Shown: positions 1 through 64,000, numbered from the stretch's first letter. The stretch is DNA of 64,000 nucleotides from Candidatus Avibacteroides excrementipullorum (GCA_018711405.1 DVIH01000088.1:26633-90632); one strand, 5' to 3'. Made by a program: numbers and translations. Notes: generated by a model not told the origin, from the sequence alone.

Positions 1-870
1 CGCAGTCTGACTATTCAAGGAGACACCAATGATTACTGGATTACAGATAAAACCGGCGTTTTGTTCCAACAATATGATTCAATCACGCAAGGGGTAAAAA
101 ACGGGCAACCTGTTTATGCCAAATTGCAGATTATAGATGCCGGACATTCGGAAGAAGGCTTTGCCAAAAATTATGATAAAGTGTTGGAGGTTGTCGGGAT
201 TGACAATCTTGTCTCATATAGTATGGATTTGCGATTGTTCAGGGAAGGCATACGGACTGAATCCGTAAACGGAGAGAAAAATTCCTGTTATATCCTTTTT
301 AGCCGGGATTCGTTGCATGCTTACCTGTACAAACCCGGTAATGAAGAAAAGGAAAGACTGCAACGGCGCACCTTGCCTAACGGGAAACATGTATGGAACA
401 TTGAGGATGACGACACTAAGAATTTGAGCTTCTCAGACGGATGCTGGACTGTCAGCCAAAGAGATAAGATACTGTTCAAGCAATCCCCAAGCGACAATAA
501 TAATGATTTGGGAAACTGGGTTGAAGAGCATTACACTGGAGTGCTTCCTGCGGCCGATTCTCCGGGAATCAACTATCAATTGTATGTCCGCCATCGGGAG
601 TACAGCGGAGACGGGCAATTCCTTTTACAACTTACCTACATGGAAGCCGACAACGGCAAAGATGCCATATACAACTATATGGGCAGACGGTTCACTTTAC
701 GCGGCATCCCCGCAAACAACGATGCTACAGTATGGCAACTCGTATCCGACAACGGGGAAAACACCTTTAACTTTCTTTATGGAACAGACGGACTTACGCT
801 AACGCTTCTGAACAACCATTTTGAAACACCCAAATCCGAATTGGATTATTCCCTCAGAAAGGCCGATTAA
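1..870 (+). CDS. hypothetical protein with NlpE-N-like segment (5' end probably off-window)
   Basis: Frame 1 is open from nt 1, with no stop before the TTG listed at 61, so the CDS likely begins upstream of the window. The stop is at 868-870. The segment HYTGVLPAADSPGINYQLYV resembles the Y-x-G-x-LPCADCxGI core of NlpE N-terminal domains, but both Cys are replaced. Confidence 0.6.
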   Translation, partial: RSLTIQGDTNDYWITDKTGVLFQQYDSITQGVKNGQPVYAKLQIIDAGHSEEGFAKNYDKVLEVVGIDNLVSYSMDLRLFREGIRTESVNGEKNSCYILFSRDSLHAYLYKPGNEEKERLQRRTLPNGKHVWNIEDDDTKNLSFSDGCWTVSQRDKILFKQSPSDNNNDLGNWVEEHYTGVLPAADSPGINYQLYVRHREYSGDGQFLLQLTYMEADNGKDAIYNYMGRRFTLRGIPANNDATVWQLVSDNGENTFNFLYGTDGLTLTLLNNHFETPKSELDYSLRKAD

Positions 871-928
871 ACAGAGTTCTGTCGTCTTGCCCAAACTTCT
901 TTTGAGAAGAATTTCAAATATTCCGGCT

Positions 929-1501
929 TTATTTGTCCCCAAATCCTTTTACAATGGCACAGGCTTCAATATAGTCCAATATATTTATGACAGAATCCTG
1001 CTTTTCCCTGTCTAATTGATTAAAAAAGAGCGTATCGTTTTCCCATCCGTAGGTTTTGAACAAAGCATCCAAAGAATCTTTCTTTTCTTTCAACAGACTT
1101 CTATATAAAGAGGATATATCATAACTGCCGGGTGCCGTAATTTGAAATGCCCCGCTTTCCAATCTCATATTTACACATGGCGCGGTAATTACGGAATCAT
1201 TGAACACGAATCCTATCCGCTTGCCGACAAGCTGCTCTGTCGAGTCTGCCCATGCCCGCAATTTATGCTTGCTTACGCTTCCTATTATCACTGTCTTTCC
1301 GAAAAAGTCTGTATCAATCCGTAAGGAAGCAAACTCCTTTACAGTAACTATAGGCCGGGAAGCGATGCTATCTTTTCGCCCGTCTATAATGCGATACCAA
1401 CCGTTTTCCAGATGCTTGGTTGATTGAGAATGACCGGAATTATTAATACAGCCCAAACAAACAGCACTTGACAAAATTACGAATAGTATTATGGTTTTCA
1501 T
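929..1501 (-). CDS. hypothetical lipoprotein
   Basis: 190-aa ORF. The N-terminus MKTIILFVILSSAVCLGC has a signal peptide and a lipobox-like Cys. No recognisable catalytic motif. Confidence 0.6.
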   Translation of the reverse strand: MKTIILFVILSSAVCLGCINNSGHSQSTKHLENGWYRIIDGRKDSIASRPIVTVKEFASLRIDTDFFGKTVIIGSVSKHKLRAWADSTEQLVGKRIGFVFNDSVITAPCVNMRLESGAFQITAPGSYDISSLYRSLLKEKKDSLDALFKTYGWENDTLFFNQLDREKQDSVINILDYIEACAIVKGFGDK

Positions 1502-1809
1502 TGTACAATTTCTCCTTTCTTCAAATATCCGGTATTGGATTCACGAGACTCTCCCCACACTTTTTTTTCAACGATGCAGGCATATCTGCACTCTTGCTAT
1601 TTTGTCAGAAAACCCACTTACAACAACCAATAAAAAAAGCAATGTGAACAGAAACTTTTCATAACCTATCTTGTAATGACAATCAAAGATAACAGAAAAG
1701 AATGACCTGAGCAATTATTAAACTTTCATCGGATGACTGATTTTGCAAACTCAACATTCAAAAAAGAATAAAAAAAAGCACATCTTGCCGCTCTTACGCC
1801 GAAATGTAG

Positions 1810-1817
1810 TAATTTTG
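1810..1817 (+). promoter_or_regulatory. candidate Bacteroidetes -7 promoter element (TAATTTTG) for typA
   Basis: Exact match to the TAnnTTTG -7 consensus of Bacteroides sigma-A promoters, 28 nt upstream of the typA ATG. Only a partial -33 (CTTG) lies about 24 nt upstream. Confidence 0.45.
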
Positions 1818-1844
1818 CCACGATTTCCATTTTAACATATATTT

Positions 1845-3647
1845 ATGCAAAACATAAGAAACATTGCAATCATTGCCCATGTGGATCATGGAAAAACCAC
1901 ATTGGTGGACAAGATGATGTTGGCCGGACACCTGTTCCGCGATGACAAGACCGATGGCGAACTTGTGCTCGACAACAACGAAATAGAAAGGGAAAGAGGA
2001 ATCACGATACTCTCCAAAAACGTATCGATCAATTATAAAGGTACGAAAATCAACATCATCGACACTCCGGGACACGCAGACTTCGGAGGAGAAGTGGAAC
2101 GTGTGCTCAATATGGCCGATGGATGCCTGCTGCTGGTGGATGCTTTCGAAGGCCCCATGCCGCAAACGCGGTTTGTGCTGCAAAAAGCATTGCAGATAGG
2201 CCTGAAGCCAATAGTGGTGGTCAACAAAGTAGACAAACCCAACTGCCGCCCCGAAGAGGTCTATGAAATGGTATTCGACCTGATGTTCAGCCTGAACGCC
2301 ACCGAAGACCAGCTCAACTTCCCCGTAGTATACGGCTCGGCCAAAAACAACTGGATGGGAGCCGACTGGAAGACACCGACAAACGACATCACATATCTGC
2401 TCGACACCATAATCGACACCATACCCGCCCCGAAACAACTGGACGGAACACCGCAGATGTTGATAACATCGCTCGACTACTCATCTTATCAGGGACGAAT
2501 AGCTGTGGGACGTGTGCACAGAGGCACACTGACCGATGGCATGAACATAACCCTTGCCAAAAGAGACGGCTCTTTCGTAAAGACTAAAATAAAAGAACTG
2601 CAAACCTTCGAGGGATTGGGCAGGAAAAAAACCGAAGCCGTATCATCGGGTGACATCTGTGCCATTATCGGCATAGACGACTTCGAAATAGGCGACACGG
2701 TGTGCGATTACGACAACCCGGAGCCGTTGCCGACCATAGCAATAGACGAGCCGACCATGAGTATGCTCTTTACCATCAACGACTCCCCGTTTTTCGGACG
2801 AGACGGCAAATACGTCACGTCAAGACACATCAACGACCGTCTGGAAAAAGAACTCGAGAAAAACCTTGCGCTCAGGGTCAAAAAATGCGAAGACACCGAC
2901 AAGTGGATAGTCTACGGACGAGGCGTGCTGCACCTCTCCGTGCTGATAGAAACCATGAGACGCGAAGGCTATGAACTGCAGATAGGCCAGCCGCAAGTGA
3001 TATACAAGGAAATAGACGGTGTGAAATGCGAACCTATAGAAGAACTCACCATAAGCGTGCCTGAAGAATATGCCAGCAAGATGATAGACATGGTAACCAG
3101 ACGCAAAGGCGAAATGAAATCCATGGAAACACAGGGAGACCGCATCAACCTGGAATTCGACGTACCGTCGCGAGGCATCATAGGACTGAGAACCAACGTA
3201 CTGACCGCATCGGCAGGAGAAGCCATCATGGCACACAGATATAAAGAATACCAGCCGTATAAGGGCGACATAGAACGCCGTGTCAACGGCTCCATGATAG
3301 CAATGGAAAGCGGCACCGCTTTCGCCTATGCCATAGACAAACTGCAAGACCGAGGACGTTTCTTCATCTTCCCGCAAGAAGAAGTCTACGCCGGCCAGGT
3401 TGTGGGAGAACATGTGCATGAGAACGACCTTGTAATCAACGTGACCAAATCGAAAAAACTGACCAACATGCGCGCCTCCGGTTCCGATGAGAAAGCCAGG
3501 ATAATACCGCCGGCAAGATTCTCTCTGGAAGAAGCATTGGAATTCATCAAGGAAGACGAATATGTGGAAGTAACCCCCAAAGCCATGAGGATGAGAAAAA
3601 TAATCCTCAACGAATTGGAAAGGAAAAGAGCAAACAAGAATCTATAA
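1845..3647 (+). CDS. typA: translational GTPase TypA/BipA
   Basis: 600 aa. GTPase motifs are AHVDHGKTT (G1), DTPGHADF (G3) and NKVD (G4). The EF-G-like domain layout and length are typical of BipA. Confidence 0.95.
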
Positions 3648-3675
3648 TTTCTTCATAATTTTTTGGTTTGAGTGC

Positions 3676-3717
3676 GGGCTGCGTCCAAATGAGAATTTCA
3701 AGGCGCAGCCCTTTTTA
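3676..3717 (+). terminator. putative intrinsic terminator after typA
   Basis: GGGCTGCG (3676-3683) pairs with CGCAGCCC (3704-3711) and is followed by TTTTT. The loop is rather long, about 20 nt. Confidence 0.5.
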
Positions 3718-3810
3718 TGAAACGACATAACATATACTCGAAAAAAGAATCATTTACAGCCTATTTTTCAACAAAAAAACGCAAGTTCAAGAAAAAAACT
3801 TGCACAAACA

Positions 3811-3842
3811 TTTGCACGTGAAGAAAAAACACCATACCTTTG
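3811..3842 (+). promoter_or_regulatory. candidate promoter (-33 TTTG / -7 TACCTTTG) for tRNA-Val
   Basis: TTTG at 3811-3814 and TACCTTTG at 3835-3842. The 24-nt start-to-start spacing fits the Bacteroides -33/-7 architecture. The tRNA begins 23 nt downstream. Confidence 0.5.
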
Positions 3843-3864
3843 CAACGCTTTTGAAAAGCAATTG

Positions 3865-3939
3865 GGGTGTTTAGCTCAGCTGGTTCAGAGCATCTGCCTT
3901 ACAAGCAGAGGGTCGGCGGTTCGAATCCGTCAACGCCCA
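3865..3939 (+). tRNA. tRNA-Val (anticodon TAC)
   Basis: 75-nt cloverleaf. The acceptor stem is GGGTGTT/AACGCCC with one G-U pair. The D-loop contains AGCTCAGCTGGTTCAGAGC. The anticodon stem TCTGC/GCAGA carries the loop CTTACAA. The T-arm is GGCGGTTCGAATCCGTC and the discriminator is A. Confidence 0.93.
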
Positions 3940-3979
3940 CAACACCAAACACAAACTGATAGATAATCAATAGAAGCGG

Positions 3980-4012
3980 ATACGACATAATTGAGTTTAT
4001 GCCGTATTTTTT
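3980..4012 (+). terminator. putative intrinsic terminator after tRNA-Val
   Basis: ATACGACATAA (3980-3990) pairs with TTATGCCGTAT (3997-4007). This gives an 11-bp stem with one mismatch and a 6-nt loop, running into a T6 tract. Confidence 0.55.
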
Positions 4013-4027
4013 ATATACCGACAGGAT

Positions 4028-5047
4028 ATGAACATCTACAATATACTGAAGCTGTTCGGCAACATAAACAGCCCAAGAGTGAAACTGGCAGGACTGTGGA
4101 TGTTGCATATCATGAAACGAAGATACATCGGAATATACATCGACCCGGTGCTGAGCTGCAATTTCAGATGCCGCATGTGTTACTTCAGCGATGAAAACAG
4201 ACGCAAAGAACTGCATGGCAAAATGAAAATGAAAGACATCGGGGAAATAGCAGATGCACTGTTTCACAGAGCATTGAAACTACAGATAGGATGCGGAGCC
4301 GAACCTACACTCTACCCTGCCCTACCCGACATAATAAAACTTGGCAAACAGCATGGAGTCCCATACATATCGCTGACGACAAACGGCAGCCTGCTCAATG
4401 AAGAGAAACTGGAAGCACTCATCGAAGCCGGACTTGATGAAATAACATTATCAACGCACGGCATAAAAAAATCCACATACGAGTATCTTATGGCGAACGG
4501 CAGCCACGAACACTTCACCGCCCTGCTTGCCGCCCTGAGAAACATCAAAAACAAATATCCGCAATTTAAAACCAGGATAAACTACACCATAAACGAAGAC
4601 AACACAGAAGAACTTAAAGACTTCTGGAACCTATTCAAAGACACCAGGATAGACATTCTCCAGATAAGGCCCATACAAAAGATAGGTGAAAGCGAATATC
4701 AGAATTTCGCTTTGGAAAAAACAGAAAGCATATACCGCTCCATAATCGGCCCGCTGCTTGAAGAATGCAAACGCAGAAACGTCACATGTCTCGTGCCATC
4801 AGAAAAGAGTTTTCGCGCCATAACAACCGACAGCAAAGACAACAACAGCATCTTTGAAGAACTGACATATTGCTACATATCACCATCATCATGTTGGCGC
4901 GATGACTTCGATTTTCACACCGACACCTTTGAATCATACTCAAAACGCAAACATACGGCAAGCGAAATAGCAAAATCCGTATTTAGCCCGCACAGAAACA
5001 TGACACACAAGAATGTCACACGAAAAATGAACTACACCGTAAAATAA
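4028..5047 (+). CDS. radical SAM domain protein (function unknown)
   Basis: 339 aa. It carries the canonical CxxxCxxC cluster motif (CNFRCRMCYF) near the N-terminus, followed by a GCGAEPTL-type SAM-binding region. Confidence 0.85.
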   Translation: MNIYNILKLFGNINSPRVKLAGLWMLHIMKRRYIGIYIDPVLSCNFRCRMCYFSDENRRKELHGKMKMKDIGEIADALFHRALKLQIGCGAEPTLYPALPDIIKLGKQHGVPYISLTTNGSLLNEEKLEALIEAGLDEITLSTHGIKKSTYEYLMANGSHEHFTALLAALRNIKNKYPQFKTRINYTINEDNTEELKDFWNLFKDTRIDILQIRPIQKIGESEYQNFALEKTESIYRSIIGPLLEECKRRNVTCLVPSEKSFRAITTDSKDNNSIFEELTYCYISPSSCWRDDFDFHTDTFESYSKRKHTASEIAKSVFSPHRNMTHKNVTRKMNYTVK

Positions 5048-5265
5048 ACTCCCGCACAACAGACTGGGCACATCCACACAAGACATTTCATCTCCTGCCG
5101 AAAATTATTGATAACTTGTCGAAAACATTTAAGCTTTTTATATGCTTTTTTCTATAGTATTATGTAATTTTACAGCCGGAAACACCTGTTTTTTCAGCAA
5201 TCAATAATTATTGATACACTGAAACTTGCAGGCTATGATTTAAACTTAAACTTAAAACATCGGAA

Positions 5266-6189
5266 ATGACAGACGACAAGACCGAAAAAACAGCCTACCA
5301 TATACCCGTCCTGCTCGAAAAAAGCGTGGAAGGATTAAACATACGTCCCGACGGAACATACGTGGATGTCACGTTCGGAGGGGGAGGACATTCAAGGCGC
5401 ATATTAAGCCTGCTCGGCGATAAAGGACGACTGTTCGGTTTTGACCAGGACGAGGATGCTTTACAAAACTCCCCCGCCGACAAACGGTTCACTTTCGTCA
5501 GAAGCAACTTCAGATTTCTGAAAAACTTCATGCGCTATTATGGCATAGAACATGTAGACGGCATCCTGGCCGATCTCGGAGTCTCGTCTCACCACTTCGA
5601 TGATAAAGACAGAGGATTTTCTTTCAGATTCGAAGGAAAACTTGACATGCGCATGAACCGCGGCTCGTCACTCACGGCAGCCGATGTGGTCAATTCGTAC
5701 AAACAAGAAGATCTGACTCGCCTGTTCAATGTCTACGGAGAACTGAAAAATGCCAACAGACTTGCTGCTGCAATAACAAAGGCCAGAAATAACAACCCCA
5801 TAGAGACCATAAACGACCTGCTGGAATGCGTGAAAGATTTTTTCCGCAAAGACAAAGAAAAAAAAGAAATGGCAAAACTATTCCAAGCCATTCGTATGGA
5901 AGTGAACCACGAAACAGACGCATTGCGCGAAATGTTGCTATCTGCTGTGGATATATTGAAACCTGGCGGACGGCTTTCGGTGATAACATATCACTCCATA
6001 GAAGACAGGATGGTGAAAAATCTGATAAAGTGCGGCAATATAGAAGGGACACTGGAAAAAGACTTTTACGGGCATGTACAAAAGCCGCTCCATGCAGTAA
6101 ACAACAAAGTGATAATCCCGGATGAAAAAGAAATAGAAATAAACCCGCGTTCAAGAAGCGCGAAACTGCGCATAGCTGAAAAAGACTGA
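5266..6189 (+). CDS. rsmH: 16S rRNA (cytosine1402-N4)-methyltransferase RsmH
   Basis: 307 aa. Motifs HIPVLL, DVTFGGGGHS and DLGVSSHHFD are present. It is the first gene of the dcw cluster. Confidence 0.95.
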   Translation: MTDDKTEKTAYHIPVLLEKSVEGLNIRPDGTYVDVTFGGGGHSRRILSLLGDKGRLFGFDQDEDALQNSPADKRFTFVRSNFRFLKNFMRYYGIEHVDGILADLGVSSHHFDDKDRGFSFRFEGKLDMRMNRGSSLTAADVVNSYKQEDLTRLFNVYGELKNANRLAAAITKARNNNPIETINDLLECVKDFFRKDKEKKEMAKLFQAIRMEVNHETDALREMLLSAVDILKPGGRLSVITYHSIEDRMVKNLIKCGNIEGTLEKDFYGHVQKPLHAVNNKVIIPDEKEIEINPRSRSAKLRIAEKD

Positions 6190-6194
6190 CTGAT

Positions 6195-6539
6195 ATGGAA
6201 AACGAACAACAGGAAAAAAACAAGCAAAAAATAAGACTGTCATTATCGGCGATAATGGGAGGCGACTTCCTGCTCATTTTGCAAAAGCAAATAAAACTCA
6301 TCATCCTGATAATAGTTTTATGCATATTCTATATAAGCAACAGATATTCTTTTCAGCAAGAGCAGATAGAGATAACCAGACTGAAAAACCAGCTTGAAAC
6401 TGCACGTTACAAAGCTCAGACACGGTCTTCTCAATTTCTGAAAGCAAGTCGGCAATCAGAATTGCAAAACAAGCTGGATAAAGAGAAAAGCAAACTGACG
6501 ATACCTGCACAGTCGCCTTTCATACTGGAAAAAGATTAA
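6195..6539 (+). CDS. ftsL: FtsL-like cell division protein
   Basis: 114 aa with a single TM segment followed by a coiled-coil-like region. It sits in the conserved position between rsmH and ftsI. Confidence 0.65.
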   Translation: MENEQQEKNKQKIRLSLSAIMGGDFLLILQKQIKLIILIIVLCIFYISNRYSFQQEQIEITRLKNQLETARYKAQTRSSQFLKASRQSELQNKLDKEKSKLTIPAQSPFILEKD

Positions 6540-6563
6540 CAAAAATACAGAGTTTAATGCCCG

Positions 6564-8708
6564 ATGGACGAAAGAGACGATAAAAACAAAGTAATAAAAA
6601 GATACACACTCATAGTAGTCGCAACATTTCTGGTTGGGCTTGCCATAGTGTTGCGTACGAGCTACACCATGTTTGCCAACAACAATTATTGGAAAAAAGT
6701 AGCCGCAAGATATGAGATAGACAGTCTCGCTGTGCATCCGCTGAGGGGTAACATAACGGCATGCGACGGACAACTGCTCGCCACCACACTGCCCGAATAC
6801 AAACTGTACATGGACTTCAAGGCTGACGGCCTTGTAAAAAAAGACACATTGCTGACCAACCATTGGGATGACATTTCGCTATCGCTGCACGAATTGTTTC
6901 CCGACAAAAGCGCAAGCTACTTCAAAGCTAGACTTAAAGAAGGATACCGAAAAAAAAGACGATACCACATGATATATCCATACAGAATCAGCTATATGGA
7001 TTATCTGGAACTGAAAGAAATCCCGTTCTTCAAGCGCGGCAGCAACAACAGCGGCCTCATAGCCGAGAAGATAGAAAACAGAAACAAGCCATTCGGCTCA
7101 CTCGCAGAAAGGACGATAGGCGATGTGTTCAAACAGTCGGGCAAAGCAAGAAGCGGACTGGAGTTATCATTTGACAGCGTACTCAGAGGCAAAGAGGGTG
7201 TGCGACATCTGAGAAAAGTGAAAAATTCTTTTCTGAGCATCATAGACAAAGAAGCCGTGAACGGACTGGATGTCGTAACGACAATAGACGTGGAAATACA
7301 GGATATTGCAGAAAAAGTACTGAAAGACAAGCTCAAAGAAATAAACGCCAACTACGGCTCGGCCATTGTCATGGAAGTGGAAACCGGAGAGATAAAAGCA
7401 ATAGTCAATCTCGACAAAGTTGCCGACAGCGTGTATGTGGAAAACATCAACCATGCATTTGGCGATTTGATGGATCCGGGTTCCACATTCAAGACCGCCT
7501 CACTGCTTGTCGCATTGGACGATGGATATACCACCCCAAGCGACAGCATCGATACTGGAGATGGAGAAAAACTGATGTACGGTTCATACATGCGCGACCA
7601 CAATCATCACAGAGGGGGTTACGGAGTCATATCCACCACACAAGCATTGATGTATTCATCCAACGTAGCAGTATCGGCCATAATAGACAGGGCCTATCAC
7701 GACCAACCGGAAAAATTCGTGGAAGGACTATACAGACTCGGGCTGACAGAGGACTATAAAATACCGCTATCAGATTATAACGTAGCCAGGATACGCATGC
7801 CCAACAAAGAAACATGGTATAAAACCACATTGGCTTGGATGTCAATCGGCTACGAGACAATGGTTCCACCAATTGCAATTCTCACTTTCTACAACGCAGT
7901 AGCCAACAACGGCGTACTGCTGCGTCCAAGACTGGTCAAAGCCCTTGCATCGAATGGAGAAATAGTGGAAGAATACCCTGTAGACGTAATAAGAAAAAGC
8001 ATTGCATCCGACAAAGCCATAGGACAAATACAGGAAATGCTTTACAAAGTGGTAAATGAAAAAGGAGGATTGGGCAAGCCTGCCGGAAATCCATATTTCC
8101 ACGTATCGGGCAAAACCGGAACAGCCCAAGTATCACAAGGCAAAGCAGGCTACAAGACCGGTCGGAGAAAATATCTGGTAAGTTTTGCCGGATATTTCCC
8201 ATCTGAAGCCCCCAAATACAGTTGTATCGTATCAATCCAAAAAGACGGTTATGCTTCCGGAGGTACAATGGCCGGAGATGCATTCGGCAGAATAGCCGAA
8301 AGAATCTATGCAAAGCACTTGCACACCGATCTGAGCCAAGCTGTAGACTCTGATGCCGTATTCGTTCCCGAAATATTGAAAGGCAATATGACATATGCCG
8401 CAAACGTTCTTAACCGGCTCGGCATAAACAGCGATATCAACGATTTTATCAATGAAGATGATTACATTACATGGGGAAAATCTGAGATAAAAGACGGACT
8501 GCTCATATTCAACGAAATGGATTTAGACACGACAGGACACAATGTTCCGGACGTGAGAGGCATGGGAGCGAGAGATGCTGTATACATACTCGAAAACTTA
8601 GGACTGAACGTACGTCTGGAAGGCAGCGGAAAAGTAAAATCACAATCCATCCCGCCCGGACAAAAAGCGCGGAAAGGAAATTATATTACTTTGAAAATGA
8701 GACACTGA
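6564..8708 (+). CDS. ftsI: penicillin-binding protein 3 / FtsI transpeptidase with C-terminal PASTA-like domain
   Basis: 714 aa. Motifs are STFK (SxxK), YSSN (SxN) and KTGTA (KTG). The C-terminal segment [23 protein letters not shown] looks PASTA-like. Confidence 0.93.
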
Positions 8709-8733
8709 TTTACATCACATAAAAACAGGTACT

Positions 8734-10200
8734 ATGCAACTTAAAGAATTACTCAAGAATACCGGTGCGGCACAAACCTTGTCAATACATGGAAATGCCG
8801 ACATAGATATAACAGGGATAAAAACCGATTCAAGACAAATAAAGGAAAACGACATGTTCATTGCTGTAAAAGGCACACAAACAGATGGTCATGACTACAT
8901 ACCGCAAGCCATAGACAAAGGCGCGACAGTCATAGCTTACCAAAAAGGATATGATATCGATTTCAAAGACGGAGTCACATATATTTGTCTCGAAAACACT
9001 GAAGAAGCGACCGGCCGGCTCGCCACCACGTTTTACGGTGACCCCACATCGAAAATGCAGCTTGTGGGAGTGACCGGAACAAACGGAAAAACAACCATAG
9101 CGACATTGTTGTATCAAATATTCATGAAAGCCGGTTATAAAACAGGCCTTATTTCCACCGTATGCAACTACATCAACGGGAGATCCATACCAACGGAACA
9201 TACCACCCCCGATCCAATAACTCTCAACGCCCTGCTTGCGCAAATGGCTGAAGAAGGCTGCCAATATGCATTCATGGAAGTAAGTTCGCACTCTGTAGCA
9301 CAACACCGTATAGCCGGACTCAAGTTCGCAGGAGGTATATTCACGAACTTAACAAGAGACCATCTCGATTATCACAAGACTTTTGAAAATTACCTTAAAG
9401 CAAAAAAAGCCTTTTTTGACAATCTCCCCGCATACGCATTCGCCATAACCAACGCAGACGACAAAAACGGCAACGTCATGCTTCAGAATACAGTCGCAAA
9501 GAAATACACTTATTCCATAAGAGGAAACGCCGATTTCAAAGCCAGAATTCTGGAATGCCACTTCGAAGGCATGTTGCTCGAAATAAACCGTAAAGAAGTG
9601 ACAGTAAGATTCACGGGGAAATTCAATGCCAGCAACCTGATAGCCGTATACGGAGCCGCCTGTCTGCTCGGTCTGACTGAAGATGATGTGCTTCTGATAT
9701 TAAGCACACTTGTACCTGTGGCCGGACGATTCAATGCCCTGCGTTCAAAACGAGGGTATACCACAATAGTCGACTATGCACATACTCCCGATGCTTTGAT
9801 AAATGTATTGAACGCCATACACGAAGTACTCGACAAGAAAGGCAAAGTCATTACCGTAATCGGCGCCGGAGGCAATCGTGATAAAGGTAAAAGACCGCTC
9901 ATGGCACATGCGGCAGCACAACTGAGCGACAAAATAATCATAACCTCCGACAATCCTCGTTTTGAAGATCCACAAGACATAATCAACGACATGCTCGAAG
10001 GACTTAATGAAGAAGACAGAAAAAAAACTTTATGCAATCCGGACAGGAGAGAAGCCATAAAGACAGCTTGCATGATAGCAGAAAAAAACGATGTAGTACT
10101 CATCGCAGGAAAAGGACATGAAAATTACCAGGAAATAAAAGGAGTGAAGCATCACTTCGATGACAAGGAGGAAATAGAACATATTTTTGAAAACGAATAA
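8734..10200 (+). CDS. murE: UDP-N-acetylmuramoyl-L-alanyl-D-glutamate--2,6-diaminopimelate ligase
   Basis: 488 aa. Mur ligase P-loop [10 protein letters not shown] is present. The DNPR motif (TSDNPRFE) is typical of DAP-adding MurE. Confidence 0.95.
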
Positions 10201-10211
10201 AAACTGAATTA

Positions 10212-11480
10212 ATGCTATATTATCTTTTTGATTATCTGAACAAATTAGATATACCCGGAGCCGGCGTCTTCGGCTATGTCTCGTTCCGCGCACTGATCGC
10301 CATCATACTGTCGCTGATCATCTCATCTGCATTCGGCAACTATTTCATCAATTTCCTTAAGAAAAAACAGATATCGGAAGTGCAGAGAGACAAAGAAATA
10401 GACCCGTTCAATGTAAATAAAAAAGGAGTCCCCACCATGGGCGGAATCATTATCATCACGGCAATAATAATACCGTGCCTCCTACTGGGCCGACTTGACA
10501 ACGTATATATGATTCTCATGCTGATCACGACCCTATGGTTGGGAATGCTGGGCTTTTTAGACGACTACATCAAAATATTCAAGAAAAACAAGGAAGGACT
10601 GCCGGGCAAATATAAAATCATAGGGCAAACCTGCTTGGGACTTATCATAGGACTGACACTTTACCTCAGCCCATCGGCCGTAATAAGGGAAAATACAGAA
10701 GTGGTAAAGAAAGACAACACTGTGGAAATAGTTCACAATGAAAAAAACATAAAATCGACCCAGACGACTATACCTTTCTTCAAAAACAATAATTTCGACT
10801 ATGCCGATCTGGTCGGATTCTTGGGGAAAAACGCACAGCCTGTTGGTTGGATCATATTTGTCATAGTCACGATATTCGTTGTCACAGCTGTATCAAACGG
10901 CGCAAATCTAAATGACGGGATGGACGGTATGGCTGCCGGAAACTCTGCCATAATAGGTCTCGCTTTAGGTATATTGGCTTATGTCTCAAGCCACATAGAA
11001 TATGCCAGATACTTGAACATCATGTACATACCCGGCAGTGAAGAACTTGTCATCTTCATTTGCGCTTTTGTTGGAGCATTAATAGGATTCCTATGGTACA
11101 ATGCCTTCCCGGCGCAAGTATTCATGGGCGACACCGGCAGTCTCACCATAGGAGGCATTATTGCCGTATTCGCCATAATCATACACAAGGAGCTTCTCAT
11201 TCCTATACTTTGCGGCGTATTCCTTGTGGAAAACCTATCAGTCATAATGCAAGTGAGATACTACAAAAAAGGAAAAAGGAAAAACGTCAAACAGAGAATA
11301 TTCAAGCGCACACCTATACATGATCATTTCAGAACTACGCTTGCACAGTTGGATCCCGGATGCACATACAAAGTCTTGTGGCCTTCAAATGTATTCCACG
11401 AAGCTAAAATCACAGTGCGTTTCTGGATAATAACCATCGTTTTGGCAGCCATTGCCATAATAACGTTAAAGATAAGATAA
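10212..11480 (+). CDS. mraY: phospho-N-acetylmuramoyl-pentapeptide transferase
   Basis: 422 aa polytopic membrane protein with motifs NLNDGMDGMAAG and FMGDTGSLTIGG. Confidence 0.95.
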   Translation: MLYYLFDYLNKLDIPGAGVFGYVSFRALIAIILSLIISSAFGNYFINFLKKKQISEVQRDKEIDPFNVNKKGVPTMGGIIIITAIIIPCLLLGRLDNVYMILMLITTLWLGMLGFLDDYIKIFKKNKEGLPGKYKIIGQTCLGLIIGLTLYLSPSAVIRENTEVVKKDNTVEIVHNEKNIKSTQTTIPFFKNNNFDYADLVGFLGKNAQPVGWIIFVIVTIFVVTAVSNGANLNDGMDGMAAGNSAIIGLALGILAYVSSHIEYARYLNIMYIPGSEELVIFICAFVGALIGFLWYNAFPAQVFMGDTGSLTIGGIIAVFAIIIHKELLIPILCGVFLVENLSVIMQVRYYKKGKRKNVKQRIFKRTPIHDHFRTTLAQLDPGCTYKVLWPSNVFHEAKITVRFWIITIVLAAIAIITLKIR

Positions 11481-11515
11481 CAACACTTATAAGCTCATTA
11501 AAAGAAAAGACGAAA

Positions 11516-12850
11516 ATGAACAAAAGAATCGTAATCTTAGGAGCAGGCGAAAGCGGAACTGGAGCCGCATATCTCGCAAAAAAGAAAAATTTCGATGTAT
11601 TTGTTTCCGATAAAGGAACAATCAAAGACAAATACAAAACTTTCCTGAATGAAAATAACATTGCATGGGAAGAGGGACAGCATACACCGGAACTCATCCT
11701 CAATGCTTCAGAAGTAATCAAAAGTCCGGGAATCCCCAATGATGCCCCCATAATAGAAGAATTGAAACGCAGGAAAATTCCAGTAATATCAGAGATAGAA
11801 TTTGCAGGAAGATATACCGATGCTAAAATGATCTGCATCACGGGCAGCAACGGCAAAACCACGACAACTTCGCTCATCTACCACATATTTAAAAAGGCAG
11901 GTCTCAATGTAGGATTGGCCGGCAACATAGGCAGCAGCCTTGCCAAACAAGTGGCAGACGAACATCACGACTACTACATAATAGAGTTGAGCAGTTTCCA
12001 ACTCGACAATATGTACGATTTTCATGCAAATATCGCAGTAATCACCAACATTACCCCCGACCACCTGGACAGATACGATCACTGCATGCAGAATTACATA
12101 AACGCAAAATTCAGAATCACACGCAACCAGACAGACAATGATGCCTTTATCTTCTGGAACGATGATCCGATAATCAGAAAAGAGCTTGAGAAACATGGCA
12201 TAAAAGCGACACTATATCCGTTTTCATTGACACACGAAAACGGCGTATGCGCCTATGTGGAAGACCACACCCTGCATTTCACACGACCGATAGCATTCAA
12301 CATGGAAGAAGAAGAAGTCGCATTAAGGGGAACTCACAACCTGTACAACTCTATGGCAGCTGGCATATCGGCAAACATTGCCGGCATAAAAAATGAGAAA
12401 ATAAGAGAAGCATTGGGTGACTTCAAAGGAGTAGAACACCGCCTTGAAAGAGTAGCCAGCGTAGGAGGAGTAGAATTCATAAACGACTCAAAAGCTACAA
12501 ACGTAAACTCGTGCTGGTACGCTTTGCAAAGCATGAAAGCTCCCACAGTCCTTATATTGGGAGGAACGGACAAAGGCAACGACTATAGCGAAATAGAAGA
12601 ACTGGTAAGAAAAAAAGTCAAAGGCCTTGTTTTCTTGGGTGTGGACAATGCCAAACTCCACAGTTTCTTTGATGGGAAAATATACAACATACAAGACGCA
12701 AAAAGCATGAAAGAAGCTGTAGACAAAGCCTACTCAATGGCTGAAAAAGGCGATATAGTACTTCTGTCCCCATGCTGTGCCAGCTTCGATCTTTTCAAAA
12801 ATTATGAAGACAGAGGACTGCAATTTAAACAATGCGTAAGGGCTCTATAA
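11516..12850 (+). CDS. murD: UDP-N-acetylmuramoylalanine--D-glutamate ligase
   Basis: 444 aa. N-terminal Rossmann motif GAGESG and Mur ligase P-loop ITGSNGKTTTT. Confidence 0.95.
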   Translation: MNKRIVILGAGESGTGAAYLAKKKNFDVFVSDKGTIKDKYKTFLNENNIAWEEGQHTPELILNASEVIKSPGIPNDAPIIEELKRRKIPVISEIEFAGRYTDAKMICITGSNGKTTTTSLIYHIFKKAGLNVGLAGNIGSSLAKQVADEHHDYYIIELSSFQLDNMYDFHANIAVITNITPDHLDRYDHCMQNYINAKFRITRNQTDNDAFIFWNDDPIIRKELEKHGIKATLYPFSLTHENGVCAYVEDHTLHFTRPIAFNMEEEEVALRGTHNLYNSMAAGISANIAGIKNEKIREALGDFKGVEHRLERVASVGGVEFINDSKATNVNSCWYALQSMKAPTVLILGGTDKGNDYSEIEELVRKKVKGLVFLGVDNAKLHSFFDGKIYNIQDAKSMKEAVDKAYSMAEKGDIVLLSPCCASFDLFKNYEDRGLQFKQCVRAL

Positions 12851-12862
12851 AAGAAGATAATT

Positions 12863-14116
12863 ATGGGACTGATAAGAACATTATGCAAAGGGGACAAAGT
12901 GGTGTGGCTCATATTCACTATACTTTGCATCATTTCTATAATAGAAGTGTTTAGCGCCACAAGCCGGTTGACATACGGCTCCGACAACCATTGGGGACCG
13001 ATAACACGTCATTGCCTGTATCTTGCAATAGGCGTAGCCGCGCTTATGGTCATGCACAAAATGTCTTACATGCAAATAAGGAAAATAGGCGTAATCCTGT
13101 ATCCTATATCCGCCGCACTGCTGGCATATGTCACCGTCAGGGGGATGGTCATCAACGGAGCTTCAAGATGGATTGAAATTGCAGGCATAACTTTCCAGCC
13201 ATCGGAACTCGCCAAGCTCTCCATCATTATAATAGTTTCAATCATCCTGACATGGCACACCACATTGCTGCGTGAAAACAAGGAATATGTCAAACAACAA
13301 GGCTTCAAATATCTGCCTTTCTGGTGCATAATAGGACTGACCGGATTTATCTCCCTGCTTATCTTCAGAGAAAACATATCGACAGCAGCTCTTCTCTGTC
13401 TGGTCGTCTATCTCATGATGTTCATAGGCCGGATACCGGGCAAATTGATGCTGGCCGTGACAGCTGTGGCCGGTATGGCAGTGATAGCCGTAATCGCAAT
13501 CGTTCTCAGCAATGCAAAAGAAAGCGATGAGACGGAAACAGCAAAACAAACGACCAGCGGAGTAAAACTGACCAACAGATCGGAAACAGGAAAGAACCGC
13601 CTCATAGATTTCTTTATGGCAGAGAAAGTCCCGCCTGAAGAATTTGATCTGGACAACAACGGACAAGTAGCTCATGCCAATATGGCCATAGCCTCAAGCC
13701 ACCTCATAGGATGCATGCCCGGCAACAGCGTACAGAGAGACTTCCTTGCACAAGCTTTCTCCGACTTCATCTTTGCCATAATAATAGAAGAGTTAGGTCT
13801 CATCGGAGGCATATTCGTAGTATTTCTATACCTGCTGCTCCTGATAAGGGCAGGACGGATTGCAAGGAAATGCGACAAACTATTCCCCTCATTCCTTGTA
13901 ATGGGGCTGGCTTTGATGCTCGTGACCCAAGCCATGATCAACATGTGCGTGGCCGTAGGACTGCTGCCCGTGACAGGACAACCATTGCCACTGATAAGCC
14001 GTGGAGGAACATCCACCGTAATGAACTGCATATTCGTAGGAATAATACTCAGTGTAAGCTATTATAACGAAAAGCAAAAGCTGAAAAGCGAAAGTTTCAA
14101 GACTGAAATACAATAA
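12863..14116 (+). CDS. ftsW: SEDS-family peptidoglycan glycosyltransferase FtsW
   Basis: 417 aa polytopic protein with motifs PSELAKL and GQPLPLISRGGTS. It is in the dcw position. Confidence 0.92.
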   Translation: MGLIRTLCKGDKVVWLIFTILCIISIIEVFSATSRLTYGSDNHWGPITRHCLYLAIGVAALMVMHKMSYMQIRKIGVILYPISAALLAYVTVRGMVINGASRWIEIAGITFQPSELAKLSIIIIVSIILTWHTTLLRENKEYVKQQGFKYLPFWCIIGLTGFISLLIFRENISTAALLCLVVYLMMFIGRIPGKLMLAVTAVAGMAVIAVIAIVLSNAKESDETETAKQTTSGVKLTNRSETGKNRLIDFFMAEKVPPEEFDLDNNGQVAHANMAIASSHLIGCMPGNSVQRDFLAQAFSDFIFAIIIEELGLIGGIFVVFLYLLLLIRAGRIARKCDKLFPSFLVMGLALMLVTQAMINMCVAVGLLPVTGQPLPLISRGGTSTVMNCIFVGIILSVSYYNEKQKLKSESFKTEIQ

Positions 14117-14121
14117 AACAA

Positions 14122-15243
14122 ATGAAAATGCCAAGAATTATAATAAGCGGAGGAGGAACAGGAGGACATATCTTCCCGGCCATTGCCATAGCCAATGAAT
14201 TTAAAAGACAACATAAGGACGCCGAAATACTCTTTGTCGGCGCAAAAGGGCGAATGGAAATGCAACGTGTGCCAGCCGCCGGGTACCGAATTGAAGGATT
14301 GCCTGTATCGGGATTCGACAGAAAACATCTTCTGAAAAACATTCCGGTATTGTTCAAAATCGTACTTTCGCAAATCAAAGCATACAACATAATAAGAAAA
14401 TTCAAACCGCAGGCCGTAATAGGCGTGGGAGGTTTCGCAAGCGGACCTACACTCAAGACTGCTGCCATGATGGGCATACCTACTTTGATACAGGAGCAGA
14501 ATTCTTATGCAGGAGTAACCAACAAACTACTGGCAAAAAAAGCAAAAAAAATCTGCGTGGCATACCCTGACATGGAACGTTTTTTCGATAAAGACAAAAT
14601 CATAATGACAGGAAATCCTGTACGGCAGGATCTTGCCGACAGCAAAATACAGCATAACGAAGCTGTGGAGAAATTCGGACTTTCGCCGGAGAAAAAGACA
14701 ATCCTTATTCTGGGCGGCAGTTTGGGAGCACAATCCATAAATGAATGTCTGATGAAAAATCTGGGAAAGATGAAAGACTGCGGCATGCAATTCATCTGGC
14801 AAACCGGTAAAATCTATATAGAAAGAGTCAGAGAGGCTGTAAACAGATTTGGCGACATGCCCATGCTGCGCACAACAGACTTCATCTCTGACATGGCCAC
14901 AGCCTATGCAGCAGCAGATGTTATAATATCGCGTGCGGGTGCAGGTTCCATATCGGAGTTCTGCCTGCTCGGAAAAGCCGTGATACTTGTGCCATCGCCA
15001 AATGTGGCAGAAGACCACCAGACAAAAAATGCGATGGCCTTAGTCAACAAGAAAGCCGCAATATACGTCAAAGACAAAGAAGCCGATGACAAACTGATAG
15101 ATCAAACCATAGCACTCGCCTCCGATGAAGACAGGCTGAACGAATTGAAGACAAACATAAAAAAGCTGGCATTTGAAAATTCAGCATCAGTAATCGCACA
15201 GGAAATAACGAAACTCATAGCAAACACCTACAATCTCAAATAA
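14122..15243 (+). CDS. murG: undecaprenyldiphospho-muramoylpentapeptide beta-N-acetylglucosaminyltransferase
   Basis: 373 aa. N-terminal GGGTGGHIFPA motif and GT28 architecture. Confidence 0.95.
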   Translation: MKMPRIIISGGGTGGHIFPAIAIANEFKRQHKDAEILFVGAKGRMEMQRVPAAGYRIEGLPVSGFDRKHLLKNIPVLFKIVLSQIKAYNIIRKFKPQAVIGVGGFASGPTLKTAAMMGIPTLIQEQNSYAGVTNKLLAKKAKKICVAYPDMERFFDKDKIIMTGNPVRQDLADSKIQHNEAVEKFGLSPEKKTILILGGSLGAQSINECLMKNLGKMKDCGMQFIWQTGKIYIERVREAVNRFGDMPMLRTTDFISDMATAYAAADVIISRAGAGSISEFCLLGKAVILVPSPNVAEDHQTKNAMALVNKKAAIYVKDKEADDKLIDQTIALASDEDRLNELKTNIKKLAFENSASVIAQEITKLIANTYNLK

Positions 15244-15247
15244 CATC

Positions 15248-16651
15248 ATGGAAATAAAAGATATAAAATCAGTATATTTCATTGGCATTGGCGGCATAGG
15301 CATGAGTGCGCTTGCACGCTATTTTCTCTCAAAAGGGAAATATGTGGCAGGCTACGACCTGACACGTACCGACCTGACCGCACACCTGGAGCAGGAAAAT
15401 GCCCGTATCCATTACGAAGACGATGTAATGCAAATACCGGAAGAATGCAAGAATCCCGACAATACCCTCGTCATATTCACTCCGGCAATACCCAAAGACC
15501 ACAGCGAATTGAATTATTTCATCAGCCGCAAATTCACCATCGAGAAAAGAGCGCAGGTGCTGGGCATTATATCAAAATCCACAAAAGCATTGTGTGTAGC
15601 CGGCACGCATGGAAAGACAACCACATCGACAATGCTGGCACATATTCTCAAATCGTCAAAGGCAGACTGCAACGCCTTTTTGGGGGGCATTTCAAAAAAT
15701 TATGACAGCAACCTGCTCCTCTCACCGCACAGCGAATATACAGTAATAGAAGCAGACGAGTTCGACCGCTCTTTTCACTGGCTCTCACCATACATCACAA
15801 CCATAACGTCTGTCGATGCGGATCATCTGGACATATATGGCACTGCAGAAGCATACCGCGAGAGTTTCAGCATATACACGTCGCTCATCAAAGAAGACGG
15901 CTGCCTCCTCAAAAAGAAAGGCATACCACTTCATGAAAACGTAAAAGAGGGAGTGAAAGTATACACCTATTCTGCGAAAGAGCCCGCAGACTTTCATGCA
16001 CGGAACATCAGAACTGAAAATGGCGAAATCTATTACGACTTCATAGGTAAAGATGTGGAAATAGAGAACATCCGTCTCGGAGTACCCGCCTATGTCAATG
16101 TAGAAAACAGCGTGGCAGCAATAGCCATGTCGCTCATATGCGGAGTATCGCCATCCGAAGCCAAACATGCCATTGAAACATACAAAGGAGTGGACAGGCG
16201 ATTTGACTTCAAGATTAAGAGCGAGAAGACTGTCTTCATCAACGACTATGCACACCATCCGGAAGAAATAGCAAACAGCATAAAATCAATCAAGGCACTG
16301 TATCCGGGCAGACACGTCACAGGCATATTCCAACCGCACCTGTACAGCCGCACAAAAGATTTTTACAAAGAATTTGCCGAAAGTCTTTCAATGCTCGACA
16401 CCGTAATACTGCTGCCCATTTATCCGGCACGTGAACTGCCCATAAAAGGCATAACATCCGAATTGATATATAATAATTTAAAACAAGGAGTAAAAAAAAT
16501 ATTATGTTCTAAAGAGGAATTATTATCTTTGCTAAAATCTATAAATACAGACATTCTTGTGACATTAGGCGCCGGAGACATAGACAATCTGGTAGAACCT
16601 ATAAAAGACATGCTGCTGCAAAAGGAAGAAAAAACGACAGATTCGATTTGA
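15248..16651 (+). CDS. murC: UDP-N-acetylmuramate--L-alanine ligase
   Basis: 467 aa. Motifs GIGGIGMSALA and VAGTHGKTTT. Confidence 0.95.
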   Translation: MEIKDIKSVYFIGIGGIGMSALARYFLSKGKYVAGYDLTRTDLTAHLEQENARIHYEDDVMQIPEECKNPDNTLVIFTPAIPKDHSELNYFISRKFTIEKRAQVLGIISKSTKALCVAGTHGKTTTSTMLAHILKSSKADCNAFLGGISKNYDSNLLLSPHSEYTVIEADEFDRSFHWLSPYITTITSVDADHLDIYGTAEAYRESFSIYTSLIKEDGCLLKKKGIPLHENVKEGVKVYTYSAKEPADFHARNIRTENGEIYYDFIGKDVEIENIRLGVPAYVNVENSVAAIAMSLICGVSPSEAKHAIETYKGVDRRFDFKIKSEKTVFINDYAHHPEEIANSIKSIKALYPGRHVTGIFQPHLYSRTKDFYKEFAESLSMLDTVILLPIYPARELPIKGITSELIYNNLKQGVKKILCSKEELLSLLKSINTDILVTLGAGDIDNLVEPIKDMLLQKEEKTTDSI

Positions 16652-16655
16652 GACT

Positions 16656-17393
16656 ATGATAAAAAAGATAGTGGCGATATTGTTTTTCCTGTTCATCGGG
16701 ACTTATCTCGTGTTCGCATTCATATATGCGGACAAAGAGCAGGACACTCTTTTATGCAGCGATCTGGAACTGGTCAACAAAGATGAAATCAACAGCGGCA
16801 TAATCACAAAAGAAAAAATAGAAGACATCCTCAATGAGAACAATGTCAACCCAGTAGGAAAACCGTCACGCATGGCAAACCTCGACTCGGTGGAAAGACT
16901 GCTGGCACATCACCCGTTGGTGAAAAATGCGGAATGCTATTTCACGCCAAGCGGAAAACTGATAATAGAGATCACACAAAAAAGCCCTATCCTAAGAGTA
17001 AAAAACAACAAAGGCAAGGACTTCTTCCTCGATGAACAAGGCAATATCATCCCACATATGAGAAACTACATGGCCTATCTGCCCATTGCCACAGGACACA
17101 TATCAGAACAATACGCAAAAGAAAAACTCACGCCGCTTGCCAACTACATAGCATCGGATGACTTCCTCAACAGTCAGATAGAACAAATAGACGTCAACCC
17201 AAAAGGAGAGATCAGCATAACACCGAGAGTAGGCAATAACACCATATTTCTGGGTATGCCGGACAACCTGGAACAGAAATTCGACAACCTGAAAACATTC
17301 TACAAAAAAGGGCTGTCGGTAGTGGGATGGAACAAATATAAAACAATAAACATAGAAATAGACAACCAAGTCATTGGGGTCAGAAGAAAATAA
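16656..17393 (+). CDS. ftsQ: cell division protein FtsQ
   Basis: 245 aa with an N-terminal TM helix and a POTRA/FtsQ-type periplasmic domain. It lies between murC and ftsA. Confidence 0.8.
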   Translation: MIKKIVAILFFLFIGTYLVFAFIYADKEQDTLLCSDLELVNKDEINSGIITKEKIEDILNENNVNPVGKPSRMANLDSVERLLAHHPLVKNAECYFTPSGKLIIEITQKSPILRVKNNKGKDFFLDEQGNIIPHMRNYMAYLPIATGHISEQYAKEKLTPLANYIASDDFLNSQIEQIDVNPKGEISITPRVGNNTIFLGMPDNLEQKFDNLKTFYKKGLSVVGWNKYKTINIEIDNQVIGVRRK

Positions 17394-17433
17394 CTATTGT
17401 CCTAAAACTATTATAAAAACGGATAAGGAAAAT

Positions 17434-18828
17434 ATGGAAGTATTAGATTTTGTAGCAACGATAGACCTCGGTTCTTCCAAAGTAAGAGGAGCTTTAGGAA
17501 AGAAAAACAGTGACGGGAGCATACAGATATATGCTTATGCAAGCGAAGACTCCGCCTCATTCATGAAAAAAGGAGTGATATTCAACCTTGACAAGACTGC
17601 ACAGTGCATCACATCAATCATAAACCAGCTGGAAGGCGCAATGGACAATACCCGCATAACGAAAGTTTATGTCGGAATCTCAGGCAAGTCTTTAAGAAGC
17701 ATAAAAAACATAGTGGTCAAAGACTTGGGAGAAGAACGGAAAATCAACCAGGAACTCCTTGACAGCATTGCGGAAGACAACAAAGTGCCATATATAGACA
17801 TGGACATTCTCGATGTATATCCGCAAGAATACAAAGTGGGAAACTCTCTGCTTTCTGAACCTATCGGAATCATGGGATCGAAGATAGAAGGACGGTTTCT
17901 CAATATCGTAGCAAAATCCAAACTGAAAAGAAACATCAGCAAATGCTTCTCACAGGCAAAAACAGACATAGCAGACTTCTTCATATCGCCCATAGTCCTT
18001 GCCGATGAAATCCTGTCGGAAACAGAAAAAAGATCGGGATGCGCACTCGTAGATTTCGGATGCGAAACCACAACCGTTTCCGTATACAAAAACAACATAT
18101 TAAGATTTCTGGCAGTGCTGCCGCTTGGAGGGAACAACATAACCAAAGACATAAGCACCGTATTGAGGATAGAAGAAGATGAGGCGGAAAGGCTGAAATG
18201 CGAATACGGAATAAGGACTGTAACTGTGGAAAATAAACATAACCATGAAACGGAAGAAGAACTGATATCGCTCTCAGACGGAAGAAAAATAAAAGTATCG
18301 GAACTCAGCGAAATAATCGAAGCAAGAGCCAAAGAGATTATAGCAAACGTATTCGAGCTTGTAAAACAATCGCAATACGATGACAAACTTGGTTCCGGAT
18401 TCATCATCACGGGCGGAGCAGCCAACCTTTACGGTCTGGAAAGCCTGATAGAATCATTCTACCATTCGGGCAAACGTGTCTGCGACAGGGATCTGAAAAT
18501 AAGAAAAGCAAAATTCCAATGGAACCTGCTACAGTCTCCCTACGCCGACATGATAAGGAAAGACGGCTCCGACAACGTAATCATGTCAATGCTTTGCACA
18601 GGCAGGGAAAACTGCGGAAAACACATAGAGCAGGAAACGACAGAAACTCCACTGACCGACCTGCTGAATGGCAACAAAGAAGAAACAGAAAAAGAAAAAG
18701 CAGAAGAGAAAAAAGAGGATAAGGATAAAGACAAAGATAACGGCAGCGACAAAAACGACAAAAAGAAAAGAAGGGTGCCAAAAATATTCGGATCATTCTT
18801 CGATACCCTCATGAACGAAGACAAATGA
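17434..18828 (+). CDS. ftsA: cell division protein FtsA
   Basis: Actin-like ATPase starting MEVLDFVATIDLGSSKV. The in-frame ATG at 17434 is preferred over the TTG at 17374, which overlaps ftsQ. It has a Lys/Glu/Asp-rich linker and a C-terminal amphipathic IFGSFFDTLM membrane-targeting helix. Confidence 0.9.
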   Translation: MEVLDFVATIDLGSSKVRGALGKKNSDGSIQIYAYASEDSASFMKKGVIFNLDKTAQCITSIINQLEGAMDNTRITKVYVGISGKSLRSIKNIVVKDLGEERKINQELLDSIAEDNKVPYIDMDILDVYPQEYKVGNSLLSEPIGIMGSKIEGRFLNIVAKSKLKRNISKCFSQAKTDIADFFISPIVLADEILSETEKRSGCALVDFGCETTTVSVYKNNILRFLAVLPLGGNNITKDISTVLRIEEDEAERLKCEYGIRTVTVENKHNHETEEELISLSDGRKIKVSELSEIIEARAKEIIANVFELVKQSQYDDKLGSGFIITGGAANLYGLESLIESFYHSGKRVCDRDLKIRKAKFQWNLLQSPYADMIRKDGSDNVIMSMLCTGRENCGKHIEQETTETPLTDLLNGNKEETEKEKAEEKKEDKDKDKDNGSDKNDKKKRRVPKIFGSFFDTLMNEDK

Positions 18829-18870
18829 CAACCATGAGACACCGGCAACAAAGAACAAAAAACAAAGATT

Positions 18871-20112
18871 ATGAACGACGATATAAATTTGCTTAACATA
18901 GAGAAAAGAGCCGACAGACAGGATTGCATCATCAAAGTCATCGGAGTAGGCGGCGGAGGAGGAAACGCTGTGAACCACATGTACGAAGAAGGCATACAAC
19001 ACGTGAGTTTCGCACTCTGCAACACCGACAAGCAGGCTCTCGAAAAATCGCCCATCCCCATGAAACTCCAGCTGGGCAAAAGCGGACTGGGAGCAGGCAG
19101 CATACCCGAAAAAGCATACAGAAACGCGGAAGAAAGCATAGACAGCATAAAAGAACTGCTGAGCGACGGTACCAAAATGGTATTCATCACAGCCGGCATG
19201 GGAGGCGGGACAGGCACAGGAGCCGCACCGGTAGTAGCCAAGACAGCCAAAGAGATGGGCATACTGACAGTAGGCATAGTGACCATACCTTTCCTCTTCG
19301 AATCGAAAGCGAAAATACTGCAAGCGCTCAAAGGCGTGGACGAAATATCAAAAAACGTAGATGCACTGCTCGTCATCAACAATGAAAGACTGAGAGCCAT
19401 CTATCCTGACTTCACTATGATCAACGCCTTCAAAAAAGCAGATGACACACTGACCATAGCAGCCAAAAGCATCGTAGACATCATTTACAGGGAAGACATC
19501 ATGAACTGCGACTTTGAAGACGTATGCACCACGCTCAGCAACGGAGGAGTGGCCATAATCAGTTCCGGTGTGGGAGACGGCGACAACCGTGTGGCCAAAG
19601 CCATAGAAGAAGCCCTGCACTCGCCGCTGCTCAACAATACCGACATCTTCAAAGCGAAAAAGATACTGCTCATACTGAGGTTCAGCGAAAACGGCAACTT
19701 CATGATGGAAGAGATGGGAGCCATACACACGTTCATGGAAAAATTCAACCGCGATGTAAACGTCATCTGGGGATACGGACTCGACAACGACCTCGACCAG
19801 AAAGTGAAAGTCACCATACTGGCATCCGGATTCGGCACAGACGAAGTGGACATAATAGCGGAACAGGGAGAAGAAGAGCTCCTCGAAATAGAAAACAAAC
19901 TCAAGAGCGCGTATGGCGACATGCTCGACACACCCAAAGAATGCAACATATTCATCTTCTCGCCCGACAACATGGACGATGACGATGTAATATCGATGGT
20001 AGAGACATCACCCACCGTGACAAGAGACAGAGCCACACTGAAAAGCTTCTCGCAGAAAGCAGTGGAGAACGCTCCCGATGAAACAGATACGGAAGAAACT
20101 ATAAAATTCTAA
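18871..20112 (+). CDS. ftsZ: cell division GTPase FtsZ
   Basis: 413 aa. Tubulin signature motifs GVGGGGGNAVN and AGMGGGTGTGAAPV. Confidence 0.97.
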   Translation: MNDDINLLNIEKRADRQDCIIKVIGVGGGGGNAVNHMYEEGIQHVSFALCNTDKQALEKSPIPMKLQLGKSGLGAGSIPEKAYRNAEESIDSIKELLSDGTKMVFITAGMGGGTGTGAAPVVAKTAKEMGILTVGIVTIPFLFESKAKILQALKGVDEISKNVDALLVINNERLRAIYPDFTMINAFKKADDTLTIAAKSIVDIIYREDIMNCDFEDVCTTLSNGGVAIISSGVGDGDNRVAKAIEEALHSPLLNNTDIFKAKKILLILRFSENGNFMMEEMGAIHTFMEKFNRDVNVIWGYGLDNDLDQKVKVTILASGFGTDEVDIIAEQGEEELLEIENKLKSAYGDMLDTPKECNIFIFSPDNMDDDDVISMVETSPTVTRDRATLKSFSQKAVENAPDETDTEETIKF

Positions 20113-20125
20113 AAACACATAACAA

Positions 20126-20575
20126 ATGAGCTTATTCGATCAAATCAGCAAAGACATCATCGCAGCCATGAAAGCTAAAGACAAAGTACGTCTCGACACG
20201 CTGCGCAACATCAAGAAACTATTTTTGGAAGCAAAGACCGCACCCGGAGCCAATGACGAGCTAAGCGATGCGGACGCACTGAAAATAATGCAGAAAATGG
20301 TGAAACAAGGCAAAGACTCCGCCGAAATCTATGCAAGCCAGAACAGAGCAGACCTGGCCGATGCGGAACTGGCGCAAGTGGCCGTGATAGAAGAATACCT
20401 GCCCAAACAGCTTTCGGAAGACGAACTGCGCGAACGCCTCAAAGCCATAATAGCCGAAACAGGAGCGCAAGGCCCCAAAGACATGGGTAAAGTCATGGGG
20501 ACAGCATCAAAACAGCTTGCAGGACTGGCCGAAGGGCGCACCATATCGGCCATCGTGAAAGAGCTGCTCGGATAA
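20126..20575 (+). CDS. yqeY: GatB/YqeY domain-containing protein
   Basis: 149 aa with the typical YqeY pattern (MKAKD...RLDTLR...EEYLP). It starts 14 nt after ftsZ. Confidence 0.85.
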   Translation: MSLFDQISKDIIAAMKAKDKVRLDTLRNIKKLFLEAKTAPGANDELSDADALKIMQKMVKQGKDSAEIYASQNRADLADAELAQVAVIEEYLPKQLSEDELRERLKAIIAETGAQGPKDMGKVMGTASKQLAGLAEGRTISAIVKELLG

Positions 20576-20604
20576 ATCCAAACAGACAAGACAAACGGCG
20601 CAAG

Positions 20605-20689
20605 GATATACGCCATACCGACCGATGATCGGCTCGGTCTCCGGTCATTATCGGCTCGGTCTCAGTTGAAGATCGAGCCGATCTTTTTT
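20605..20689. repeat. 22-nt-phased intergenic repeat array A (4 units)
   Basis: Cores are at 20605 GATATACGCCATA, 20627 GATCGGCTCGGTC, 20649 TATCGGCTCGGTC and 20671 GATCGAGCCGATC. Spacing is exactly 22 nt. The last two units form a 9-bp hairpin (ATCGGCTCG/CGAGCCGAT) followed by T6. Confidence 0.9.
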
Positions 20690-20765
20690 CACGTTCTCTC
20701 AGTTCTTCATAACATGCAGTCATACAAGCAGAAACGAATATCGCCGTCCACATGCAAGAAACAAC

Positions 20766-20801
20766 AAAAAAATCCAGCCGGACCGACCGACTGGATTTTT
20801 T
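20766..20801 (-). terminator. putative (bidirectional) intrinsic terminator after pnp
   Basis: The structure is A7-ATCCAG, a 13-nt loop, then CTGGAT-T5. On the minus strand it lies 23 nt downstream of the pnp stop and ends in a T-run. It is flanked by A and T runs on both sides. Confidence 0.6.
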
Positions 20802-20823
20802 CTGCTATTATGCAAATCAGATC

Positions 20824-23025
20824 TTATTGCTTGTTTTCTTTATCTTTCCTTTCGCCTTTTCCGCGACGATTGTCATTCTTACGCTCAGGTTTCTTTTCCT
20901 CATATCCTTCCGGTTTCGGGAGGAGAGCCTTTCTCGAAAGTTTGAACTTGCCTGTCTTCGGGTCTATCTCCAGCAGTTTCACTTCCACTTCATCGCCTTC
21001 CTGAAGTCCTGTCTCTTCCATAGTCTCGAATCTCTTCCAGTCTATTTCGGATATGTGCAACAGTCCGTCCTTGCCAGGCAAGAACTCAACGAATGCGCCA
21101 TACGGCATGATGGAACGAATCTTTCCTTTGTAGACCTCTCCCACTTCGGGTATCGCCACGATAGCCTTGATCATCTTTATCGCCGCTTCGATGCTTGCCT
21201 TATTGGAAGCTGCCACCTCTATGCGCCCTATATTGTCTATTTCCTCTATCGTAACGATAGCTCCCGACTCTTCTTGTATGCCTTGTATTATCTTTCCGCC
21301 GGGACCTATCACAGCTCCTATAAACTCTTTAGGAATCTCCATAGTCTCTATGCGCGGAGCATTCTCCTTGAGTTCCGCACGCGGTTCGGCTATGGTTTCG
21401 GTCAGTTTGCCGAGAATGTGCATACGTCCTTCCCTTGCCTGAGCCAGCGCTTTTTCGAGTATATCGAACGACAGTCCGTCTACCTTGATATCCATCTGAG
21501 TGGCAGTGATACCGTCTTTGGTACCCGTCACCTTGAAGTCCATGTCTCCCAAGTGGTCTTCATCGCCGAGTATGTCTGAAAGCACAGCGTATTTGTCTTC
21601 TCCTGCGTTCTTTATAAGACCCATCGCAATGCCCGATACCGGCTTTTTGATAGGCACGCCCGCATCCATGAGGGCAAGCGTTCCGGCACATACGGTGGCC
21701 ATCGATGACGAGCCGTTTGACTCGAGGATATCAGACATCACTCTTATGACATAAGGATAATTTTCGGGAATCATGCCTTTCAGCGCACGCCATGCCAGAT
21801 GTCCGTGCCCTATTTCGCGTCTGCCCACGCCGCGCTGTGCCTTTGCCTCGCCTGTAGAGAACGGCGGGAAATTGTAATGGAGCAAAAATCTTTCCTTGCC
21901 CTGATTGAGCACATCGTCTATTATCTTTTCGTCCATCTTCGTGCCCAATGTGACTGTAGAGAGCGACTGTGTTTCGCCGCGTGTGAAGATTGCAGAACCG
22001 TGAGGATAAGGCAATGCGCTGACTTCGCACCATATAGGTCTTATTTCCGTTGTCTTCCTGCCGTCCAGACGTTTGCCTTCATCGAGTATGCAACGGCGCA
22101 TGGCTTCTTTCTCCACATCATGATAATAACGGTCGATCAGAGGGCCTTTGGTCTCAAGTTCTTCTTCCGTATATTGCGCCTTGAATTCATCTCTTATGGC
22201 ATCGAAAGCATCCTGGCGCGCATGTTTGTCTCTGTTGCCGCTCTCGGCTATTGCATAAGCTTTGGCGTAGCATGCCTCATGCACAGCCTTGCGCAGGTCT
22301 TCATCGTTTTCTTCATGGCAATATGTCCTCTTCACAGTCTTGCCCACAGCTTCCATCAGTTCCATCTGAGCCTTGCATTGCGGCTTTATGGCTTCATGGG
22401 CAGCTTTCATGGCTTCAAGAAGGTCTGCTTCGGAAACTTCCTTCATCTCGCCTTCCACCATCATGATGTTGTCATAAGTAGCGCCGACCATAATGTCCAT
22501 ATCGGCCTGCTCAAGCTGCTGGAAAGTCGGGTCAATGACAAATTTACCGTCTATCCTTGCAACCCTTACTTCAGAGATAGGGCCTCCGAAAGGAATATCG
22601 CTCACGGCCAAAGCAGCAGATGCTGCAAGTCCGGCCAAAGCATCGGGCATATCTACCCCGTCTGCGGAGAACAATATGATATTTACATAGACTTCAGCGT
22701 GGAAGTCATCCGGGAACAGCGGTCTCAACGCCCTGTCCACAAGACGGCAAGTCAGGATTTCATAATCGGAAGCACGTCCTTCACGGCGTGTAAATCCACC
22801 GGGAAAACGTCCGAACGCTGAAAATTTCTCTTTATACTCTACCTGAAGAGGCATGAAATCTGTACCGGGAACTGCATCTTTGGCCGCACAAACAGTAGCT
22901 AACAGGACTGTCTTGCCCATTCTTAGCACAACGGCTCCATCCGCCTGTTTTGCGAGCTTTCCCGTCTCGAGCGTGATGACACGACCGTCAGGCAGCTCGA
23001 TTGTCTTAACAATTGGGTTAATCAT
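20824..23025 (-). CDS. pnp: polyribonucleotide nucleotidyltransferase (PNPase)
   Basis: 733 aa with two RNase PH domains ([14 protein letters not shown]; [21 protein letters not shown]) plus KH and S1 domains. The C-terminus has a basic Lys/Arg-rich tail. Confidence 0.97.
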
Positions 23026-23059
23026 AAATGTTATTCTAAATTTCTCTAAAAAAATCGCA

Positions 23060-23067
23060 CAAAGATA
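23060..23067 (-). promoter_or_regulatory. candidate -7 promoter element (TATCTTTG on minus strand) for pnp
   Basis: Plus-strand CAAAGATA is minus-strand TATCTTTG, an exact TAnnTTTG match, 35 nt upstream of the pnp start. No clear -33. Confidence 0.4.
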
Positions 23068-23151
23068 TAAATTAAAAATCAGCCGACTATCTTTTCACCT
23101 GTAAAATATATATAAAAATCAAATATTTAGTCATATCGGCCGGGCGCAAAG

Positions 23152-23191
23152 AAAAAAGCCGCCGCGCAGCTTTCCACACCTGCACGACGGC
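23152..23191 (-). terminator. putative intrinsic terminator after the GH92 gene
   Basis: On the minus strand, GCCGTCGTGCAG pairs with CTGCGCGGCGGC. This is a 12-bp stem including 2 G-U pairs, with a 10-nt loop, followed by T6. It lies 24 nt past the stop. Confidence 0.6.
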
Positions 23192-23215
23192 CATCAACTT
23201 TCACGGCATGTATGC

Positions 23216-25438
23216 TCAATACCAGCAGATCTGCCCGGCACCCATTTCAAACTCCAGAGAGCCTCCCTTTGCCATATCCTCAAAGTCTATCCACCCTTTC
23301 GCATAAGGCTGCCCGTTGAGCCGGACGCTCTGTATATATTTGTTCTCGGCAGAATTGTTGCGGGCGGTTATGGTAAAGACGCCGTCACGCACTTTCAGTT
23401 CGGCCTTGTCTACTATCGGCGAGCCGAAGAAATAACGTCCGCCGGCAGGCTCCACCTGATACAGTCCCATAGCCGAAAGCACATACCATGCCGACATGGC
23501 TCCCACATCTTCATTGCCGGAAAGGCCATCGGGGCAATCATTGTACAGCGTAGTCAATATGCGGCGAATCTTATCCGCTCCTTTCCAAGGCTGCCCGGCC
23601 ATAGTATAAAAATACGTGACATGGTGGCTCGGCTCATTGCCGTGAGCATATTGCCCTATCAATCCCGATATATCGGGCGACACGTCTTCGCCCACCAAAG
23701 TGGATTCCGCCACGAACAGTGAGTCAAGCTTCTCTATAAACGCTTCTTTCGAGCCGTAACATCCCACCAGACCGTCAAAGTCGTGAGGCACAAGGAATGT
23801 GTATTGCCATGCATTGCCCTCGCAATAATCATCTTCGCGGTGTGTGGATGCAAACGGGTTGAACGGTTCGTGGAATTCACCATTAGTGCCTTTTCCCCTC
23901 ATGAAGCCTGTCGCGGGATCGAAGAAGTTCCTGTACGAATGACTCCTGTCGAGGAAATATTCATAATCATCCTCATAGCCCATGCGTTTGGCCACCTGAG
24001 CCACAGCCCAGTCGGCTATGGCATATTCCATATCGATTGCCACAGATTCGAGCATCTTGTCATAAGGGATGAAACCATATTTTTTTCTTATGTCCATGCC
24101 TCTTTCATCGAGCATTGCCGAAGTTTTCAAAGCCTCATAAGCAGCAAGCGTATCTTTCACATATCCTTTCAGCACGGCATCAGCCAAGATGCTTATGCCT
24201 GGATTGCCCACCATAGTATTGGTTTCGCAGCCCATCAGATGCCATACAGGCAACTTGCCCTGCTGTTTGTATATGTTTATGAAGGTATTCGCAATGTCGG
24301 CCATCCTTTCCGGGTGTATGATTGTCATGAGAGGATGAGCCGCACGGTATGTATCCCAGCACGACAGCGTGGTGTAGTTGACAAAACCTTCATCCTTATG
24401 CATCTTGTGGTCGGCTCCATAGTAGTCGCCGTTCACATCGCAGAACTCCGATGGAGCCACCATCGTATGGTACAGCGCAGTATAGAACACCCTCTTTGTC
24501 TTTTCGTCTGACACCTGTATGTCTATCTTGCCCAGCTCTTTGTTCCATTCCTCACGGGCAGCCTCCACAGTGGCATCGAAATCCCAGCCCGGCAGCTCCG
24601 CCTGCAAATTCATGCCGGCATTTTCTATTGAAGTGGGCGACAAAGCCACTTTCACATAGAGCGGTTCGCCTGCTTCCGTATCAAAAGAAGCACGGGCATA
24701 CAACGCCCCGCCTTTGGCATCTTTCATTCCGTCTTCTATCAGGTCAAATGATTTGAACGGGCGGGAAAACTTAGCCACGAAGAACACTTTCTGTTCGTTA
24801 GCCCAACCGGTGGAAAATCTGTATCCTTCTACCGTAACACTGTCCACGCCCGCCATATAAGTCTCGGTCGGCGCATCCCAACAACCGCCGTTCTGAAGGT
24901 CGAAGACCACTGCTGCGTCATCCGCTGTCGGGAACGTATATTTATGGAATCCGACACGCTTGGTAGCAGTCAGTTCCACATCCACGCCGTAACGCATCAG
25001 ACGGGTGGAATAATATCCCGGTCTCACTTTTTCCTTAGAGCGGTCGGAATATGACCACAATCCTGACTTTTGGTCATCCTCCGTGCCTCTGGCATATTTC
25101 ACTTCACCCACCACAGGCATGAGCGTCACATCGTTCAAGTCGCCTATTCCCGTGCCGCTCAGGTGCGTATGCGGGAAACCTATGACAGTGGAATCGCTTA
25201 TGTGATAGCCCGAAGTCCAGTCCCATTGCTGCGGGATGCTGGTAGGCCCGAGCTGCACAAAGCCGAAAGGCACGTTGGCTCCCACAAATACATGTCCATG
25301 ACCTCCGGAACCTATATAGGGGTCGACATACCGGGTGTAATCGGGCGTCTCCGACATCTGCCCCTTGTCTGTGCCGCCGCAACCGGCCAACAACAGCAGA
25401 GAGGCATACAATAATGTTTTACATGCGTTCTTTTTCAT
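23216..25438 (-). CDS. GH92 family alpha-mannosidase (lipoprotein)
   Basis: About 740 aa. GH92 hallmark segments are GNEPSHH and GNEDVGAMSAWYVLSAMG. The start at MKKNACKTLLYASLLLLAGC (signal peptide with lipobox) is preferred over the upstream in-frame start at 25468. Confidence 0.9.
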   Translation of the reverse strand: MKKNACKTLLYASLLLLAGCGGTDKGQMSETPDYTRYVDPYIGSGGHGHVFVGANVPFGFVQLGPTSIPQQWDWTSGYHISDSTVIGFPHTHLSGTGIGDLNDVTLMPVVGEVKYARGTEDDQKSGLWSYSDRSKEKVRPGYYSTRLMRYGVDVELTATKRVGFHKYTFPTADDAAVVFDLQNGGCWDAPTETYMAGVDSVTVEGYRFSTGWANEQKVFFVAKFSRPFKSFDLIEDGMKDAKGGALYARASFDTEAGEPLYVKVALSPTSIENAGMNLQAELPGWDFDATVEAAREEWNKELGKIDIQVSDEKTKRVFYTALYHTMVAPSEFCDVNGDYYGADHKMHKDEGFVNYTTLSCWDTYRAAHPLMTIIHPERMADIANTFINIYKQQGKLPVWHLMGCETNTMVGNPGISILADAVLKGYVKDTLAAYEALKTSAMLDERGMDIRKKYGFIPYDKMLESVAIDMEYAIADWAVAQVAKRMGYEDDYEYFLDRSHSYRNFFDPATGFMRGKGTNGEFHEPFNPFASTHREDDYCEGNAWQYTFLVPHDFDGLVGCYGSKEAFIEKLDSLFVAESTLVGEDVSPDISGLIGQYAHGNEPSHHVTYFYTMAGQPWKGADKIRRILTTLYNDCPDGLSGNEDVGAMSAWYVLSAMGLYQVEPAGGRYFFGSPIVDKAELKVRDGVFTITARNNSAENKYIQSVRLNGQPYAKGWIDFEDMAKGGSLEFEMGAGQICWY

Positions 25439-25474
25439 AATAATATATGTTTTATTAAAATCAATCATTGCAAA

Positions 25475-26791
25475 TCAGCTTCTACTGACAGGCAAAGGAA
25501 GCCTGCGCCACAACAAATATTCGGCAGCTCCTCTCACCGACAGATATATTATAAAGGCAAACCACAATGCATGGTTGCCCCACACATGGCGCAACGACAG
25601 GTAAACGGCGAAAAAAGCGACAGTGGCAATCATCATGGCCGTCATCATCTGCCGTGAAGCTGTGGCTCCCACAAATATGCCGTCCCAAAGGAACGCCGCA
25701 AAGCCGCAAAACGGAATGGCCACCGTCCAATAGAAATAAACGTCTGATGCGGCTATCACATCTTCATCATCGGTGAGAAGATGCAGGAAATGCTCTCCAC
25801 CCGCCGCATAAAGCAATGTAAACAAAGCCGCAATCCAGACTCCCCACACAAACAGCCTCTTCACCATGCGCCGCAGCCCCTCGCTGTCTGACGCCCCGAT
25901 AAGACGTCCCGACATGGCCTCGCCTGCATAAGCAAAGCCGTCCATTACATAGGAGAATATGGTAAACAGCTGCATCAGCAACGTATTTACAGCCAGAATC
26001 ACATCTCCCTCGCCTGCCCCTTTGGAGGTGAAAAACACCGTTACCGCTATGAGGCACAACGTGCGGAAAAATATGTCCCTGTTTATTTTGAAGAACCTGA
26101 CTATCTTCTCCCTGTCGAACACAGACCTGACGCCCACCGTCAGGCACACATCCCTGTATCCGTTGCGCCACAGCAACACTGCCATCACAGCTCCGGCGTA
26201 TTGCGCAATCAGCGTGCCGAGAGCTATGCCTTCTATCTTCATGTCTGCCGCATAGACGAACAGCAGGCTTGCTGCAATATTGACCACATTCTGGGCAATG
26301 GCTATATACATGGGGTAATGAGCATTCTGCATGCCTATGAACCATCCCGTGAAAGCATAAATCGACAGTACGGCAGGAGCGCCCCAGATACACACGTTGA
26401 AATAAGCCTCGGCAAGCGATTTCACTTCTGCCGGAGGGGCTATCACGGCAAAAGCAGCTGCGCTTACGGGATATTGCAACAGCAAAAGGGCAACGGCCAT
26501 CGCCAATCCGGTCACCACCGACCTGGCGAGCATCAGCGTTGTCTCGGCGAAATCCCGGCGGCCGTAAGCCTGCGAAGTCATGCCGCTCGTTCCCATCCTA
26601 AGGAAGCCGAACAGCCAGTACATGATATTGAACAACAGTCCGCCCACAGCCACCGCACCTATGTACGATGCCGCGCCCAGATGTCCGGCAATGGCAACAT
26701 CCACCAGCCCCAACAACGGCACCGTGATGTTCGACACTATGGCCGGAACCGCTATCTTCAATATCTTCCTGTCTGTAACTCCCAACCTCAT
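25475..26791 (-). CDS. MATE family efflux transporter
   Basis: 438 aa with about 12 predicted TM helices. The N-terminal PAIVSNITVPLLGLVDVAIAGHLG is typical of the MATE/NorM family. Confidence 0.88.
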   Translation of the reverse strand: MRLGVTDRKILKIAVPAIVSNITVPLLGLVDVAIAGHLGAASYIGAVAVGGLLFNIMYWLFGFLRMGTSGMTSQAYGRRDFAETTLMLARSVVTGLAMAVALLLLQYPVSAAAFAVIAPPAEVKSLAEAYFNVCIWGAPAVLSIYAFTGWFIGMQNAHYPMYIAIAQNVVNIAASLLFVYAADMKIEGIALGTLIAQYAGAVMAVLLWRNGYRDVCLTVGVRSVFDREKIVRFFKINRDIFFRTLCLIAVTVFFTSKGAGEGDVILAVNTLLMQLFTIFSYVMDGFAYAGEAMSGRLIGASDSEGLRRMVKRLFVWGVWIAALFTLLYAAGGEHFLHLLTDDEDVIAASDVYFYWTVAIPFCGFAAFLWDGIFVGATASRQMMTAMMIATVAFFAVYLSLRHVWGNHALWFAFIIYLSVRGAAEYLLWRRLPLPVSRS

Positions 26792-26833
26792 CGGCTCACT
26801 TCATTTTCCGGCTGCAAATATAATCCATTTCAT

Positions 26834-28042
26834 TCATTCTTTCTGCCGCAACAGGACTTGCGTCATGCAATGCGCGGCCCCGTAGCCTTTTATCAGATTG
26901 TCGAGCCTTACATAGTCTGCTCTCACGCCACAGTCGTCCAACGCCTTGCGCAGATAGTCCGGCTGCCCGTCTACCGCCATTATGCGTCTCCTGCCCACAC
27001 ACAGGAAATTGGTGCCATACCGTTTCCTGTCGGCGCTCTTTACAGCTATAACCTTCACGCCGCACGAAGCGAGAAACGACATGAAAGGCACATTGGCCCC
27101 GACTCGCTCATAACCTCCGCCGCCGCGCTCATATAAATCCGCACGGAGAAACAGCCTGCTGTCTTTCGCTGCTTTCATCCTGTCTTCGTCCATCACTGCA
27201 AGGTCTTCATCGGCCACATTGAAGTAGGTGTCGAGATGCATCTGCTCCTGAGAGCAAAGACTGTCTTTGACCACCACAACCTTGTCATGCCCCATCACTC
27301 CGGCAGACATCAATTCGTTTACGGCTTCCTGAGTAGTCCTCAGCCCGCGCCCCACAAAGGCAAATTTCCCGAACGGGATATAATCTCCGCCCTCCATGAA
27401 AGAACCGTTGCCGCACAGCCTGTGCACGGGGTTCATGCCCAACCGGCGCAGGCAGAACTCCACGATGTCGGCCTCCCTGTTGCGCTGGGGAGAATACATC
27501 TTTGAGACGACAGGGCCGCACGGCGTCACAATCATCTGGTCGCGCATGAAAAACATATTGACCAGCGGCTTGTGCACTATCCTCGCTTTCCAACCGGTAT
27601 TGCGATCCATCTTCCTGAGATGCACCACAGGCCTGTTGAGAATCACCCTGACAAGGTCTGTCTGAGACATCTTCCGCAAGACCTCCAGCTTGTACTCATC
27701 CACGCCGCAGCGGTCGTCGTGCGAGAGTTCAGTCTTGTCATAAGTCAGAAAACGCGATGCGAAATCCACAAGTTCATCGTGCGGCGTCCCTTTCAGCACG
27801 TCCCTCACGGTGATGACCTCCGCGCCGGCCTCACGCTTCAGCACGGCGATGTAATTTTCATGCTCGGCAATGGCCGAATCCATGTCCATACAGTCTTCAA
27901 ACAGAGCGGCGGCAGGATGCAGGATGCCGTTGAAAAGTTCCTCACCCGGCGTGTGCATCAATATGAGGCAGGCCTTGTGATATTCCGCTTCGGGAAACGC
28001 CGCACCCTCGTGCCTGCCACGCGGCTGCAAACTTGCTTCCAT
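26834..28042 (-). CDS. arginine deiminase family (guanidino-group modifying enzyme superfamily) protein
   Basis: 402 aa. It has an ArcA-like N-terminal pattern (HTPGEEL, LFED, EHENY) and a C-terminal catalytic-Cys motif GAAHCMTQ. Confidence 0.65.
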   Translation of the reverse strand: MEASLQPRGRHEGAAFPEAEYHKACLILMHTPGEELFNGILHPAAALFEDCMDMDSAIAEHENYIAVLKREAGAEVITVRDVLKGTPHDELVDFASRFLTYDKTELSHDDRCGVDEYKLEVLRKMSQTDLVRVILNRPVVHLRKMDRNTGWKARIVHKPLVNMFFMRDQMIVTPCGPVVSKMYSPQRNREADIVEFCLRRLGMNPVHRLCGNGSFMEGGDYIPFGKFAFVGRGLRTTQEAVNELMSAGVMGHDKVVVVKDSLCSQEQMHLDTYFNVADEDLAVMDEDRMKAAKDSRLFLRADLYERGGGGYERVGANVPFMSFLASCGVKVIAVKSADRKRYGTNFLCVGRRRIMAVDGQPDYLRKALDDCGVRADYVRLDNLIKGYGAAHCMTQVLLRQKE

Positions 28043-28157
28043 ACAATTACGGCTTTTTTATTACGCCATAAATATAGGTAAAAAACGGCATTCCGCAAAA
28101 CGCCGCAGCCGCCTGCGCTTTCAGACCCCACAGGAGTGTTTGAAAGCCCACCGAAAA

Positions 28158-28241
28158 GACCGGCACGATCCCCGCCCGGGATATACGCCATCCCGGGCAA
28201 AGATGGCGCACATCCCCGCCCGTTACCGAGCCGATCTTTTT
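28158..28241. repeat. 22-nt-phased intergenic repeat array B (4 units)
   Basis: Cores are at 28158 GACCGGCACGATC, 28180 GATATACGCCATC, 28202 GATGGCGCACATC and 28224 TACCGAGCCGATC, followed by T5. Units 2 and 3 form an imperfect 15-bp inverted repeat. Confidence 0.88.
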
Positions 28242-28392
28242 CACAGGCAGAAAAGCCCCAAAAGACTGCAACGGGAATGAAACAAGTTATTAACAAAACG
28301 GCAACTTATCAACACTTTAACAAAAGAGCCGTCTTTTCATTTCACGCATATCGCTTTTATTTTGTTACTTCGCAGCGGATAAACTAATCAAC

Positions 28393-29163
28393 ATGGGAAA
28401 AATCATTGCATTGGCAAATCAGAAAGGCGGAGTGGGCAAGACCACATCATCCATCAACCTTGCCGCCTCGCTCGCCACATTGGAGAAAAAAGTGCTTTTA
28501 GTCGATGCCGACCCCCAGGCCAACGCTTCGTCGGGACTCGGCGTAGACATCAGACAGGCGGAAACCACCATCTATGAATGTCTGATAAACGACATCGACA
28601 TCAGGGAGGCCATCTACACCACCGACATCAAGACACTCGATGTAGTCCCCTCGCACATAGACCTGGTAGGCGCAGAGATAGAAATGCTGCAAATGGAAAA
28701 CAGGGAAAAAGCCATGTCGCGCCTGCTGGAACCTATGAGAAACGAATATGACTATATCCTCATGGACTGCTCGCCGTCATTGGGACTCATCACCGTCAAC
28801 TGCCTCACGGCAGCCGACTCGGTAATCATCCCCGTGCAATGCGAATATTTCGCACTCGAAGGCATAAGCAAATTGCTCAACACCATAAAGATAATAAAAT
28901 CGAAACTCAACCCGAAAATCGACATAGAAGGATTCCTGCTCACCATGTACGACTCCAGGTTGAGAAGCGCAAACCAGGTAGTGGAAGAAGTCCGCAAACA
29001 CTTCCAGGAACTTGTGTTCAAAACCATAATACAACGAAACGTGCGCCTGAGCGAGGCTCCAAGTCACGGAATCCCCGTCATACTCTACGATGCAGACTCC
29101 ATAGGAGCCAAAAACTACCTCGCACTGGCACAGGAAGTAATCAACCGCAACGAAAAACATTGA
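28393..29163 (+). CDS. parA: ParA/Soj chromosome partitioning ATPase
   Basis: 256 aa with the deviant Walker A motif NQKGGVGKTT and MinD/ParA family layout. Confidence 0.95.
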   Translation: MGKIIALANQKGGVGKTTSSINLAASLATLEKKVLLVDADPQANASSGLGVDIRQAETTIYECLINDIDIREAIYTTDIKTLDVVPSHIDLVGAEIEMLQMENREKAMSRLLEPMRNEYDYILMDCSPSLGLITVNCLTAADSVIIPVQCEYFALEGISKLLNTIKIIKSKLNPKIDIEGFLLTMYDSRLRSANQVVEEVRKHFQELVFKTIIQRNVRLSEAPSHGIPVILYDADSIGAKNYLALAQEVINRNEKH

Positions 29164-29169
29164 CCACAC

Positions 29170-30060
29170 ATGGCAGCACAAAAGAAATTCTCATTGGGAA
29201 GAGGACTCGATGCCCTCATTTCTACCGACAGGGTCGAAACAGAAGGCTCATCGAAGATAAACGAGATAAGACTCGATGAAATCACGGCCAACGCCAACCA
29301 GCCCAGAAAAGACTTCGATGAAGAAGCTCTCAACGAGCTGGCCGAATCGATCAGGGAAATAGGCATAATACAGCCCGTCACACTCAGACAGACAGGCGAA
29401 CATTCCTACCAGATCATAGCAGGCGAAAGACGATACCGCGCATCATTGCTGGCCGGCAAGGAAACCATACCGGCATATATCAGAACAGCCAGCGATGAGA
29501 ATGTCATGGAAATGGCGCTCATCGAAAACATACAACGCGAAGACCTCAACGCGGTGGAAATAGCCCTCGCCTACCAGCACCTCATGGAACAATACGGCCT
29601 GACACAGGAGAAACTGAGCGAACGGGTGGGCAAAAAACGCACTACCATAGCCAACTACCTGCGCCTGCTGAAACTTCCGGCACAGATACAGATGGCTCTG
29701 CAAAACAAAACCATCGACATGGGACACGCCAGAGCGCTAATAGCCCTCGACAACCCGCGTCTGCAAATGAAAGTATTCGGCGAAATCATCGACAAAAACC
29801 TCTCTGTCCGCCGCGTGGAAGAGATAGTGAAAGCCATGAACAGCGGAGACATGACCGGTAAAAGCACCGGACGAACCGCACGGGGAAAAGAGGAAATATC
29901 AGCAGAATTTGATGAACTGAAAAAACAATTGGCCGATTTCTTCGGAACAAAAGTTAAATTATCCTACGCAAAAGACGGAAAAGGAAAAATAAGCATACCT
30001 TTCGACAACGAAAAAGATTTGGAGAGAATCATGGAATTGTTCGACTCCATCAGGAAGTGA
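29170..30060 (+). CDS. parB: ParB/Spo0J partition protein
   Basis: 296 aa. ParB box motifs are QPRKDFDEE, GERRYRAS and LIENIQRE. An HTH region is present. Confidence 0.95.
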   Translation: MAAQKKFSLGRGLDALISTDRVETEGSSKINEIRLDEITANANQPRKDFDEEALNELAESIREIGIIQPVTLRQTGEHSYQIIAGERRYRASLLAGKETIPAYIRTASDENVMEMALIENIQREDLNAVEIALAYQHLMEQYGLTQEKLSERVGKKRTTIANYLRLLKLPAQIQMALQNKTIDMGHARALIALDNPRLQMKVFGEIIDKNLSVRRVEEIVKAMNSGDMTGKSTGRTARGKEEISAEFDELKKQLADFFGTKVKLSYAKDGKGKISIPFDNEKDLERIMELFDSIRK

Positions 30061-30070
30061 CCTTGAAGAA

Positions 30071-30796
30071 GTGAAGTGGATTGTTACATCGTTAATCGCA
30101 TTGCTGCTGTCGGTCTGCAACATAAACGCACAGACCGATGACGCATCCGGCATGCCCATAGCGCAAAGACACCGTCTCGGACTGGCCGACACAGACACCC
30201 TGAAGCAAAACCGCGACAACGACATGGCCGAAATGACAAGCAGCATCAACGTGGCCGACTCGGTAGCCGTGCCCGACTCCATGAACATGAAAAAGGAATT
30301 CTGGAGACCCGACCCGCAGAAAGCCGTGTGGTATGCCCTGCTTTTTCCCGGCGCAGGACAGATATACAACCGCAAGTACTGGAAGCTACCCATAGTCTAC
30401 GGAGGCTTCGTGGCCTGTACATACGCCCTTACGTGGAACAACACGATGTACTCCGACTACTCCAGAGCCTACAGCGACATCATGGACTCCAACCCCAACA
30501 CCAACAGTTTCAAAGATTTTCTGGGGCCGGCCTACAACCTGGACGACCCGTCCACAATAGAACAACTGAAACGAGTGTTCAAGAATAAGAAAGATTATTA
30601 CCGTAAATACAGAGATTTAAGTATCTTTGTCTTCGTTGGAGTCTACGTCCTGTTCGTCATCGATGCTTACGTCGATGCAGAGCTGTCCGATTTCGACATA
30701 ACGCCCGATCTCGGCATGAGCGTAGGGCCGGCAGCCATATATGACAACGTGACGAAAAGAAACTCCTACGGATTTCAATTCAGCATAACTTTTTGA
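30071..30796 (+). CDS. DUF5683-like membrane protein
   Basis: 241 aa with a GTG start and a signal peptide. The motif YALLFPGAGQIYNRKYWKLPIVYGG is typical of the family found after parB in Bacteroidetes. Confidence 0.7.
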   Translation: MKWIVTSLIALLLSVCNINAQTDDASGMPIAQRHRLGLADTDTLKQNRDNDMAEMTSSINVADSVAVPDSMNMKKEFWRPDPQKAVWYALLFPGAGQIYNRKYWKLPIVYGGFVACTYALTWNNTMYSDYSRAYSDIMDSNPNTNSFKDFLGPAYNLDDPSTIEQLKRVFKNKKDYYRKYRDLSIFVFVGVYVLFVIDAYVDAELSDFDITPDLGMSVGPAAIYDNVTKRNSYGFQFSITF

Positions 30797-30801
30797 AGGA
30801 G

Positions 30802-32040
30802 ATGAAGAAGATATTATTTTTTATGGGCATCATACTGGCAGGCATCCCGGCCTTAGCCCAAAATGAGACAACCGGCAAATATGAAGAGGTAGTCATCCCC
30901 CAAGCATTGGAGCAACCCATCGACAGCCTTCTCGATGAATGGAAGGTGAAGCACTATGTACTCGCATCCGACAGCGACTGCATGAAAGGCTCCAACCCTT
31001 ATTTCCCCGACTCGGTATATATAGACAGGCTTGTCAAGATGCCCACCGTCATGGAAATGGCATACAACGAGGTAGTAAGGAAATACATCGACACATACGT
31101 GGAAGGAAAAATGAGGGAAAAAGTATCATACATGCTCGGAGCCGCCAACTTCTACATCCCCATATTCGAAGAAGCCCTCGAAGCATACGGCCTGCCGCTG
31201 GAACTGAAATACCTCCCCATAATAGAATCGGCGCTCAACCCGTCGGCCGTATCAAGAGCCGGAGCCGCAGGACTGTGGCAGTTCATGACCTCAACGGCAA
31301 AGATATACGGACTGACCGTCAACAGCCTCGTCGATGAACGGCGCGACCCCATAAAGTCCACATGGGCAGCCGCACGCTACCTGAAAGACCTGTATGACAT
31401 ATACAAGGACTGGAACCTTGTCATAGCCGCATACAACTGCGGGCCGGGCAACGTCAACAAGGCGATAAAACGCACCGAAGGCAAGGCGGACTATTGGGAG
31501 ATATACTACAACCTGCCAAAAGAGACAAGAGGCTATGTGCCGGCATTCATCGCGGCCAACTATGTCATGACATACTACTGCGACCACAACATCTGCCCCA
31601 TGCAGACCGACCTGTCGATGACCACCGACACCATACACGTCAACAAGCAACTGCACTTCAAACAGATTGCCGAAGTGTGCGACATACCTATGGACGAGAT
31701 ACGCGACCTCAACCCTCAATACAGGCGCGACATAATACCGGGCAACTCGCAAGAATGCATTCTGAGGCTGCCAAACGAGCATCTGCACACCCTCATAAGC
31801 AACATGGACTCGGTCTATAACCACAAGAAAAACCAGCTGTTCACCCACAGGGCCACAGTCAATCTCAAAGAAACCACATCGGCAAAACAGGCTTCAGCTG
31901 TGGTCTACCACAAAATCAGAAGCGGCGACACCCTCTCGACCATTGCTAGAAGATACGGCACCACCGTATCGAGAATAAAAAAGCTCAACGGCTTGAAGAA
32001 CAACAATATCAGAGCAGGAAAGACCATCAGAGTGAAATAA
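30802..32040 (+). CDS. lytic murein transglycosylase (SLT domain) with C-terminal LysM
   Basis: It has the family-1 transglycosylase motif IIESALNP...AGAAGLWQFM. The C-terminal LysM is YHKIRSGDTLSTIARRYGTTVSRIKKLNGL. The ATG at 30802 (MKKILFF, signal peptide) is preferred over the TTG at 30793. Confidence 0.88.
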   Translation: MKKILFFMGIILAGIPALAQNETTGKYEEVVIPQALEQPIDSLLDEWKVKHYVLASDSDCMKGSNPYFPDSVYIDRLVKMPTVMEMAYNEVVRKYIDTYVEGKMREKVSYMLGAANFYIPIFEEALEAYGLPLELKYLPIIESALNPSAVSRAGAAGLWQFMTSTAKIYGLTVNSLVDERRDPIKSTWAAARYLKDLYDIYKDWNLVIAAYNCGPGNVNKAIKRTEGKADYWEIYYNLPKETRGYVPAFIAANYVMTYYCDHNICPMQTDLSMTTDTIHVNKQLHFKQIAEVCDIPMDEIRDLNPQYRRDIIPGNSQECILRLPNEHLHTLISNMDSVYNHKKNQLFTHRATVNLKETTSAKQASAVVYHKIRSGDTLSTIARRYGTTVSRIKKLNGLKNNNIRAGKTIRVK

Positions 32041-32158
32041 CCGTGAAGACGGGCTAAAAGCTTAAATAAATACATAGGCGTAAGAAACGATGTTGAACCC
32101 TATCTCCAATGGCCGTATAGGCTTGCAATTATAAACACAAAAAAACAATCATCCGCAC

Positions 32159-32803
32159 ATGGACTTAATCCAATTCATCATAGATTTCATACTGCACATT
32201 GACCGTCACCTGATAGAGCTTGTGCAAGACTATCACTTGTGGACATATGCCATACTGTTTGTCATCATATTCTGCGAAACGGGACTTGTCGTGACCCCGT
32301 TCCTGCCCGGCGACTCGCTGCTCTTCGTGGCAGGAGCCATCACCGCACAACCCGACATGCCACTACAGATAGGCTACCTCGTGCTGGTGATATTCATCGC
32401 CGCCGTGCTGGGCGACTCGTGCAACTACATGATAGGACACTTCTTCGGCAAACGCCTGTTCAGCAACCCCGACTCCAAAATCTTCAAACAAAGCTACTTG
32501 GAAAAGACACACAGTTTCTTCCGCAAATACGGCGGCAAGACCATCATACTGGCACGCTTCGTACCCATAGTGCGCACGTTCGCCCCGTTCGTGGCCGGGA
32601 TGGGCAAGATGAACTACTACTACTTCATGCTCTACAATCTCACCGGAGCCGCCCTGTGGGTGGGCATATTCTGCTTCGCCGGCTACTTCTTCGGCGACCT
32701 GCCTTTCGTACAGGACAACCTGAAACTGCTGTTGCTGGCCATCATCGTCATTTCTCTGTTGCCGGCAGTCATCGAAGTGTTCCGCGCCAAGATGAAGAAA
32801 TGA
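32159..32803 (+). CDS. dedA: DedA family membrane protein
   Basis: 214 aa with the VTT/SNARE-associated domain motif [10 protein letters not shown] and multiple TM helices. Confidence 0.88.
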
Positions 32804-32840
32804 CGGAACAGACAACCAGCCGATAAAACACTCATCCTCA

Positions 32841-32943
32841 GATACCATCCGCCCCCGCCGGGGATCGGCTCGATCTCCGGCAAAGATGTACGCCATCTTC
32901 ACCCGGGATGTGCGCCATCTTGGCCGAAGATGGCGCACATCCC
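32841..32943. repeat. 22-nt-phased intergenic repeat array C (4 units + degenerate 5th)
   Basis: Cores are at 32863 GATCGGCTCGATC, 32885 GATGTACGCCATC, 32907 GATGTGCGCCATC and 32929 GATGGCGCACATC. A degenerate unit lies at 32841. There is a perfect 17-bp inverted repeat: GGGATGTGCGCCATCTT (32905-32921) with AAGATGGCGCACATCCC (32927-32943). Confidence 0.9.
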
Positions 32944-33014
32944 GACAAGAGGATATTAATACTTTTTCCCAACTACATTTTTTCGCTTTTATTCGTTTAT
33001 TAAATATTTTTTCA

Positions 33015-33022
33015 TAAATTTG
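33015..33022 (+). promoter_or_regulatory. candidate -7 promoter element (TAAATTTG) for relA/spoT
   Basis: Exact TAnnTTTG match 38 nt upstream of the ATG at 33060. No exact -33. Confidence 0.4.
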
Positions 33023-33059
33023 CGATATTGAGGATGCATACATTTTAATACGGAAAGCT

Positions 33060-35306
33060 ATGGACACACCTGACAAGAAAACAGCGGCCGACGATCTGAT
33101 GATAGAAACAGCGTTTCAAGAACTCATAAACGACTATCTCAAGACCAAACACAGAAAGAAAATAGAAATCATAACCAAAGCTTTCAAATTTGCAAACCAG
33201 GCACACAAAGGTGTCAGAAGGCTCTCTGGAGAGCCATACATCATGCACCCGCTGAGCGTGGCAAAAATAGTATGCAACGAAATAGGGCTCGGCTCCACAT
33301 CCATAGCGGCAGCCCTGCTGCATGACGTAGTGGAAGACACCGACTACACGGTGGAAGACATAGAAAACCTGTTCGGCCCCAAGATAGCACAAATCGTAGA
33401 CGGACTCACCAAAATATCGGGAGGCATCTTCGGCGACAAGGCTTCGGCACAGGCCGAAAACTTCAAAAAACTGCTGCTCACCATGTCGGACGACATCAGA
33501 GTCATACTCATAAAGATAGCCGACAGACTGCACAACATGCGCACGCTCGGAGCGCAACCGGCCAACAAGAGATATAAGATAGCAGGCGAGACCTTATATA
33601 TATACGCCCCCATAGCAAGCCGACTGGGACTGAACAAGATAAAATCGGAACTCGAAAACCTCAGTTTCAAATACGAACATCCGGAAGACTACGAATCCAT
33701 AGTGGCCAAGCTCAATGAGACAGCCAAAGAGCGCGACGAACTATTCACAGAGTTTACAGCCCCCATCAGGGAAAAGCTCGACAAGATGGGATTCAGCTAC
33801 GAAATCAAGGCAAGAGTCAAGTCGCCCTACTCCATCTGGATGAAAATGCAGACCAAGCATATAGCCTTTGAAGACATTTTCGACATACTCGCCGTAAGGA
33901 TAATATTCACCCCCAAGAAACTGGACGATGAGCTGAACAACTGTTTCGACATATATGTAGCCATATCAAAAATATACAAGCCCCATCCCGACAGGTTGAG
34001 AGACTGGGTGAGCCATCCGAAATCAAACGGATACCAGGCGTTGCACGTCACTCTCATGGGACCCAAAGGCAACTGGGTGGAAGTACAGATAAGAAGCAAG
34101 AGGATGGACGATGTGGCCGAACAGGGATTCACCGCACACTGGAAATACAAAGAAGGGGGAGGCAGCGAAGACGAAGGCGAACTGGACAAATGGCTGCATA
34201 CCATCAAGGAAATACTGGAAGACCCGCAGCCTGACGCAATGGACTTCCTCGACACCATAAAACTGAACCTGTACACCAGCGAGATATTCGTCTTCACACC
34301 GAAAGGAGACCTGAAGACATTGCCGCAAGGAGCCACCGTGCTCGATTTCGCTTTCATGCTACACTCACAGCTCGGTTCCAACTGCATCGGAGCGAAAGTC
34401 AACCATAAACTCGTGCCGCTGAGCTACAAACTCAACAGCGGAGATCAGGTAGAGATACTGACAGCCAAAGCCATACGCATCAAGAGAGACTGGCTCGACA
34501 TGATTACCACAGCCAAAGCCAAGACAGTCATAACAAGCTACCTGAGAAAAGAAGAGCAGAAACAGAAAGAAGAAGGGCGCAAACTCCTGGAAGAATTCCT
34601 CTCAAAAGAAAACATAGAAAACACCGATGCCAATATCATGAAACTGTGCAGGCTGCACGGTTGCGAAAACAAAGAGAAACTATGCCTTGAGATAGGAAGC
34701 ACAAGAATAACTCTGGGAGATAACGACAAAAACGAAATAAAAGGACGCCAGAACTGGATGAAATTCCTGAGAATCCCGTTCGTGTCATCATCAGCCACAA
34801 AGACCGAGCCGAACAAAACCGAACCAGAGGAGCCCGCCGAAAAAATAGACAAGAAAAAGACCATGATCCTCACGGCCGACAAGATAAAAAAGAGATATGT
34901 CATAGCCAAATGCTGCAACCCCATACCGGGAGACGAAGTGTTGGGCTACATTGACGACAACGGCAAAGTGATAATCCACAAGATACAATGCCCCATAGCC
35001 AACAAGCTCAAAGCAGGCTACGGCAACCGCATCATCACCACCGAATGGGACACCCACAAGGAACTGTCGTTTACCGTCCCCATAAAGGTGGAGGGCATAG
35101 ACGACTTCGGAGTGCTCAACAAGATTACAGAAGTCATATCGCGCGAGCTGGAAGTGAACATCAAAAAGCTGGAGATAGAAAGCGATGACGGCATATTCAG
35201 AGGCACCATATACCTCTATGTGCACGATGTGGAAGACGTGAGAACCATTTGCAACAACCTGCAAAAACTGGAAAACGTAAAGAGCGTCACAAGACTCGAC
35301 AAATAA
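33060..35306 (+). CDS. bifunctional (p)ppGpp synthetase/hydrolase (RelA/SpoT homolog)
   Basis: 748 aa. HD hydrolase motif HDVVEDT, synthetase region (RVKSPYSIWMKM, YQALH), and TGS and C-terminal ACT-like domains. Confidence 0.95.
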   Translation: MDTPDKKTAADDLMIETAFQELINDYLKTKHRKKIEIITKAFKFANQAHKGVRRLSGEPYIMHPLSVAKIVCNEIGLGSTSIAAALLHDVVEDTDYTVEDIENLFGPKIAQIVDGLTKISGGIFGDKASAQAENFKKLLLTMSDDIRVILIKIADRLHNMRTLGAQPANKRYKIAGETLYIYAPIASRLGLNKIKSELENLSFKYEHPEDYESIVAKLNETAKERDELFTEFTAPIREKLDKMGFSYEIKARVKSPYSIWMKMQTKHIAFEDIFDILAVRIIFTPKKLDDELNNCFDIYVAISKIYKPHPDRLRDWVSHPKSNGYQALHVTLMGPKGNWVEVQIRSKRMDDVAEQGFTAHWKYKEGGGSEDEGELDKWLHTIKEILEDPQPDAMDFLDTIKLNLYTSEIFVFTPKGDLKTLPQGATVLDFAFMLHSQLGSNCIGAKVNHKLVPLSYKLNSGDQVEILTAKAIRIKRDWLDMITTAKAKTVITSYLRKEEQKQKEEGRKLLEEFLSKENIENTDANIMKLCRLHGCENKEKLCLEIGSTRITLGDNDKNEIKGRQNWMKFLRIPFVSSSATKTEPNKTEPEEPAEKIDKKKTMILTADKIKKRYVIAKCCNPIPGDEVLGYIDDNGKVIIHKIQCPIANKLKAGYGNRIITTEWDTHKELSFTVPIKVEGIDDFGVLNKITEVISRELEVNIKKLEIESDDGIFRGTIYLYVHDVEDVRTICNNLQKLENVKSVTRLDK

Positions 35307-35312
35307 GACCGT

Positions 35313-35345
35313 ACAGGCCATGCTGCATTATTGCGCATGGCCTGT
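35313..35345 (+). terminator. stem-loop after relA/spoT (possible terminator, weak T-tract)
   Basis: ACAGGCCATGC (35313-35323) pairs with GCATGGCCTGT (35335-35345) in a perfect 11-bp stem that is extendable. The downstream sequence GGTTATATATT is only weakly U-rich. Confidence 0.4.
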
Positions 35346-35398
35346 GGTTATATATTGCATCAATACCAGGATTATTGTTAACCAAAAGGAATAATGTT

Positions 35399-37348
35399 AT
35401 GAGAAAAATTTTTTTACTTATCGCGATGATTCTATCATCAGCAGTCTTTGCCACCGACATACAAAGCAATCCGACATCAAACAATCATTCCATCTATGCG
35501 AATGCAATATCGGAATCGGAGTTTACCGTCACTATCACCAACCCCACCGGTGCGGTAATAACAGCAAAAGCAGGAGACACGACAGTGGAAAGCGGCAGCA
35601 CGGTAGAACCGGGCACAGTGCTGGAACTGTCACATGAACTGACAGACACCAACCATGCCTTCCAGAACTACACCGTAAACGGTACGAAACTTGAAGCCGG
35701 AACAAACACCGTGACTGTGAATGAAAACATAGAAATATCGGCAGACTTAATCTATGGCAACGAAGTCATATTCAATGTGGAGAACATAGATAAAGCAATG
35801 GTGCTCTTCTATGAAGATGACATCTACGCCACCCTGCCCACGGGAAGCATCATAGTGGATCCCGGCACTCAATACCTGCTGAAAGTCAAACCCAACAACG
35901 GATTCAGCGCATACGTAGCCATCAACGGGGAAGACAGGTCGAACGAAGCCACGACACCGAGCGGACTCAGCTTCACCATATCAGGCAAGACAACGGTGGA
36001 CATCATCATATCGGGCACGCCATACCCTTTCAAATACTCGTATGAAAGCGAAGAAGGAACTGTGACCGCAACCATAGACGGAGAACAACTCGAAGCCGAA
36101 ATACAGCACGAAGTGCCTAACGGAGAAATAATAGAATTCACCGTAACGCCCAACGAAGGCAAGACTCTGGAAAGCATCACGCTGAACGGAAACGATGTGA
36201 CAGGCATGATAACGCTGCAAGACAACAAGTTCCAATATATCATGAACGGCAACAGCGAGATAAACATCACGTTCAAGGAAGAGATAACCACAATCACATA
36301 CAACGTGGAAAACATAGAGAACGCGATGGTACTCTTCTACGAAGACGACTACATCTCCACATTGCCCAGCGGAACAGTGACAGTGGAACCAGGCACCCAA
36401 TATATCTTGAAAGTTAAACCCAACACAGGATTCAGCGCATACGTGGCCCTCAACGGAGAAGACAAGACAAGCGAAGCCACATCGCCTGAAGGACTCAGTT
36501 TCACAGCAGCAGGACAGATGACGGTGGACATCGTCATATCGGGCAACCCATACACATTCACATACTCATTCGAAAGTGAGGAGGGAACAGTGACCGCAAC
36601 CAAAGACGGAGAACAACTTGAGGCCGACACGCAACATGACGTCATCTACGGAGACATGATAGAATTCACCGTGACGCCCGACGAAGGCAAAGAGCTGGAA
36701 AGCATAATGCTGAACGGCAACGACATAACCGGCATGACAGGACTGCAAGACAACAAATTCATGTATATGGTCAACGCCGACAGCCAATTCAACATCACTT
36801 TCAAAGACAAGACTGCCACCATTACCTACGTCAATGAAACTCCGGACTTCGGCACACTGGCCATAACCAGAAGTTCCGACGGCAGCGAAATAGAAAACAA
36901 CAGCACCCTGCCACTGGGAGAACTCATCGACATTGTGGCGACTGCCAACGAAGGATATGCCATAGACAGTGTGGTAATCATAGTAAACGGCACACGCACT
37001 CCGCACAGACCAGTAGGCGGAAACATAGGCACATTCGAGAAATATGACTTTGAAGTGAGCGGCGACATTACCGTGACAGCGGCATTCAAGGCAGAAAAAT
37101 CGGCCGAAGACATTGCAGGCAACGCCTTCCGGATATACGGAAGCGACAACGGCATCACCGTGTGCGGCATCAGCGAAGGCACTGAAATCACAGTCTATGA
37201 CATAGCAGGAAAGACCGTATGCAGCACACGTGCCACAGGCGACACGGCAGAGATAAACGGCCTGCGCGAAAACATGATATACATAGTGAAAGTGACAGAC
37301 GGCACCAAAACAAAAGCGGTGAAAGCAACCACCGCAAGGGTGCGGTAA
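35399..37348 (+). CDS. secreted repeat protein with T9SS C-terminal sorting domain
   Basis: It starts at MRKIFLLIAMILSSAVFA (signal peptide). The in-frame ORF extension back to 35249 overlaps relA and is rejected. The interior has InlB-B-repeat-like modules and a 176-aa tandem duplication. The C-terminus ITVYDIAGKTV...MIYIVKVTDGTKTKAVK resembles type-A T9SS CTDs. Confidence 0.8.
   Translation: MRKIFLLIAMILSSAVFATDIQSNPTSNNHSIYANAISESEFTVTITNPTGAVITAKAGDTTVESGSTVEPGTVLELSHELTDTNHAFQNYTVNGTKLEAGTNTVTVNENIEISADLIYGNEVIFNVENIDKAMVLFYEDDIYATLPTGSIIVDPGTQYLLKVKPNNGFSAYVAINGEDRSNEATTPSGLSFTISGKTTVDIIISGTPYPFKYSYESEEGTVTATIDGEQLEAEIQHEVPNGEIIEFTVTPNEGKTLESITLNGNDVTGMITLQDNKFQYIMNGNSEINITFKEEITTITYNVENIENAMVLFYEDDYISTLPSGTVTVEPGTQYILKVKPNTGFSAYVALNGEDKTSEATSPEGLSFTAAGQMTVDIVISGNPYTFTYSFESEEGTVTATKDGEQLEADTQHDVIYGDMIEFTVTPDEGKELESIMLNGNDITGMTGLQDNKFMYMVNADSQFNITFKDKTATITYVNETPDFGTLAITRSSDGSEIENNSTLPLGELIDIVATANEGYAIDSVVIIVNGTRTPHRPVGGNIGTFEKYDFEVSGDITVTAAFKAEKSAEDIAGNAFRIYGSDNGITVCGISEGTEITVYDIAGKTVCSTRATGDTAEINGLRENMIYIVKVTDGTKTKAVKATTARVR
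35774..36829 (+). repeat. intragenic tandem duplication, 2 x 528 nt (176 aa)
   Basis: Copy 1 spans 35774-36301 (NVENIDKAMVLFYEDD...ITTITY) and copy 2 spans 36302-36829 (NVENIENAMVLFYEDD...TATITY). They are in frame, colinear, and very similar by eye at the protein level. Confidence 0.9.
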
Positions 37349-37349
37349 G

Positions 37350-37456
37350 GATATACGCCATCCCCGGCGGGGATCGAGCCGATACTTGCCCGGTATCGGC
37401 TCGGTCATGACAAAAGATCGGCTCGGTCTCCAAGCGAGATCGAGCCGATAATTTTT
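37350..37456. repeat. 22-nt-phased intergenic repeat array D (5 units)
   Basis: Cores are at 37350 GATATACGCCATC, 37372 GATCGAGCCGATA, 37394 TATCGGCTCGGTC, 37416 GATCGGCTCGGTC and 37438 GATCGAGCCGATA, followed by ATTTTT. Hairpins are CGAGCCGATAC/GTATCGGCTCG (11 bp) and ATCGGCTCG/CGAGCCGAT (9 bp). Confidence 0.9.
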
Positions 37457-37522
37457 ATCACATCTCTTATATATGGCAATCAAGCACTTACGCTCATACG
37501 AAAGCAATGACGCAGAGTGCCG

Positions 37523-39832
37523 TCAGTTCACCGTAATCTCATCCACGAAAATAAAGGCCGACCCGCCCGGCCATGTATGCCAGTCGGGCAATTCGGGCGT
37601 GATGTGTGCAACGACACGGACATATCGGGCATTGCGCGGCGCGAAATCGAGTTCATGCCTGTAGATGCCATCGGCAGCATCCTGCCCCAGCACCGGCACA
37701 GACTTCTCGGCTGCGAGGTCGAAATGTCTGCCATCTGAAGAGCACCACACTTCCATGCCCGTAATATCCATTACTGCCGCACCCACAGCCACATCGGTAT
37801 TGATGCCCACATTGCTTATCTGCTTCTCCTCGCCCAAGTCGATGACAGCATCCATGTCTTTCAGAAATCCGAGCCAACGCCCCGTGTTGTAGCGCGTGTC
37901 GCCGGTCAGTCCGTCGGTCAGCACCGATGCACCTTTATATGTATATGTCGGATCGGGCATGTTTTTCAGTGTCACGGGGCAGAAAGAAGCCTTGTTCACC
38001 GACACGGTGTCGCACAGCACCTTGCCATCCGTTTCGCCAGGCATTATGACTTTAGCCTTTATCACCGCGCTTTCCGTCAAGGCAAACGGAGCAACATATC
38101 TCTCCGATTTTTCATCAGGTTCACTGCCGTCAAGGGTGTAATAGACGGCGCGGTCGCCCAAAGTGGCAAGCGATACCGAGAGCCTGCGGTTGAGCGTGTC
38201 GTTTTCATAGTCGGAAGTCACATCAAAAGCTCCCTTATGATAAGTGTAACCGTACTTGTCGTACCTTTTGATGAGCCTGAACATGCGTCCGGCAAACTCT
38301 CCATAGTCTTTCTCTCTTGTAAATCCGCCCCATGCCGTCTCGGAGAGCGCAGCCATGCGAGGCAGTATCCTGTATTCGGCCTTTTCCATATCGTCCACAT
38401 CTTCAGCCCACAGGCAAGCCTGCACCCCGACAAGATGTCCGGCGGCTTCTTCATCGAGATAGCCCGACACAGGGTCGAAATCATAGACCATCCTTATGGC
38501 CTTGTCGCCCGGCAAATCGAGCACCTGTAGGCTGCTGAAATAGAGCAGACCCGAAGGAGCCATAATCACGTCATAGCCTTTGCGCGCAGCATCCATGCCA
38601 TACTGTTCGTTTCTCCAGCTCATGACAGTGGCGGTAGGGGTAAGGTCTTCGTTGAGCACTTCGTCCCAACCTATCATCTTGCGGCCTTTGCTCTCTATGA
38701 AACGTGCCATCTCGTTCATGAAATAGACTTGCAGATTGTCTTCCGCTTTGGAACCGGCAGTATCTTTCCAGCCCATTTTGCCAATGAGAGCCTGGCACTT
38801 GGGACATTTCTCCCATCTCGTGCGCGGACATTCATCGCCTCCGGCATGAATATATTCCGAGGGGAACAGCTGTATGACCTCTTCCAGTATGTCTTCCACA
38901 AAGGGTATAGTCTTCTCATTGCCAATGCAGAGCACATCATCGTGCACTCCATATTCCACCTGAGTCTCGTAAGGACCGCCCGTACAACCGTATTCCGGAT
39001 ATGCGGCAAGGGCAGCAGTTATATGTCCCGGCAGATCTATTTCGGGTACGACCTCTATGCCCCTCTCAGCTGCATAGCCTATCACATCTTTTATCTCCTC
39101 CTGAGTGTAGAAACCTCCGTAAGGGATGCCGTCGCGCCCTTTCTGACCGCCGGTGAGCAACGACTCTTTTCGTTTGGAACCGATCTCGGTGAGCAACGGA
39201 TATTTCTTTATCTCTATCCTCCAGCCCTGATCATCGGTGAGATGCCAGTGAAACACATTCAGATTGTGCAACGCCATGATATCTATGTACTGCTTCACCT
39301 GCTCCACCGTAAAGAAATGACGTGACACATCGAGATGCATCCCCCTATAGCTCATGGCCGGCTCGTCTTCTATCCGTGCAGCAGGGAAACTCACTTTCCC
39401 GCAACGCTCCACAGGCATGGACTTGCGCAGCGTCTGCACCGCATGAAACAGCCCCTGATAGGAACCGCCTGTCACATCCATACACTGCCCCGACACGCTG
39501 ACGGCATAAGCCTCACGCGACAATGACACCGAGTCGACCGACAGCCGTATGAGATTGCCATCACCTCCTGCCTCAGACACTTTCAGTTTATAACCCGTTG
39601 TCTCCTCCACATAATCATTGAGGAAAGCGGCAATACGCTCCGCTCCGTCACAACCCGCAGCCGGCACTATGATCGTATTCTTATCCAATACAAACTGTCC
39701 GGAATCTGCAACAACCACACTGCGCAATTTAGGCACAACATCATAGTCTGCCTCTACCGTCCCGCCGCCTCCACTACCGCAGCAGGATAAAAGCGGGACA
39801 AACAACACTGTCAATAAATTTCCATATTTCAT
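37523..39832 (-). CDS. GH20 beta-N-acetylhexosaminidase with C-terminal discoidin (F5/8 type C)-like domain
   Basis: 769 aa. GH20 motifs are HWHLTDDQGWR, PEIDLPGH and HAGGDEC. A lipoprotein-type signal is present. The C-terminal roughly 150 aa are discoidin-like. Confidence 0.93.
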   Translation of the reverse strand: MKYGNLLTVLFVPLLSCCGSGGGGTVEADYDVVPKLRSVVVADSGQFVLDKNTIIVPAAGCDGAERIAAFLNDYVEETTGYKLKVSEAGGDGNLIRLSVDSVSLSREAYAVSVSGQCMDVTGGSYQGLFHAVQTLRKSMPVERCGKVSFPAARIEDEPAMSYRGMHLDVSRHFFTVEQVKQYIDIMALHNLNVFHWHLTDDQGWRIEIKKYPLLTEIGSKRKESLLTGGQKGRDGIPYGGFYTQEEIKDVIGYAAERGIEVVPEIDLPGHITAALAAYPEYGCTGGPYETQVEYGVHDDVLCIGNEKTIPFVEDILEEVIQLFPSEYIHAGGDECPRTRWEKCPKCQALIGKMGWKDTAGSKAEDNLQVYFMNEMARFIESKGRKMIGWDEVLNEDLTPTATVMSWRNEQYGMDAARKGYDVIMAPSGLLYFSSLQVLDLPGDKAIRMVYDFDPVSGYLDEEAAGHLVGVQACLWAEDVDDMEKAEYRILPRMAALSETAWGGFTREKDYGEFAGRMFRLIKRYDKYGYTYHKGAFDVTSDYENDTLNRRLSVSLATLGDRAVYYTLDGSEPDEKSERYVAPFALTESAVIKAKVIMPGETDGKVLCDTVSVNKASFCPVTLKNMPDPTYTYKGASVLTDGLTGDTRYNTGRWLGFLKDMDAVIDLGEEKQISNVGINTDVAVGAAVMDITGMEVWCSSDGRHFDLAAEKSVPVLGQDAADGIYRHELDFAPRNARYVRVVAHITPELPDWHTWPGGSAFIFVDEITVN

Positions 39833-39858
39833 AATATATGACTTTTGAGATTTTCCTA

Positions 39859-42048
39859 TCAGTTCACAATCACTTCATCGAGGAAGAACCATGCAGGATA
39901 GCCCACCCCGTAATGCCACGAAGGACAATTGCCTATGGTCTTGACAAAGACCTTGACATAACGCGCGCTGACCGGCCGGTCCGACTGCACCTTGCCCTCC
40001 ACAAACTTTATCTGCAAATCCCTGTCTTCGGGGAAAGCATACGAGCCGAAATCGGTGTAGTGTTCGCCATCAGAGGAGACGGAATAGCTGACGCTCGCCG
40101 GCAACAGCACCCACCCTCCGAGCTGGTGCAGGAAGTCGGTGCTTATCGTGGTAAATTCCGTTTCTCTCCCCAAGTCGATGACAAACTCTGCATCGCGGCC
40201 TTCCCAGCCTACCCAGCTCTCCACATACGAAGAACCGCCGAACAGACCATCGGTCAAAGCCTTGCCGGCTATCGGCATATATCGTTCCGCAGGCTGCTTT
40301 ATCATGGTCACTTTGGCTCCTATCGCCTTGCTGCGCACCTCGCCCGGCAGGAATCTCTTCAGATAAAGCTCGCAATAATCGGCAATGGGATTGTTTCTCT
40401 CGTTCAGGCTCTGCACGCCATACTCCGCCGCACGCTGCCTGAACTCCTCGAGCAAGGCTATCACTTCGGTCTTGTCGCCATGCGGATCGGTGCGCGCAAT
40501 CTCCAGTTCTGAATACTGCAAAGGCAGACGCGAGATGCGCACTCTGCGCAGCAGTTCGTCATCGCCCTGCACAGCCTGCTCCGCCCGGTCGAACAGTTCA
40601 TCGTAAGTCTTCAACAGATTTGCATTGAGCATGCCATCCTTATGGCTTATGGGCGAATCGTATATCCACAAGTCTTTTCCGCTCGCCAGCAAAGCTCCCT
40701 GCATGATTTTCAAATACTGGTAAAGGTGTGTCGAAGCCGCTCCATAGTAGCCGTCCATGAAAGAACGCATCAGCGAGTCGGCATCGAGATAAGGATTCCA
40801 CATGAGTTTGGCAAGCATGTATGCCCTGAGTTCCGAAAAATCGGTGCCTTTGGTGCCGTTGACCTGCTCGAACAGCATGTTCGCATGATTTTTGTGAAAC
40901 AGCTGTATATTCTTTTGCAATATGTGGAAATTGGGGAAGGGGGAGACCATGTTGTCAAAGTTTATCCCGTAATCCCACACGAATATATTGTTTGATATTG
41001 CAGCCCAGCCCTCCAATGCCTTGACAAAATCTCTGCCCGAAGCATTGTCGGTGAGCGGCACTTCACGCTTGCAGTCAATGTCACACAGCATGATATTCAC
41101 ATTGTCCAACGGCTTGACATGCTTTGGCGGATGCATGGTAAACAAGTATGCGAGGGTGGAAATCTCTTTGTCGGGAAACCTCTCGGCCAGTTTGTTCATG
41201 AAACGGATGAAGTTGCCCGACGGACTGCCCTCGTATTCATCCACCGCCTTGCACGCCGGACAGGAGCAGTTGGTGTTGTTACCGTCATTCTGGCTGACGG
41301 AAATCATGTTCATGCCCGGATTGGCCTTGAAGATGGAATCAATCTTCTGCACAGCCAGTTCAAACACTTCCGGATTTGTCAGACACCATTGACTGTGGTC
41401 GCCCGGCTGCCTCTTGCCGTTGATGAAAGAATAATATTCGGGATGCTCTTCCCCGTAGACCTCAGCAGGGAGTATGCGGTTGAACGTATGCACCCACATG
41501 CCGTCTGCGAAAATATCTTCCGGATCTTCCAGACGGAACCACATCTTATATATAGGGTCCTCATTGCCATAGCTAAATGTCTGGCGGTATCTGAAAGCCG
41601 GAGTCTGTGCCTCGTCTATGACGGGCAGGACTATACTCCCGCACGAATCAAATTCACAGATGTCTTTGGCATAATAACGCACTCCCAGATAGTCTTCAAG
41701 CAAAGTCACAACTCCATATATGGCGCCTTTGCCTCCGCCGCTGCGCACGGTCAGCTTACCGTCTTTGCAGACTATCTCAAAGCCGTCTTCACCGGCACGG
41801 CCGGTCGTACCGCCAATGATTATGTCTCCCCCGCCGGCCGGCCCGGTTATGTCGAGTGTGGCTCCGGTCATCCTTTTCACAAAATCCTGCAACAATCCGG
41901 CGGCTGTGCGGTTTATCTCGTTGTCTTCACTGCACGATATTTCGGCCACCGGTCTTCCGTCTTTCACCACAGTCATCTGCGCATACGCACCGACCGGACT
42001 CAAGCAAGCCCCAAGAGACAGGGCTGCACATAAAATCTTTTTATTCAT
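39859..42048 (-). CDS. DUF4838-like putative glycoside hydrolase with C-terminal discoidin-like domain
   Basis: 729 aa with a signal peptide and a GH20b/GH67-N-like N-terminal fold typical of DUF4838 proteins. Its C-terminal domain ends ...WFFLDEVIVN, paralleling the GH20 C-terminus ...AFIFVDEITVN. Confidence 0.65.
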   Translation of the reverse strand: MNKKILCAALSLGACLSPVGAYAQMTVVKDGRPVAEISCSEDNEINRTAAGLLQDFVKRMTGATLDITGPAGGGDIIIGGTTGRAGEDGFEIVCKDGKLTVRSGGGKGAIYGVVTLLEDYLGVRYYAKDICEFDSCGSIVLPVIDEAQTPAFRYRQTFSYGNEDPIYKMWFRLEDPEDIFADGMWVHTFNRILPAEVYGEEHPEYYSFINGKRQPGDHSQWCLTNPEVFELAVQKIDSIFKANPGMNMISVSQNDGNNTNCSCPACKAVDEYEGSPSGNFIRFMNKLAERFPDKEISTLAYLFTMHPPKHVKPLDNVNIMLCDIDCKREVPLTDNASGRDFVKALEGWAAISNNIFVWDYGINFDNMVSPFPNFHILQKNIQLFHKNHANMLFEQVNGTKGTDFSELRAYMLAKLMWNPYLDADSLMRSFMDGYYGAASTHLYQYLKIMQGALLASGKDLWIYDSPISHKDGMLNANLLKTYDELFDRAEQAVQGDDELLRRVRISRLPLQYSELEIARTDPHGDKTEVIALLEEFRQRAAEYGVQSLNERNNPIADYCELYLKRFLPGEVRSKAIGAKVTMIKQPAERYMPIAGKALTDGLFGGSSYVESWVGWEGRDAEFVIDLGRETEFTTISTDFLHQLGGWVLLPASVSYSVSSDGEHYTDFGSYAFPEDRDLQIKFVEGKVQSDRPVSARYVKVFVKTIGNCPSWHYGVGYPAWFFLDEVIVN

Positions 42049-42088
42049 ACTATAGGTTTAATAAACACATGTAACAATAACAAGAGAA

Positions 42089-42096
42089 CAAATATA
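42089..42096 (-). promoter_or_regulatory. candidate -7 promoter element (TATATTTG on minus strand) for the DUF4838-GH20 pair
   Basis: Plus-strand CAAATATA is minus-strand TATATTTG, 41 nt upstream of the start at 42048. No exact -33. Confidence 0.4.
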
Positions 42097-42214
42097 TATC
42101 ATTTTTTCATTACAGTTTGCTTTTCTTCCCACCTTTATCCGTGCTGAAACATTTCCTTTCTTGTCTTTTCCGATAAAAAGACGCATCTTTGCACCGACAA
42201 ACAAAATCGCATAT

Positions 42215-43264
42215 ATGACGACAGACGAACTGTTTATGACACGCGCATACACGCTTGCGCTCGGCGGGAAATTTCATGCCGCACCCAACCCGATGGTAGG
42301 AGCCGTAATAGTACATGACGGCAAAATCATAGGCGAAGGTTTTCACCGCCGTTGCGGACAGGCACATGCCGAAGTGAATGCAATAGCATCGGTGAAAGAC
42401 CAGGCACTGTTGCCGCAGTCTACGCTATACGTCACACTGGAACCGTGCTCACACTATGGAAAGACCCCGCCATGCGCAGACCTGATAATAGAAAAAAAGA
42501 TAAAGAGGGTCGTAGTGGGCTGCACTGACCCTTTCGAGAAAGTGCATGGCAACGGCATAAAAAAACTCCTCGAAGCCGGAATAGATGTGACAACAGGCGT
42601 GCTGAGGGAAAAATGCGAGAAACTGAACGCACCGTTCATCACGTTCCATACACGCAAACGTCCGTACATAACACTGAAATGGGCGCAAAGCGCAGACGGA
42701 TTCATAGGTTCGGACAATAACGAGAGACTGTCAATATCCACACCTTTCACACAAATGCTCGTACACAGGATGCGTGCATACAATTCGGCCATAATGGTGG
42801 GAAGCGTCACGGCCAAGCTCGACAACCCATCGCTTACCACACGGCTGTGGCCAGGCAAGTCTCCTCTCAGAGTAGTCACAGACAGGCATCTGAAACTGCC
42901 GCAGAGCCTAAACCTGTTCGACGGTACATCGCCCACGCTTGTCTTCACTACCAAAAAAGATTGCCCGGAATGGAAAAATGTAGAATTCATTACGATTGAC
43001 GAAAAGGACTACGGCATACCTGCGTTTCTGAATATCCTTTATGAAAAAGGATGCCAGACATTGCTCGTTGAAGGCGGCAGCAGGCTGCTACAGTCGTTCA
43101 TCGATGCCGGGACATGGGACAAAGCTCAAATAGAGACCCGCCTGTCAATGCTCGCAGGCAATGGCACCCCCGCACCGCAATTGCATGATGCCACACTGAT
43201 AGCAGGCAAACAATGTTTCGGCTCGGAAGTGAGAATATTCGCCAACGGCAAAAGCCGCATCTGA
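42215..43264 (+). CDS. ribD: bifunctional riboflavin biosynthesis protein RibD (deaminase/reductase)
   Basis: Cytidine-deaminase zinc motifs HAEVNAI and TLEPCSHYGKTPPC, with a C-terminal RibD reductase domain. The ATG at 42215 (MTTDELFMTRA) is preferred over the upstream alternative start at 42161. Confidence 0.93.
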   Translation: MTTDELFMTRAYTLALGGKFHAAPNPMVGAVIVHDGKIIGEGFHRRCGQAHAEVNAIASVKDQALLPQSTLYVTLEPCSHYGKTPPCADLIIEKKIKRVVVGCTDPFEKVHGNGIKKLLEAGIDVTTGVLREKCEKLNAPFITFHTRKRPYITLKWAQSADGFIGSDNNERLSISTPFTQMLVHRMRAYNSAIMVGSVTAKLDNPSLTTRLWPGKSPLRVVTDRHLKLPQSLNLFDGTSPTLVFTTKKDCPEWKNVEFITIDEKDYGIPAFLNILYEKGCQTLLVEGGSRLLQSFIDAGTWDKAQIETRLSMLAGNGTPAPQLHDATLIAGKQCFGSEVRIFANGKSRI

Positions 43265-43282
43265 AAACGACAAGAGCCGACA

Positions 43283-43306
43283 GGCCGCCGTCTTTGCGGT
43301 TTTTTA
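43283..43306 (+). terminator. weak stem-loop + T6 after ribD
   Basis: CCGC/GCGG form a 4-bp stem, extendable by G-U pairs, with loop CGTCTTT, followed by TTTTTT. It is short, so this is tentative. Confidence 0.35.
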
Positions 43307-43360
43307 TTCTAATTTTCTATAAAACTTACATCAGCATTAGTCTGTAACACAAATTGTTCT

Positions 43361-43368
43361 TATTTTTG
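43361..43368 (+). promoter_or_regulatory. candidate -7 promoter element (TATTTTTG)
   Basis: Exact TAnnTTTG match 27 nt upstream of the ATG at 43395. Confidence 0.4.
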
Positions 43369-43394
43369 TCAGTTGAAAACATTAAAATCGAGAC

Positions 43395-44810
43395 ATGAAG
43401 TTTAAATTAAATTGTTTGGTCTTTCTTGCCATATCATTGTTCACACTCATTTCTTGTGACTTTGGTGACCAGGACTTTGATGACGAATACGAAACAATCT
43501 CCATGATTACGTCCGTTGCTTTCAAAGACGACCTGAAAGTGTTCAGCAGAAAAGCCGGAACCACATCAAGCGGCGCGGACACTACAATAATAGACACGAC
43601 ATACATAGCCGCAGAAGACTGCAAATTCACCATAGACCAAAAAAACAAACACATCTACACGTCAGATTCCCTCCCGTTCGGAACGGACGTATCCAATGTG
43701 ACTATCACAATAGGATATAAAGGATACAACCTCACAAAAGTATTGAAAGAAGATGGTGACAACGTGACCGATACTACATGGAGCAATGTAGATCCGATAG
43801 ATTTGAGAAAACCAGTGAAATTCAAAGTATATGCACAAGTGATTAACGTGTATGACATATATACGGTAGAAGCGCGTGTACATCAGGTAGACCCAATGAA
43901 AATGGGATGGACGAAAATATCCGACTCCTTTTCAGGCGGAGAAGCAGACGGAGAACAAAGAAGCATCCTTTTCAACGGGAAAATATACACATTCGCCTAT
44001 ACGGGAGGCACACCGGCCATATTCTCCACTGACGTAAACGATGGCAATTCCTGGCGCAAAGACATCCCGTCATTCCCTGAAAGCATGAACATAAACTCAG
44101 TATGCACATACGGCAGACAAATCTACATGGCCTCGACAAACGGAAATGTCTACACATCCGATGACGGACTCAACTGGAGCAAGAAAGAAAATCTGAGCGG
44201 CAACATCCTTACCTTTGTAGGAAAGATGCAATACAAATCAAACGAAAGGCTAATCGCCTTATCGTCTGCCGGAGAAGGCAGGGAAATAAAAGTAAGCGAT
44301 GACGGACAGACATGGCAAGCAAGCGCATCCGTATCCGAATACTTCCCTGAAGACTGTTTTTCTGGATTTGAAAAGCGTTCCCTCACAAACAGCAGCATAA
44401 ACAACTACTATGTCATGGGACGGGAAAGAAGCGACTATGCACTGTCTGACACAGCGTCATTCGCATGGTTCACCCTTGACGGACTGGAATGGGCCGAGAT
44501 GAGAGCCAACTACACGCTGGTATTGCCAAAGATGACTAAACCGACATATATGTTTTACGGAGACGAAACACTTGCTTTCGGCTACGGGCCAAAGACTGCT
44601 TTCGAATCGTTTTATTATTCGGAAGACTTGGGACTGGTATGGCGGGAAAAGACAGGCGACCCCGCATTGCCTGAGGAGTTTGCGGGCAGAAACGAATATT
44701 CATCACTGGTCGATGACGATGACAATGTCTGGATAATCTGGAGCGCATCTGAAAAGAACAGCGATGAGGTATGGAGAGGTAAGATAAACAAAGCCTACTT
44801 TAGCGAATGA
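43395..44810 (+). CDS. lipoprotein with BNR/Asp-box beta-propeller-like C-terminal region
   Basis: 471 aa. The signal peptide with lipobox is LFTLISC. Asp-box-like motifs are TSDDGLNWSK, VSDDGQTWQA and SEDLGLVWRE. Confidence 0.7.
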   Translation: MKFKLNCLVFLAISLFTLISCDFGDQDFDDEYETISMITSVAFKDDLKVFSRKAGTTSSGADTTIIDTTYIAAEDCKFTIDQKNKHIYTSDSLPFGTDVSNVTITIGYKGYNLTKVLKEDGDNVTDTTWSNVDPIDLRKPVKFKVYAQVINVYDIYTVEARVHQVDPMKMGWTKISDSFSGGEADGEQRSILFNGKIYTFAYTGGTPAIFSTDVNDGNSWRKDIPSFPESMNINSVCTYGRQIYMASTNGNVYTSDDGLNWSKKENLSGNILTFVGKMQYKSNERLIALSSAGEGREIKVSDDGQTWQASASVSEYFPEDCFSGFEKRSLTNSSINNYYVMGRERSDYALSDTASFAWFTLDGLEWAEMRANYTLVLPKMTKPTYMFYGDETLAFGYGPKTAFESFYYSEDLGLVWREKTGDPALPEEFAGRNEYSSLVDDDDNVWIIWSASEKNSDEVWRGKINKAYFSE

Positions 44811-44891
44811 ATAAAAAATTGTGAACAAACATAATTTACAGAGAAATACGGCGTTTCATTTATAAACAAATGTGCGTAAAACCAAAATGTC

Positions 44892-45599
44892 ATGATGAAT
44901 ATAATCCGTAAGGCTCTGTTAATAATAACTGTTTCGGCTTTTTCGATTCATTCCTATGGACAGGAGATAGAATATTCACTGGAGCTGGGAGGCATGGCCG
45001 GCGGAAGTTTCTATATGGGAGACGCCAACTACAGCCACCTCTTCATGGAAACAGGCTTATGCGGAGGTGCAGTATTGCGCCAATTGCTGAATCCGCACAT
45101 GGCCGTAAAATATGACCTTGCGGCAGGAAAGATTTCCGGCGACACGAGAAACATAAAAGATGCTTTTCCGCACGATGCCCGCATGACATTCAGCCGCACA
45201 GTGATAGACGCCGGCGCACAATTTGAATACAATTTCTGGAGCTACGGCACCGGAAAAGGATATAAAGGGACAAAAAGACTTACGCCCTATATTTTAGGAG
45301 GAATAGGGTTTACATTCGCTCCGGCTCCGGCCGACAATGTATTCACCTTAAATTTCCCGATAGGCGTAGGCGTGAAATACAAGCTCCTTGACCGCCTCAA
45401 TGTCGGCATAGAGTTTACAATGAGGTTCAGCATGTCCGACCGTCTTGACGTGACAGACAAAAACGGCCTGACACTGCAAAACCCGTTTAACATAAAAGGC
45501 AAAGGCATAAAAAACAAAGACAGCTATTCTTTCACCGCCATCTTTGTGACATATGACCTCAAGCCTAAATACAGAAAATGTAACAATATTGATTTATAG
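44892..45599 (+). CDS. outer-membrane beta-barrel protein (DUF6089-like)
   Basis: 235 aa with a signal peptide. Alternating hydrophobic beta-strand pattern and a C-terminal aromatic-rich strand. It sits in the conserved position upstream of uppS-bamA. Confidence 0.65.
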
Positions 45600-45604
45600 A
45601 CGAC

Positions 45605-46336
45605 ATGTCGTATAAAGAACTGATAGATTTCGAGCGGATACCGGCCCATATAGCCATAATCATGGACGGGAACGGGAGATGGGCGAAAAAAAGAGGATTC
45701 GCAAGGAGCTTCGGCCACCAGGCAGGAGCAGAAACAGTGCATGTCATAGCGGAAGAAGCCGCAAGGTCGGGTGTAAAATATCTGACGCTTTACACTTTTT
45801 CCACAGAAAATTGGAACAGGCCGGCCGATGAAGTAACCGCACTGATGCAGCTGCTGATAGACCAGATAGAAGAAGAAACCTTCATGAAAAACAACATAAG
45901 GTTCAGAATCATAGGAGAAGAAAGCAGACTGCCGGAAAACGTGAGAGACAGGCTTCACAAATGCATTGAGCACACATCGGGCAACACCGGGATGTGCATG
46001 ACACTGGCTCTGAGCTATTCATCGCGCTGGGAGATAACGGAAGCTGCAAAACGCATTGCCGCAGAAGTAGCGGCAAAACGACTCGACATAGATGCCATAG
46101 ATCAGGACTGCCTGTCGGCTCACATGACCACCAGTTTCATGCCCGACCCGGACCTGCTCATAAGAACCGGAGGCGAATTGCGGCTGAGCAACTACCTGTT
46201 ATGGCAATGCGCATATTCCGAACTGTATTTCTGCGACACATTCTGGCCTGATTTCAAAGAAGAAGAATTCTATAAAGCCATTTATAATTACCAACAAAGA
46301 GAACGCCGCTTCGGCAAAACAAGTGAACAATTATAA
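45605..46336 (+). CDS. uppS: di-trans,poly-cis-undecaprenyl-diphosphate synthase
   Basis: 243 aa. Motifs [19 protein letters not shown] and [15 protein letters not shown]. Confidence 0.95.
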
Positions 46337-46346
46337 AAGAGAGACA

Positions 46347-48977
46347 ATGCTTCAGCGTTTTTACATAACAATCATTCTGCTTTGCTTCATCAGCACCCAT
46401 TTCGCATTCGCACAAGATGAAGCAGAATCAGACAGCATAAAAAACCTACCATCCATAGTCTATACGGGAACCCCCAAGAAATATGAAATAGCCGACATTC
46501 AGGTGGAAGGAGCCCCCAACTACGAAGACTTCACCATCATAGGATTGTCAGGCTTGGCCGTGGGACAGACCATAAGCGTGCCGGGCGATGAAATCACCGA
46601 TGCGGTCAGAAGATACTGGAGACACGGGCTCTTCTCGGACGTAAAAATATCTGCCACAAAAATAGACAGAAACAAGATATGGCTCCTCATAAGCGTAAAA
46701 CTGCGCCCGAGAGCTTCGGAAATCAGATATCACGGGGTGAAAAAAAGCGAAAGGGAAGACCTGGAAGAAAAGATAGGACTCATAAAAGGCAGCCAGATCA
46801 CACCCAACATAATAAACCGCACGGAATTCCTCATAAGACAGTACTTCGATGACAAAGGATATAAGAACGCAGACATCAATATAATGCAGCAAGATGATGT
46901 ATCGGCAGAAAACGAAGTCATAGTAGATATTTATATAGACAAGAAGACAAAAATAAAAGTCAACTCCATCGTTTTCGATGGCAACAAAGCTCTCTCTGAA
47001 AACAAGCTCAGGCGTGCCATGAAGAAGACCAACCAAAGGTTCAAACTCGTTACGCTCTTCCGCCCCAAGAAATTCATCCCGGAGAAATACGAAGAAGACA
47101 AGCAGCTCATCATCGACAAATACAACGAATACGGTTACAGAGACGCACGCATCCTGTGCGATAGCGTATGGGCGCACGATGACAAGACAGTAAACGTATA
47201 CATCAAGATAGAAGAAGGAGATAAGTATTACATCAGAAACATCAACTGGATAGGCAACACTCTTTATCCGTCGGAATGGCTCGATGCCCAGCTGAACATG
47301 AAAAAAGGCGATGTCTACAATCAAAAAAAACTGGCGGAACGTCTCAACACCGACCAGGACGCGATAGGCAACCTTTATTACAACAACGGATACATATTCT
47401 ACAGCCTCGAACCGGTGGAAGTCAATATAGAGAAAGACTCTGTCGACCTCGAAATGAGGATATACGAAGGAAAACAGGCTACGATAAGCAAAGTCATAAT
47501 CAACGGAAACACCAGACTCTACGACAACGTGGTCAGAAGAGAGTTGCGCACCATACCGGGAGCTTTGTTCAGCAAAGACGATATGGAACGTTCCTACCGT
47601 GAAATAGCGCAGATGGGACACTTCAACCCCGAGACAATAGACCTGAGACCGGAACCGCATCCGGAAGATGGTACAGTGGACATCATATACAACCTCGAAA
47701 CCAAATCGAGCGACCAGATAGAATTCTCCGCCGGATGGGGACAGACAGGTATCATCGGACGAATAGGGCTGAAGTTTACCAACTTCTCCATGGCCAACCT
47801 GTTCAATAAATCGAAGAACTACAAAGGCATACTGCCGCAAGGCGATGGACAGACACTGTCCATAAGCGGCCAGACTAACGGACAGTACTACCAGTCGTAC
47901 AGCATATCTTTCCTCGACCCATGGTTCGGCGGCAAGAGACCTAACTCATTCTCGGTAACCGCCTACTACTCCAAACAGACAGATGTGGCCGACAACTATT
48001 ATAACCAAGCATGGCTCTACAACTCCATGTCGAGCATGTACGGCAGCTACTACAACAACAGCTACAACACTTACGAATCTTATTACGACCCAGATCAGTA
48101 TGTCAAGATGTTCGGCGTGTCAGTAGCATTCGGAAAAAGACTCAAATGGCCCGATGACTATTTCACGTTCTCGGCAGAGTTGTCATACCAGAGATATATA
48201 TTGAGAGACTGGGACTACTTCCCCGTAACCAACGGCAACTGCAACAACCTGAGCCTCAACCTTACCCTCGCCCGCAGCTCCATAGACAACCCCATCTATC
48301 CGAGACGCGGCTCCGAATTCTCGCTCACGGCGCAGATCACACCGCCATACTCCCTCATTTCGGGCAAAGACTACTCGCAATACGCACAAAGCATGTCAGA
48401 CCCCAACTATCAGGAAGACCAAAACAAAATGCACAAATGGGTGGAATACCACAAATGGAAATTCAAATGGAAATCCTACCTCGCCCTGTCGGGTGCCAAG
48501 AAATGCCCGGTACTCATGACACGTGCGGAATTCGGCATCGTGGGACACTACAACAAATACAAGAAATCTCCGTTCGAGACATTCGATGTGGGAGGCTCTG
48601 GCATGTCGGGATACTCCAGCGGATATGCCACTGAAACCATCGGACTGAGAGGATATGAAGACAACTCGCTCACCCCGTACAGAGGATATGAAGGCTACGC
48701 ATACACCCGCTTGACACTGGAATTCAGGCAGGCCATCATACTCGAAGCCCAGACACAGGTCTACGCGCTGGCATTCGTAGAAGCGGGAAACGCATGGCAT
48801 GACGTGAAAAACTTCTCACCGTTCGACCTCAAACGTTCGGCCGGAGTGGGCGTGAGAATCTTCCTGCCCATGGTGGGACTGCTCGGGTTGGACTGGGCAT
48901 ACGGATTCGACCCCGTATTCGGAAGCCGCGAATCGAGCGGAAGCCAATTGCACTTCGTGTTAGGACAAGAATTTTAA
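46347..48977 (+). CDS. bamA: outer membrane protein assembly factor BamA
   Basis: About 876 aa with a signal peptide, five POTRA-like repeats and a C-terminal Omp85 barrel ending ...LHFVLGQEF. The ATG at 46347 is preferred over the GTG at 46323, which overlaps uppS. Confidence 0.93.
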   Translation: MLQRFYITIILLCFISTHFAFAQDEAESDSIKNLPSIVYTGTPKKYEIADIQVEGAPNYEDFTIIGLSGLAVGQTISVPGDEITDAVRRYWRHGLFSDVKISATKIDRNKIWLLISVKLRPRASEIRYHGVKKSEREDLEEKIGLIKGSQITPNIINRTEFLIRQYFDDKGYKNADINIMQQDDVSAENEVIVDIYIDKKTKIKVNSIVFDGNKALSENKLRRAMKKTNQRFKLVTLFRPKKFIPEKYEEDKQLIIDKYNEYGYRDARILCDSVWAHDDKTVNVYIKIEEGDKYYIRNINWIGNTLYPSEWLDAQLNMKKGDVYNQKKLAERLNTDQDAIGNLYYNNGYIFYSLEPVEVNIEKDSVDLEMRIYEGKQATISKVIINGNTRLYDNVVRRELRTIPGALFSKDDMERSYREIAQMGHFNPETIDLRPEPHPEDGTVDIIYNLETKSSDQIEFSAGWGQTGIIGRIGLKFTNFSMANLFNKSKNYKGILPQGDGQTLSISGQTNGQYYQSYSISFLDPWFGGKRPNSFSVTAYYSKQTDVADNYYNQAWLYNSMSSMYGSYYNNSYNTYESYYDPDQYVKMFGVSVAFGKRLKWPDDYFTFSAELSYQRYILRDWDYFPVTNGNCNNLSLNLTLARSSIDNPIYPRRGSEFSLTAQITPPYSLISGKDYSQYAQSMSDPNYQEDQNKMHKWVEYHKWKFKWKSYLALSGAKKCPVLMTRAEFGIVGHYNKYKKSPFETFDVGGSGMSGYSSGYATETIGLRGYEDNSLTPYRGYEGYAYTRLTLEFRQAIILEAQTQVYALAFVEAGNAWHDVKNFSPFDLKRSAGVGVRIFLPMVGLLGLDWAYGFDPVFGSRESSGSQLHFVLGQEF

Positions 48978-48998
48978 CAACTAAAACCACAAAGATTT

Positions 48999-49514
48999 AT
49001 GAAAAAGTTTTTTTTGACATTGATAATGCTGGCAGGAATAGCCATAGCAGGACAGGCGCAGAAATTCGCACTCATCGACATGGAATACATCCTGAAAAAC
49101 ATACCGGCATACGAAAGGGCAGCCGAACAGCTGAACCAGATATCAAAGAAATGGCAAAGCGAAGTGGAAACGCTGGCCAACGAAGCCGAAACACTCTACA
49201 AAAACTACCAGTCGGAAGCCGTATATCTCTCGGAAGAGCAGAAAACACAGAAAGAACAGGAGATAGTAGACAAGGAAAAAGAAGTGGTGGAACTCAAACA
49301 GAAATATTTCGGCCCGGAAGGAGAACTGTTCAAAAAACGCGAAAGCCTCATCAAACCCATACAAGACGAGATATACAACGCCGTGAAAGAAGTGTCGGAA
49401 AACAAAGGCTACTCGCTGGTCATAGACCGCGCATCAGACATGAGCATCATATTCGCATCGCCCAAAATAGACATAAGCAACGAAGTCTTGACCAAAATGG
49501 GATATTCTAATTAA
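48999..49514 (+). CDS. OmpH/Skp family periplasmic chaperone
   Basis: 171 aa with a signal peptide and a long Glu/Lys/Gln-rich coiled-coil. It is directly downstream of bamA. Confidence 0.88.
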   Translation: MKKFFLTLIMLAGIAIAGQAQKFALIDMEYILKNIPAYERAAEQLNQISKKWQSEVETLANEAETLYKNYQSEAVYLSEEQKTQKEQEIVDKEKEVVELKQKYFGPEGELFKKRESLIKPIQDEIYNAVKEVSENKGYSLVIDRASDMSIIFASPKIDISNEVLTKMGYSN

Positions 49515-49585
49515 TTTTTTATACTTTTGCAAAGCAATAGAGAAACTGAATAATAAACAAATAATTAAAATAAAACATAGCAACC

Positions 49586-50098
49586 ATGATGAAAAAACTT
49601 CTTTTGATAGTACTGTTGGCACTGCCGATGGGAATCTTCGCACAGAACCTGAAATTCGGACACCTCAGATCATCTGAAATCATCCCGCTCATGGCAGAAT
49701 ACACCAAAGCACAGACTGACCTGCAAGGCTACTTCAAAAACTATCAGGACGAGCTGAAAAAGCTGGAAGACGAGTTCAACAAAAAGGTAACAGAATTCCA
49801 AAACGAGGAAAAGACACTGCCGGAAAACATCAAAAACCGCAGACAGCAGGAATTGCAGGACATGGCTACAAGAGCACAGGAATTCCAGACCACAAGCGAA
49901 CAAGACATGCAGAAAAAACAGCAGGAACTGATGGCTCCGATACTGCAAAAGGCAAACGATGCCATCACGGCAGTGGGACAGGAACAAGGTTTCACCTACA
50001 TCTTCGACCTTGACAGCACACCCATACCCTACGTGAATGAGACGACAAGCACAGACGTAACGGCAGCGGTAAAGGCCAAGCTCGGAATCACACAATAA
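49586..50098 (+). CDS. OmpH/Skp family periplasmic chaperone (second paralog)
   Basis: 170 aa with the same architecture as the preceding gene. Confidence 0.88.
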   Translation: MMKKLLLIVLLALPMGIFAQNLKFGHLRSSEIIPLMAEYTKAQTDLQGYFKNYQDELKKLEDEFNKKVTEFQNEEKTLPENIKNRRQQELQDMATRAQEFQTTSEQDMQKKQQELMAPILQKANDAITAVGQEQGFTYIFDLDSTPIPYVNETTSTDVTAAVKAKLGITQ

Positions 50099-50136
50099 GA
50101 AAAGACACTTTTTTTCATAATACAAAACTACGACAC

Positions 50137-50177
50137 GGAGCTGCTTATCGTAACACATAAGCCGCTCCTTTTTCTTT
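50137..50177 (+). terminator. putative intrinsic terminator after the bamA-skp-skp block
   Basis: GGAGCTGCTTAT (50137-50148) pairs with ATAAGCCGCTCC (50157-50168). This is a 12-bp stem with one mismatch and an 8-nt loop, followed by TTTTTCTTT. Confidence 0.6.
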
Positions 50178-50183
50178 ACACAA

Positions 50184-51029
50184 ATGGACAACCAGCGAAA
50201 CATGACAGCTCCCGGACCCATAGGCATATTCGACTCCGGCTATGGAGGCCTGACAATACTCCACAAGATAAGGGAAAAAATGCCACAATACGACTATATA
50301 TATCTGGGCGACAACGCCCGCGCACCATACGGCCCTCGCTCGTTCGAGATAGTCTACAGATTCACACTCCAGGCGGTGGAAAAACTCTTCAGCATGGGAT
50401 GCCACCTCGTGATACTCGCCTGCAACACCGCATCGGCAAAAGCATTGAGAAGCATACAGCAACACGACCTGCCGCTCATAGACCCGGCCAGAAGAGTACT
50501 CGGAGTAATCCGCCCCACAGTGGAAGCCATAGACGGCATGACCCGGACGGGACATGTGGGAGTCCTCGCCACATCGGGCACGGTGAAATCGCAATCGTAT
50601 GCCCTCGAAATACACAAACTCTACCCCGACATCACCGTGACAAGCCTGGCATGTCCCATGTGGGTGCCGCTCATAGAGTATGGAGAATATGAAAACGAAG
50701 GGGCAGACTTCTTCATAAAAAAATACATAGATGCCATATTCGCACAAGACAACCTCATCGACACGCTCATACTGGGATGCACGCACTACCCCATCGTGGC
50801 AGACAAGATAAAAAGACACCTGCCCGGCGGAGTACGTCTGGTGCAACAGGGAGAGCATGTGGCCGAAAGCCTGGCAGACTATCTGAAGAGACATCCCGAT
50901 ATGGACAGCAAATGCACCAAAAACGGACACACGCAGTTTTTCACCACAGAAAACGAAGAAAAATTCGCCGAATCGGCATCCGTTTTCCTCAAAACAGAAA
51001 TCAACGTCAAAGGCATAGAACTGGAATAG
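50184..51029 (+). CDS. murI: glutamate racemase
   Basis: 281 aa. Motifs FDSGYGGLT, LACNTAS and GCTHYP contain the two catalytic Cys. Confidence 0.95.
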   Translation: MDNQRNMTAPGPIGIFDSGYGGLTILHKIREKMPQYDYIYLGDNARAPYGPRSFEIVYRFTLQAVEKLFSMGCHLVILACNTASAKALRSIQQHDLPLIDPARRVLGVIRPTVEAIDGMTRTGHVGVLATSGTVKSQSYALEIHKLYPDITVTSLACPMWVPLIEYGEYENEGADFFIKKYIDAIFAQDNLIDTLILGCTHYPIVADKIKRHLPGGVRLVQQGEHVAESLADYLKRHPDMDSKCTKNGHTQFFTTENEEKFAESASVFLKTEINVKGIELE

Positions 51030-51058
51030 GAAAAAGCCGCACAAACCATCGGGGAAAA

Positions 51059-51141
51059 GATGGCGCACATCTCCGGCAAAGATGTAGGACATCTTCGGGC
51101 AAGATCGAGCCGATCCCGGGCGAAGATGGCGCACATCCCCG
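51059..51141. repeat. 22-nt-phased intergenic repeat array E (4 units)
   Basis: Cores are at 51059 GATGGCGCACATC, 51081 GATGTAGGACATC, 51103 GATCGAGCCGATC and 51125 GATGGCGCACATC. Linkers are tccggcaaa, ttcgggcaa and ccgggcgaa. Confidence 0.9.
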
Positions 51142-51170
51142 CGGAAGACAGAAAACACCTGAGCAGGCGC

Positions 51171-51203
51171 ATAAAAAAGGCAGGGGCTTGCGCAGCCCCC
51201 GCC
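51171..51203 (-). terminator. putative intrinsic terminator after the LRR/GLUG gene
   Basis: GGCAGGGGCT (51179-51188) pairs with AGCCCCCGCC (51194-51203). This is a 10-bp stem with one mismatch and a 5-nt loop. On the minus strand it is followed by T6 (plus-strand A6 at 51173-51178), 29 nt past the stop. Confidence 0.6.
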
Positions 51204-51231
51204 TCAGAAAATAACCCTAAAGATTACATGC

Positions 51232-53319
51232 TCATCTCACAACAACCTTATTAACCACATCTGCCGTGACAACGATGTAAACTCCACCGTCTACGGCTAT
51301 CTTAGCATCCAATCCTTCATATACCTTAGTGCCATCTGCCGCATATATCCTGACAAGCCCGGTTGCATTTTCCACTACTATGGCACAGTCTGCCGCATAT
51401 ACACGCACGGCCTCATCGCCTGTCATGCCTATGCCTATCTTCTCCCACTGCGCATAGAGAGTAATGTCGCTTTCCAGCACGGCATTGTCTTCATACTGCG
51501 TGCCGCCTGTCTCGGCATCAAACCAGCCAAGAAACTCGTATTTGTCTTTCTCCGGTTCGGGCAATACGAAGTTCCCGCTGTTGGCATACATTGTGTCCAT
51601 CACGGCTGTGTCGGCCACCAGCTCTATGCGGTAAACCTTGTTTTCAACCGTAGAGTAAAGCACCGGCACCGTATCGGTACCTATCAGCTGCCCCCATGTG
51701 GCAGTGGTCTGTGCCGCCTGCAACCTGTAGGCCACCTCGCCTGACAGAAATTCGTCTTCGGTCATGGCTGTGATGCTGTCATTACCTGCATATCCGTTCA
51801 CGCAACCGTCCAAGTAGAATGTTGATGACACTTTCTCCATACTTGCTCCGGTGAGTATCGGGTTGGCTTTTTCATCTGCGAGGGCAGACACCGTGCCATA
51901 GTTATAGCAATAGTTCAACTCTGAACCGTTGGTGGCGGAAAGGATTCCGGCAGCGAAGTAACCTTCTCCGGCGGAAGTCACATTACCGAGATTATAGCAG
52001 TTTTCGACCTTGCTGTAATCGGAAGATCCGCATATTGCGGCTACACTCATGTCACTTGTCACGTTGCCCAAGTTATAGCAGTTTCTCACCGAACCATAAG
52101 AATAACCGCAAACAGCACCGGCATTGGTTATGGACGAGAACCATACATCGGCCGTGCTATGGCTGTTTCTAAGGACTCCGGCAAAATTGGAACCGCACAG
52201 TCCGCCGCCCCACATGCTGCCCATTTCACCTTTCACGACAACCGTCCCTGCTATGCTGCAACTGTCTATAGTACCGTCATTGTACCCGCACAACGCACCC
52301 ATATCGCTATAGGCAGACACATAAGCATCTCTGATGCACAGATTTCTGATAGTACCCATGGAACCCATTTCGCCTATAAACCCCATCCTTGAGCCGTAAT
52401 CCTGCGAAATGTAAAGACCGCTTATGGTGTACCCCTTTCCGTCAAATACACCGGTATAGGCATAAGGTTTCTGCCCCACAGGTGTCCAAGCCTTAAGGTC
52501 CAAAGGATCGTTCTGCAACTCTCCTCCATCAAAGACCAGCTCGTTCATTACTATATCGTTCTGCAATTCGGCATAAAGCTCCGTCTCGCCATCATTGACC
52601 TTACCGGCAAACCATAACAGGTCATCGGCCGTGGAAAGTTCATACACCACATTGCCGAGATTGTCTTCATGCGAAGGAGGAGTGGGAATCACCGGTTCAG
52701 GTTCTTCTATGACAGGATAAAATGCTCCCCACCCCATATCCGACGCATATGTCATCTTACAGCCGAACGGCACTACAAGCACAGCCGCTTCAGAGCCGGA
52801 AAAGACATCAGAACCGAATCCTGAGGAAAGGACAGGCAATACAGGAGGCACGGTCGGCTTTGCGAAAACCGTATCCAAGGAACATTCTGCAAAAGCCAAC
52901 GAACCTATGCTTTTCGTCTTGGACGGAATGACTATGTCCGACAGTCCCCCGCATTTATGAAATGCTGCATCGCCGATATTTGACGTACCCTCGCCGAGCG
53001 TAGCATCGGTCAACGATATACATTCATAAAAAGCGCGTGCGCCTATTTCGGTTACAGTGGCAGGCAAAACCACTTGCGTCAGAACCTTGTTGCCGCTGAA
53101 AGCATCATCGCCAACAGCCGTCACGCTATATCCCTCCACCGTTTCGGGAACGGAAAGCACCGTAGCATCATTGCCATCTTCCAGCCCTTTAAGAGTCACA
53201 CTCGCCCCGTCTTCATTTACCGTATAGACGAGACCTTCATTTGTTATTTCAGTCTGTGCGCTGCATACCACAGATGCCAGCGGCAAGACAAAAACCGATA
53301 ATATGATATTAGTTCTCAT
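51232..53319 (-). CDS. surface protein: BspA-type leucine-rich repeats + GLUG-motif region + Listeria-Bacteroides repeat + T9SS CTD
   Basis: 695 aa with a signal peptide. N-terminal LRR_5-like repeats are AFSGNKVLTQVVLPATVTEIGARAFYEC. GLUG-like repeats are GALCGYNDGTIDSC and GAVCGYSYGSVRNCYNLGNVTS. The Flg_new-like motif YEFLGWFDAETGGTQY is present. The C-terminus VRIYAADGTKVYEG...GVYIVV looks like a T9SS CTD. Confidence 0.8.
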   Translation of the reverse strand: MRTNIILSVFVLPLASVVCSAQTEITNEGLVYTVNEDGASVTLKGLEDGNDATVLSVPETVEGYSVTAVGDDAFSGNKVLTQVVLPATVTEIGARAFYECISLTDATLGEGTSNIGDAAFHKCGGLSDIVIPSKTKSIGSLAFAECSLDTVFAKPTVPPVLPVLSSGFGSDVFSGSEAAVLVVPFGCKMTYASDMGWGAFYPVIEEPEPVIPTPPSHEDNLGNVVYELSTADDLLWFAGKVNDGETELYAELQNDIVMNELVFDGGELQNDPLDLKAWTPVGQKPYAYTGVFDGKGYTISGLYISQDYGSRMGFIGEMGSMGTIRNLCIRDAYVSAYSDMGALCGYNDGTIDSCSIAGTVVVKGEMGSMWGGGLCGSNFAGVLRNSHSTADVWFSSITNAGAVCGYSYGSVRNCYNLGNVTSDMSVAAICGSSDYSKVENCYNLGNVTSAGEGYFAAGILSATNGSELNYCYNYGTVSALADEKANPILTGASMEKVSSTFYLDGCVNGYAGNDSITAMTEDEFLSGEVAYRLQAAQTTATWGQLIGTDTVPVLYSTVENKVYRIELVADTAVMDTMYANSGNFVLPEPEKDKYEFLGWFDAETGGTQYEDNAVLESDITLYAQWEKIGIGMTGDEAVRVYAADCAIVVENATGLVRIYAADGTKVYEGLDAKIAVDGGVYIVVTADVVNKVVVR

Positions 53320-53325
53320 AAAGCT

Positions 53326-55482
53326 TTATTTTAATATTTTACATTTGTATATATTGCCATCCTCATCTTCGCAAGACAGTATGTAAAGACCGTCGGCAAG
53401 ATGGGAAATGTCTGCATATCCGGCATCACACGAAAACCTGAGCACTGCTTTGCCGTCGGAAGCGAACAATGCAGCCTCTTTCACCGAAATGCCGTTGAAT
53501 CTCAATATCCCGTCATGATAAAAGACCATGCCGCCTGCTATGGCAGACTCCACCGATTTCGCATCATCTATATACAATGCGTAATTCAGGATCTGGCTCA
53601 TAGTGTTGCCTGCGTCATCGGAAGCATCTATCTTCAAATCAAACCACCCGTTTGCGCTCTTGGCATCTATCCCGTCCAAAGAAGATGTATAATAATAACC
53701 GAAGACATATTCCCTGAACATATCTTCATGCTCGGTCAGCTTCAGTTCAGTCCATTCCTCAGTACCATTGGGACGATAATACAGTGTGAAAATGGCGGGA
53801 GTGGCCTTAAAGCAGTTGTCCGCATAGTTGAAATCCCCACCGGCGATACATATCTCGCCCTCATTGGTTTTCAAGCGGTAAGCCGGAAGTCCGGAGCCAT
53901 CATGGATCTGCAACATCTGGAGAGTGGGTGAAGAACAATCCTCGCTATCCAAATCGAAATTGAATACAGCCTCGCTTTCGGACTGTATCTCTCCATCGAT
54001 CAGCACATCCGAGTTTCTCAGGGTCAGTTCCATCCTTCCTTTTGCCAGTCCCGACATGAACAGTTCCGAGCAAAAGTCATAAATGCCTGTATACTCAATT
54101 CCGTCAGACAATAACTTGCCATCTCCCCTCAACTCAAAAGCGATGCCAGCGCCACCGGTCATAATTTCTCCATACTGTCCTATCCATGTGGGTGTCAGGA
54201 CAAACTGATACTCAGTCAATGCTGTCATAAGGCTGACAAAAGGTGCGGAGTCCATCATAACAGGAGCTTCGGCCAGTTCATCCTTTATGAAACTGAACTC
54301 CTCATGCGCCGGCAAAAATACGCAACTTCCGTCTTCCCGCATCTGGAATCCGGCATCACCATTCGCCGAATGTCCTGTGTTGACATATCTGACACGGCCT
54401 CCGGCTGTGACAAGATTGCCCGGACTGATGGTATTGAATATGATTGTGTCGCTATACACCATCCCGAATCCAAGATCATAGTTTTTCACAAAGTAGTCAT
54501 CCGCAAACGCGGCATTGGCTACCACGTCCAGACCTTGCCCTCCATCTGATTCTACATTATCCAAATACATGCCCACATTCCGTTTCACGGATTTGCTGTT
54601 GAGAATTAGACCAACATCCCTCAGTCCGCCCCACAGGATGTCGAGCCTTACTCCCGACCACATCAGAGTATGCTCACCGCTGTCGGGAGACACACCGAAT
54701 TGTTCTTCATGATAAACATATTCATCAGGATGGTTGGCAACCTCTTTGACAGATGTGCCTCTCGTAGACATCTTGTTGATGTAGTATTCGCCATCCTTTT
54801 CCGTCACACGTACCTGAGCCAATATGTATTTGTCGCTGACATTGCTTATTACAAAGTCGAAAGGATTGTCCAGTTCCGATCCTTCCGTATAATATATCCA
54901 ATCGCCGAAATATGTAGACACTACGCCATAGTCTTCATGGATGAGAAGCCTTTCAAGGAACATATAGTCGGAAGTGCCTTCCTCCATCACATTCCCGTTT
55001 GCATCCATCATGTCAGGGCGCATCAGCACTCCGTCCTTGTCATACCCGTTGAACACTACTTTGGTATCAGCATCGGCTGTGGAGAAAGACAAAGAAATAT
55101 CGCCCTTTACCTCTACGCCTTCCTTAATCACACAAGCCACAACCCTGTCTGCCCTATGACATTCATAATAGAAATCATAGACGCCTTCAGACAAGCGGAA
55201 CACCGGTTGTTCTCCGTTCATAAGGAATATCCGCTCAAAACAGTCGCCATTGTAAGCACTCAGATATGCCGAGACATCGTCTGCATCTTCTGTGGTTATG
55301 TCGCAAGTCACCACATACATGTTTTCGGCCGGAACACAATGTTTCTCCTGCGGTGAAGCCAGTTTCATCTCAGACAAGCGGACATTGCCGGCGCATTTCT
55401 GCTGCCATGATTCACTCCTCGTCTGGGCAGAGACTCCCGCTGCAAGCAAAACAGCAACAGCAAAACATAAGAATCTGTTCAT
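53326..55482 (-). CDS. large hypothetical secreted protein with T9SS CTD-like C-terminus
   Basis: It starts at MNRFLCFAVAVLLAAGVSAQ (signal peptide), 12 codons inside the listed ORF. I recognise no domain in the body. The C-terminus ...LADGLYILSCEDEDGNIYKCKILK is T9SS-CTD-like. Confidence 0.7.
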   Translation of the reverse strand: MNRFLCFAVAVLLAAGVSAQTRSESWQQKCAGNVRLSEMKLASPQEKHCVPAENMYVVTCDITTEDADDVSAYLSAYNGDCFERIFLMNGEQPVFRLSEGVYDFYYECHRADRVVACVIKEGVEVKGDISLSFSTADADTKVVFNGYDKDGVLMRPDMMDANGNVMEEGTSDYMFLERLLIHEDYGVVSTYFGDWIYYTEGSELDNPFDFVISNVSDKYILAQVRVTEKDGEYYINKMSTRGTSVKEVANHPDEYVYHEEQFGVSPDSGEHTLMWSGVRLDILWGGLRDVGLILNSKSVKRNVGMYLDNVESDGGQGLDVVANAAFADDYFVKNYDLGFGMVYSDTIIFNTISPGNLVTAGGRVRYVNTGHSANGDAGFQMREDGSCVFLPAHEEFSFIKDELAEAPVMMDSAPFVSLMTALTEYQFVLTPTWIGQYGEIMTGGAGIAFELRGDGKLLSDGIEYTGIYDFCSELFMSGLAKGRMELTLRNSDVLIDGEIQSESEAVFNFDLDSEDCSSPTLQMLQIHDGSGLPAYRLKTNEGEICIAGGDFNYADNCFKATPAIFTLYYRPNGTEEWTELKLTEHEDMFREYVFGYYYTSSLDGIDAKSANGWFDLKIDASDDAGNTMSQILNYALYIDDAKSVESAIAGGMVFYHDGILRFNGISVKEAALFASDGKAVLRFSCDAGYADISHLADGLYILSCEDEDGNIYKCKILK

Positions 55483-55505
55483 AGTCGTTTCCTTCTCCGT
55501 TCCTT

Positions 55506-56801
55506 TTATTGTTTGCAAATTTTACCAGACAATACTCTGTCACCTGCCTTTACATTATATATATATACGCCCGATGGGAAAAAAGACATGTCGGCTTCAG
55601 TACATTGGGCATTCAGCAGCACTTTGCCGGTCACATCGGAGATGACTATGGCAACGTCTCCCGAGAGTCCGCCTATGCTCAAGACATTGTTGTCGAACCT
55701 CACACCTGCATCTTCAGGCATGGCATCCTTTACCGAACTCCTGAGCAGCTTGTCGGCAACGTATACCCCGCCTTTGCTGTCATCCACATTGAACACCGTT
55801 GCGAAAATCTTGTCGTCAAGCATCGTGAGATTCCTGACCATCTGCGAATAGTAATCCACGCCACCGGCAGTGAGGTCTATAGGCAGACCTTCCGAATACT
55901 GCTTCCAGGTATAGCCCTCGTCAGTGGTGTAGATGACCCCTGTCTCCGTAGTTCCGGCATAGAGTATGCCTTGCTCCTCATCGCCTACCAAAGCCCAAGC
56001 ATTGTTGTCTCTCATGCTCAAAGCCCAGCCATTATCATCTTTTTCCGAATAGGTGGGCGGTGTCAATCTCTCCCAAATGAATATGTTGTTCACATCTGAG
56101 CGTTCCATAAACGGTTCGCGGCTCGCGCTGTATCCAACGAATACCCTGTCATTGAACAAGACTGAAGCTACGGCAAAAAACGTGTCCTCCTTTATCAATA
56201 TCCAATTATTCTCACTTTCATTGTAAATAAAGAAACCGTGTGAAGCTATGGCCAACAAGGCATCGTTTACAACTTCAAAGCACATCGTGTTACGTCCGTT
56301 GATAGTCCGATCATAATCTGCCGTCATGGACAACGTATCGGTAAGTACCCACTTTTCACCCATATTTTCCGTATAGACCACGCCGGAGCCATAAATGGAT
56401 GCGAAGACCTTGCCGTGATACTCTATCATGTCCCTTATCTCGCCCACCTCCTTGTCAAACAGGTTGTCGCACCGGAGCATTTCCCACGTCAACCCATCAT
56501 CATTGCTGCGTGCTATGCGTCCTTGCGTACCCCCGGCAAACAGATAGCCGCCTGCTTCGCAGAAAGCAGTGAAACGGTAGTCGGGAAGCTGAGTCTTTGT
56601 CCACGACTCACCTGCATCGGTACTGATATACAAGCCAGCCATCTCTACATCATACGAATATTCCGATACGAGGAGATTGCCGCCGCTTGTGGCGAAAATC
56701 GTAAATACCTCTCCTGTCGGAAAACTTGTCTTCTTCCACTGCGCATGAACTGCCGCAAAGGAGAAAAGAAGCACTGAAAACAATAAGTAAATCTTTTTCA
56801 T
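55506..56801 (-). CDS. BNR/Asp-box beta-propeller protein with T9SS CTD-like C-terminus
   Basis: It starts at MKKIYLLFSVLLFSFAAVHAQ. Asp-box-like motifs are STDAGESWTK, SNDDGLTWEM and TTDEGYTWKQ. The C-terminus is SDVTGKVLL...GVYIYNVKAGDRVLSGKICKQ. Confidence 0.75.
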   Translation of the reverse strand: MKKIYLLFSVLLFSFAAVHAQWKKTSFPTGEVFTIFATSGGNLLVSEYSYDVEMAGLYISTDAGESWTKTQLPDYRFTAFCEAGGYLFAGGTQGRIARSNDDGLTWEMLRCDNLFDKEVGEIRDMIEYHGKVFASIYGSGVVYTENMGEKWVLTDTLSMTADYDRTINGRNTMCFEVVNDALLAIASHGFFIYNESENNWILIKEDTFFAVASVLFNDRVFVGYSASREPFMERSDVNNIFIWERLTPPTYSEKDDNGWALSMRDNNAWALVGDEEQGILYAGTTETGVIYTTDEGYTWKQYSEGLPIDLTAGGVDYYSQMVRNLTMLDDKIFATVFNVDDSKGGVYVADKLLRSSVKDAMPEDAGVRFDNNVLSIGGLSGDVAIVISDVTGKVLLNAQCTEADMSFFPSGVYIYNVKAGDRVLSGKICKQ

Positions 56802-57072
56802 AATAACAGTAATATTTTGGTTTAACAATAGATTTATATGCTTTATTCGTTTCATTCACAAGGGGGCAGACAGGCAGGTTTCTGAAGATTATTAGAAACA
56901 CACCCAACCTTTAATATCACTAACCGTCCCTAAAGTTATCGAATATCACGAAAGGTTTTTCACCACCCCTGTCATATTTATGTATATTTAACACTATGCA
57001 ATCGGATTTAAATTCCACGGAAGAACTGCACAACAAATCATGCCTGAAGACATGAACTTACAATATAATCGC

Positions 57073-57080
57073 TATATTTG
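57073..57080 (+). promoter_or_regulatory. candidate -7 promoter element (TATATTTG) for the DUF2851 gene
   Basis: Exact TAnnTTTG match. It overlaps the TTG at 57078 that the ORF track uses as a start, which argues that the real start is downstream. Confidence 0.4.
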
Positions 57081-57113
57081 TTGAAAGATTGTAAAAGTAA
57101 AAAGACGACAACA

Positions 57114-58382
57114 GTGGAACATGTCATTCATTACATCTGGAAGCACAAGATACTGAAACCGGACCTTAGAACCACATCGGGAGAGAAAGTGGAAGTGATA
57201 GATCCCGGCAACTACAACCGGGATGAAGGTCCAGACTTCTTCAACGCGAAGATAAAAATAGGAAACACAGTGTGGGCCGGAAACGTGGAAATACACGAAA
57301 ACGCATCGGACTGGTACCGCCACAACCACCATAACAACAAGGCATACGACAACGTGATACTGCATGTGTGCCTGAACTGCGACTGCGAAGTGACAAGACC
57401 CGACGGCACTGCCATGCCGGCACTGAAGATAGAATGCCCGGAACATGTGAAACAGAACTATGACACGCTAAAAAGCAACGACATATTCCCCGCATGCCAC
57501 ACCGTGATAGAAAAAATCCCGCACATCATGCGTCGCAGTTGGCTCACATACCTGCAAAGCGAAAGACTCGAACAGAAAGCCGGAGCCATAAGCACCATGC
57601 TGGAAAAACAGCACGGAAACATGGAAGACACCTTTTTCATAATGCTGTCGCGCAACTTCGGATTCGGTGTCAACAACGACGCATTCCAGCAATGGGCGGC
57701 ATCGCTCCCGTTGCGAGCCGTAGACAAACACCGGGACAACCTGATGCAGGTGGAAAGCATCTTTTTCGGAATGGCAGGACTGCTCGATGCAGCCGATGGA
57801 GATCCTTACCGCGACAGACTGAAAGAAGAGTTCGCATATCTGTCGCACAAATTCTCGCTCGCCGTCCCCGCCCCCCCGCAATGGAAACTGCTGCGCATGC
57901 GCCCCGACAACTTCCCGCACATCAGGATAGCAAGGTTGGCAGCCATATATCACGCCCATGCCAACCTGTTCTCACGCTTCATGACGGCAAGCTATCCGGA
58001 GGGGATGCAGGAACTGCTCGATGTGAAACTGTCAGACTACTGGGACACACATTACACTTTCGGCCGCGAAACGGGAAACAGCCGCCGACACGTGAGCCGC
58101 CAAACCATAGACCTCATAGCCATAAACACCATAGTGCCGTTCATGTACGTATACGGCAAACAGAAAGGAGCGGAAGACACCGATGCGAAAATAGAGAAAA
58201 TCACGGAAGCCATCCCGCCGGAAAACAACCACATCACCCGCTCATGGAGCAAGACAGGCATAGCCATAGACAACGCAGCCGACTCGCAAGCCATAATACA
58301 ACTGACAAAAAACTACTGCATGCAGAGAAAATGCCTCTTTTGCAGATTCGGATACGAATTTTTGAAACACAAGGAATCATGA
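57114..58382 (+). CDS. DUF2851 family protein
   Basis: The N-terminal HYIWKHKIL and C-terminal CLFCRFGYEFLK motifs are typical of DUF2851. The start is uncertain. The in-frame GTG at 57114 is favoured because the listed TTG at 57078 lies inside the promoter motif. Confidence 0.75.
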   Translation: MEHVIHYIWKHKILKPDLRTTSGEKVEVIDPGNYNRDEGPDFFNAKIKIGNTVWAGNVEIHENASDWYRHNHHNNKAYDNVILHVCLNCDCEVTRPDGTAMPALKIECPEHVKQNYDTLKSNDIFPACHTVIEKIPHIMRRSWLTYLQSERLEQKAGAISTMLEKQHGNMEDTFFIMLSRNFGFGVNNDAFQQWAASLPLRAVDKHRDNLMQVESIFFGMAGLLDAADGDPYRDRLKEEFAYLSHKFSLAVPAPPQWKLLRMRPDNFPHIRIARLAAIYHAHANLFSRFMTASYPEGMQELLDVKLSDYWDTHYTFGRETGNSRRHVSRQTIDLIAINTIVPFMYVYGKQKGAEDTDAKIEKITEAIPPENNHITRSWSKTGIAIDNAADSQAIIQLTKNYCMQRKCLFCRFGYEFLKHKES

Positions 58383-59032
58383 ACAGAAAACATCTCGAAG
58401 TAAAAAGGATAAACGCCGGACACACTGATCCGGCACACATCCATGACCTGCTGGAGCAGGAAAACACAGGCTGGAACATGATAGACACCGTGAACTGGCC
58501 GGAATACCCCTACAAACCCGATGTCAGATTCCGCATGGCACACAACGGCAAAGCCATAATGCTGGAATATGAAGTAAACGAAAAGACATCGAAAGCCGAA
58601 TACGGCAAAGACAACGGCAAAGTATGGACAGACTCATGCGTGGAATTTTTCACCGGCATAGGCGGAGACGGCATCTACTACAATCTGGAGGCCAACTGCA
58701 TCGGCACCGTGCTGCTCGGCATGGGTCCGCAAAGGGAAGGCCGGGAAAGAGCCGAAGAAGAAACCACATCGCTCATCGGGAGGCATTCCACTTTGGGCAA
58801 AGAGACTTTCGCCGAACGGGAGACAGGCCTGTGGCGGCTCTCCCTCCACATACCGGTCGAAGCATTCTGCAAACACCGCATTGCCGACCTTTCGGGCATT
58901 ACGGCAGGAGCCAACTTCTACAAATGCGGCGACGGACTGAGCCGCCCGCACTTCCTGTCGTGGAATCCCATCAATGCCGCAAAACCAGACTTCCACCGCC
59001 CCGACTTTTTCGGCACGATACAGTTTCTCTGA
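58379..59032 (+). CDS. carbohydrate-binding family 9 (CBM9/DOMON)-like protein
   Basis: This is the last 217 codons of the 512-aa ORF listed at 57494-59032. The ATG at 58379 overlaps the DUF2851 stop (ATGA). The sequence MNRKHLEVKRI...WPEYPYKP...YYNLEANCIGT...FYKCGD resembles CBM9-like proteins commonly annotated next to DUF2851. Confidence 0.65.
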   Translation: MNRKHLEVKRINAGHTDPAHIHDLLEQENTGWNMIDTVNWPEYPYKPDVRFRMAHNGKAIMLEYEVNEKTSKAEYGKDNGKVWTDSCVEFFTGIGGDGIYYNLEANCIGTVLLGMGPQREGRERAEEETTSLIGRHSTLGKETFAERETGLWRLSLHIPVEAFCKHRIADLSGITAGANFYKCGDGLSRPHFLSWNPINAAKPDFHRPDFFGTIQFL

Positions 59033-59078
59033 CACACCCGCACAGCGCCATTCCGGGAGCGAAAAGACACCCGCCCGG

Positions 59079-59157
59079 GATGTGCGCCATCTTTGCCCAA
59101 GATGTCCTACATCTTTGCCAGGGATGTACGCCATCTTCACCCGGGATGTGCGCCATC
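59079..59157. repeat. 22-nt-phased intergenic repeat array F (4 units)
   Basis: Cores are at 59079 GATGTGCGCCATC, 59101 GATGTCCTACATC, 59123 GATGTACGCCATC and 59145 GATGTGCGCCATC. Linkers are tttgcccaa, tttgccagg and ttcacccgg. It has the opposite orientation to array E. Confidence 0.9.
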
Positions 59158-59317
59158 CCGAAACGGCCTCCTGAAAGCATTGTCACACGCTTTGAAATAT
59201 ATGTTACAGATGTTGTATTAACAAATATTAAAATCGCAATAATAAATGATAATAACTTTTGTTTTACAATTTGATTGTTTTTCTTTGCAGCCGAAAACAA
59301 TCAGGAGCTAAAATTCC

Positions 59318-59743
59318 ATGCAGCGATACGCAGCCAAAATAATACTGATGCTTATGCTTGCCCTTTCGTTCTCACCCGACATCTGTGAGGCATACGGCGA
59401 GAAAGGTGAAGACACACTGCCGCTCTACATAGAGACCCCCTGCTACGGCAATGACGACCTCATACCCCAAAGCCGTAACGAATGCAACCTCTACAATGAT
59501 CATTACAACACTTTCAGCAATTCAAACGACATGAACTGCACCCTGCCCACATGCTTGGGCAGAGTGTCGAACCGCATACAGCAAAACGTCATTTCATGGT
59601 CGCGGCTGCTCATGTTGCCCTGCCCCGTGCATGAGACAAACATATCGCCGGACAAGACGGAAAGCAAATTCACGACAGACCTCCATCCGGACATCTGCCC
59701 ATGCGAGCCCAATGTATTTGCATTGAGAAAAATCATCATTTAG
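59318..59743 (+). CDS. hypothetical small Cys-rich secreted protein
   Basis: 141-aa ORF with a signal-peptide-like N-terminus (AKIILMLMLALSFS), 9 Cys, and a preceding AGGAG. I recognise no homology, so coding status is uncertain. Confidence 0.4.
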   Translation: MQRYAAKIILMLMLALSFSPDICEAYGEKGEDTLPLYIETPCYGNDDLIPQSRNECNLYNDHYNTFSNSNDMNCTLPTCLGRVSNRIQQNVISWSRLLMLPCPVHETNISPDKTESKFTTDLHPDICPCEPNVFALRKIII

Positions 59744-59895
59744 CCAATCCTGCAGGGCATCCCTGCACGCATCCAGACATTCACACGTCCATTTCGGCGC
59801 GGCTGAAGCCTGCACCGGAAGCATTGGCCGCGCGGAAAAACAATCAGAAAGCACAATCAAATCAATTTCTAATAAACAAAAAACTATTAAACATT

Positions 59896-60708
59896 ATGGA
59901 ATCTAACAAAAAACGAGGGAATTCCTTCAAAGGAATCCAGGCAGCAGGCTGGGTAATCATAGCTTGCTTTATCGTAGCAGTCTTAATCTATCATTTCGTG
60001 TTCGGCAACCCTGCCAACTTCATGAACAACGACCCCAACAACCACCCGCTTCCGGGCAACTTCTTGGGAACAATCTATAAAGGAGGTGTCATCGTGCCTG
60101 TCATACAGACATTGCTGCTCACAGTGCTTACACTCAGCGTTGAACGTTTCTTCACCCTGCGCGCCGCATTCGGACGCACCAAACTGGTGAAATTCGTGGA
60201 GCAAATCAAAGAAGCCCTCAGCAAAGGCGACCTGGACAAAGCTCAGGCCATCTGCGACAAGCAGCGCGGCTCTGTAGCCAACGTTGTAAGCGCAACACTC
60301 CGCAAATACCGCGAAATGGAAGTGGCTACCGACATGACCAAAGACCAGAAGATACTGGCCATCCAGCAGGAACTGGAAGAGGCAACCGCCCTCGAACTGC
60401 CCATGATGCAGCAAAACCTGCCCATCATCGGAACCATCTCCACTCTCGGTACATTGATGGGACTTCTCGGAACCGTGATCGGTATGATCCGTTCGTTCGC
60501 AGCATTGTCGGCCGGAGGCGGTACAGACTCAGTGGCATTGTCTACAGGTATCTCCGAAGCCCTCATCAATACCGCATTCGGTATATTGACCGGAGCTTTG
60601 GCCGTAATCTCCTACAACTATTACACTAACAAGATTGACAAACTGACATACAGCCTCGATGAGGTAGGCTTCTCTATCGTGCAGACTTTCGCTGCTACTC
60701 ATAAATAA
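59896..60708 (+). CDS. exbB: MotA/TolQ/ExbB proton-channel family protein
   Basis: It starts at MESNKKRGNSF, and the upstream ORF extension is rejected. Three TM helices are present, plus the conserved GLLGTVIGMIRSF and ALxTTAxG-like region. Confidence 0.9.
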   Translation: MESNKKRGNSFKGIQAAGWVIIACFIVAVLIYHFVFGNPANFMNNDPNNHPLPGNFLGTIYKGGVIVPVIQTLLLTVLTLSVERFFTLRAAFGRTKLVKFVEQIKEALSKGDLDKAQAICDKQRGSVANVVSATLRKYREMEVATDMTKDQKILAIQQELEEATALELPMMQQNLPIIGTISTLGTLMGLLGTVIGMIRSFAALSAGGGTDSVALSTGISEALINTAFGILTGALAVISYNYYTNKIDKLTYSLDEVGFSIVQTFAATHK

Positions 60709-60760
60709 TCATGTTTCCTGACAAAAAAGGAAATCAACTTTTATCGAAAGGAAATCAATT

Positions 60761-61369
60761 ATGAGTAGGGTTAAAATACAGAAAAAGTCCATGTTCATCG
60801 ACATGACGGCCATGAGCGATGTCACTGTATTGCTGCTTACTTTCTTCATGCTCACCGCAAACTTCGTGAAGAAAGAACCGGTACAGGTAGTCACTCCGGC
60901 CTCCGTCTCGGAGATAAAGATTCCCGAGACTAACATACTGTCGATACTGGTCGATCCTACAGGCAAGATTTTCATGAGCCTCGACAAGCAGGCCGACATG
61001 GCCGCCACCCTCGAGGCAGTGGGACAGGAATACGGAGTGACTTTCACCCCTGAGGAGATAAAGAAATTCTCCCTGCTCCAGACATTCGGAGCACCCATGA
61101 ACCAGATGAAATCTTTTCTCGGACTGTCGACCGAACAGCAGGACAAGCTATTGAAAGACATGGGTATCCCCTGCGACAGCACGGACAACCAGTTTAAGGC
61201 ATGGATACGCAACGCACGTGCCACAAACCGCGACCTCCGCATAGCTATCAAGGCAGACCAGAATACCCCTTATTCTGTCATAAAGAATGTAATGACTTCG
61301 CTTCAGGATTTGAGAGAAAACAGGTACAACCTGATAACCTCTTTGAAAACAACTTCTGACGAACAATAA
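60761..61369 (+). CDS. exbD: ExbD/TolR family biopolymer transport protein
   Basis: 202 aa. The N-terminal motif DMTAMSDVTVLLLTFFML contains the TM helix and conserved Asp. Confidence 0.88.
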   Translation: MSRVKIQKKSMFIDMTAMSDVTVLLLTFFMLTANFVKKEPVQVVTPASVSEIKIPETNILSILVDPTGKIFMSLDKQADMAATLEAVGQEYGVTFTPEEIKKFSLLQTFGAPMNQMKSFLGLSTEQQDKLLKDMGIPCDSTDNQFKAWIRNARATNRDLRIAIKADQNTPYSVIKNVMTSLQDLRENRYNLITSLKTTSDEQ

Positions 61370-61383
61370 TATGGAGGACTATT

Positions 61384-62049
61384 ATGGCTGAAATACAAGA
61401 TAACGGAGGAAACGGCAAGAAAGGCCGGGAAAAGACCAAGCAGAAAAAGATGACTGTCCGCGTGGACTTCACGCCTATGGTGGACATGAACATGCTGCTC
61501 ATCACGTTCTTCATGCTGTGTACCACCTTGAGCAAACCTCAAACGATGGAAATCAGCATGCCTTCCAACGACAAGAACATCACCGAAGAGCAACAAAACA
61601 AAGTGAAAGCCTCGCAAGCCGTAACTTTGCTGCTGGCCGATGAAGGCAAACTTTATTACTATGAAGGAGAGCCCAACTACGAGGACTACACTTCGCTGAA
61701 AGAGACCACCTACGATGCAGACGGACTGCGCAAGATGCTGCTCCGCAAAAACTACGATGCAGTGAAACAGGTGAACGAACTGAAAATAAAGAAAGCCAAC
61801 CTCGAAATCAGTGAAGACGAATACAAGAAAGAAGTCGCAGAAGTGAAAGGCGGAAAAAACACTCCGACCGTGATAATCAAGGCTACGGACAACTCCACCT
61901 ACAAGAACCTTATAGACGCATTGGACGAAATGCAGATATGCAGCATCGGAAAATACGTGATAGTGGACATCACCGACGGCGACAAATTCTTGATCGACAA
62001 CTATAATTCAAAAGGACAACTGAGCGCCCAAGCGGCAGGAAATGTGTAA
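61384..62049 (+). CDS. exbD: ExbD/TolR family biopolymer transport protein (second copy)
   Basis: 221 aa with motif DFTPMVDMNMLLITFFML. Confidence 0.88.
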   Translation: MAEIQDNGGNGKKGREKTKQKKMTVRVDFTPMVDMNMLLITFFMLCTTLSKPQTMEISMPSNDKNITEEQQNKVKASQAVTLLLADEGKLYYYEGEPNYEDYTSLKETTYDADGLRKMLLRKNYDAVKQVNELKIKKANLEISEDEYKKEVAEVKGGKNTPTVIIKATDNSTYKNLIDALDEMQICSIGKYVIVDITDGDKFLIDNYNSKGQLSAQAAGNV

Positions 62050-62068
62050 CACCTAAAACAAAGCAATT

Positions 62069-62884
62069 ATGTCAAAAATAGATTTAACCTCTTTGGAATG
62101 GTGTGAACTCATTTTCAAAGACAGAAACAAGAGTTACGGGGCGTACAAAATGCGCCAAGACTTAGGCCGGAGGCAAACTTTCGCATTGATATTGGTGAGC
62201 GTGGTGGCCCTGGTGGGCTTCATGCTGCCGAGATTCATACGCATGGCACTGCCCGAGCAGAAAGAAGAGATGGTAGAGGTAACACAACTTTCGGCTTTGG
62301 AAGAGCCCGAAGTAAAAGAAGAAAACATAATAAAGAAAGTGGAACCGATAGCACCTCCGCCGGCACTGAAGAGTACCATCAAGTTCACCGCACCAGTCAT
62401 CAAGAAAGATGAAGAAGTGCAGGACGAAGATATGATGAAAAGCCAGGACGAACTGACCGAGACTAAAGTGCAGATCTCCATTGCCGACGTCAAAGGCAAC
62501 GATGAGCTGAACGGACAAGACATTGCCGATCTGCAGGAAGTCATAACGCAGGCTCCGGAAGAAGAGGAGGAAGTGTTCACTATGGTTGAGCAGATGCCTC
62601 AGTTCCCGGGCGGAAACACCGAACTGCTGAAATACATATCCAAGAATGTACGCTATCCGGCCATAGCTCAGGAAAACGGCATCGAAGGACGTGTGATAGT
62701 CAGATTTGTGGTCGAGAAAGACGGAACGATAGGTGAAGTGCAGGTAGTAAAAGGCGTCGATGCATCGCTCGACAAAGAAGCGGTGCGCGTAGTCAAGACC
62801 CTGCCGCAATGGGTTCCGGGCAAACAGAACGGACGCAGCGTAAGAGTATGGTTCACACTGCCGGTCACTTTCAGACTGGAGTAA
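62069..62884 (+). CDS. tonB: TonB family energy transducer
   Basis: 271 aa with an N-terminal TM anchor and a Glu/Pro/Lys-rich linker. The C-terminal TonB domain is EQMPQFPGGNTELLKYISKNVRYPAIAQENGIEGRVIVRFVV. Confidence 0.9.
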   Translation: MSKIDLTSLEWCELIFKDRNKSYGAYKMRQDLGRRQTFALILVSVVALVGFMLPRFIRMALPEQKEEMVEVTQLSALEEPEVKEENIIKKVEPIAPPPALKSTIKFTAPVIKKDEEVQDEDMMKSQDELTETKVQISIADVKGNDELNGQDIADLQEVITQAPEEEEEVFTMVEQMPQFPGGNTELLKYISKNVRYPAIAQENGIEGRVIVRFVVEKDGTIGEVQVVKGVDASLDKEAVRVVKTLPQWVPGKQNGRSVRVWFTLPVTFRLE

Positions 62885-62899
62885 TATAAGGAAGACGGC

Positions 62900-63850
62900 A
62901 TGACACACAGGACAAAGATATTATTATGCATGGCAATCTTGCTCACCCTCGTCTCATGCAGGCAGGGAGGCAAAAGCTTGGATGACGGGCAGACGCTATA
63001 TTCGGGTGAAATAAAAATAGCCGTAGACGAATCGTTCAAGCCCATCATCGAAGAAGAATTGCAGGTATATCACGCCCTCACGCCCGAAGCTACAATCACT
63101 CCCATATACTGTAGCGAGGTGGAAGCCGTCAAACTTCTCATGGACGACAGCGTGCGGCTGGTCATAGCCAACCGCATGCTGACGGACGGGGAGACAGCAT
63201 ATTTCAACGCACGCAAATTCTTCCCGGAGTCCATACGCTTGGCAGTAAGCGGCATAGCCCTTATCACCAACAAACAAAACAAAGACTCACTCATCACCGT
63301 ATCGCAGTTCCGCGACATACTCACAGGAAAGGTAACCGAATGGAAAGAACTTTATCCGGAGTCGGAACTGGGAAAAATACAAGTAGTGTTCGACAACCCC
63401 AATTCGGGCACCATACACTATGCCATAGACTCCATTTGCAGGGGAGCGGAACTCTCGCCGAAACTGACTGCCGAAAAAAGCAACGAAGCAGTCATAAGCC
63501 ATGTGGCAACCACGCCCAACGCAATAGGAGTGATAGGAGCCAACTGGATAGGCAACTCGGCCGACACCACACGCCTGTCGTTCAACGAATCGGTAAGGGT
63601 CATGGCAGTAAGCGCAGCGGGCAAAGCGACTGTGGAAAACAGTTTCAAGCCCTACCAGGCATATCTCGCCCTGTGGGAATATCCGCTGACTCACAACGTC
63701 TACATCCTCATCAACGACCCGCGCGGCGCACTTCCCACCGGACTTATGACTTTCCTGACAAGCGACAGAGGACAAAGGATCATCCTCAAATCGGGGATAG
63801 TCCCGGCCACGCAACCTGTCAGGCTGGTAAATGTAAAAGACGAATATTAA
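62900..63850 (+). CDS. PstS-family (phosphate-binding-protein-like) periplasmic lipoprotein
   Basis: 316 aa with lipobox LTLVSC and a type-2 periplasmic binding fold resembling PstS/PBP-like_2. No pstCAB genes lie adjacent. Confidence 0.7.
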   Translation: MTHRTKILLCMAILLTLVSCRQGGKSLDDGQTLYSGEIKIAVDESFKPIIEEELQVYHALTPEATITPIYCSEVEAVKLLMDDSVRLVIANRMLTDGETAYFNARKFFPESIRLAVSGIALITNKQNKDSLITVSQFRDILTGKVTEWKELYPESELGKIQVVFDNPNSGTIHYAIDSICRGAELSPKLTAEKSNEAVISHVATTPNAIGVIGANWIGNSADTTRLSFNESVRVMAVSAAGKATVENSFKPYQAYLALWEYPLTHNVYILINDPRGALPTGLMTFLTSDRGQRIILKSGIVPATQPVRLVNVKDEY

Positions 63851-63865
63851 CAATCAGGACTAAAT

Positions 63866-64000
63866 ATGATAATGAAAAAAAGATTTTTAAGTTTACTTTG
63901 CGGCGGCATACTGATGTCAGCATCCGCCTTGGCGCAAGACTACACGCTTGCTCCGGAGCTTGCCCAACAGGTAAATCAGATAGCCGAAACTATCAAGTCA
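63866..64000 (+). CDS. secreted protein, 3'-truncated by window end
   Basis: ATG at 63866. The 45 codons MIMKKRFLSLLCGGILMSASALAQD... remain open to the window end. A signal peptide is present. In related clusters this position usually holds a TPR protein, but that cannot be verified here. Confidence 0.45.
   Translation, partial: MIMKKRFLSLLCGGILMSASALAQDYTLAPELAQQVNQIAETIKS

Follow-up and report, generated by a model that had tools for sequence, protein, structure and literature searches.

A 22-nt-phased, REP/BIME-like family of palindromic intergenic arrays in Candidatus Avibacteroides excrementipullorum

Candidatus Avibacteroides excrementipullorum is an uncultured member of the Bacteroidaceae from the chicken gut. 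A stretch of its DNA, the 64-kb window analysed here, carries short tandem repeats at six intergenic loci, and the question is what kind of element these arrays are and what they might do. We give a probability of about 0.5 to the reading that they form a recently expanded family of modular, palindromic elements between genes, specific to this lineage and present in multiple copies, similar to REP/BIME and used in part as terminators. The family looks new and seems to be a so far undescribed equivalent of E. coli REP/BIME repeats; by analogy the arrays are best explained as functional analogues of enterobacterial REP/BIME mosaics and pneumococcal BOX elements.

Detection and anatomy of the arrays

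The pattern GAT-N7-ATC recurring at +22 gave 10 two-core matches in the 64-kb window, with 0 expected, and 0 matches across 100 dinucleotide-preserving shuffles. TRF, run independently, picked out arrays A, C, E and F, each with a period of 22. A detector that chained cores with at most three mismatches from the three core types at exactly 22 nt returned exactly the six arrays over the 64 kb with no extra matches, and, applied to unrelated bacterial DNA (819 kb), the same detector found no chains of three or more units. Solo cores (at most one mismatch) were absent from the window outside the arrays. Two further arrays lie just beyond the window edges, which brings the total to 8 in ~79 kb; every array has 4-5 units, giving an element of ~90-110 nt.

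Array A: 20605..20683, + strand; four units (1b-F, 2F, 2F, 2R)
Array B: 28158..28236, - strand; four units in the window, five in most strains
Array C: 32863..32941, + strand; four units (2F, 1F', 1F, 1R)
Array D: 37350..37450, + strand; five units (1b-F, 2R, 2F, 2F, 2R)
Array E: 51059..51137, - strand; four units (1R, 3R, 2R, 1R), each of them R when read on the + strand
Array F: 59079..59157, + strand; four units (1F, 3F, 1F', 1F)

All core starts listed in an earlier note on this DNA were correct, the six arrays being in exact 22-nt phase; a degenerate unit that it added to array C at 32841 hardly resembles any core and is better taken as flank. Because all eight arrays lie within ~40 kb of parAB, it is from assembly breaks only that we infer genome-wide dispersal. 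Six short-read assemblies break inside the fourth unit of array E, with contigs ending there.

Each 22-nt unit consists of a 13-nt mini-hairpin core (GATSK-loop-MSATC) and a 9-nt linker. The half-sites depend on core type (GATCG, GATGT or GATGG), GAT/ATC alone being invariant. Taken alone, a core makes a 13-nt hairpin whose stem has 4-5 bp; 35-nt palindromes arise only from inverted pairs. Eight separate loci draw on one set of three core types and of linkers, with types mixed within arrays, and the 35-nt block reported for arrays C and F is indeed identical in both. Comparison of the core types reveals compensatory differences at positions 4/10 (G-C vs C-G) and 5/9 (T-A vs G-C). Cores had been said to be used in both orientations: two states do exist, but they are told apart by the central 3-5 nt alone, and the oriented units are better described as hairpin-loop flips. 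Core state is weakly tied to linker type.

Gene context, folding and predicted termination

An array is present at 4 of 6 convergent junctions vs 4 of 53 other junctions (Fisher p=0.002), and 7 of the 8 begin 1-60 nt past a stop codon. In none of the public contigs of the species do the arrays overlap a called gene, in agreement with the non-coding nature proposed for them earlier. Array A starts 29 nt past the yqeY stop at the convergent junction with pnp, and array D 1 nt past a stop codon at another convergent junction. Array E, 29 nt past a racemase stop, is likewise at a convergent junction, where a separate canonical terminator at 51177-51205 belongs to the opposing gene. Array C is found 59 nt past a dedA-like stop, upstream of the relA promoter, and array F 47 nt past a stop codon at a co-directional junction, with no T-run after it. 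Array B is located between the divergent starts of an ADI-like gene (28042) and parA (28393), not at gene ends, and there is nothing obvious to terminate there.

The suggestion that the arrays do not share a single RNA fold was half right, yet all of them, including the 'direct' arrays E and F, fold very stably on both strands (z -2.5 to -7.3). In array C (-61.8 kcal/mol, z -7.3) units 3 and 4 make a perfect hairpin of 15-18 bp, while array B is one long hairpin with an A-run and a T-run at its flanks, its - strand far more stable than its + strand (-60.2 vs -38.2 kcal/mol). RNA function offers no reason for a linker of exactly 9 nt.

A terminator scan over 20-40 kb ranked a site in array D (37417-37449) best and one in array A (20650-20682) second. 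The latter is a 13-bp hairpin formed by the last two units of array A and followed by TTTTTT. Array D contains two hairpins of 13-14 bp, the second of which, at 37417-37449, has an A-tract 5' of it and AATTTTTAT 3' of it and is therefore terminator-like both ways. A G+C-rich hairpin with a T-run, downstream of a gene, is thus found in arrays A (T6) and D (AATTTTT); array B has T-runs on both strands and no upstream gene, and arrays C, E and F have no T-runs. From these features we predict that A, D and probably B serve as transcription terminators.

The REP/BIME-like reading would work as follows. Arrays just downstream of stop codons, mostly of convergent genes, would be transcribed into 3' ends, where their RNA is computed to form very stable hairpins. 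A type-2 inverted pair with A/T tracts is predicted to act as a one- or two-way intrinsic terminator in A, D and probably B, and the remaining arrays, by analogy with REP, would probably be 3'-exonuclease barriers or insulators. Several observations count against this reading: arrays C, E and F lack T-runs, array B stands between gene starts, the eight arrays are all close to parAB, and termination and stabilisation are themselves predictions. Moreover, the asymmetry of G.U vs A.C does not consistently favour the sense strand, which is favoured by A and D, the opposite strand being favoured by B and most strain variants of C.

Strain variation and relatives

Array length differs among strains in 22-nt steps, with 4 or 5 units in B and 4 or 2 in F. 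Array F elsewhere reads 1F-2F-1F-1F or has just two units, and, depending on the strain, its second unit is type 3 or type 2, swapped in register, in both cases with flanks ~99% identical. Array C is hypervariable, with 15% segregating sites vs 4% in its flanks. Array A was found in 10/10 other strains, its paired cores having a compensatory G-C (GACC/GGTC) in those 10 vs G.T in the window, and in array D the GATA/TATC ends of paired cores are likewise a compensatory pair. Over the arrays, segregating sites number 7/325 in cores vs 13/171 in linkers (p=0.0065), which makes cores 3.5 times less variable.

The 22-nt register, put forward before as the conserved property, is the one most strictly kept: strains differ by steps of 22 or 44 nt, and the register is also kept in a distant lineage with unrelated linkers. 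This lineage, a 62%-GC Bacteroidales, carries an identical type-2 core in 22-nt phase; it comes from the same chicken study. The 22- or 44-nt indels and in-register unit replacements between strains point to arrays that may change as copies exchange whole units through recombination or gene conversion, and hairpin loops may flip through intrastrand template switching; together these processes would keep the 22-nt register. Under the REP/BIME-like reading, cores are maintained by selection or repeated copying, as seen from their being less polymorphic than linkers and from one being identical in the distant lineage. New loci might be colonised with the help of a RAYT-like HuH enzyme or a different recombinase, or through ectopic conversion of terminators already in place.

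Arrays of this family are missing from the sequence covered in the nearest relatives (28 kb) and in Mediterranea (22 kb). At the array B locus of the sister species there is a 217-nt spacer that contains no array, and after yqeY (the array A position) this species carries a different, GTAG-headed REP-like family. Upstream of parA in Mediterranea, at the array B position, there is a 22-nt-phased mosaic unrelated in sequence. No array matched Rfam at gathering score or E<=1, and no counterpart of the family was found in plasmids, viral contigs or the literature, which bears out the earlier impression that no described family matches.

Known systems and alternative explanations

REP/BIME mosaics are the closest analogy, as had been suggested. 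Like them, the arrays are high-copy, extragenic, imperfect palindromes in mosaic clusters, with both unit orientations and recurring short linkers; they prefer co-directional and convergent 3' ends, and their stable RNA hairpins would be able to end or protect transcripts. Unit number varies by strain in both, and species-specific families turn over between relatives. Strict RAYT-linked membership nevertheless fails on the GT[AG]G head: array cores have no 5' GT[AG]G or CGTC head, and GTAG is found only within type-3R cores, across stem and loop. The unit hairpin is 13 nt vs 20-40 nt in REP, and the arrays keep a strict 22-nt register without solo units, their 'orientation' being a loop flip only.

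The BOX elements of Streptococcus pneumoniae have the structure boxA-boxB(n)-boxC, with modules of 45-59 nt and distinct end modules. They too are modular and intergenic, with internal tandem modules that vary in number, stable structure and no coding capacity, whereas the arrays have no leader or tail modules and place several interchangeable unit types in one 22-nt frame. DNA uptake sequences of Neisseria and Pasteurellaceae are 10-13-nt words recognised in trans, mostly solitary, unphased and frequent inside genes, whose inverted pairs downstream of genes double as terminators. The arrays share with them a conserved word of this length and inverted pairs downstream of genes as putative terminator hairpins, but array cores are confined to phased arrays. 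Iterons and plasmid centromeres (the 22-bp iterons of R6K, parC of R1 and of pSK41) are single-locus systems beside the gene of their binding protein; they have short helically phased repeats, and array B lies just upstream of the parAB operon, but the arrays occupy at least 8 loci, mostly gene 3' ends. CRISPR arrays, in which identical 23-50-nt repeats alternate with unique spacers of about their own length, were rejected, the 'repeat' here being 13 nt and the linkers 9 nt and recurrent, with 4-5 units at many loci, and the gene tables around the arrays hold no cas genes.

BrickBuilt, a MITE of Porphyromonas gingivalis, has 23-nt bricks at ~19 loci and is species-restricted; it has no spacer, one repeat type in 1-23 copies, measured promoter activity, and terminal inverted repeats on its long leader and tail segments (PMC4596501). 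It is likewise a dispersed, species-restricted Bacteroidales intergenic element built of short tandem bricks in strain-variable number, but the arrays, with period 22, a core plus linker, several unit types and no leader or tail, do not belong to it. One RAYT subclass, 2.6, is particular to Bacteroidetes, and its REPs are atypical (PMC6006769). Most of the published ones are single hairpins of 24-49 nt, many of them with a head of the GCTAG/GCTG type, and the cores do not look like them.

Several observations would also suit phased double-stranded DNA sites for a dimeric, sequence-specific protein reading GAT...ATC half-sites, an explanation that we consider unlikely. The 22-bp spacing, two helical turns, would set the sites on one face for cooperative binding, and the protein might be nucleoid-associated, topology-related (gyrase-like, as at BIME-2) or a domain-organising factor; to our knowledge no candidate for the cores is known. 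The register is exact whatever the unit type and the linker sequence, also between lineages; neither loop state is preferred, as a symmetric dimer would lead one to expect; and core sequence is conserved beyond its pairing, given the identical 13-mer in the 62%-GC lineage and a polymorphism below that of linkers. Arrays at convergent junctions, where positive supercoils build up, and the Mediterranea mosaic upstream of parA would fit as well. Against such sites stand half-sites that vary by type, the T-runs after hairpins in A, B and D, and the compensatory changes between adjacent inverted cores, which argue for intrastrand pairing. A ParB variant is weak: the cores do not resemble parS, the window has no site with <=3 mismatches to the 16-bp parS palindrome TGTTNCACGTGAAACA, and the canonical parS sites that Bacteroides uses are in other parts of the genome (PMC10197239).

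It is similarly improbable that each array is a ~90-110-nt non-autonomous transposable element (MITE- or REPIN-like) with its enzyme encoded elsewhere, the 22-nt substructure being internal anatomy. The narrow size range of 4-5 units would agree with this, as would the restriction of the family to one species and its absence from the nearest relatives, and the same core in an unrelated member of the gut Bacteroidales from the same chicken study fits horizontal transfer. Inverted flanks are present at some copies only, as CCCGCCCGG ... CCGGGCGGG or, in the L146 and L133 copies of array F, as ccctttcgg ... ccgaaacgg, and ends are inconsistent between copies. RAYT subclass 2.6 exists in Bacteroidetes, but its REPs are unlike the cores. 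No target-site duplication was seen at the arrays, and there was no presence/absence polymorphism among 5-21 strains per locus. The lack of a within-species empty site at array loci, and of a transposase or RAYT (Y1 HuH, PF01797) in the gene tables of ~80 kb around the arrays, weighs against the REP/BIME-like reading too.

More doubtful still is the proposal that a novel trans-acting factor recognises the GAT-N7-ATC mini-palindrome and builds or occupies arrays by a two-turn (22-nt) ruler, the whole system moving horizontally between unrelated chicken-gut Bacteroidales. We retain it because the identical core has unrelated linkers in the 62%-GC lineage and the array upstream of Mediterranea parA is unrelated in sequence. 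The factor might be a hairpin-acting nuclease or recombinase, or a dimeric DNA-binding protein. If this were true, 22-nt-phased mini-palindrome mosaics would be a distinct class of bacterial genome element, beyond REP.

Plain minisatellites, formed by independent and functionless local slippage of a 22-nt unit at unrelated loci, would account for unit-number polymorphism in multiples of 22, but this very improbable reading is largely refuted because units are shared between loci (core types and linkers across all eight, the 35-nt block in C and F), and position is non-random, cores are conserved relative to linkers, and mixed unit types and flipped loops go beyond what slippage can produce. 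Other 22-nt tandem repeats, which occur in metagenomes and in Mediterranea, would fit this reading.

Detection and anatomy of the arrays

On the best-supported reading, the arrays belong to a new and recently expanded repeat family, modular, palindromic and intergenic; they are situated at the 3' ends of genes, most of all where two genes converge, and a subset is shaped as intrinsic terminators. In behaviour they resemble REP/BIME or BOX elements, and their computed folds are stable hairpins. Bacteroidales are a dominant gut order and, to our knowledge, short interspersed palindromic repeats, well studied in Proteobacteria, are almost undescribed in them.

Each region was re-read, and the core starts listed in the earlier note for six arrays were all correct; a 'degenerate unit' that it had added to array C at 32841 was unconvincing. 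The exact 22-nt phase was borne out, with 10 GAT-N7-ATC pairs at +22 in the window versus 0 in 100 shuffles, and TRF reported period 22 at four arrays. A detector chaining cores with <=3 mismatches from the three core types at exactly 22 nt recovered the six arrays and nothing more in the 64-kb window, where a scan found no core with <=1 mismatch outside the arrays. As a negative control, the detector was run on 819 kb of unrelated bacterial DNA (loci from unrelated phyla, being 111 chance matches to GATGGCGCACATC-N9-GAT, 16 specified bases) and returned zero chains of at least 3 units. Gene calls on public contigs of the species put every array outside genes, in agreement with the non-coding status first proposed. 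The host is Candidatus Avibacteroides excrementipullorum (Bacteroidaceae, chicken gut): proteins encoded in the window are identical to NCBI proteins of a MAG bearing that name, whose proteins include HIS10776.1 and HIS10777.1. Syntenic contigs of the host species from many chicken-gut assemblies extend the window by ~15 kb and contain two further arrays, G and H, giving 8 arrays in ~79 kb.

Arrays of the host species (window positions for A to F, positions local to public contigs for G and H)
20605-20683: array A, downstream of yqeY and facing pnp
28158-28236: array B, upstream of parA
32863-32941: array C, upstream of relA
37350-37450: array D
51059-51137: array E
59079-59157: array F
L145 13344 and L132 1365: array G, next convergent junction to the right of the window
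L147 3939: array H, left of the window

All 8 arrays lie within ~40 kb of parAB in the ~79 kb covered. Six short-read assemblies terminate within array E, and these assembly breaks are indirect evidence that its sequence recurs elsewhere in the genome. Arrays of this kind interrupt short-read assemblies, and both MAG binning and strain typing can be misled by them.

The 22-nt unit consists of a 13-nt core and a 9-nt linker, and is repeated 4-5 times per array. The core types are mini-hairpins, and the changes that distinguish them, at positions 4/10 and 5/9, are compensatory.

Core mini-hairpins
Type 1: GATG-TGCGC-CATC
Type 2: GATCG-GCT-CGATC
Type 3: GATGT-CCT-ACATC

The cores had been described as occurring in both orientations; two forms do exist, the difference being an inversion of the central 3-5 nt only, and the register is therefore unmoved by a change of orientation. 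The linkers likewise have two forms, TTTGCCCGG-like and CCGGGCAAA-like, which are mutual reverse complements and are loosely coupled to the core state. The symmetry of cores and linkers thus creates dyad axes about every 11 nt in each array, making pairing possible in several registers. Every array, the 'direct' E and F among them, has a very stable computed fold on both strands (-38 to -67 kcal/mol; z-scores -2.5 to -7.3). Adjacent inverted type-2 cores pair as stems of 13-14 bp whose ends are compensatory (GATA/TATC in array D), and one pair of array A is G.T in the window versus G-C (GGTC/GACC) in 10/10 other strains examined.

Genomic position and terminator-like sites

Junctions between genes were typed from public gene calls, and arrays were concentrated at convergent ones (convergent versus the rest, Fisher's test p=0.002).

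Junctions occupied by an array
Convergent: 4/6
Divergent: 1/5
Co-directional: 3/48

The two array-free convergent junctions have spacers of just 58-67 nt, and 7 arrays start 1-60 nt past a stop codon. In a consensus terminator scan, the last hairpins of arrays D and A ranked as the top two terminator-like sites of the 20-40 kb interval.

Terminator-like hairpins within arrays
37417-37449: last hairpin of array D, followed by AATTTTTATC
20650-20682: last hairpin of array A, followed by CTTTTTTCAC

The array D hairpin is also preceded by an A-tract, with a short T-run on the opposite strand, and therefore looks bidirectional. Array B forms a long hairpin between an A-run and a T-run, is located between two gene starts and folds at -60 kcal/mol on the - strand versus -38 on the other. 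No T-runs occur at arrays C, E and F. The arrays are probably transcribed and may terminate transcription or protect RNA; the family would supply ready-made modules, predicted to be terminators and insulators, at gene ends of a gut Bacteroidaceae species.

Two neighbouring sites were also recorded. The canonical intrinsic terminator of pnp (20766-20802) adjoins array A and, with its A-run, hairpin and T-run, could act both ways; the LRR-protein gene opposite array E has its own canonical intrinsic terminator at 51177-51205, and every gene at these two convergent junctions is therefore provided with a hairpin of its own. A promoter role was rejected on inspection of the sequence, in which no Bacteroides-type TAnnTTTG motif was found within the arrays; the promoter-like motif of relA lies outside array C. 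A ParB/parS centromere was also considered. None of the Bacteroidaceae loci retrieved has a canonical parS close to parAB, even when <=3-4 mismatches are allowed (window positions 28042-28393; loci L159, L160 and L161), and a Hi-C study has shown that Bacteroides use canonical parS sites elsewhere in the genome (PMC10197239); this interpretation was therefore dropped.

Variation among strains

Array B has 4 units in the window and in one further contig (L118) and 5 in all other strains, with linked SNPs in the flanks; these unit counts come from short-read assemblies, and the linked SNPs argue for real haplotypes. Array F has three forms, within flanks that are ~99% identical.

Forms of array F (core type by number; F, loop state; F', variant)
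1F-3F-1F'-1F: three strains
1F-2F-1F-1F: L145
Two units: L133

The forms of B and F indicate that arrays change by whole units and swap units, always in register, and unit number could serve as a strain marker. Hypervariability is seen in arrays C and F, where 15-18% of sites segregate versus 4-5% in the flanks, and not in A, B, D or E. In cores 7/325 sites segregate and in linkers 13/171, a 3.5-fold lower frequency in the cores (p=0.0065). Loop flips may proceed via template switching, and gene conversion may take place between array loci.

Core conservation, exact spacing and indifference to loop state would all be explained if the arrays were phased double-strand sites at which a dimeric protein binds one face of the helix. 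We regard this as unlikely. Half-sites that differ, compensatory pairing of adjacent cores and the presence of T-runs are harder to reconcile with it. It is similarly doubtful that each array is a mobile element of the MITE or REPIN kind: sizes in a narrow range, inverted flanks at some copies and a patchy distribution are compatible with this, but the loci examined have no target duplications, empty sites or transposase, and no strain among those compared entirely lacks a given array. Independent slippage at each locus is highly improbable and largely excluded by units common to several loci.

Two other tandem features were seen in the same contigs. The interval between typA and the radical-SAM gene carries a single tRNA gene in the window (3865-3939) and two tandem copies in another strain, L147 (9720-9900), a 105-nt insertion that reflects either a copy-number difference or assembly collapse. 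In its 3' part, the ftsA ORF (17374-18828) contains an A/G-rich, low-complexity, AAGAAA-like tandem stretch at 18680-18737 (period 6-15 by TRF), which is unrelated to the arrays.

Known families, relatives and distant lineages

The earlier suggestion that this is not a described family was upheld: there was no Rfam match even at E<=1, and databases and literature gave the same answer. Keyword searching for repeat elements of Bacteroidales returned nothing relevant, the core strings were absent from the literature on bacterial repeats (the sole match was unrelated), and no similar arrays were found in plasmids by BLAST or in viral contigs by scans. BrickBuilt of P. gingivalis was ruled out by period and architecture (PMC4596501). 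Among the 'atypical' REPs of RAYT subclass 2.6 in Bacteroidetes, single hairpins of 24-49 nt predominate, and many bear heads of the GCTAG/GCTG type (PMC6006769); these REPs were set aside as their sequences are unlike the GAT-N7-ATC cores.

The modular palindromic family is best read as species-specific, replacing another repeat family found in the sister species. In the nearest relatives (YqeY and RelA 83% identical) no arrays were found in 28 kb, orthologous A and B sites included; these genomes carry another palindromic family, headed by GTAG/GTAC (CTGTAGAGACG...CGTCTCTACAG). One copy, a tandem duplication of 56 nt, follows yqeY immediately, at the position of array A, and two sister species thus fill one intergenic niche with unrelated repeat families.

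Copies of the GTAG/GTAC-headed family (CTGTAGAGACGTAGCATGCTACGTCTC...) in sister-species loci
L129 10545-10710
L129 14274-14330
L159 1-48

A metagenome scan with a degenerate three-core pattern, in a collection from which the host species is absent, gave 7 loci, of which 5 were unrelated 22-nt tandem repeats. The other two contained type-2 cores; only about 1 in 256 pattern-allowed cores would match type 2, and 2 of 7 such matches are therefore not chance. A 62%-GC lineage, confirmed as Bacteroidales by a small SRP RNA of that order together with typical Pfam domains, has a six-unit array with the exact type-2 core (GATCGGCTCGATC / GATCGAGCCGATC) in both loop states and 22-nt phase. It is the sole array in the 21 kb examined, and its linkers are unrelated and AT-richer.

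Type-2 arrays outside the host species
L126 7481-7603 and L143 9240-9362: 62%-GC Bacteroidales, downstream of an HU-like (HU-HIG) gene; L143 and the host stem from one chicken-gut study
L122 1092-1148: third contig, type-2 core at 22-nt spacing, with yet other linkers

Across these lineages, core and spacing are conserved and linker sequence is not. An exact spacing rule and a core shared by distant lineages may point to a specific recognition factor, which would be searchable.

In 22 kb of Mediterranea massiliensis (RelA 71% identical) the GAT-N7-ATC family is absent. At ~450-700 nt upstream of parA, a relative position matching that of array B, its loci carry a run of ~11 units in strict 22-nt phase (L161 5360-5600; L160 5431-5628), which shares no sequence similarity with that family and matches nothing in Rfam. 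The run mixes unrelated unit families, such as ACGCAGCCGTATCYGT+6 and AGTAG-N4-CTACT mini-palindromes, and is hypervariable between two strains.
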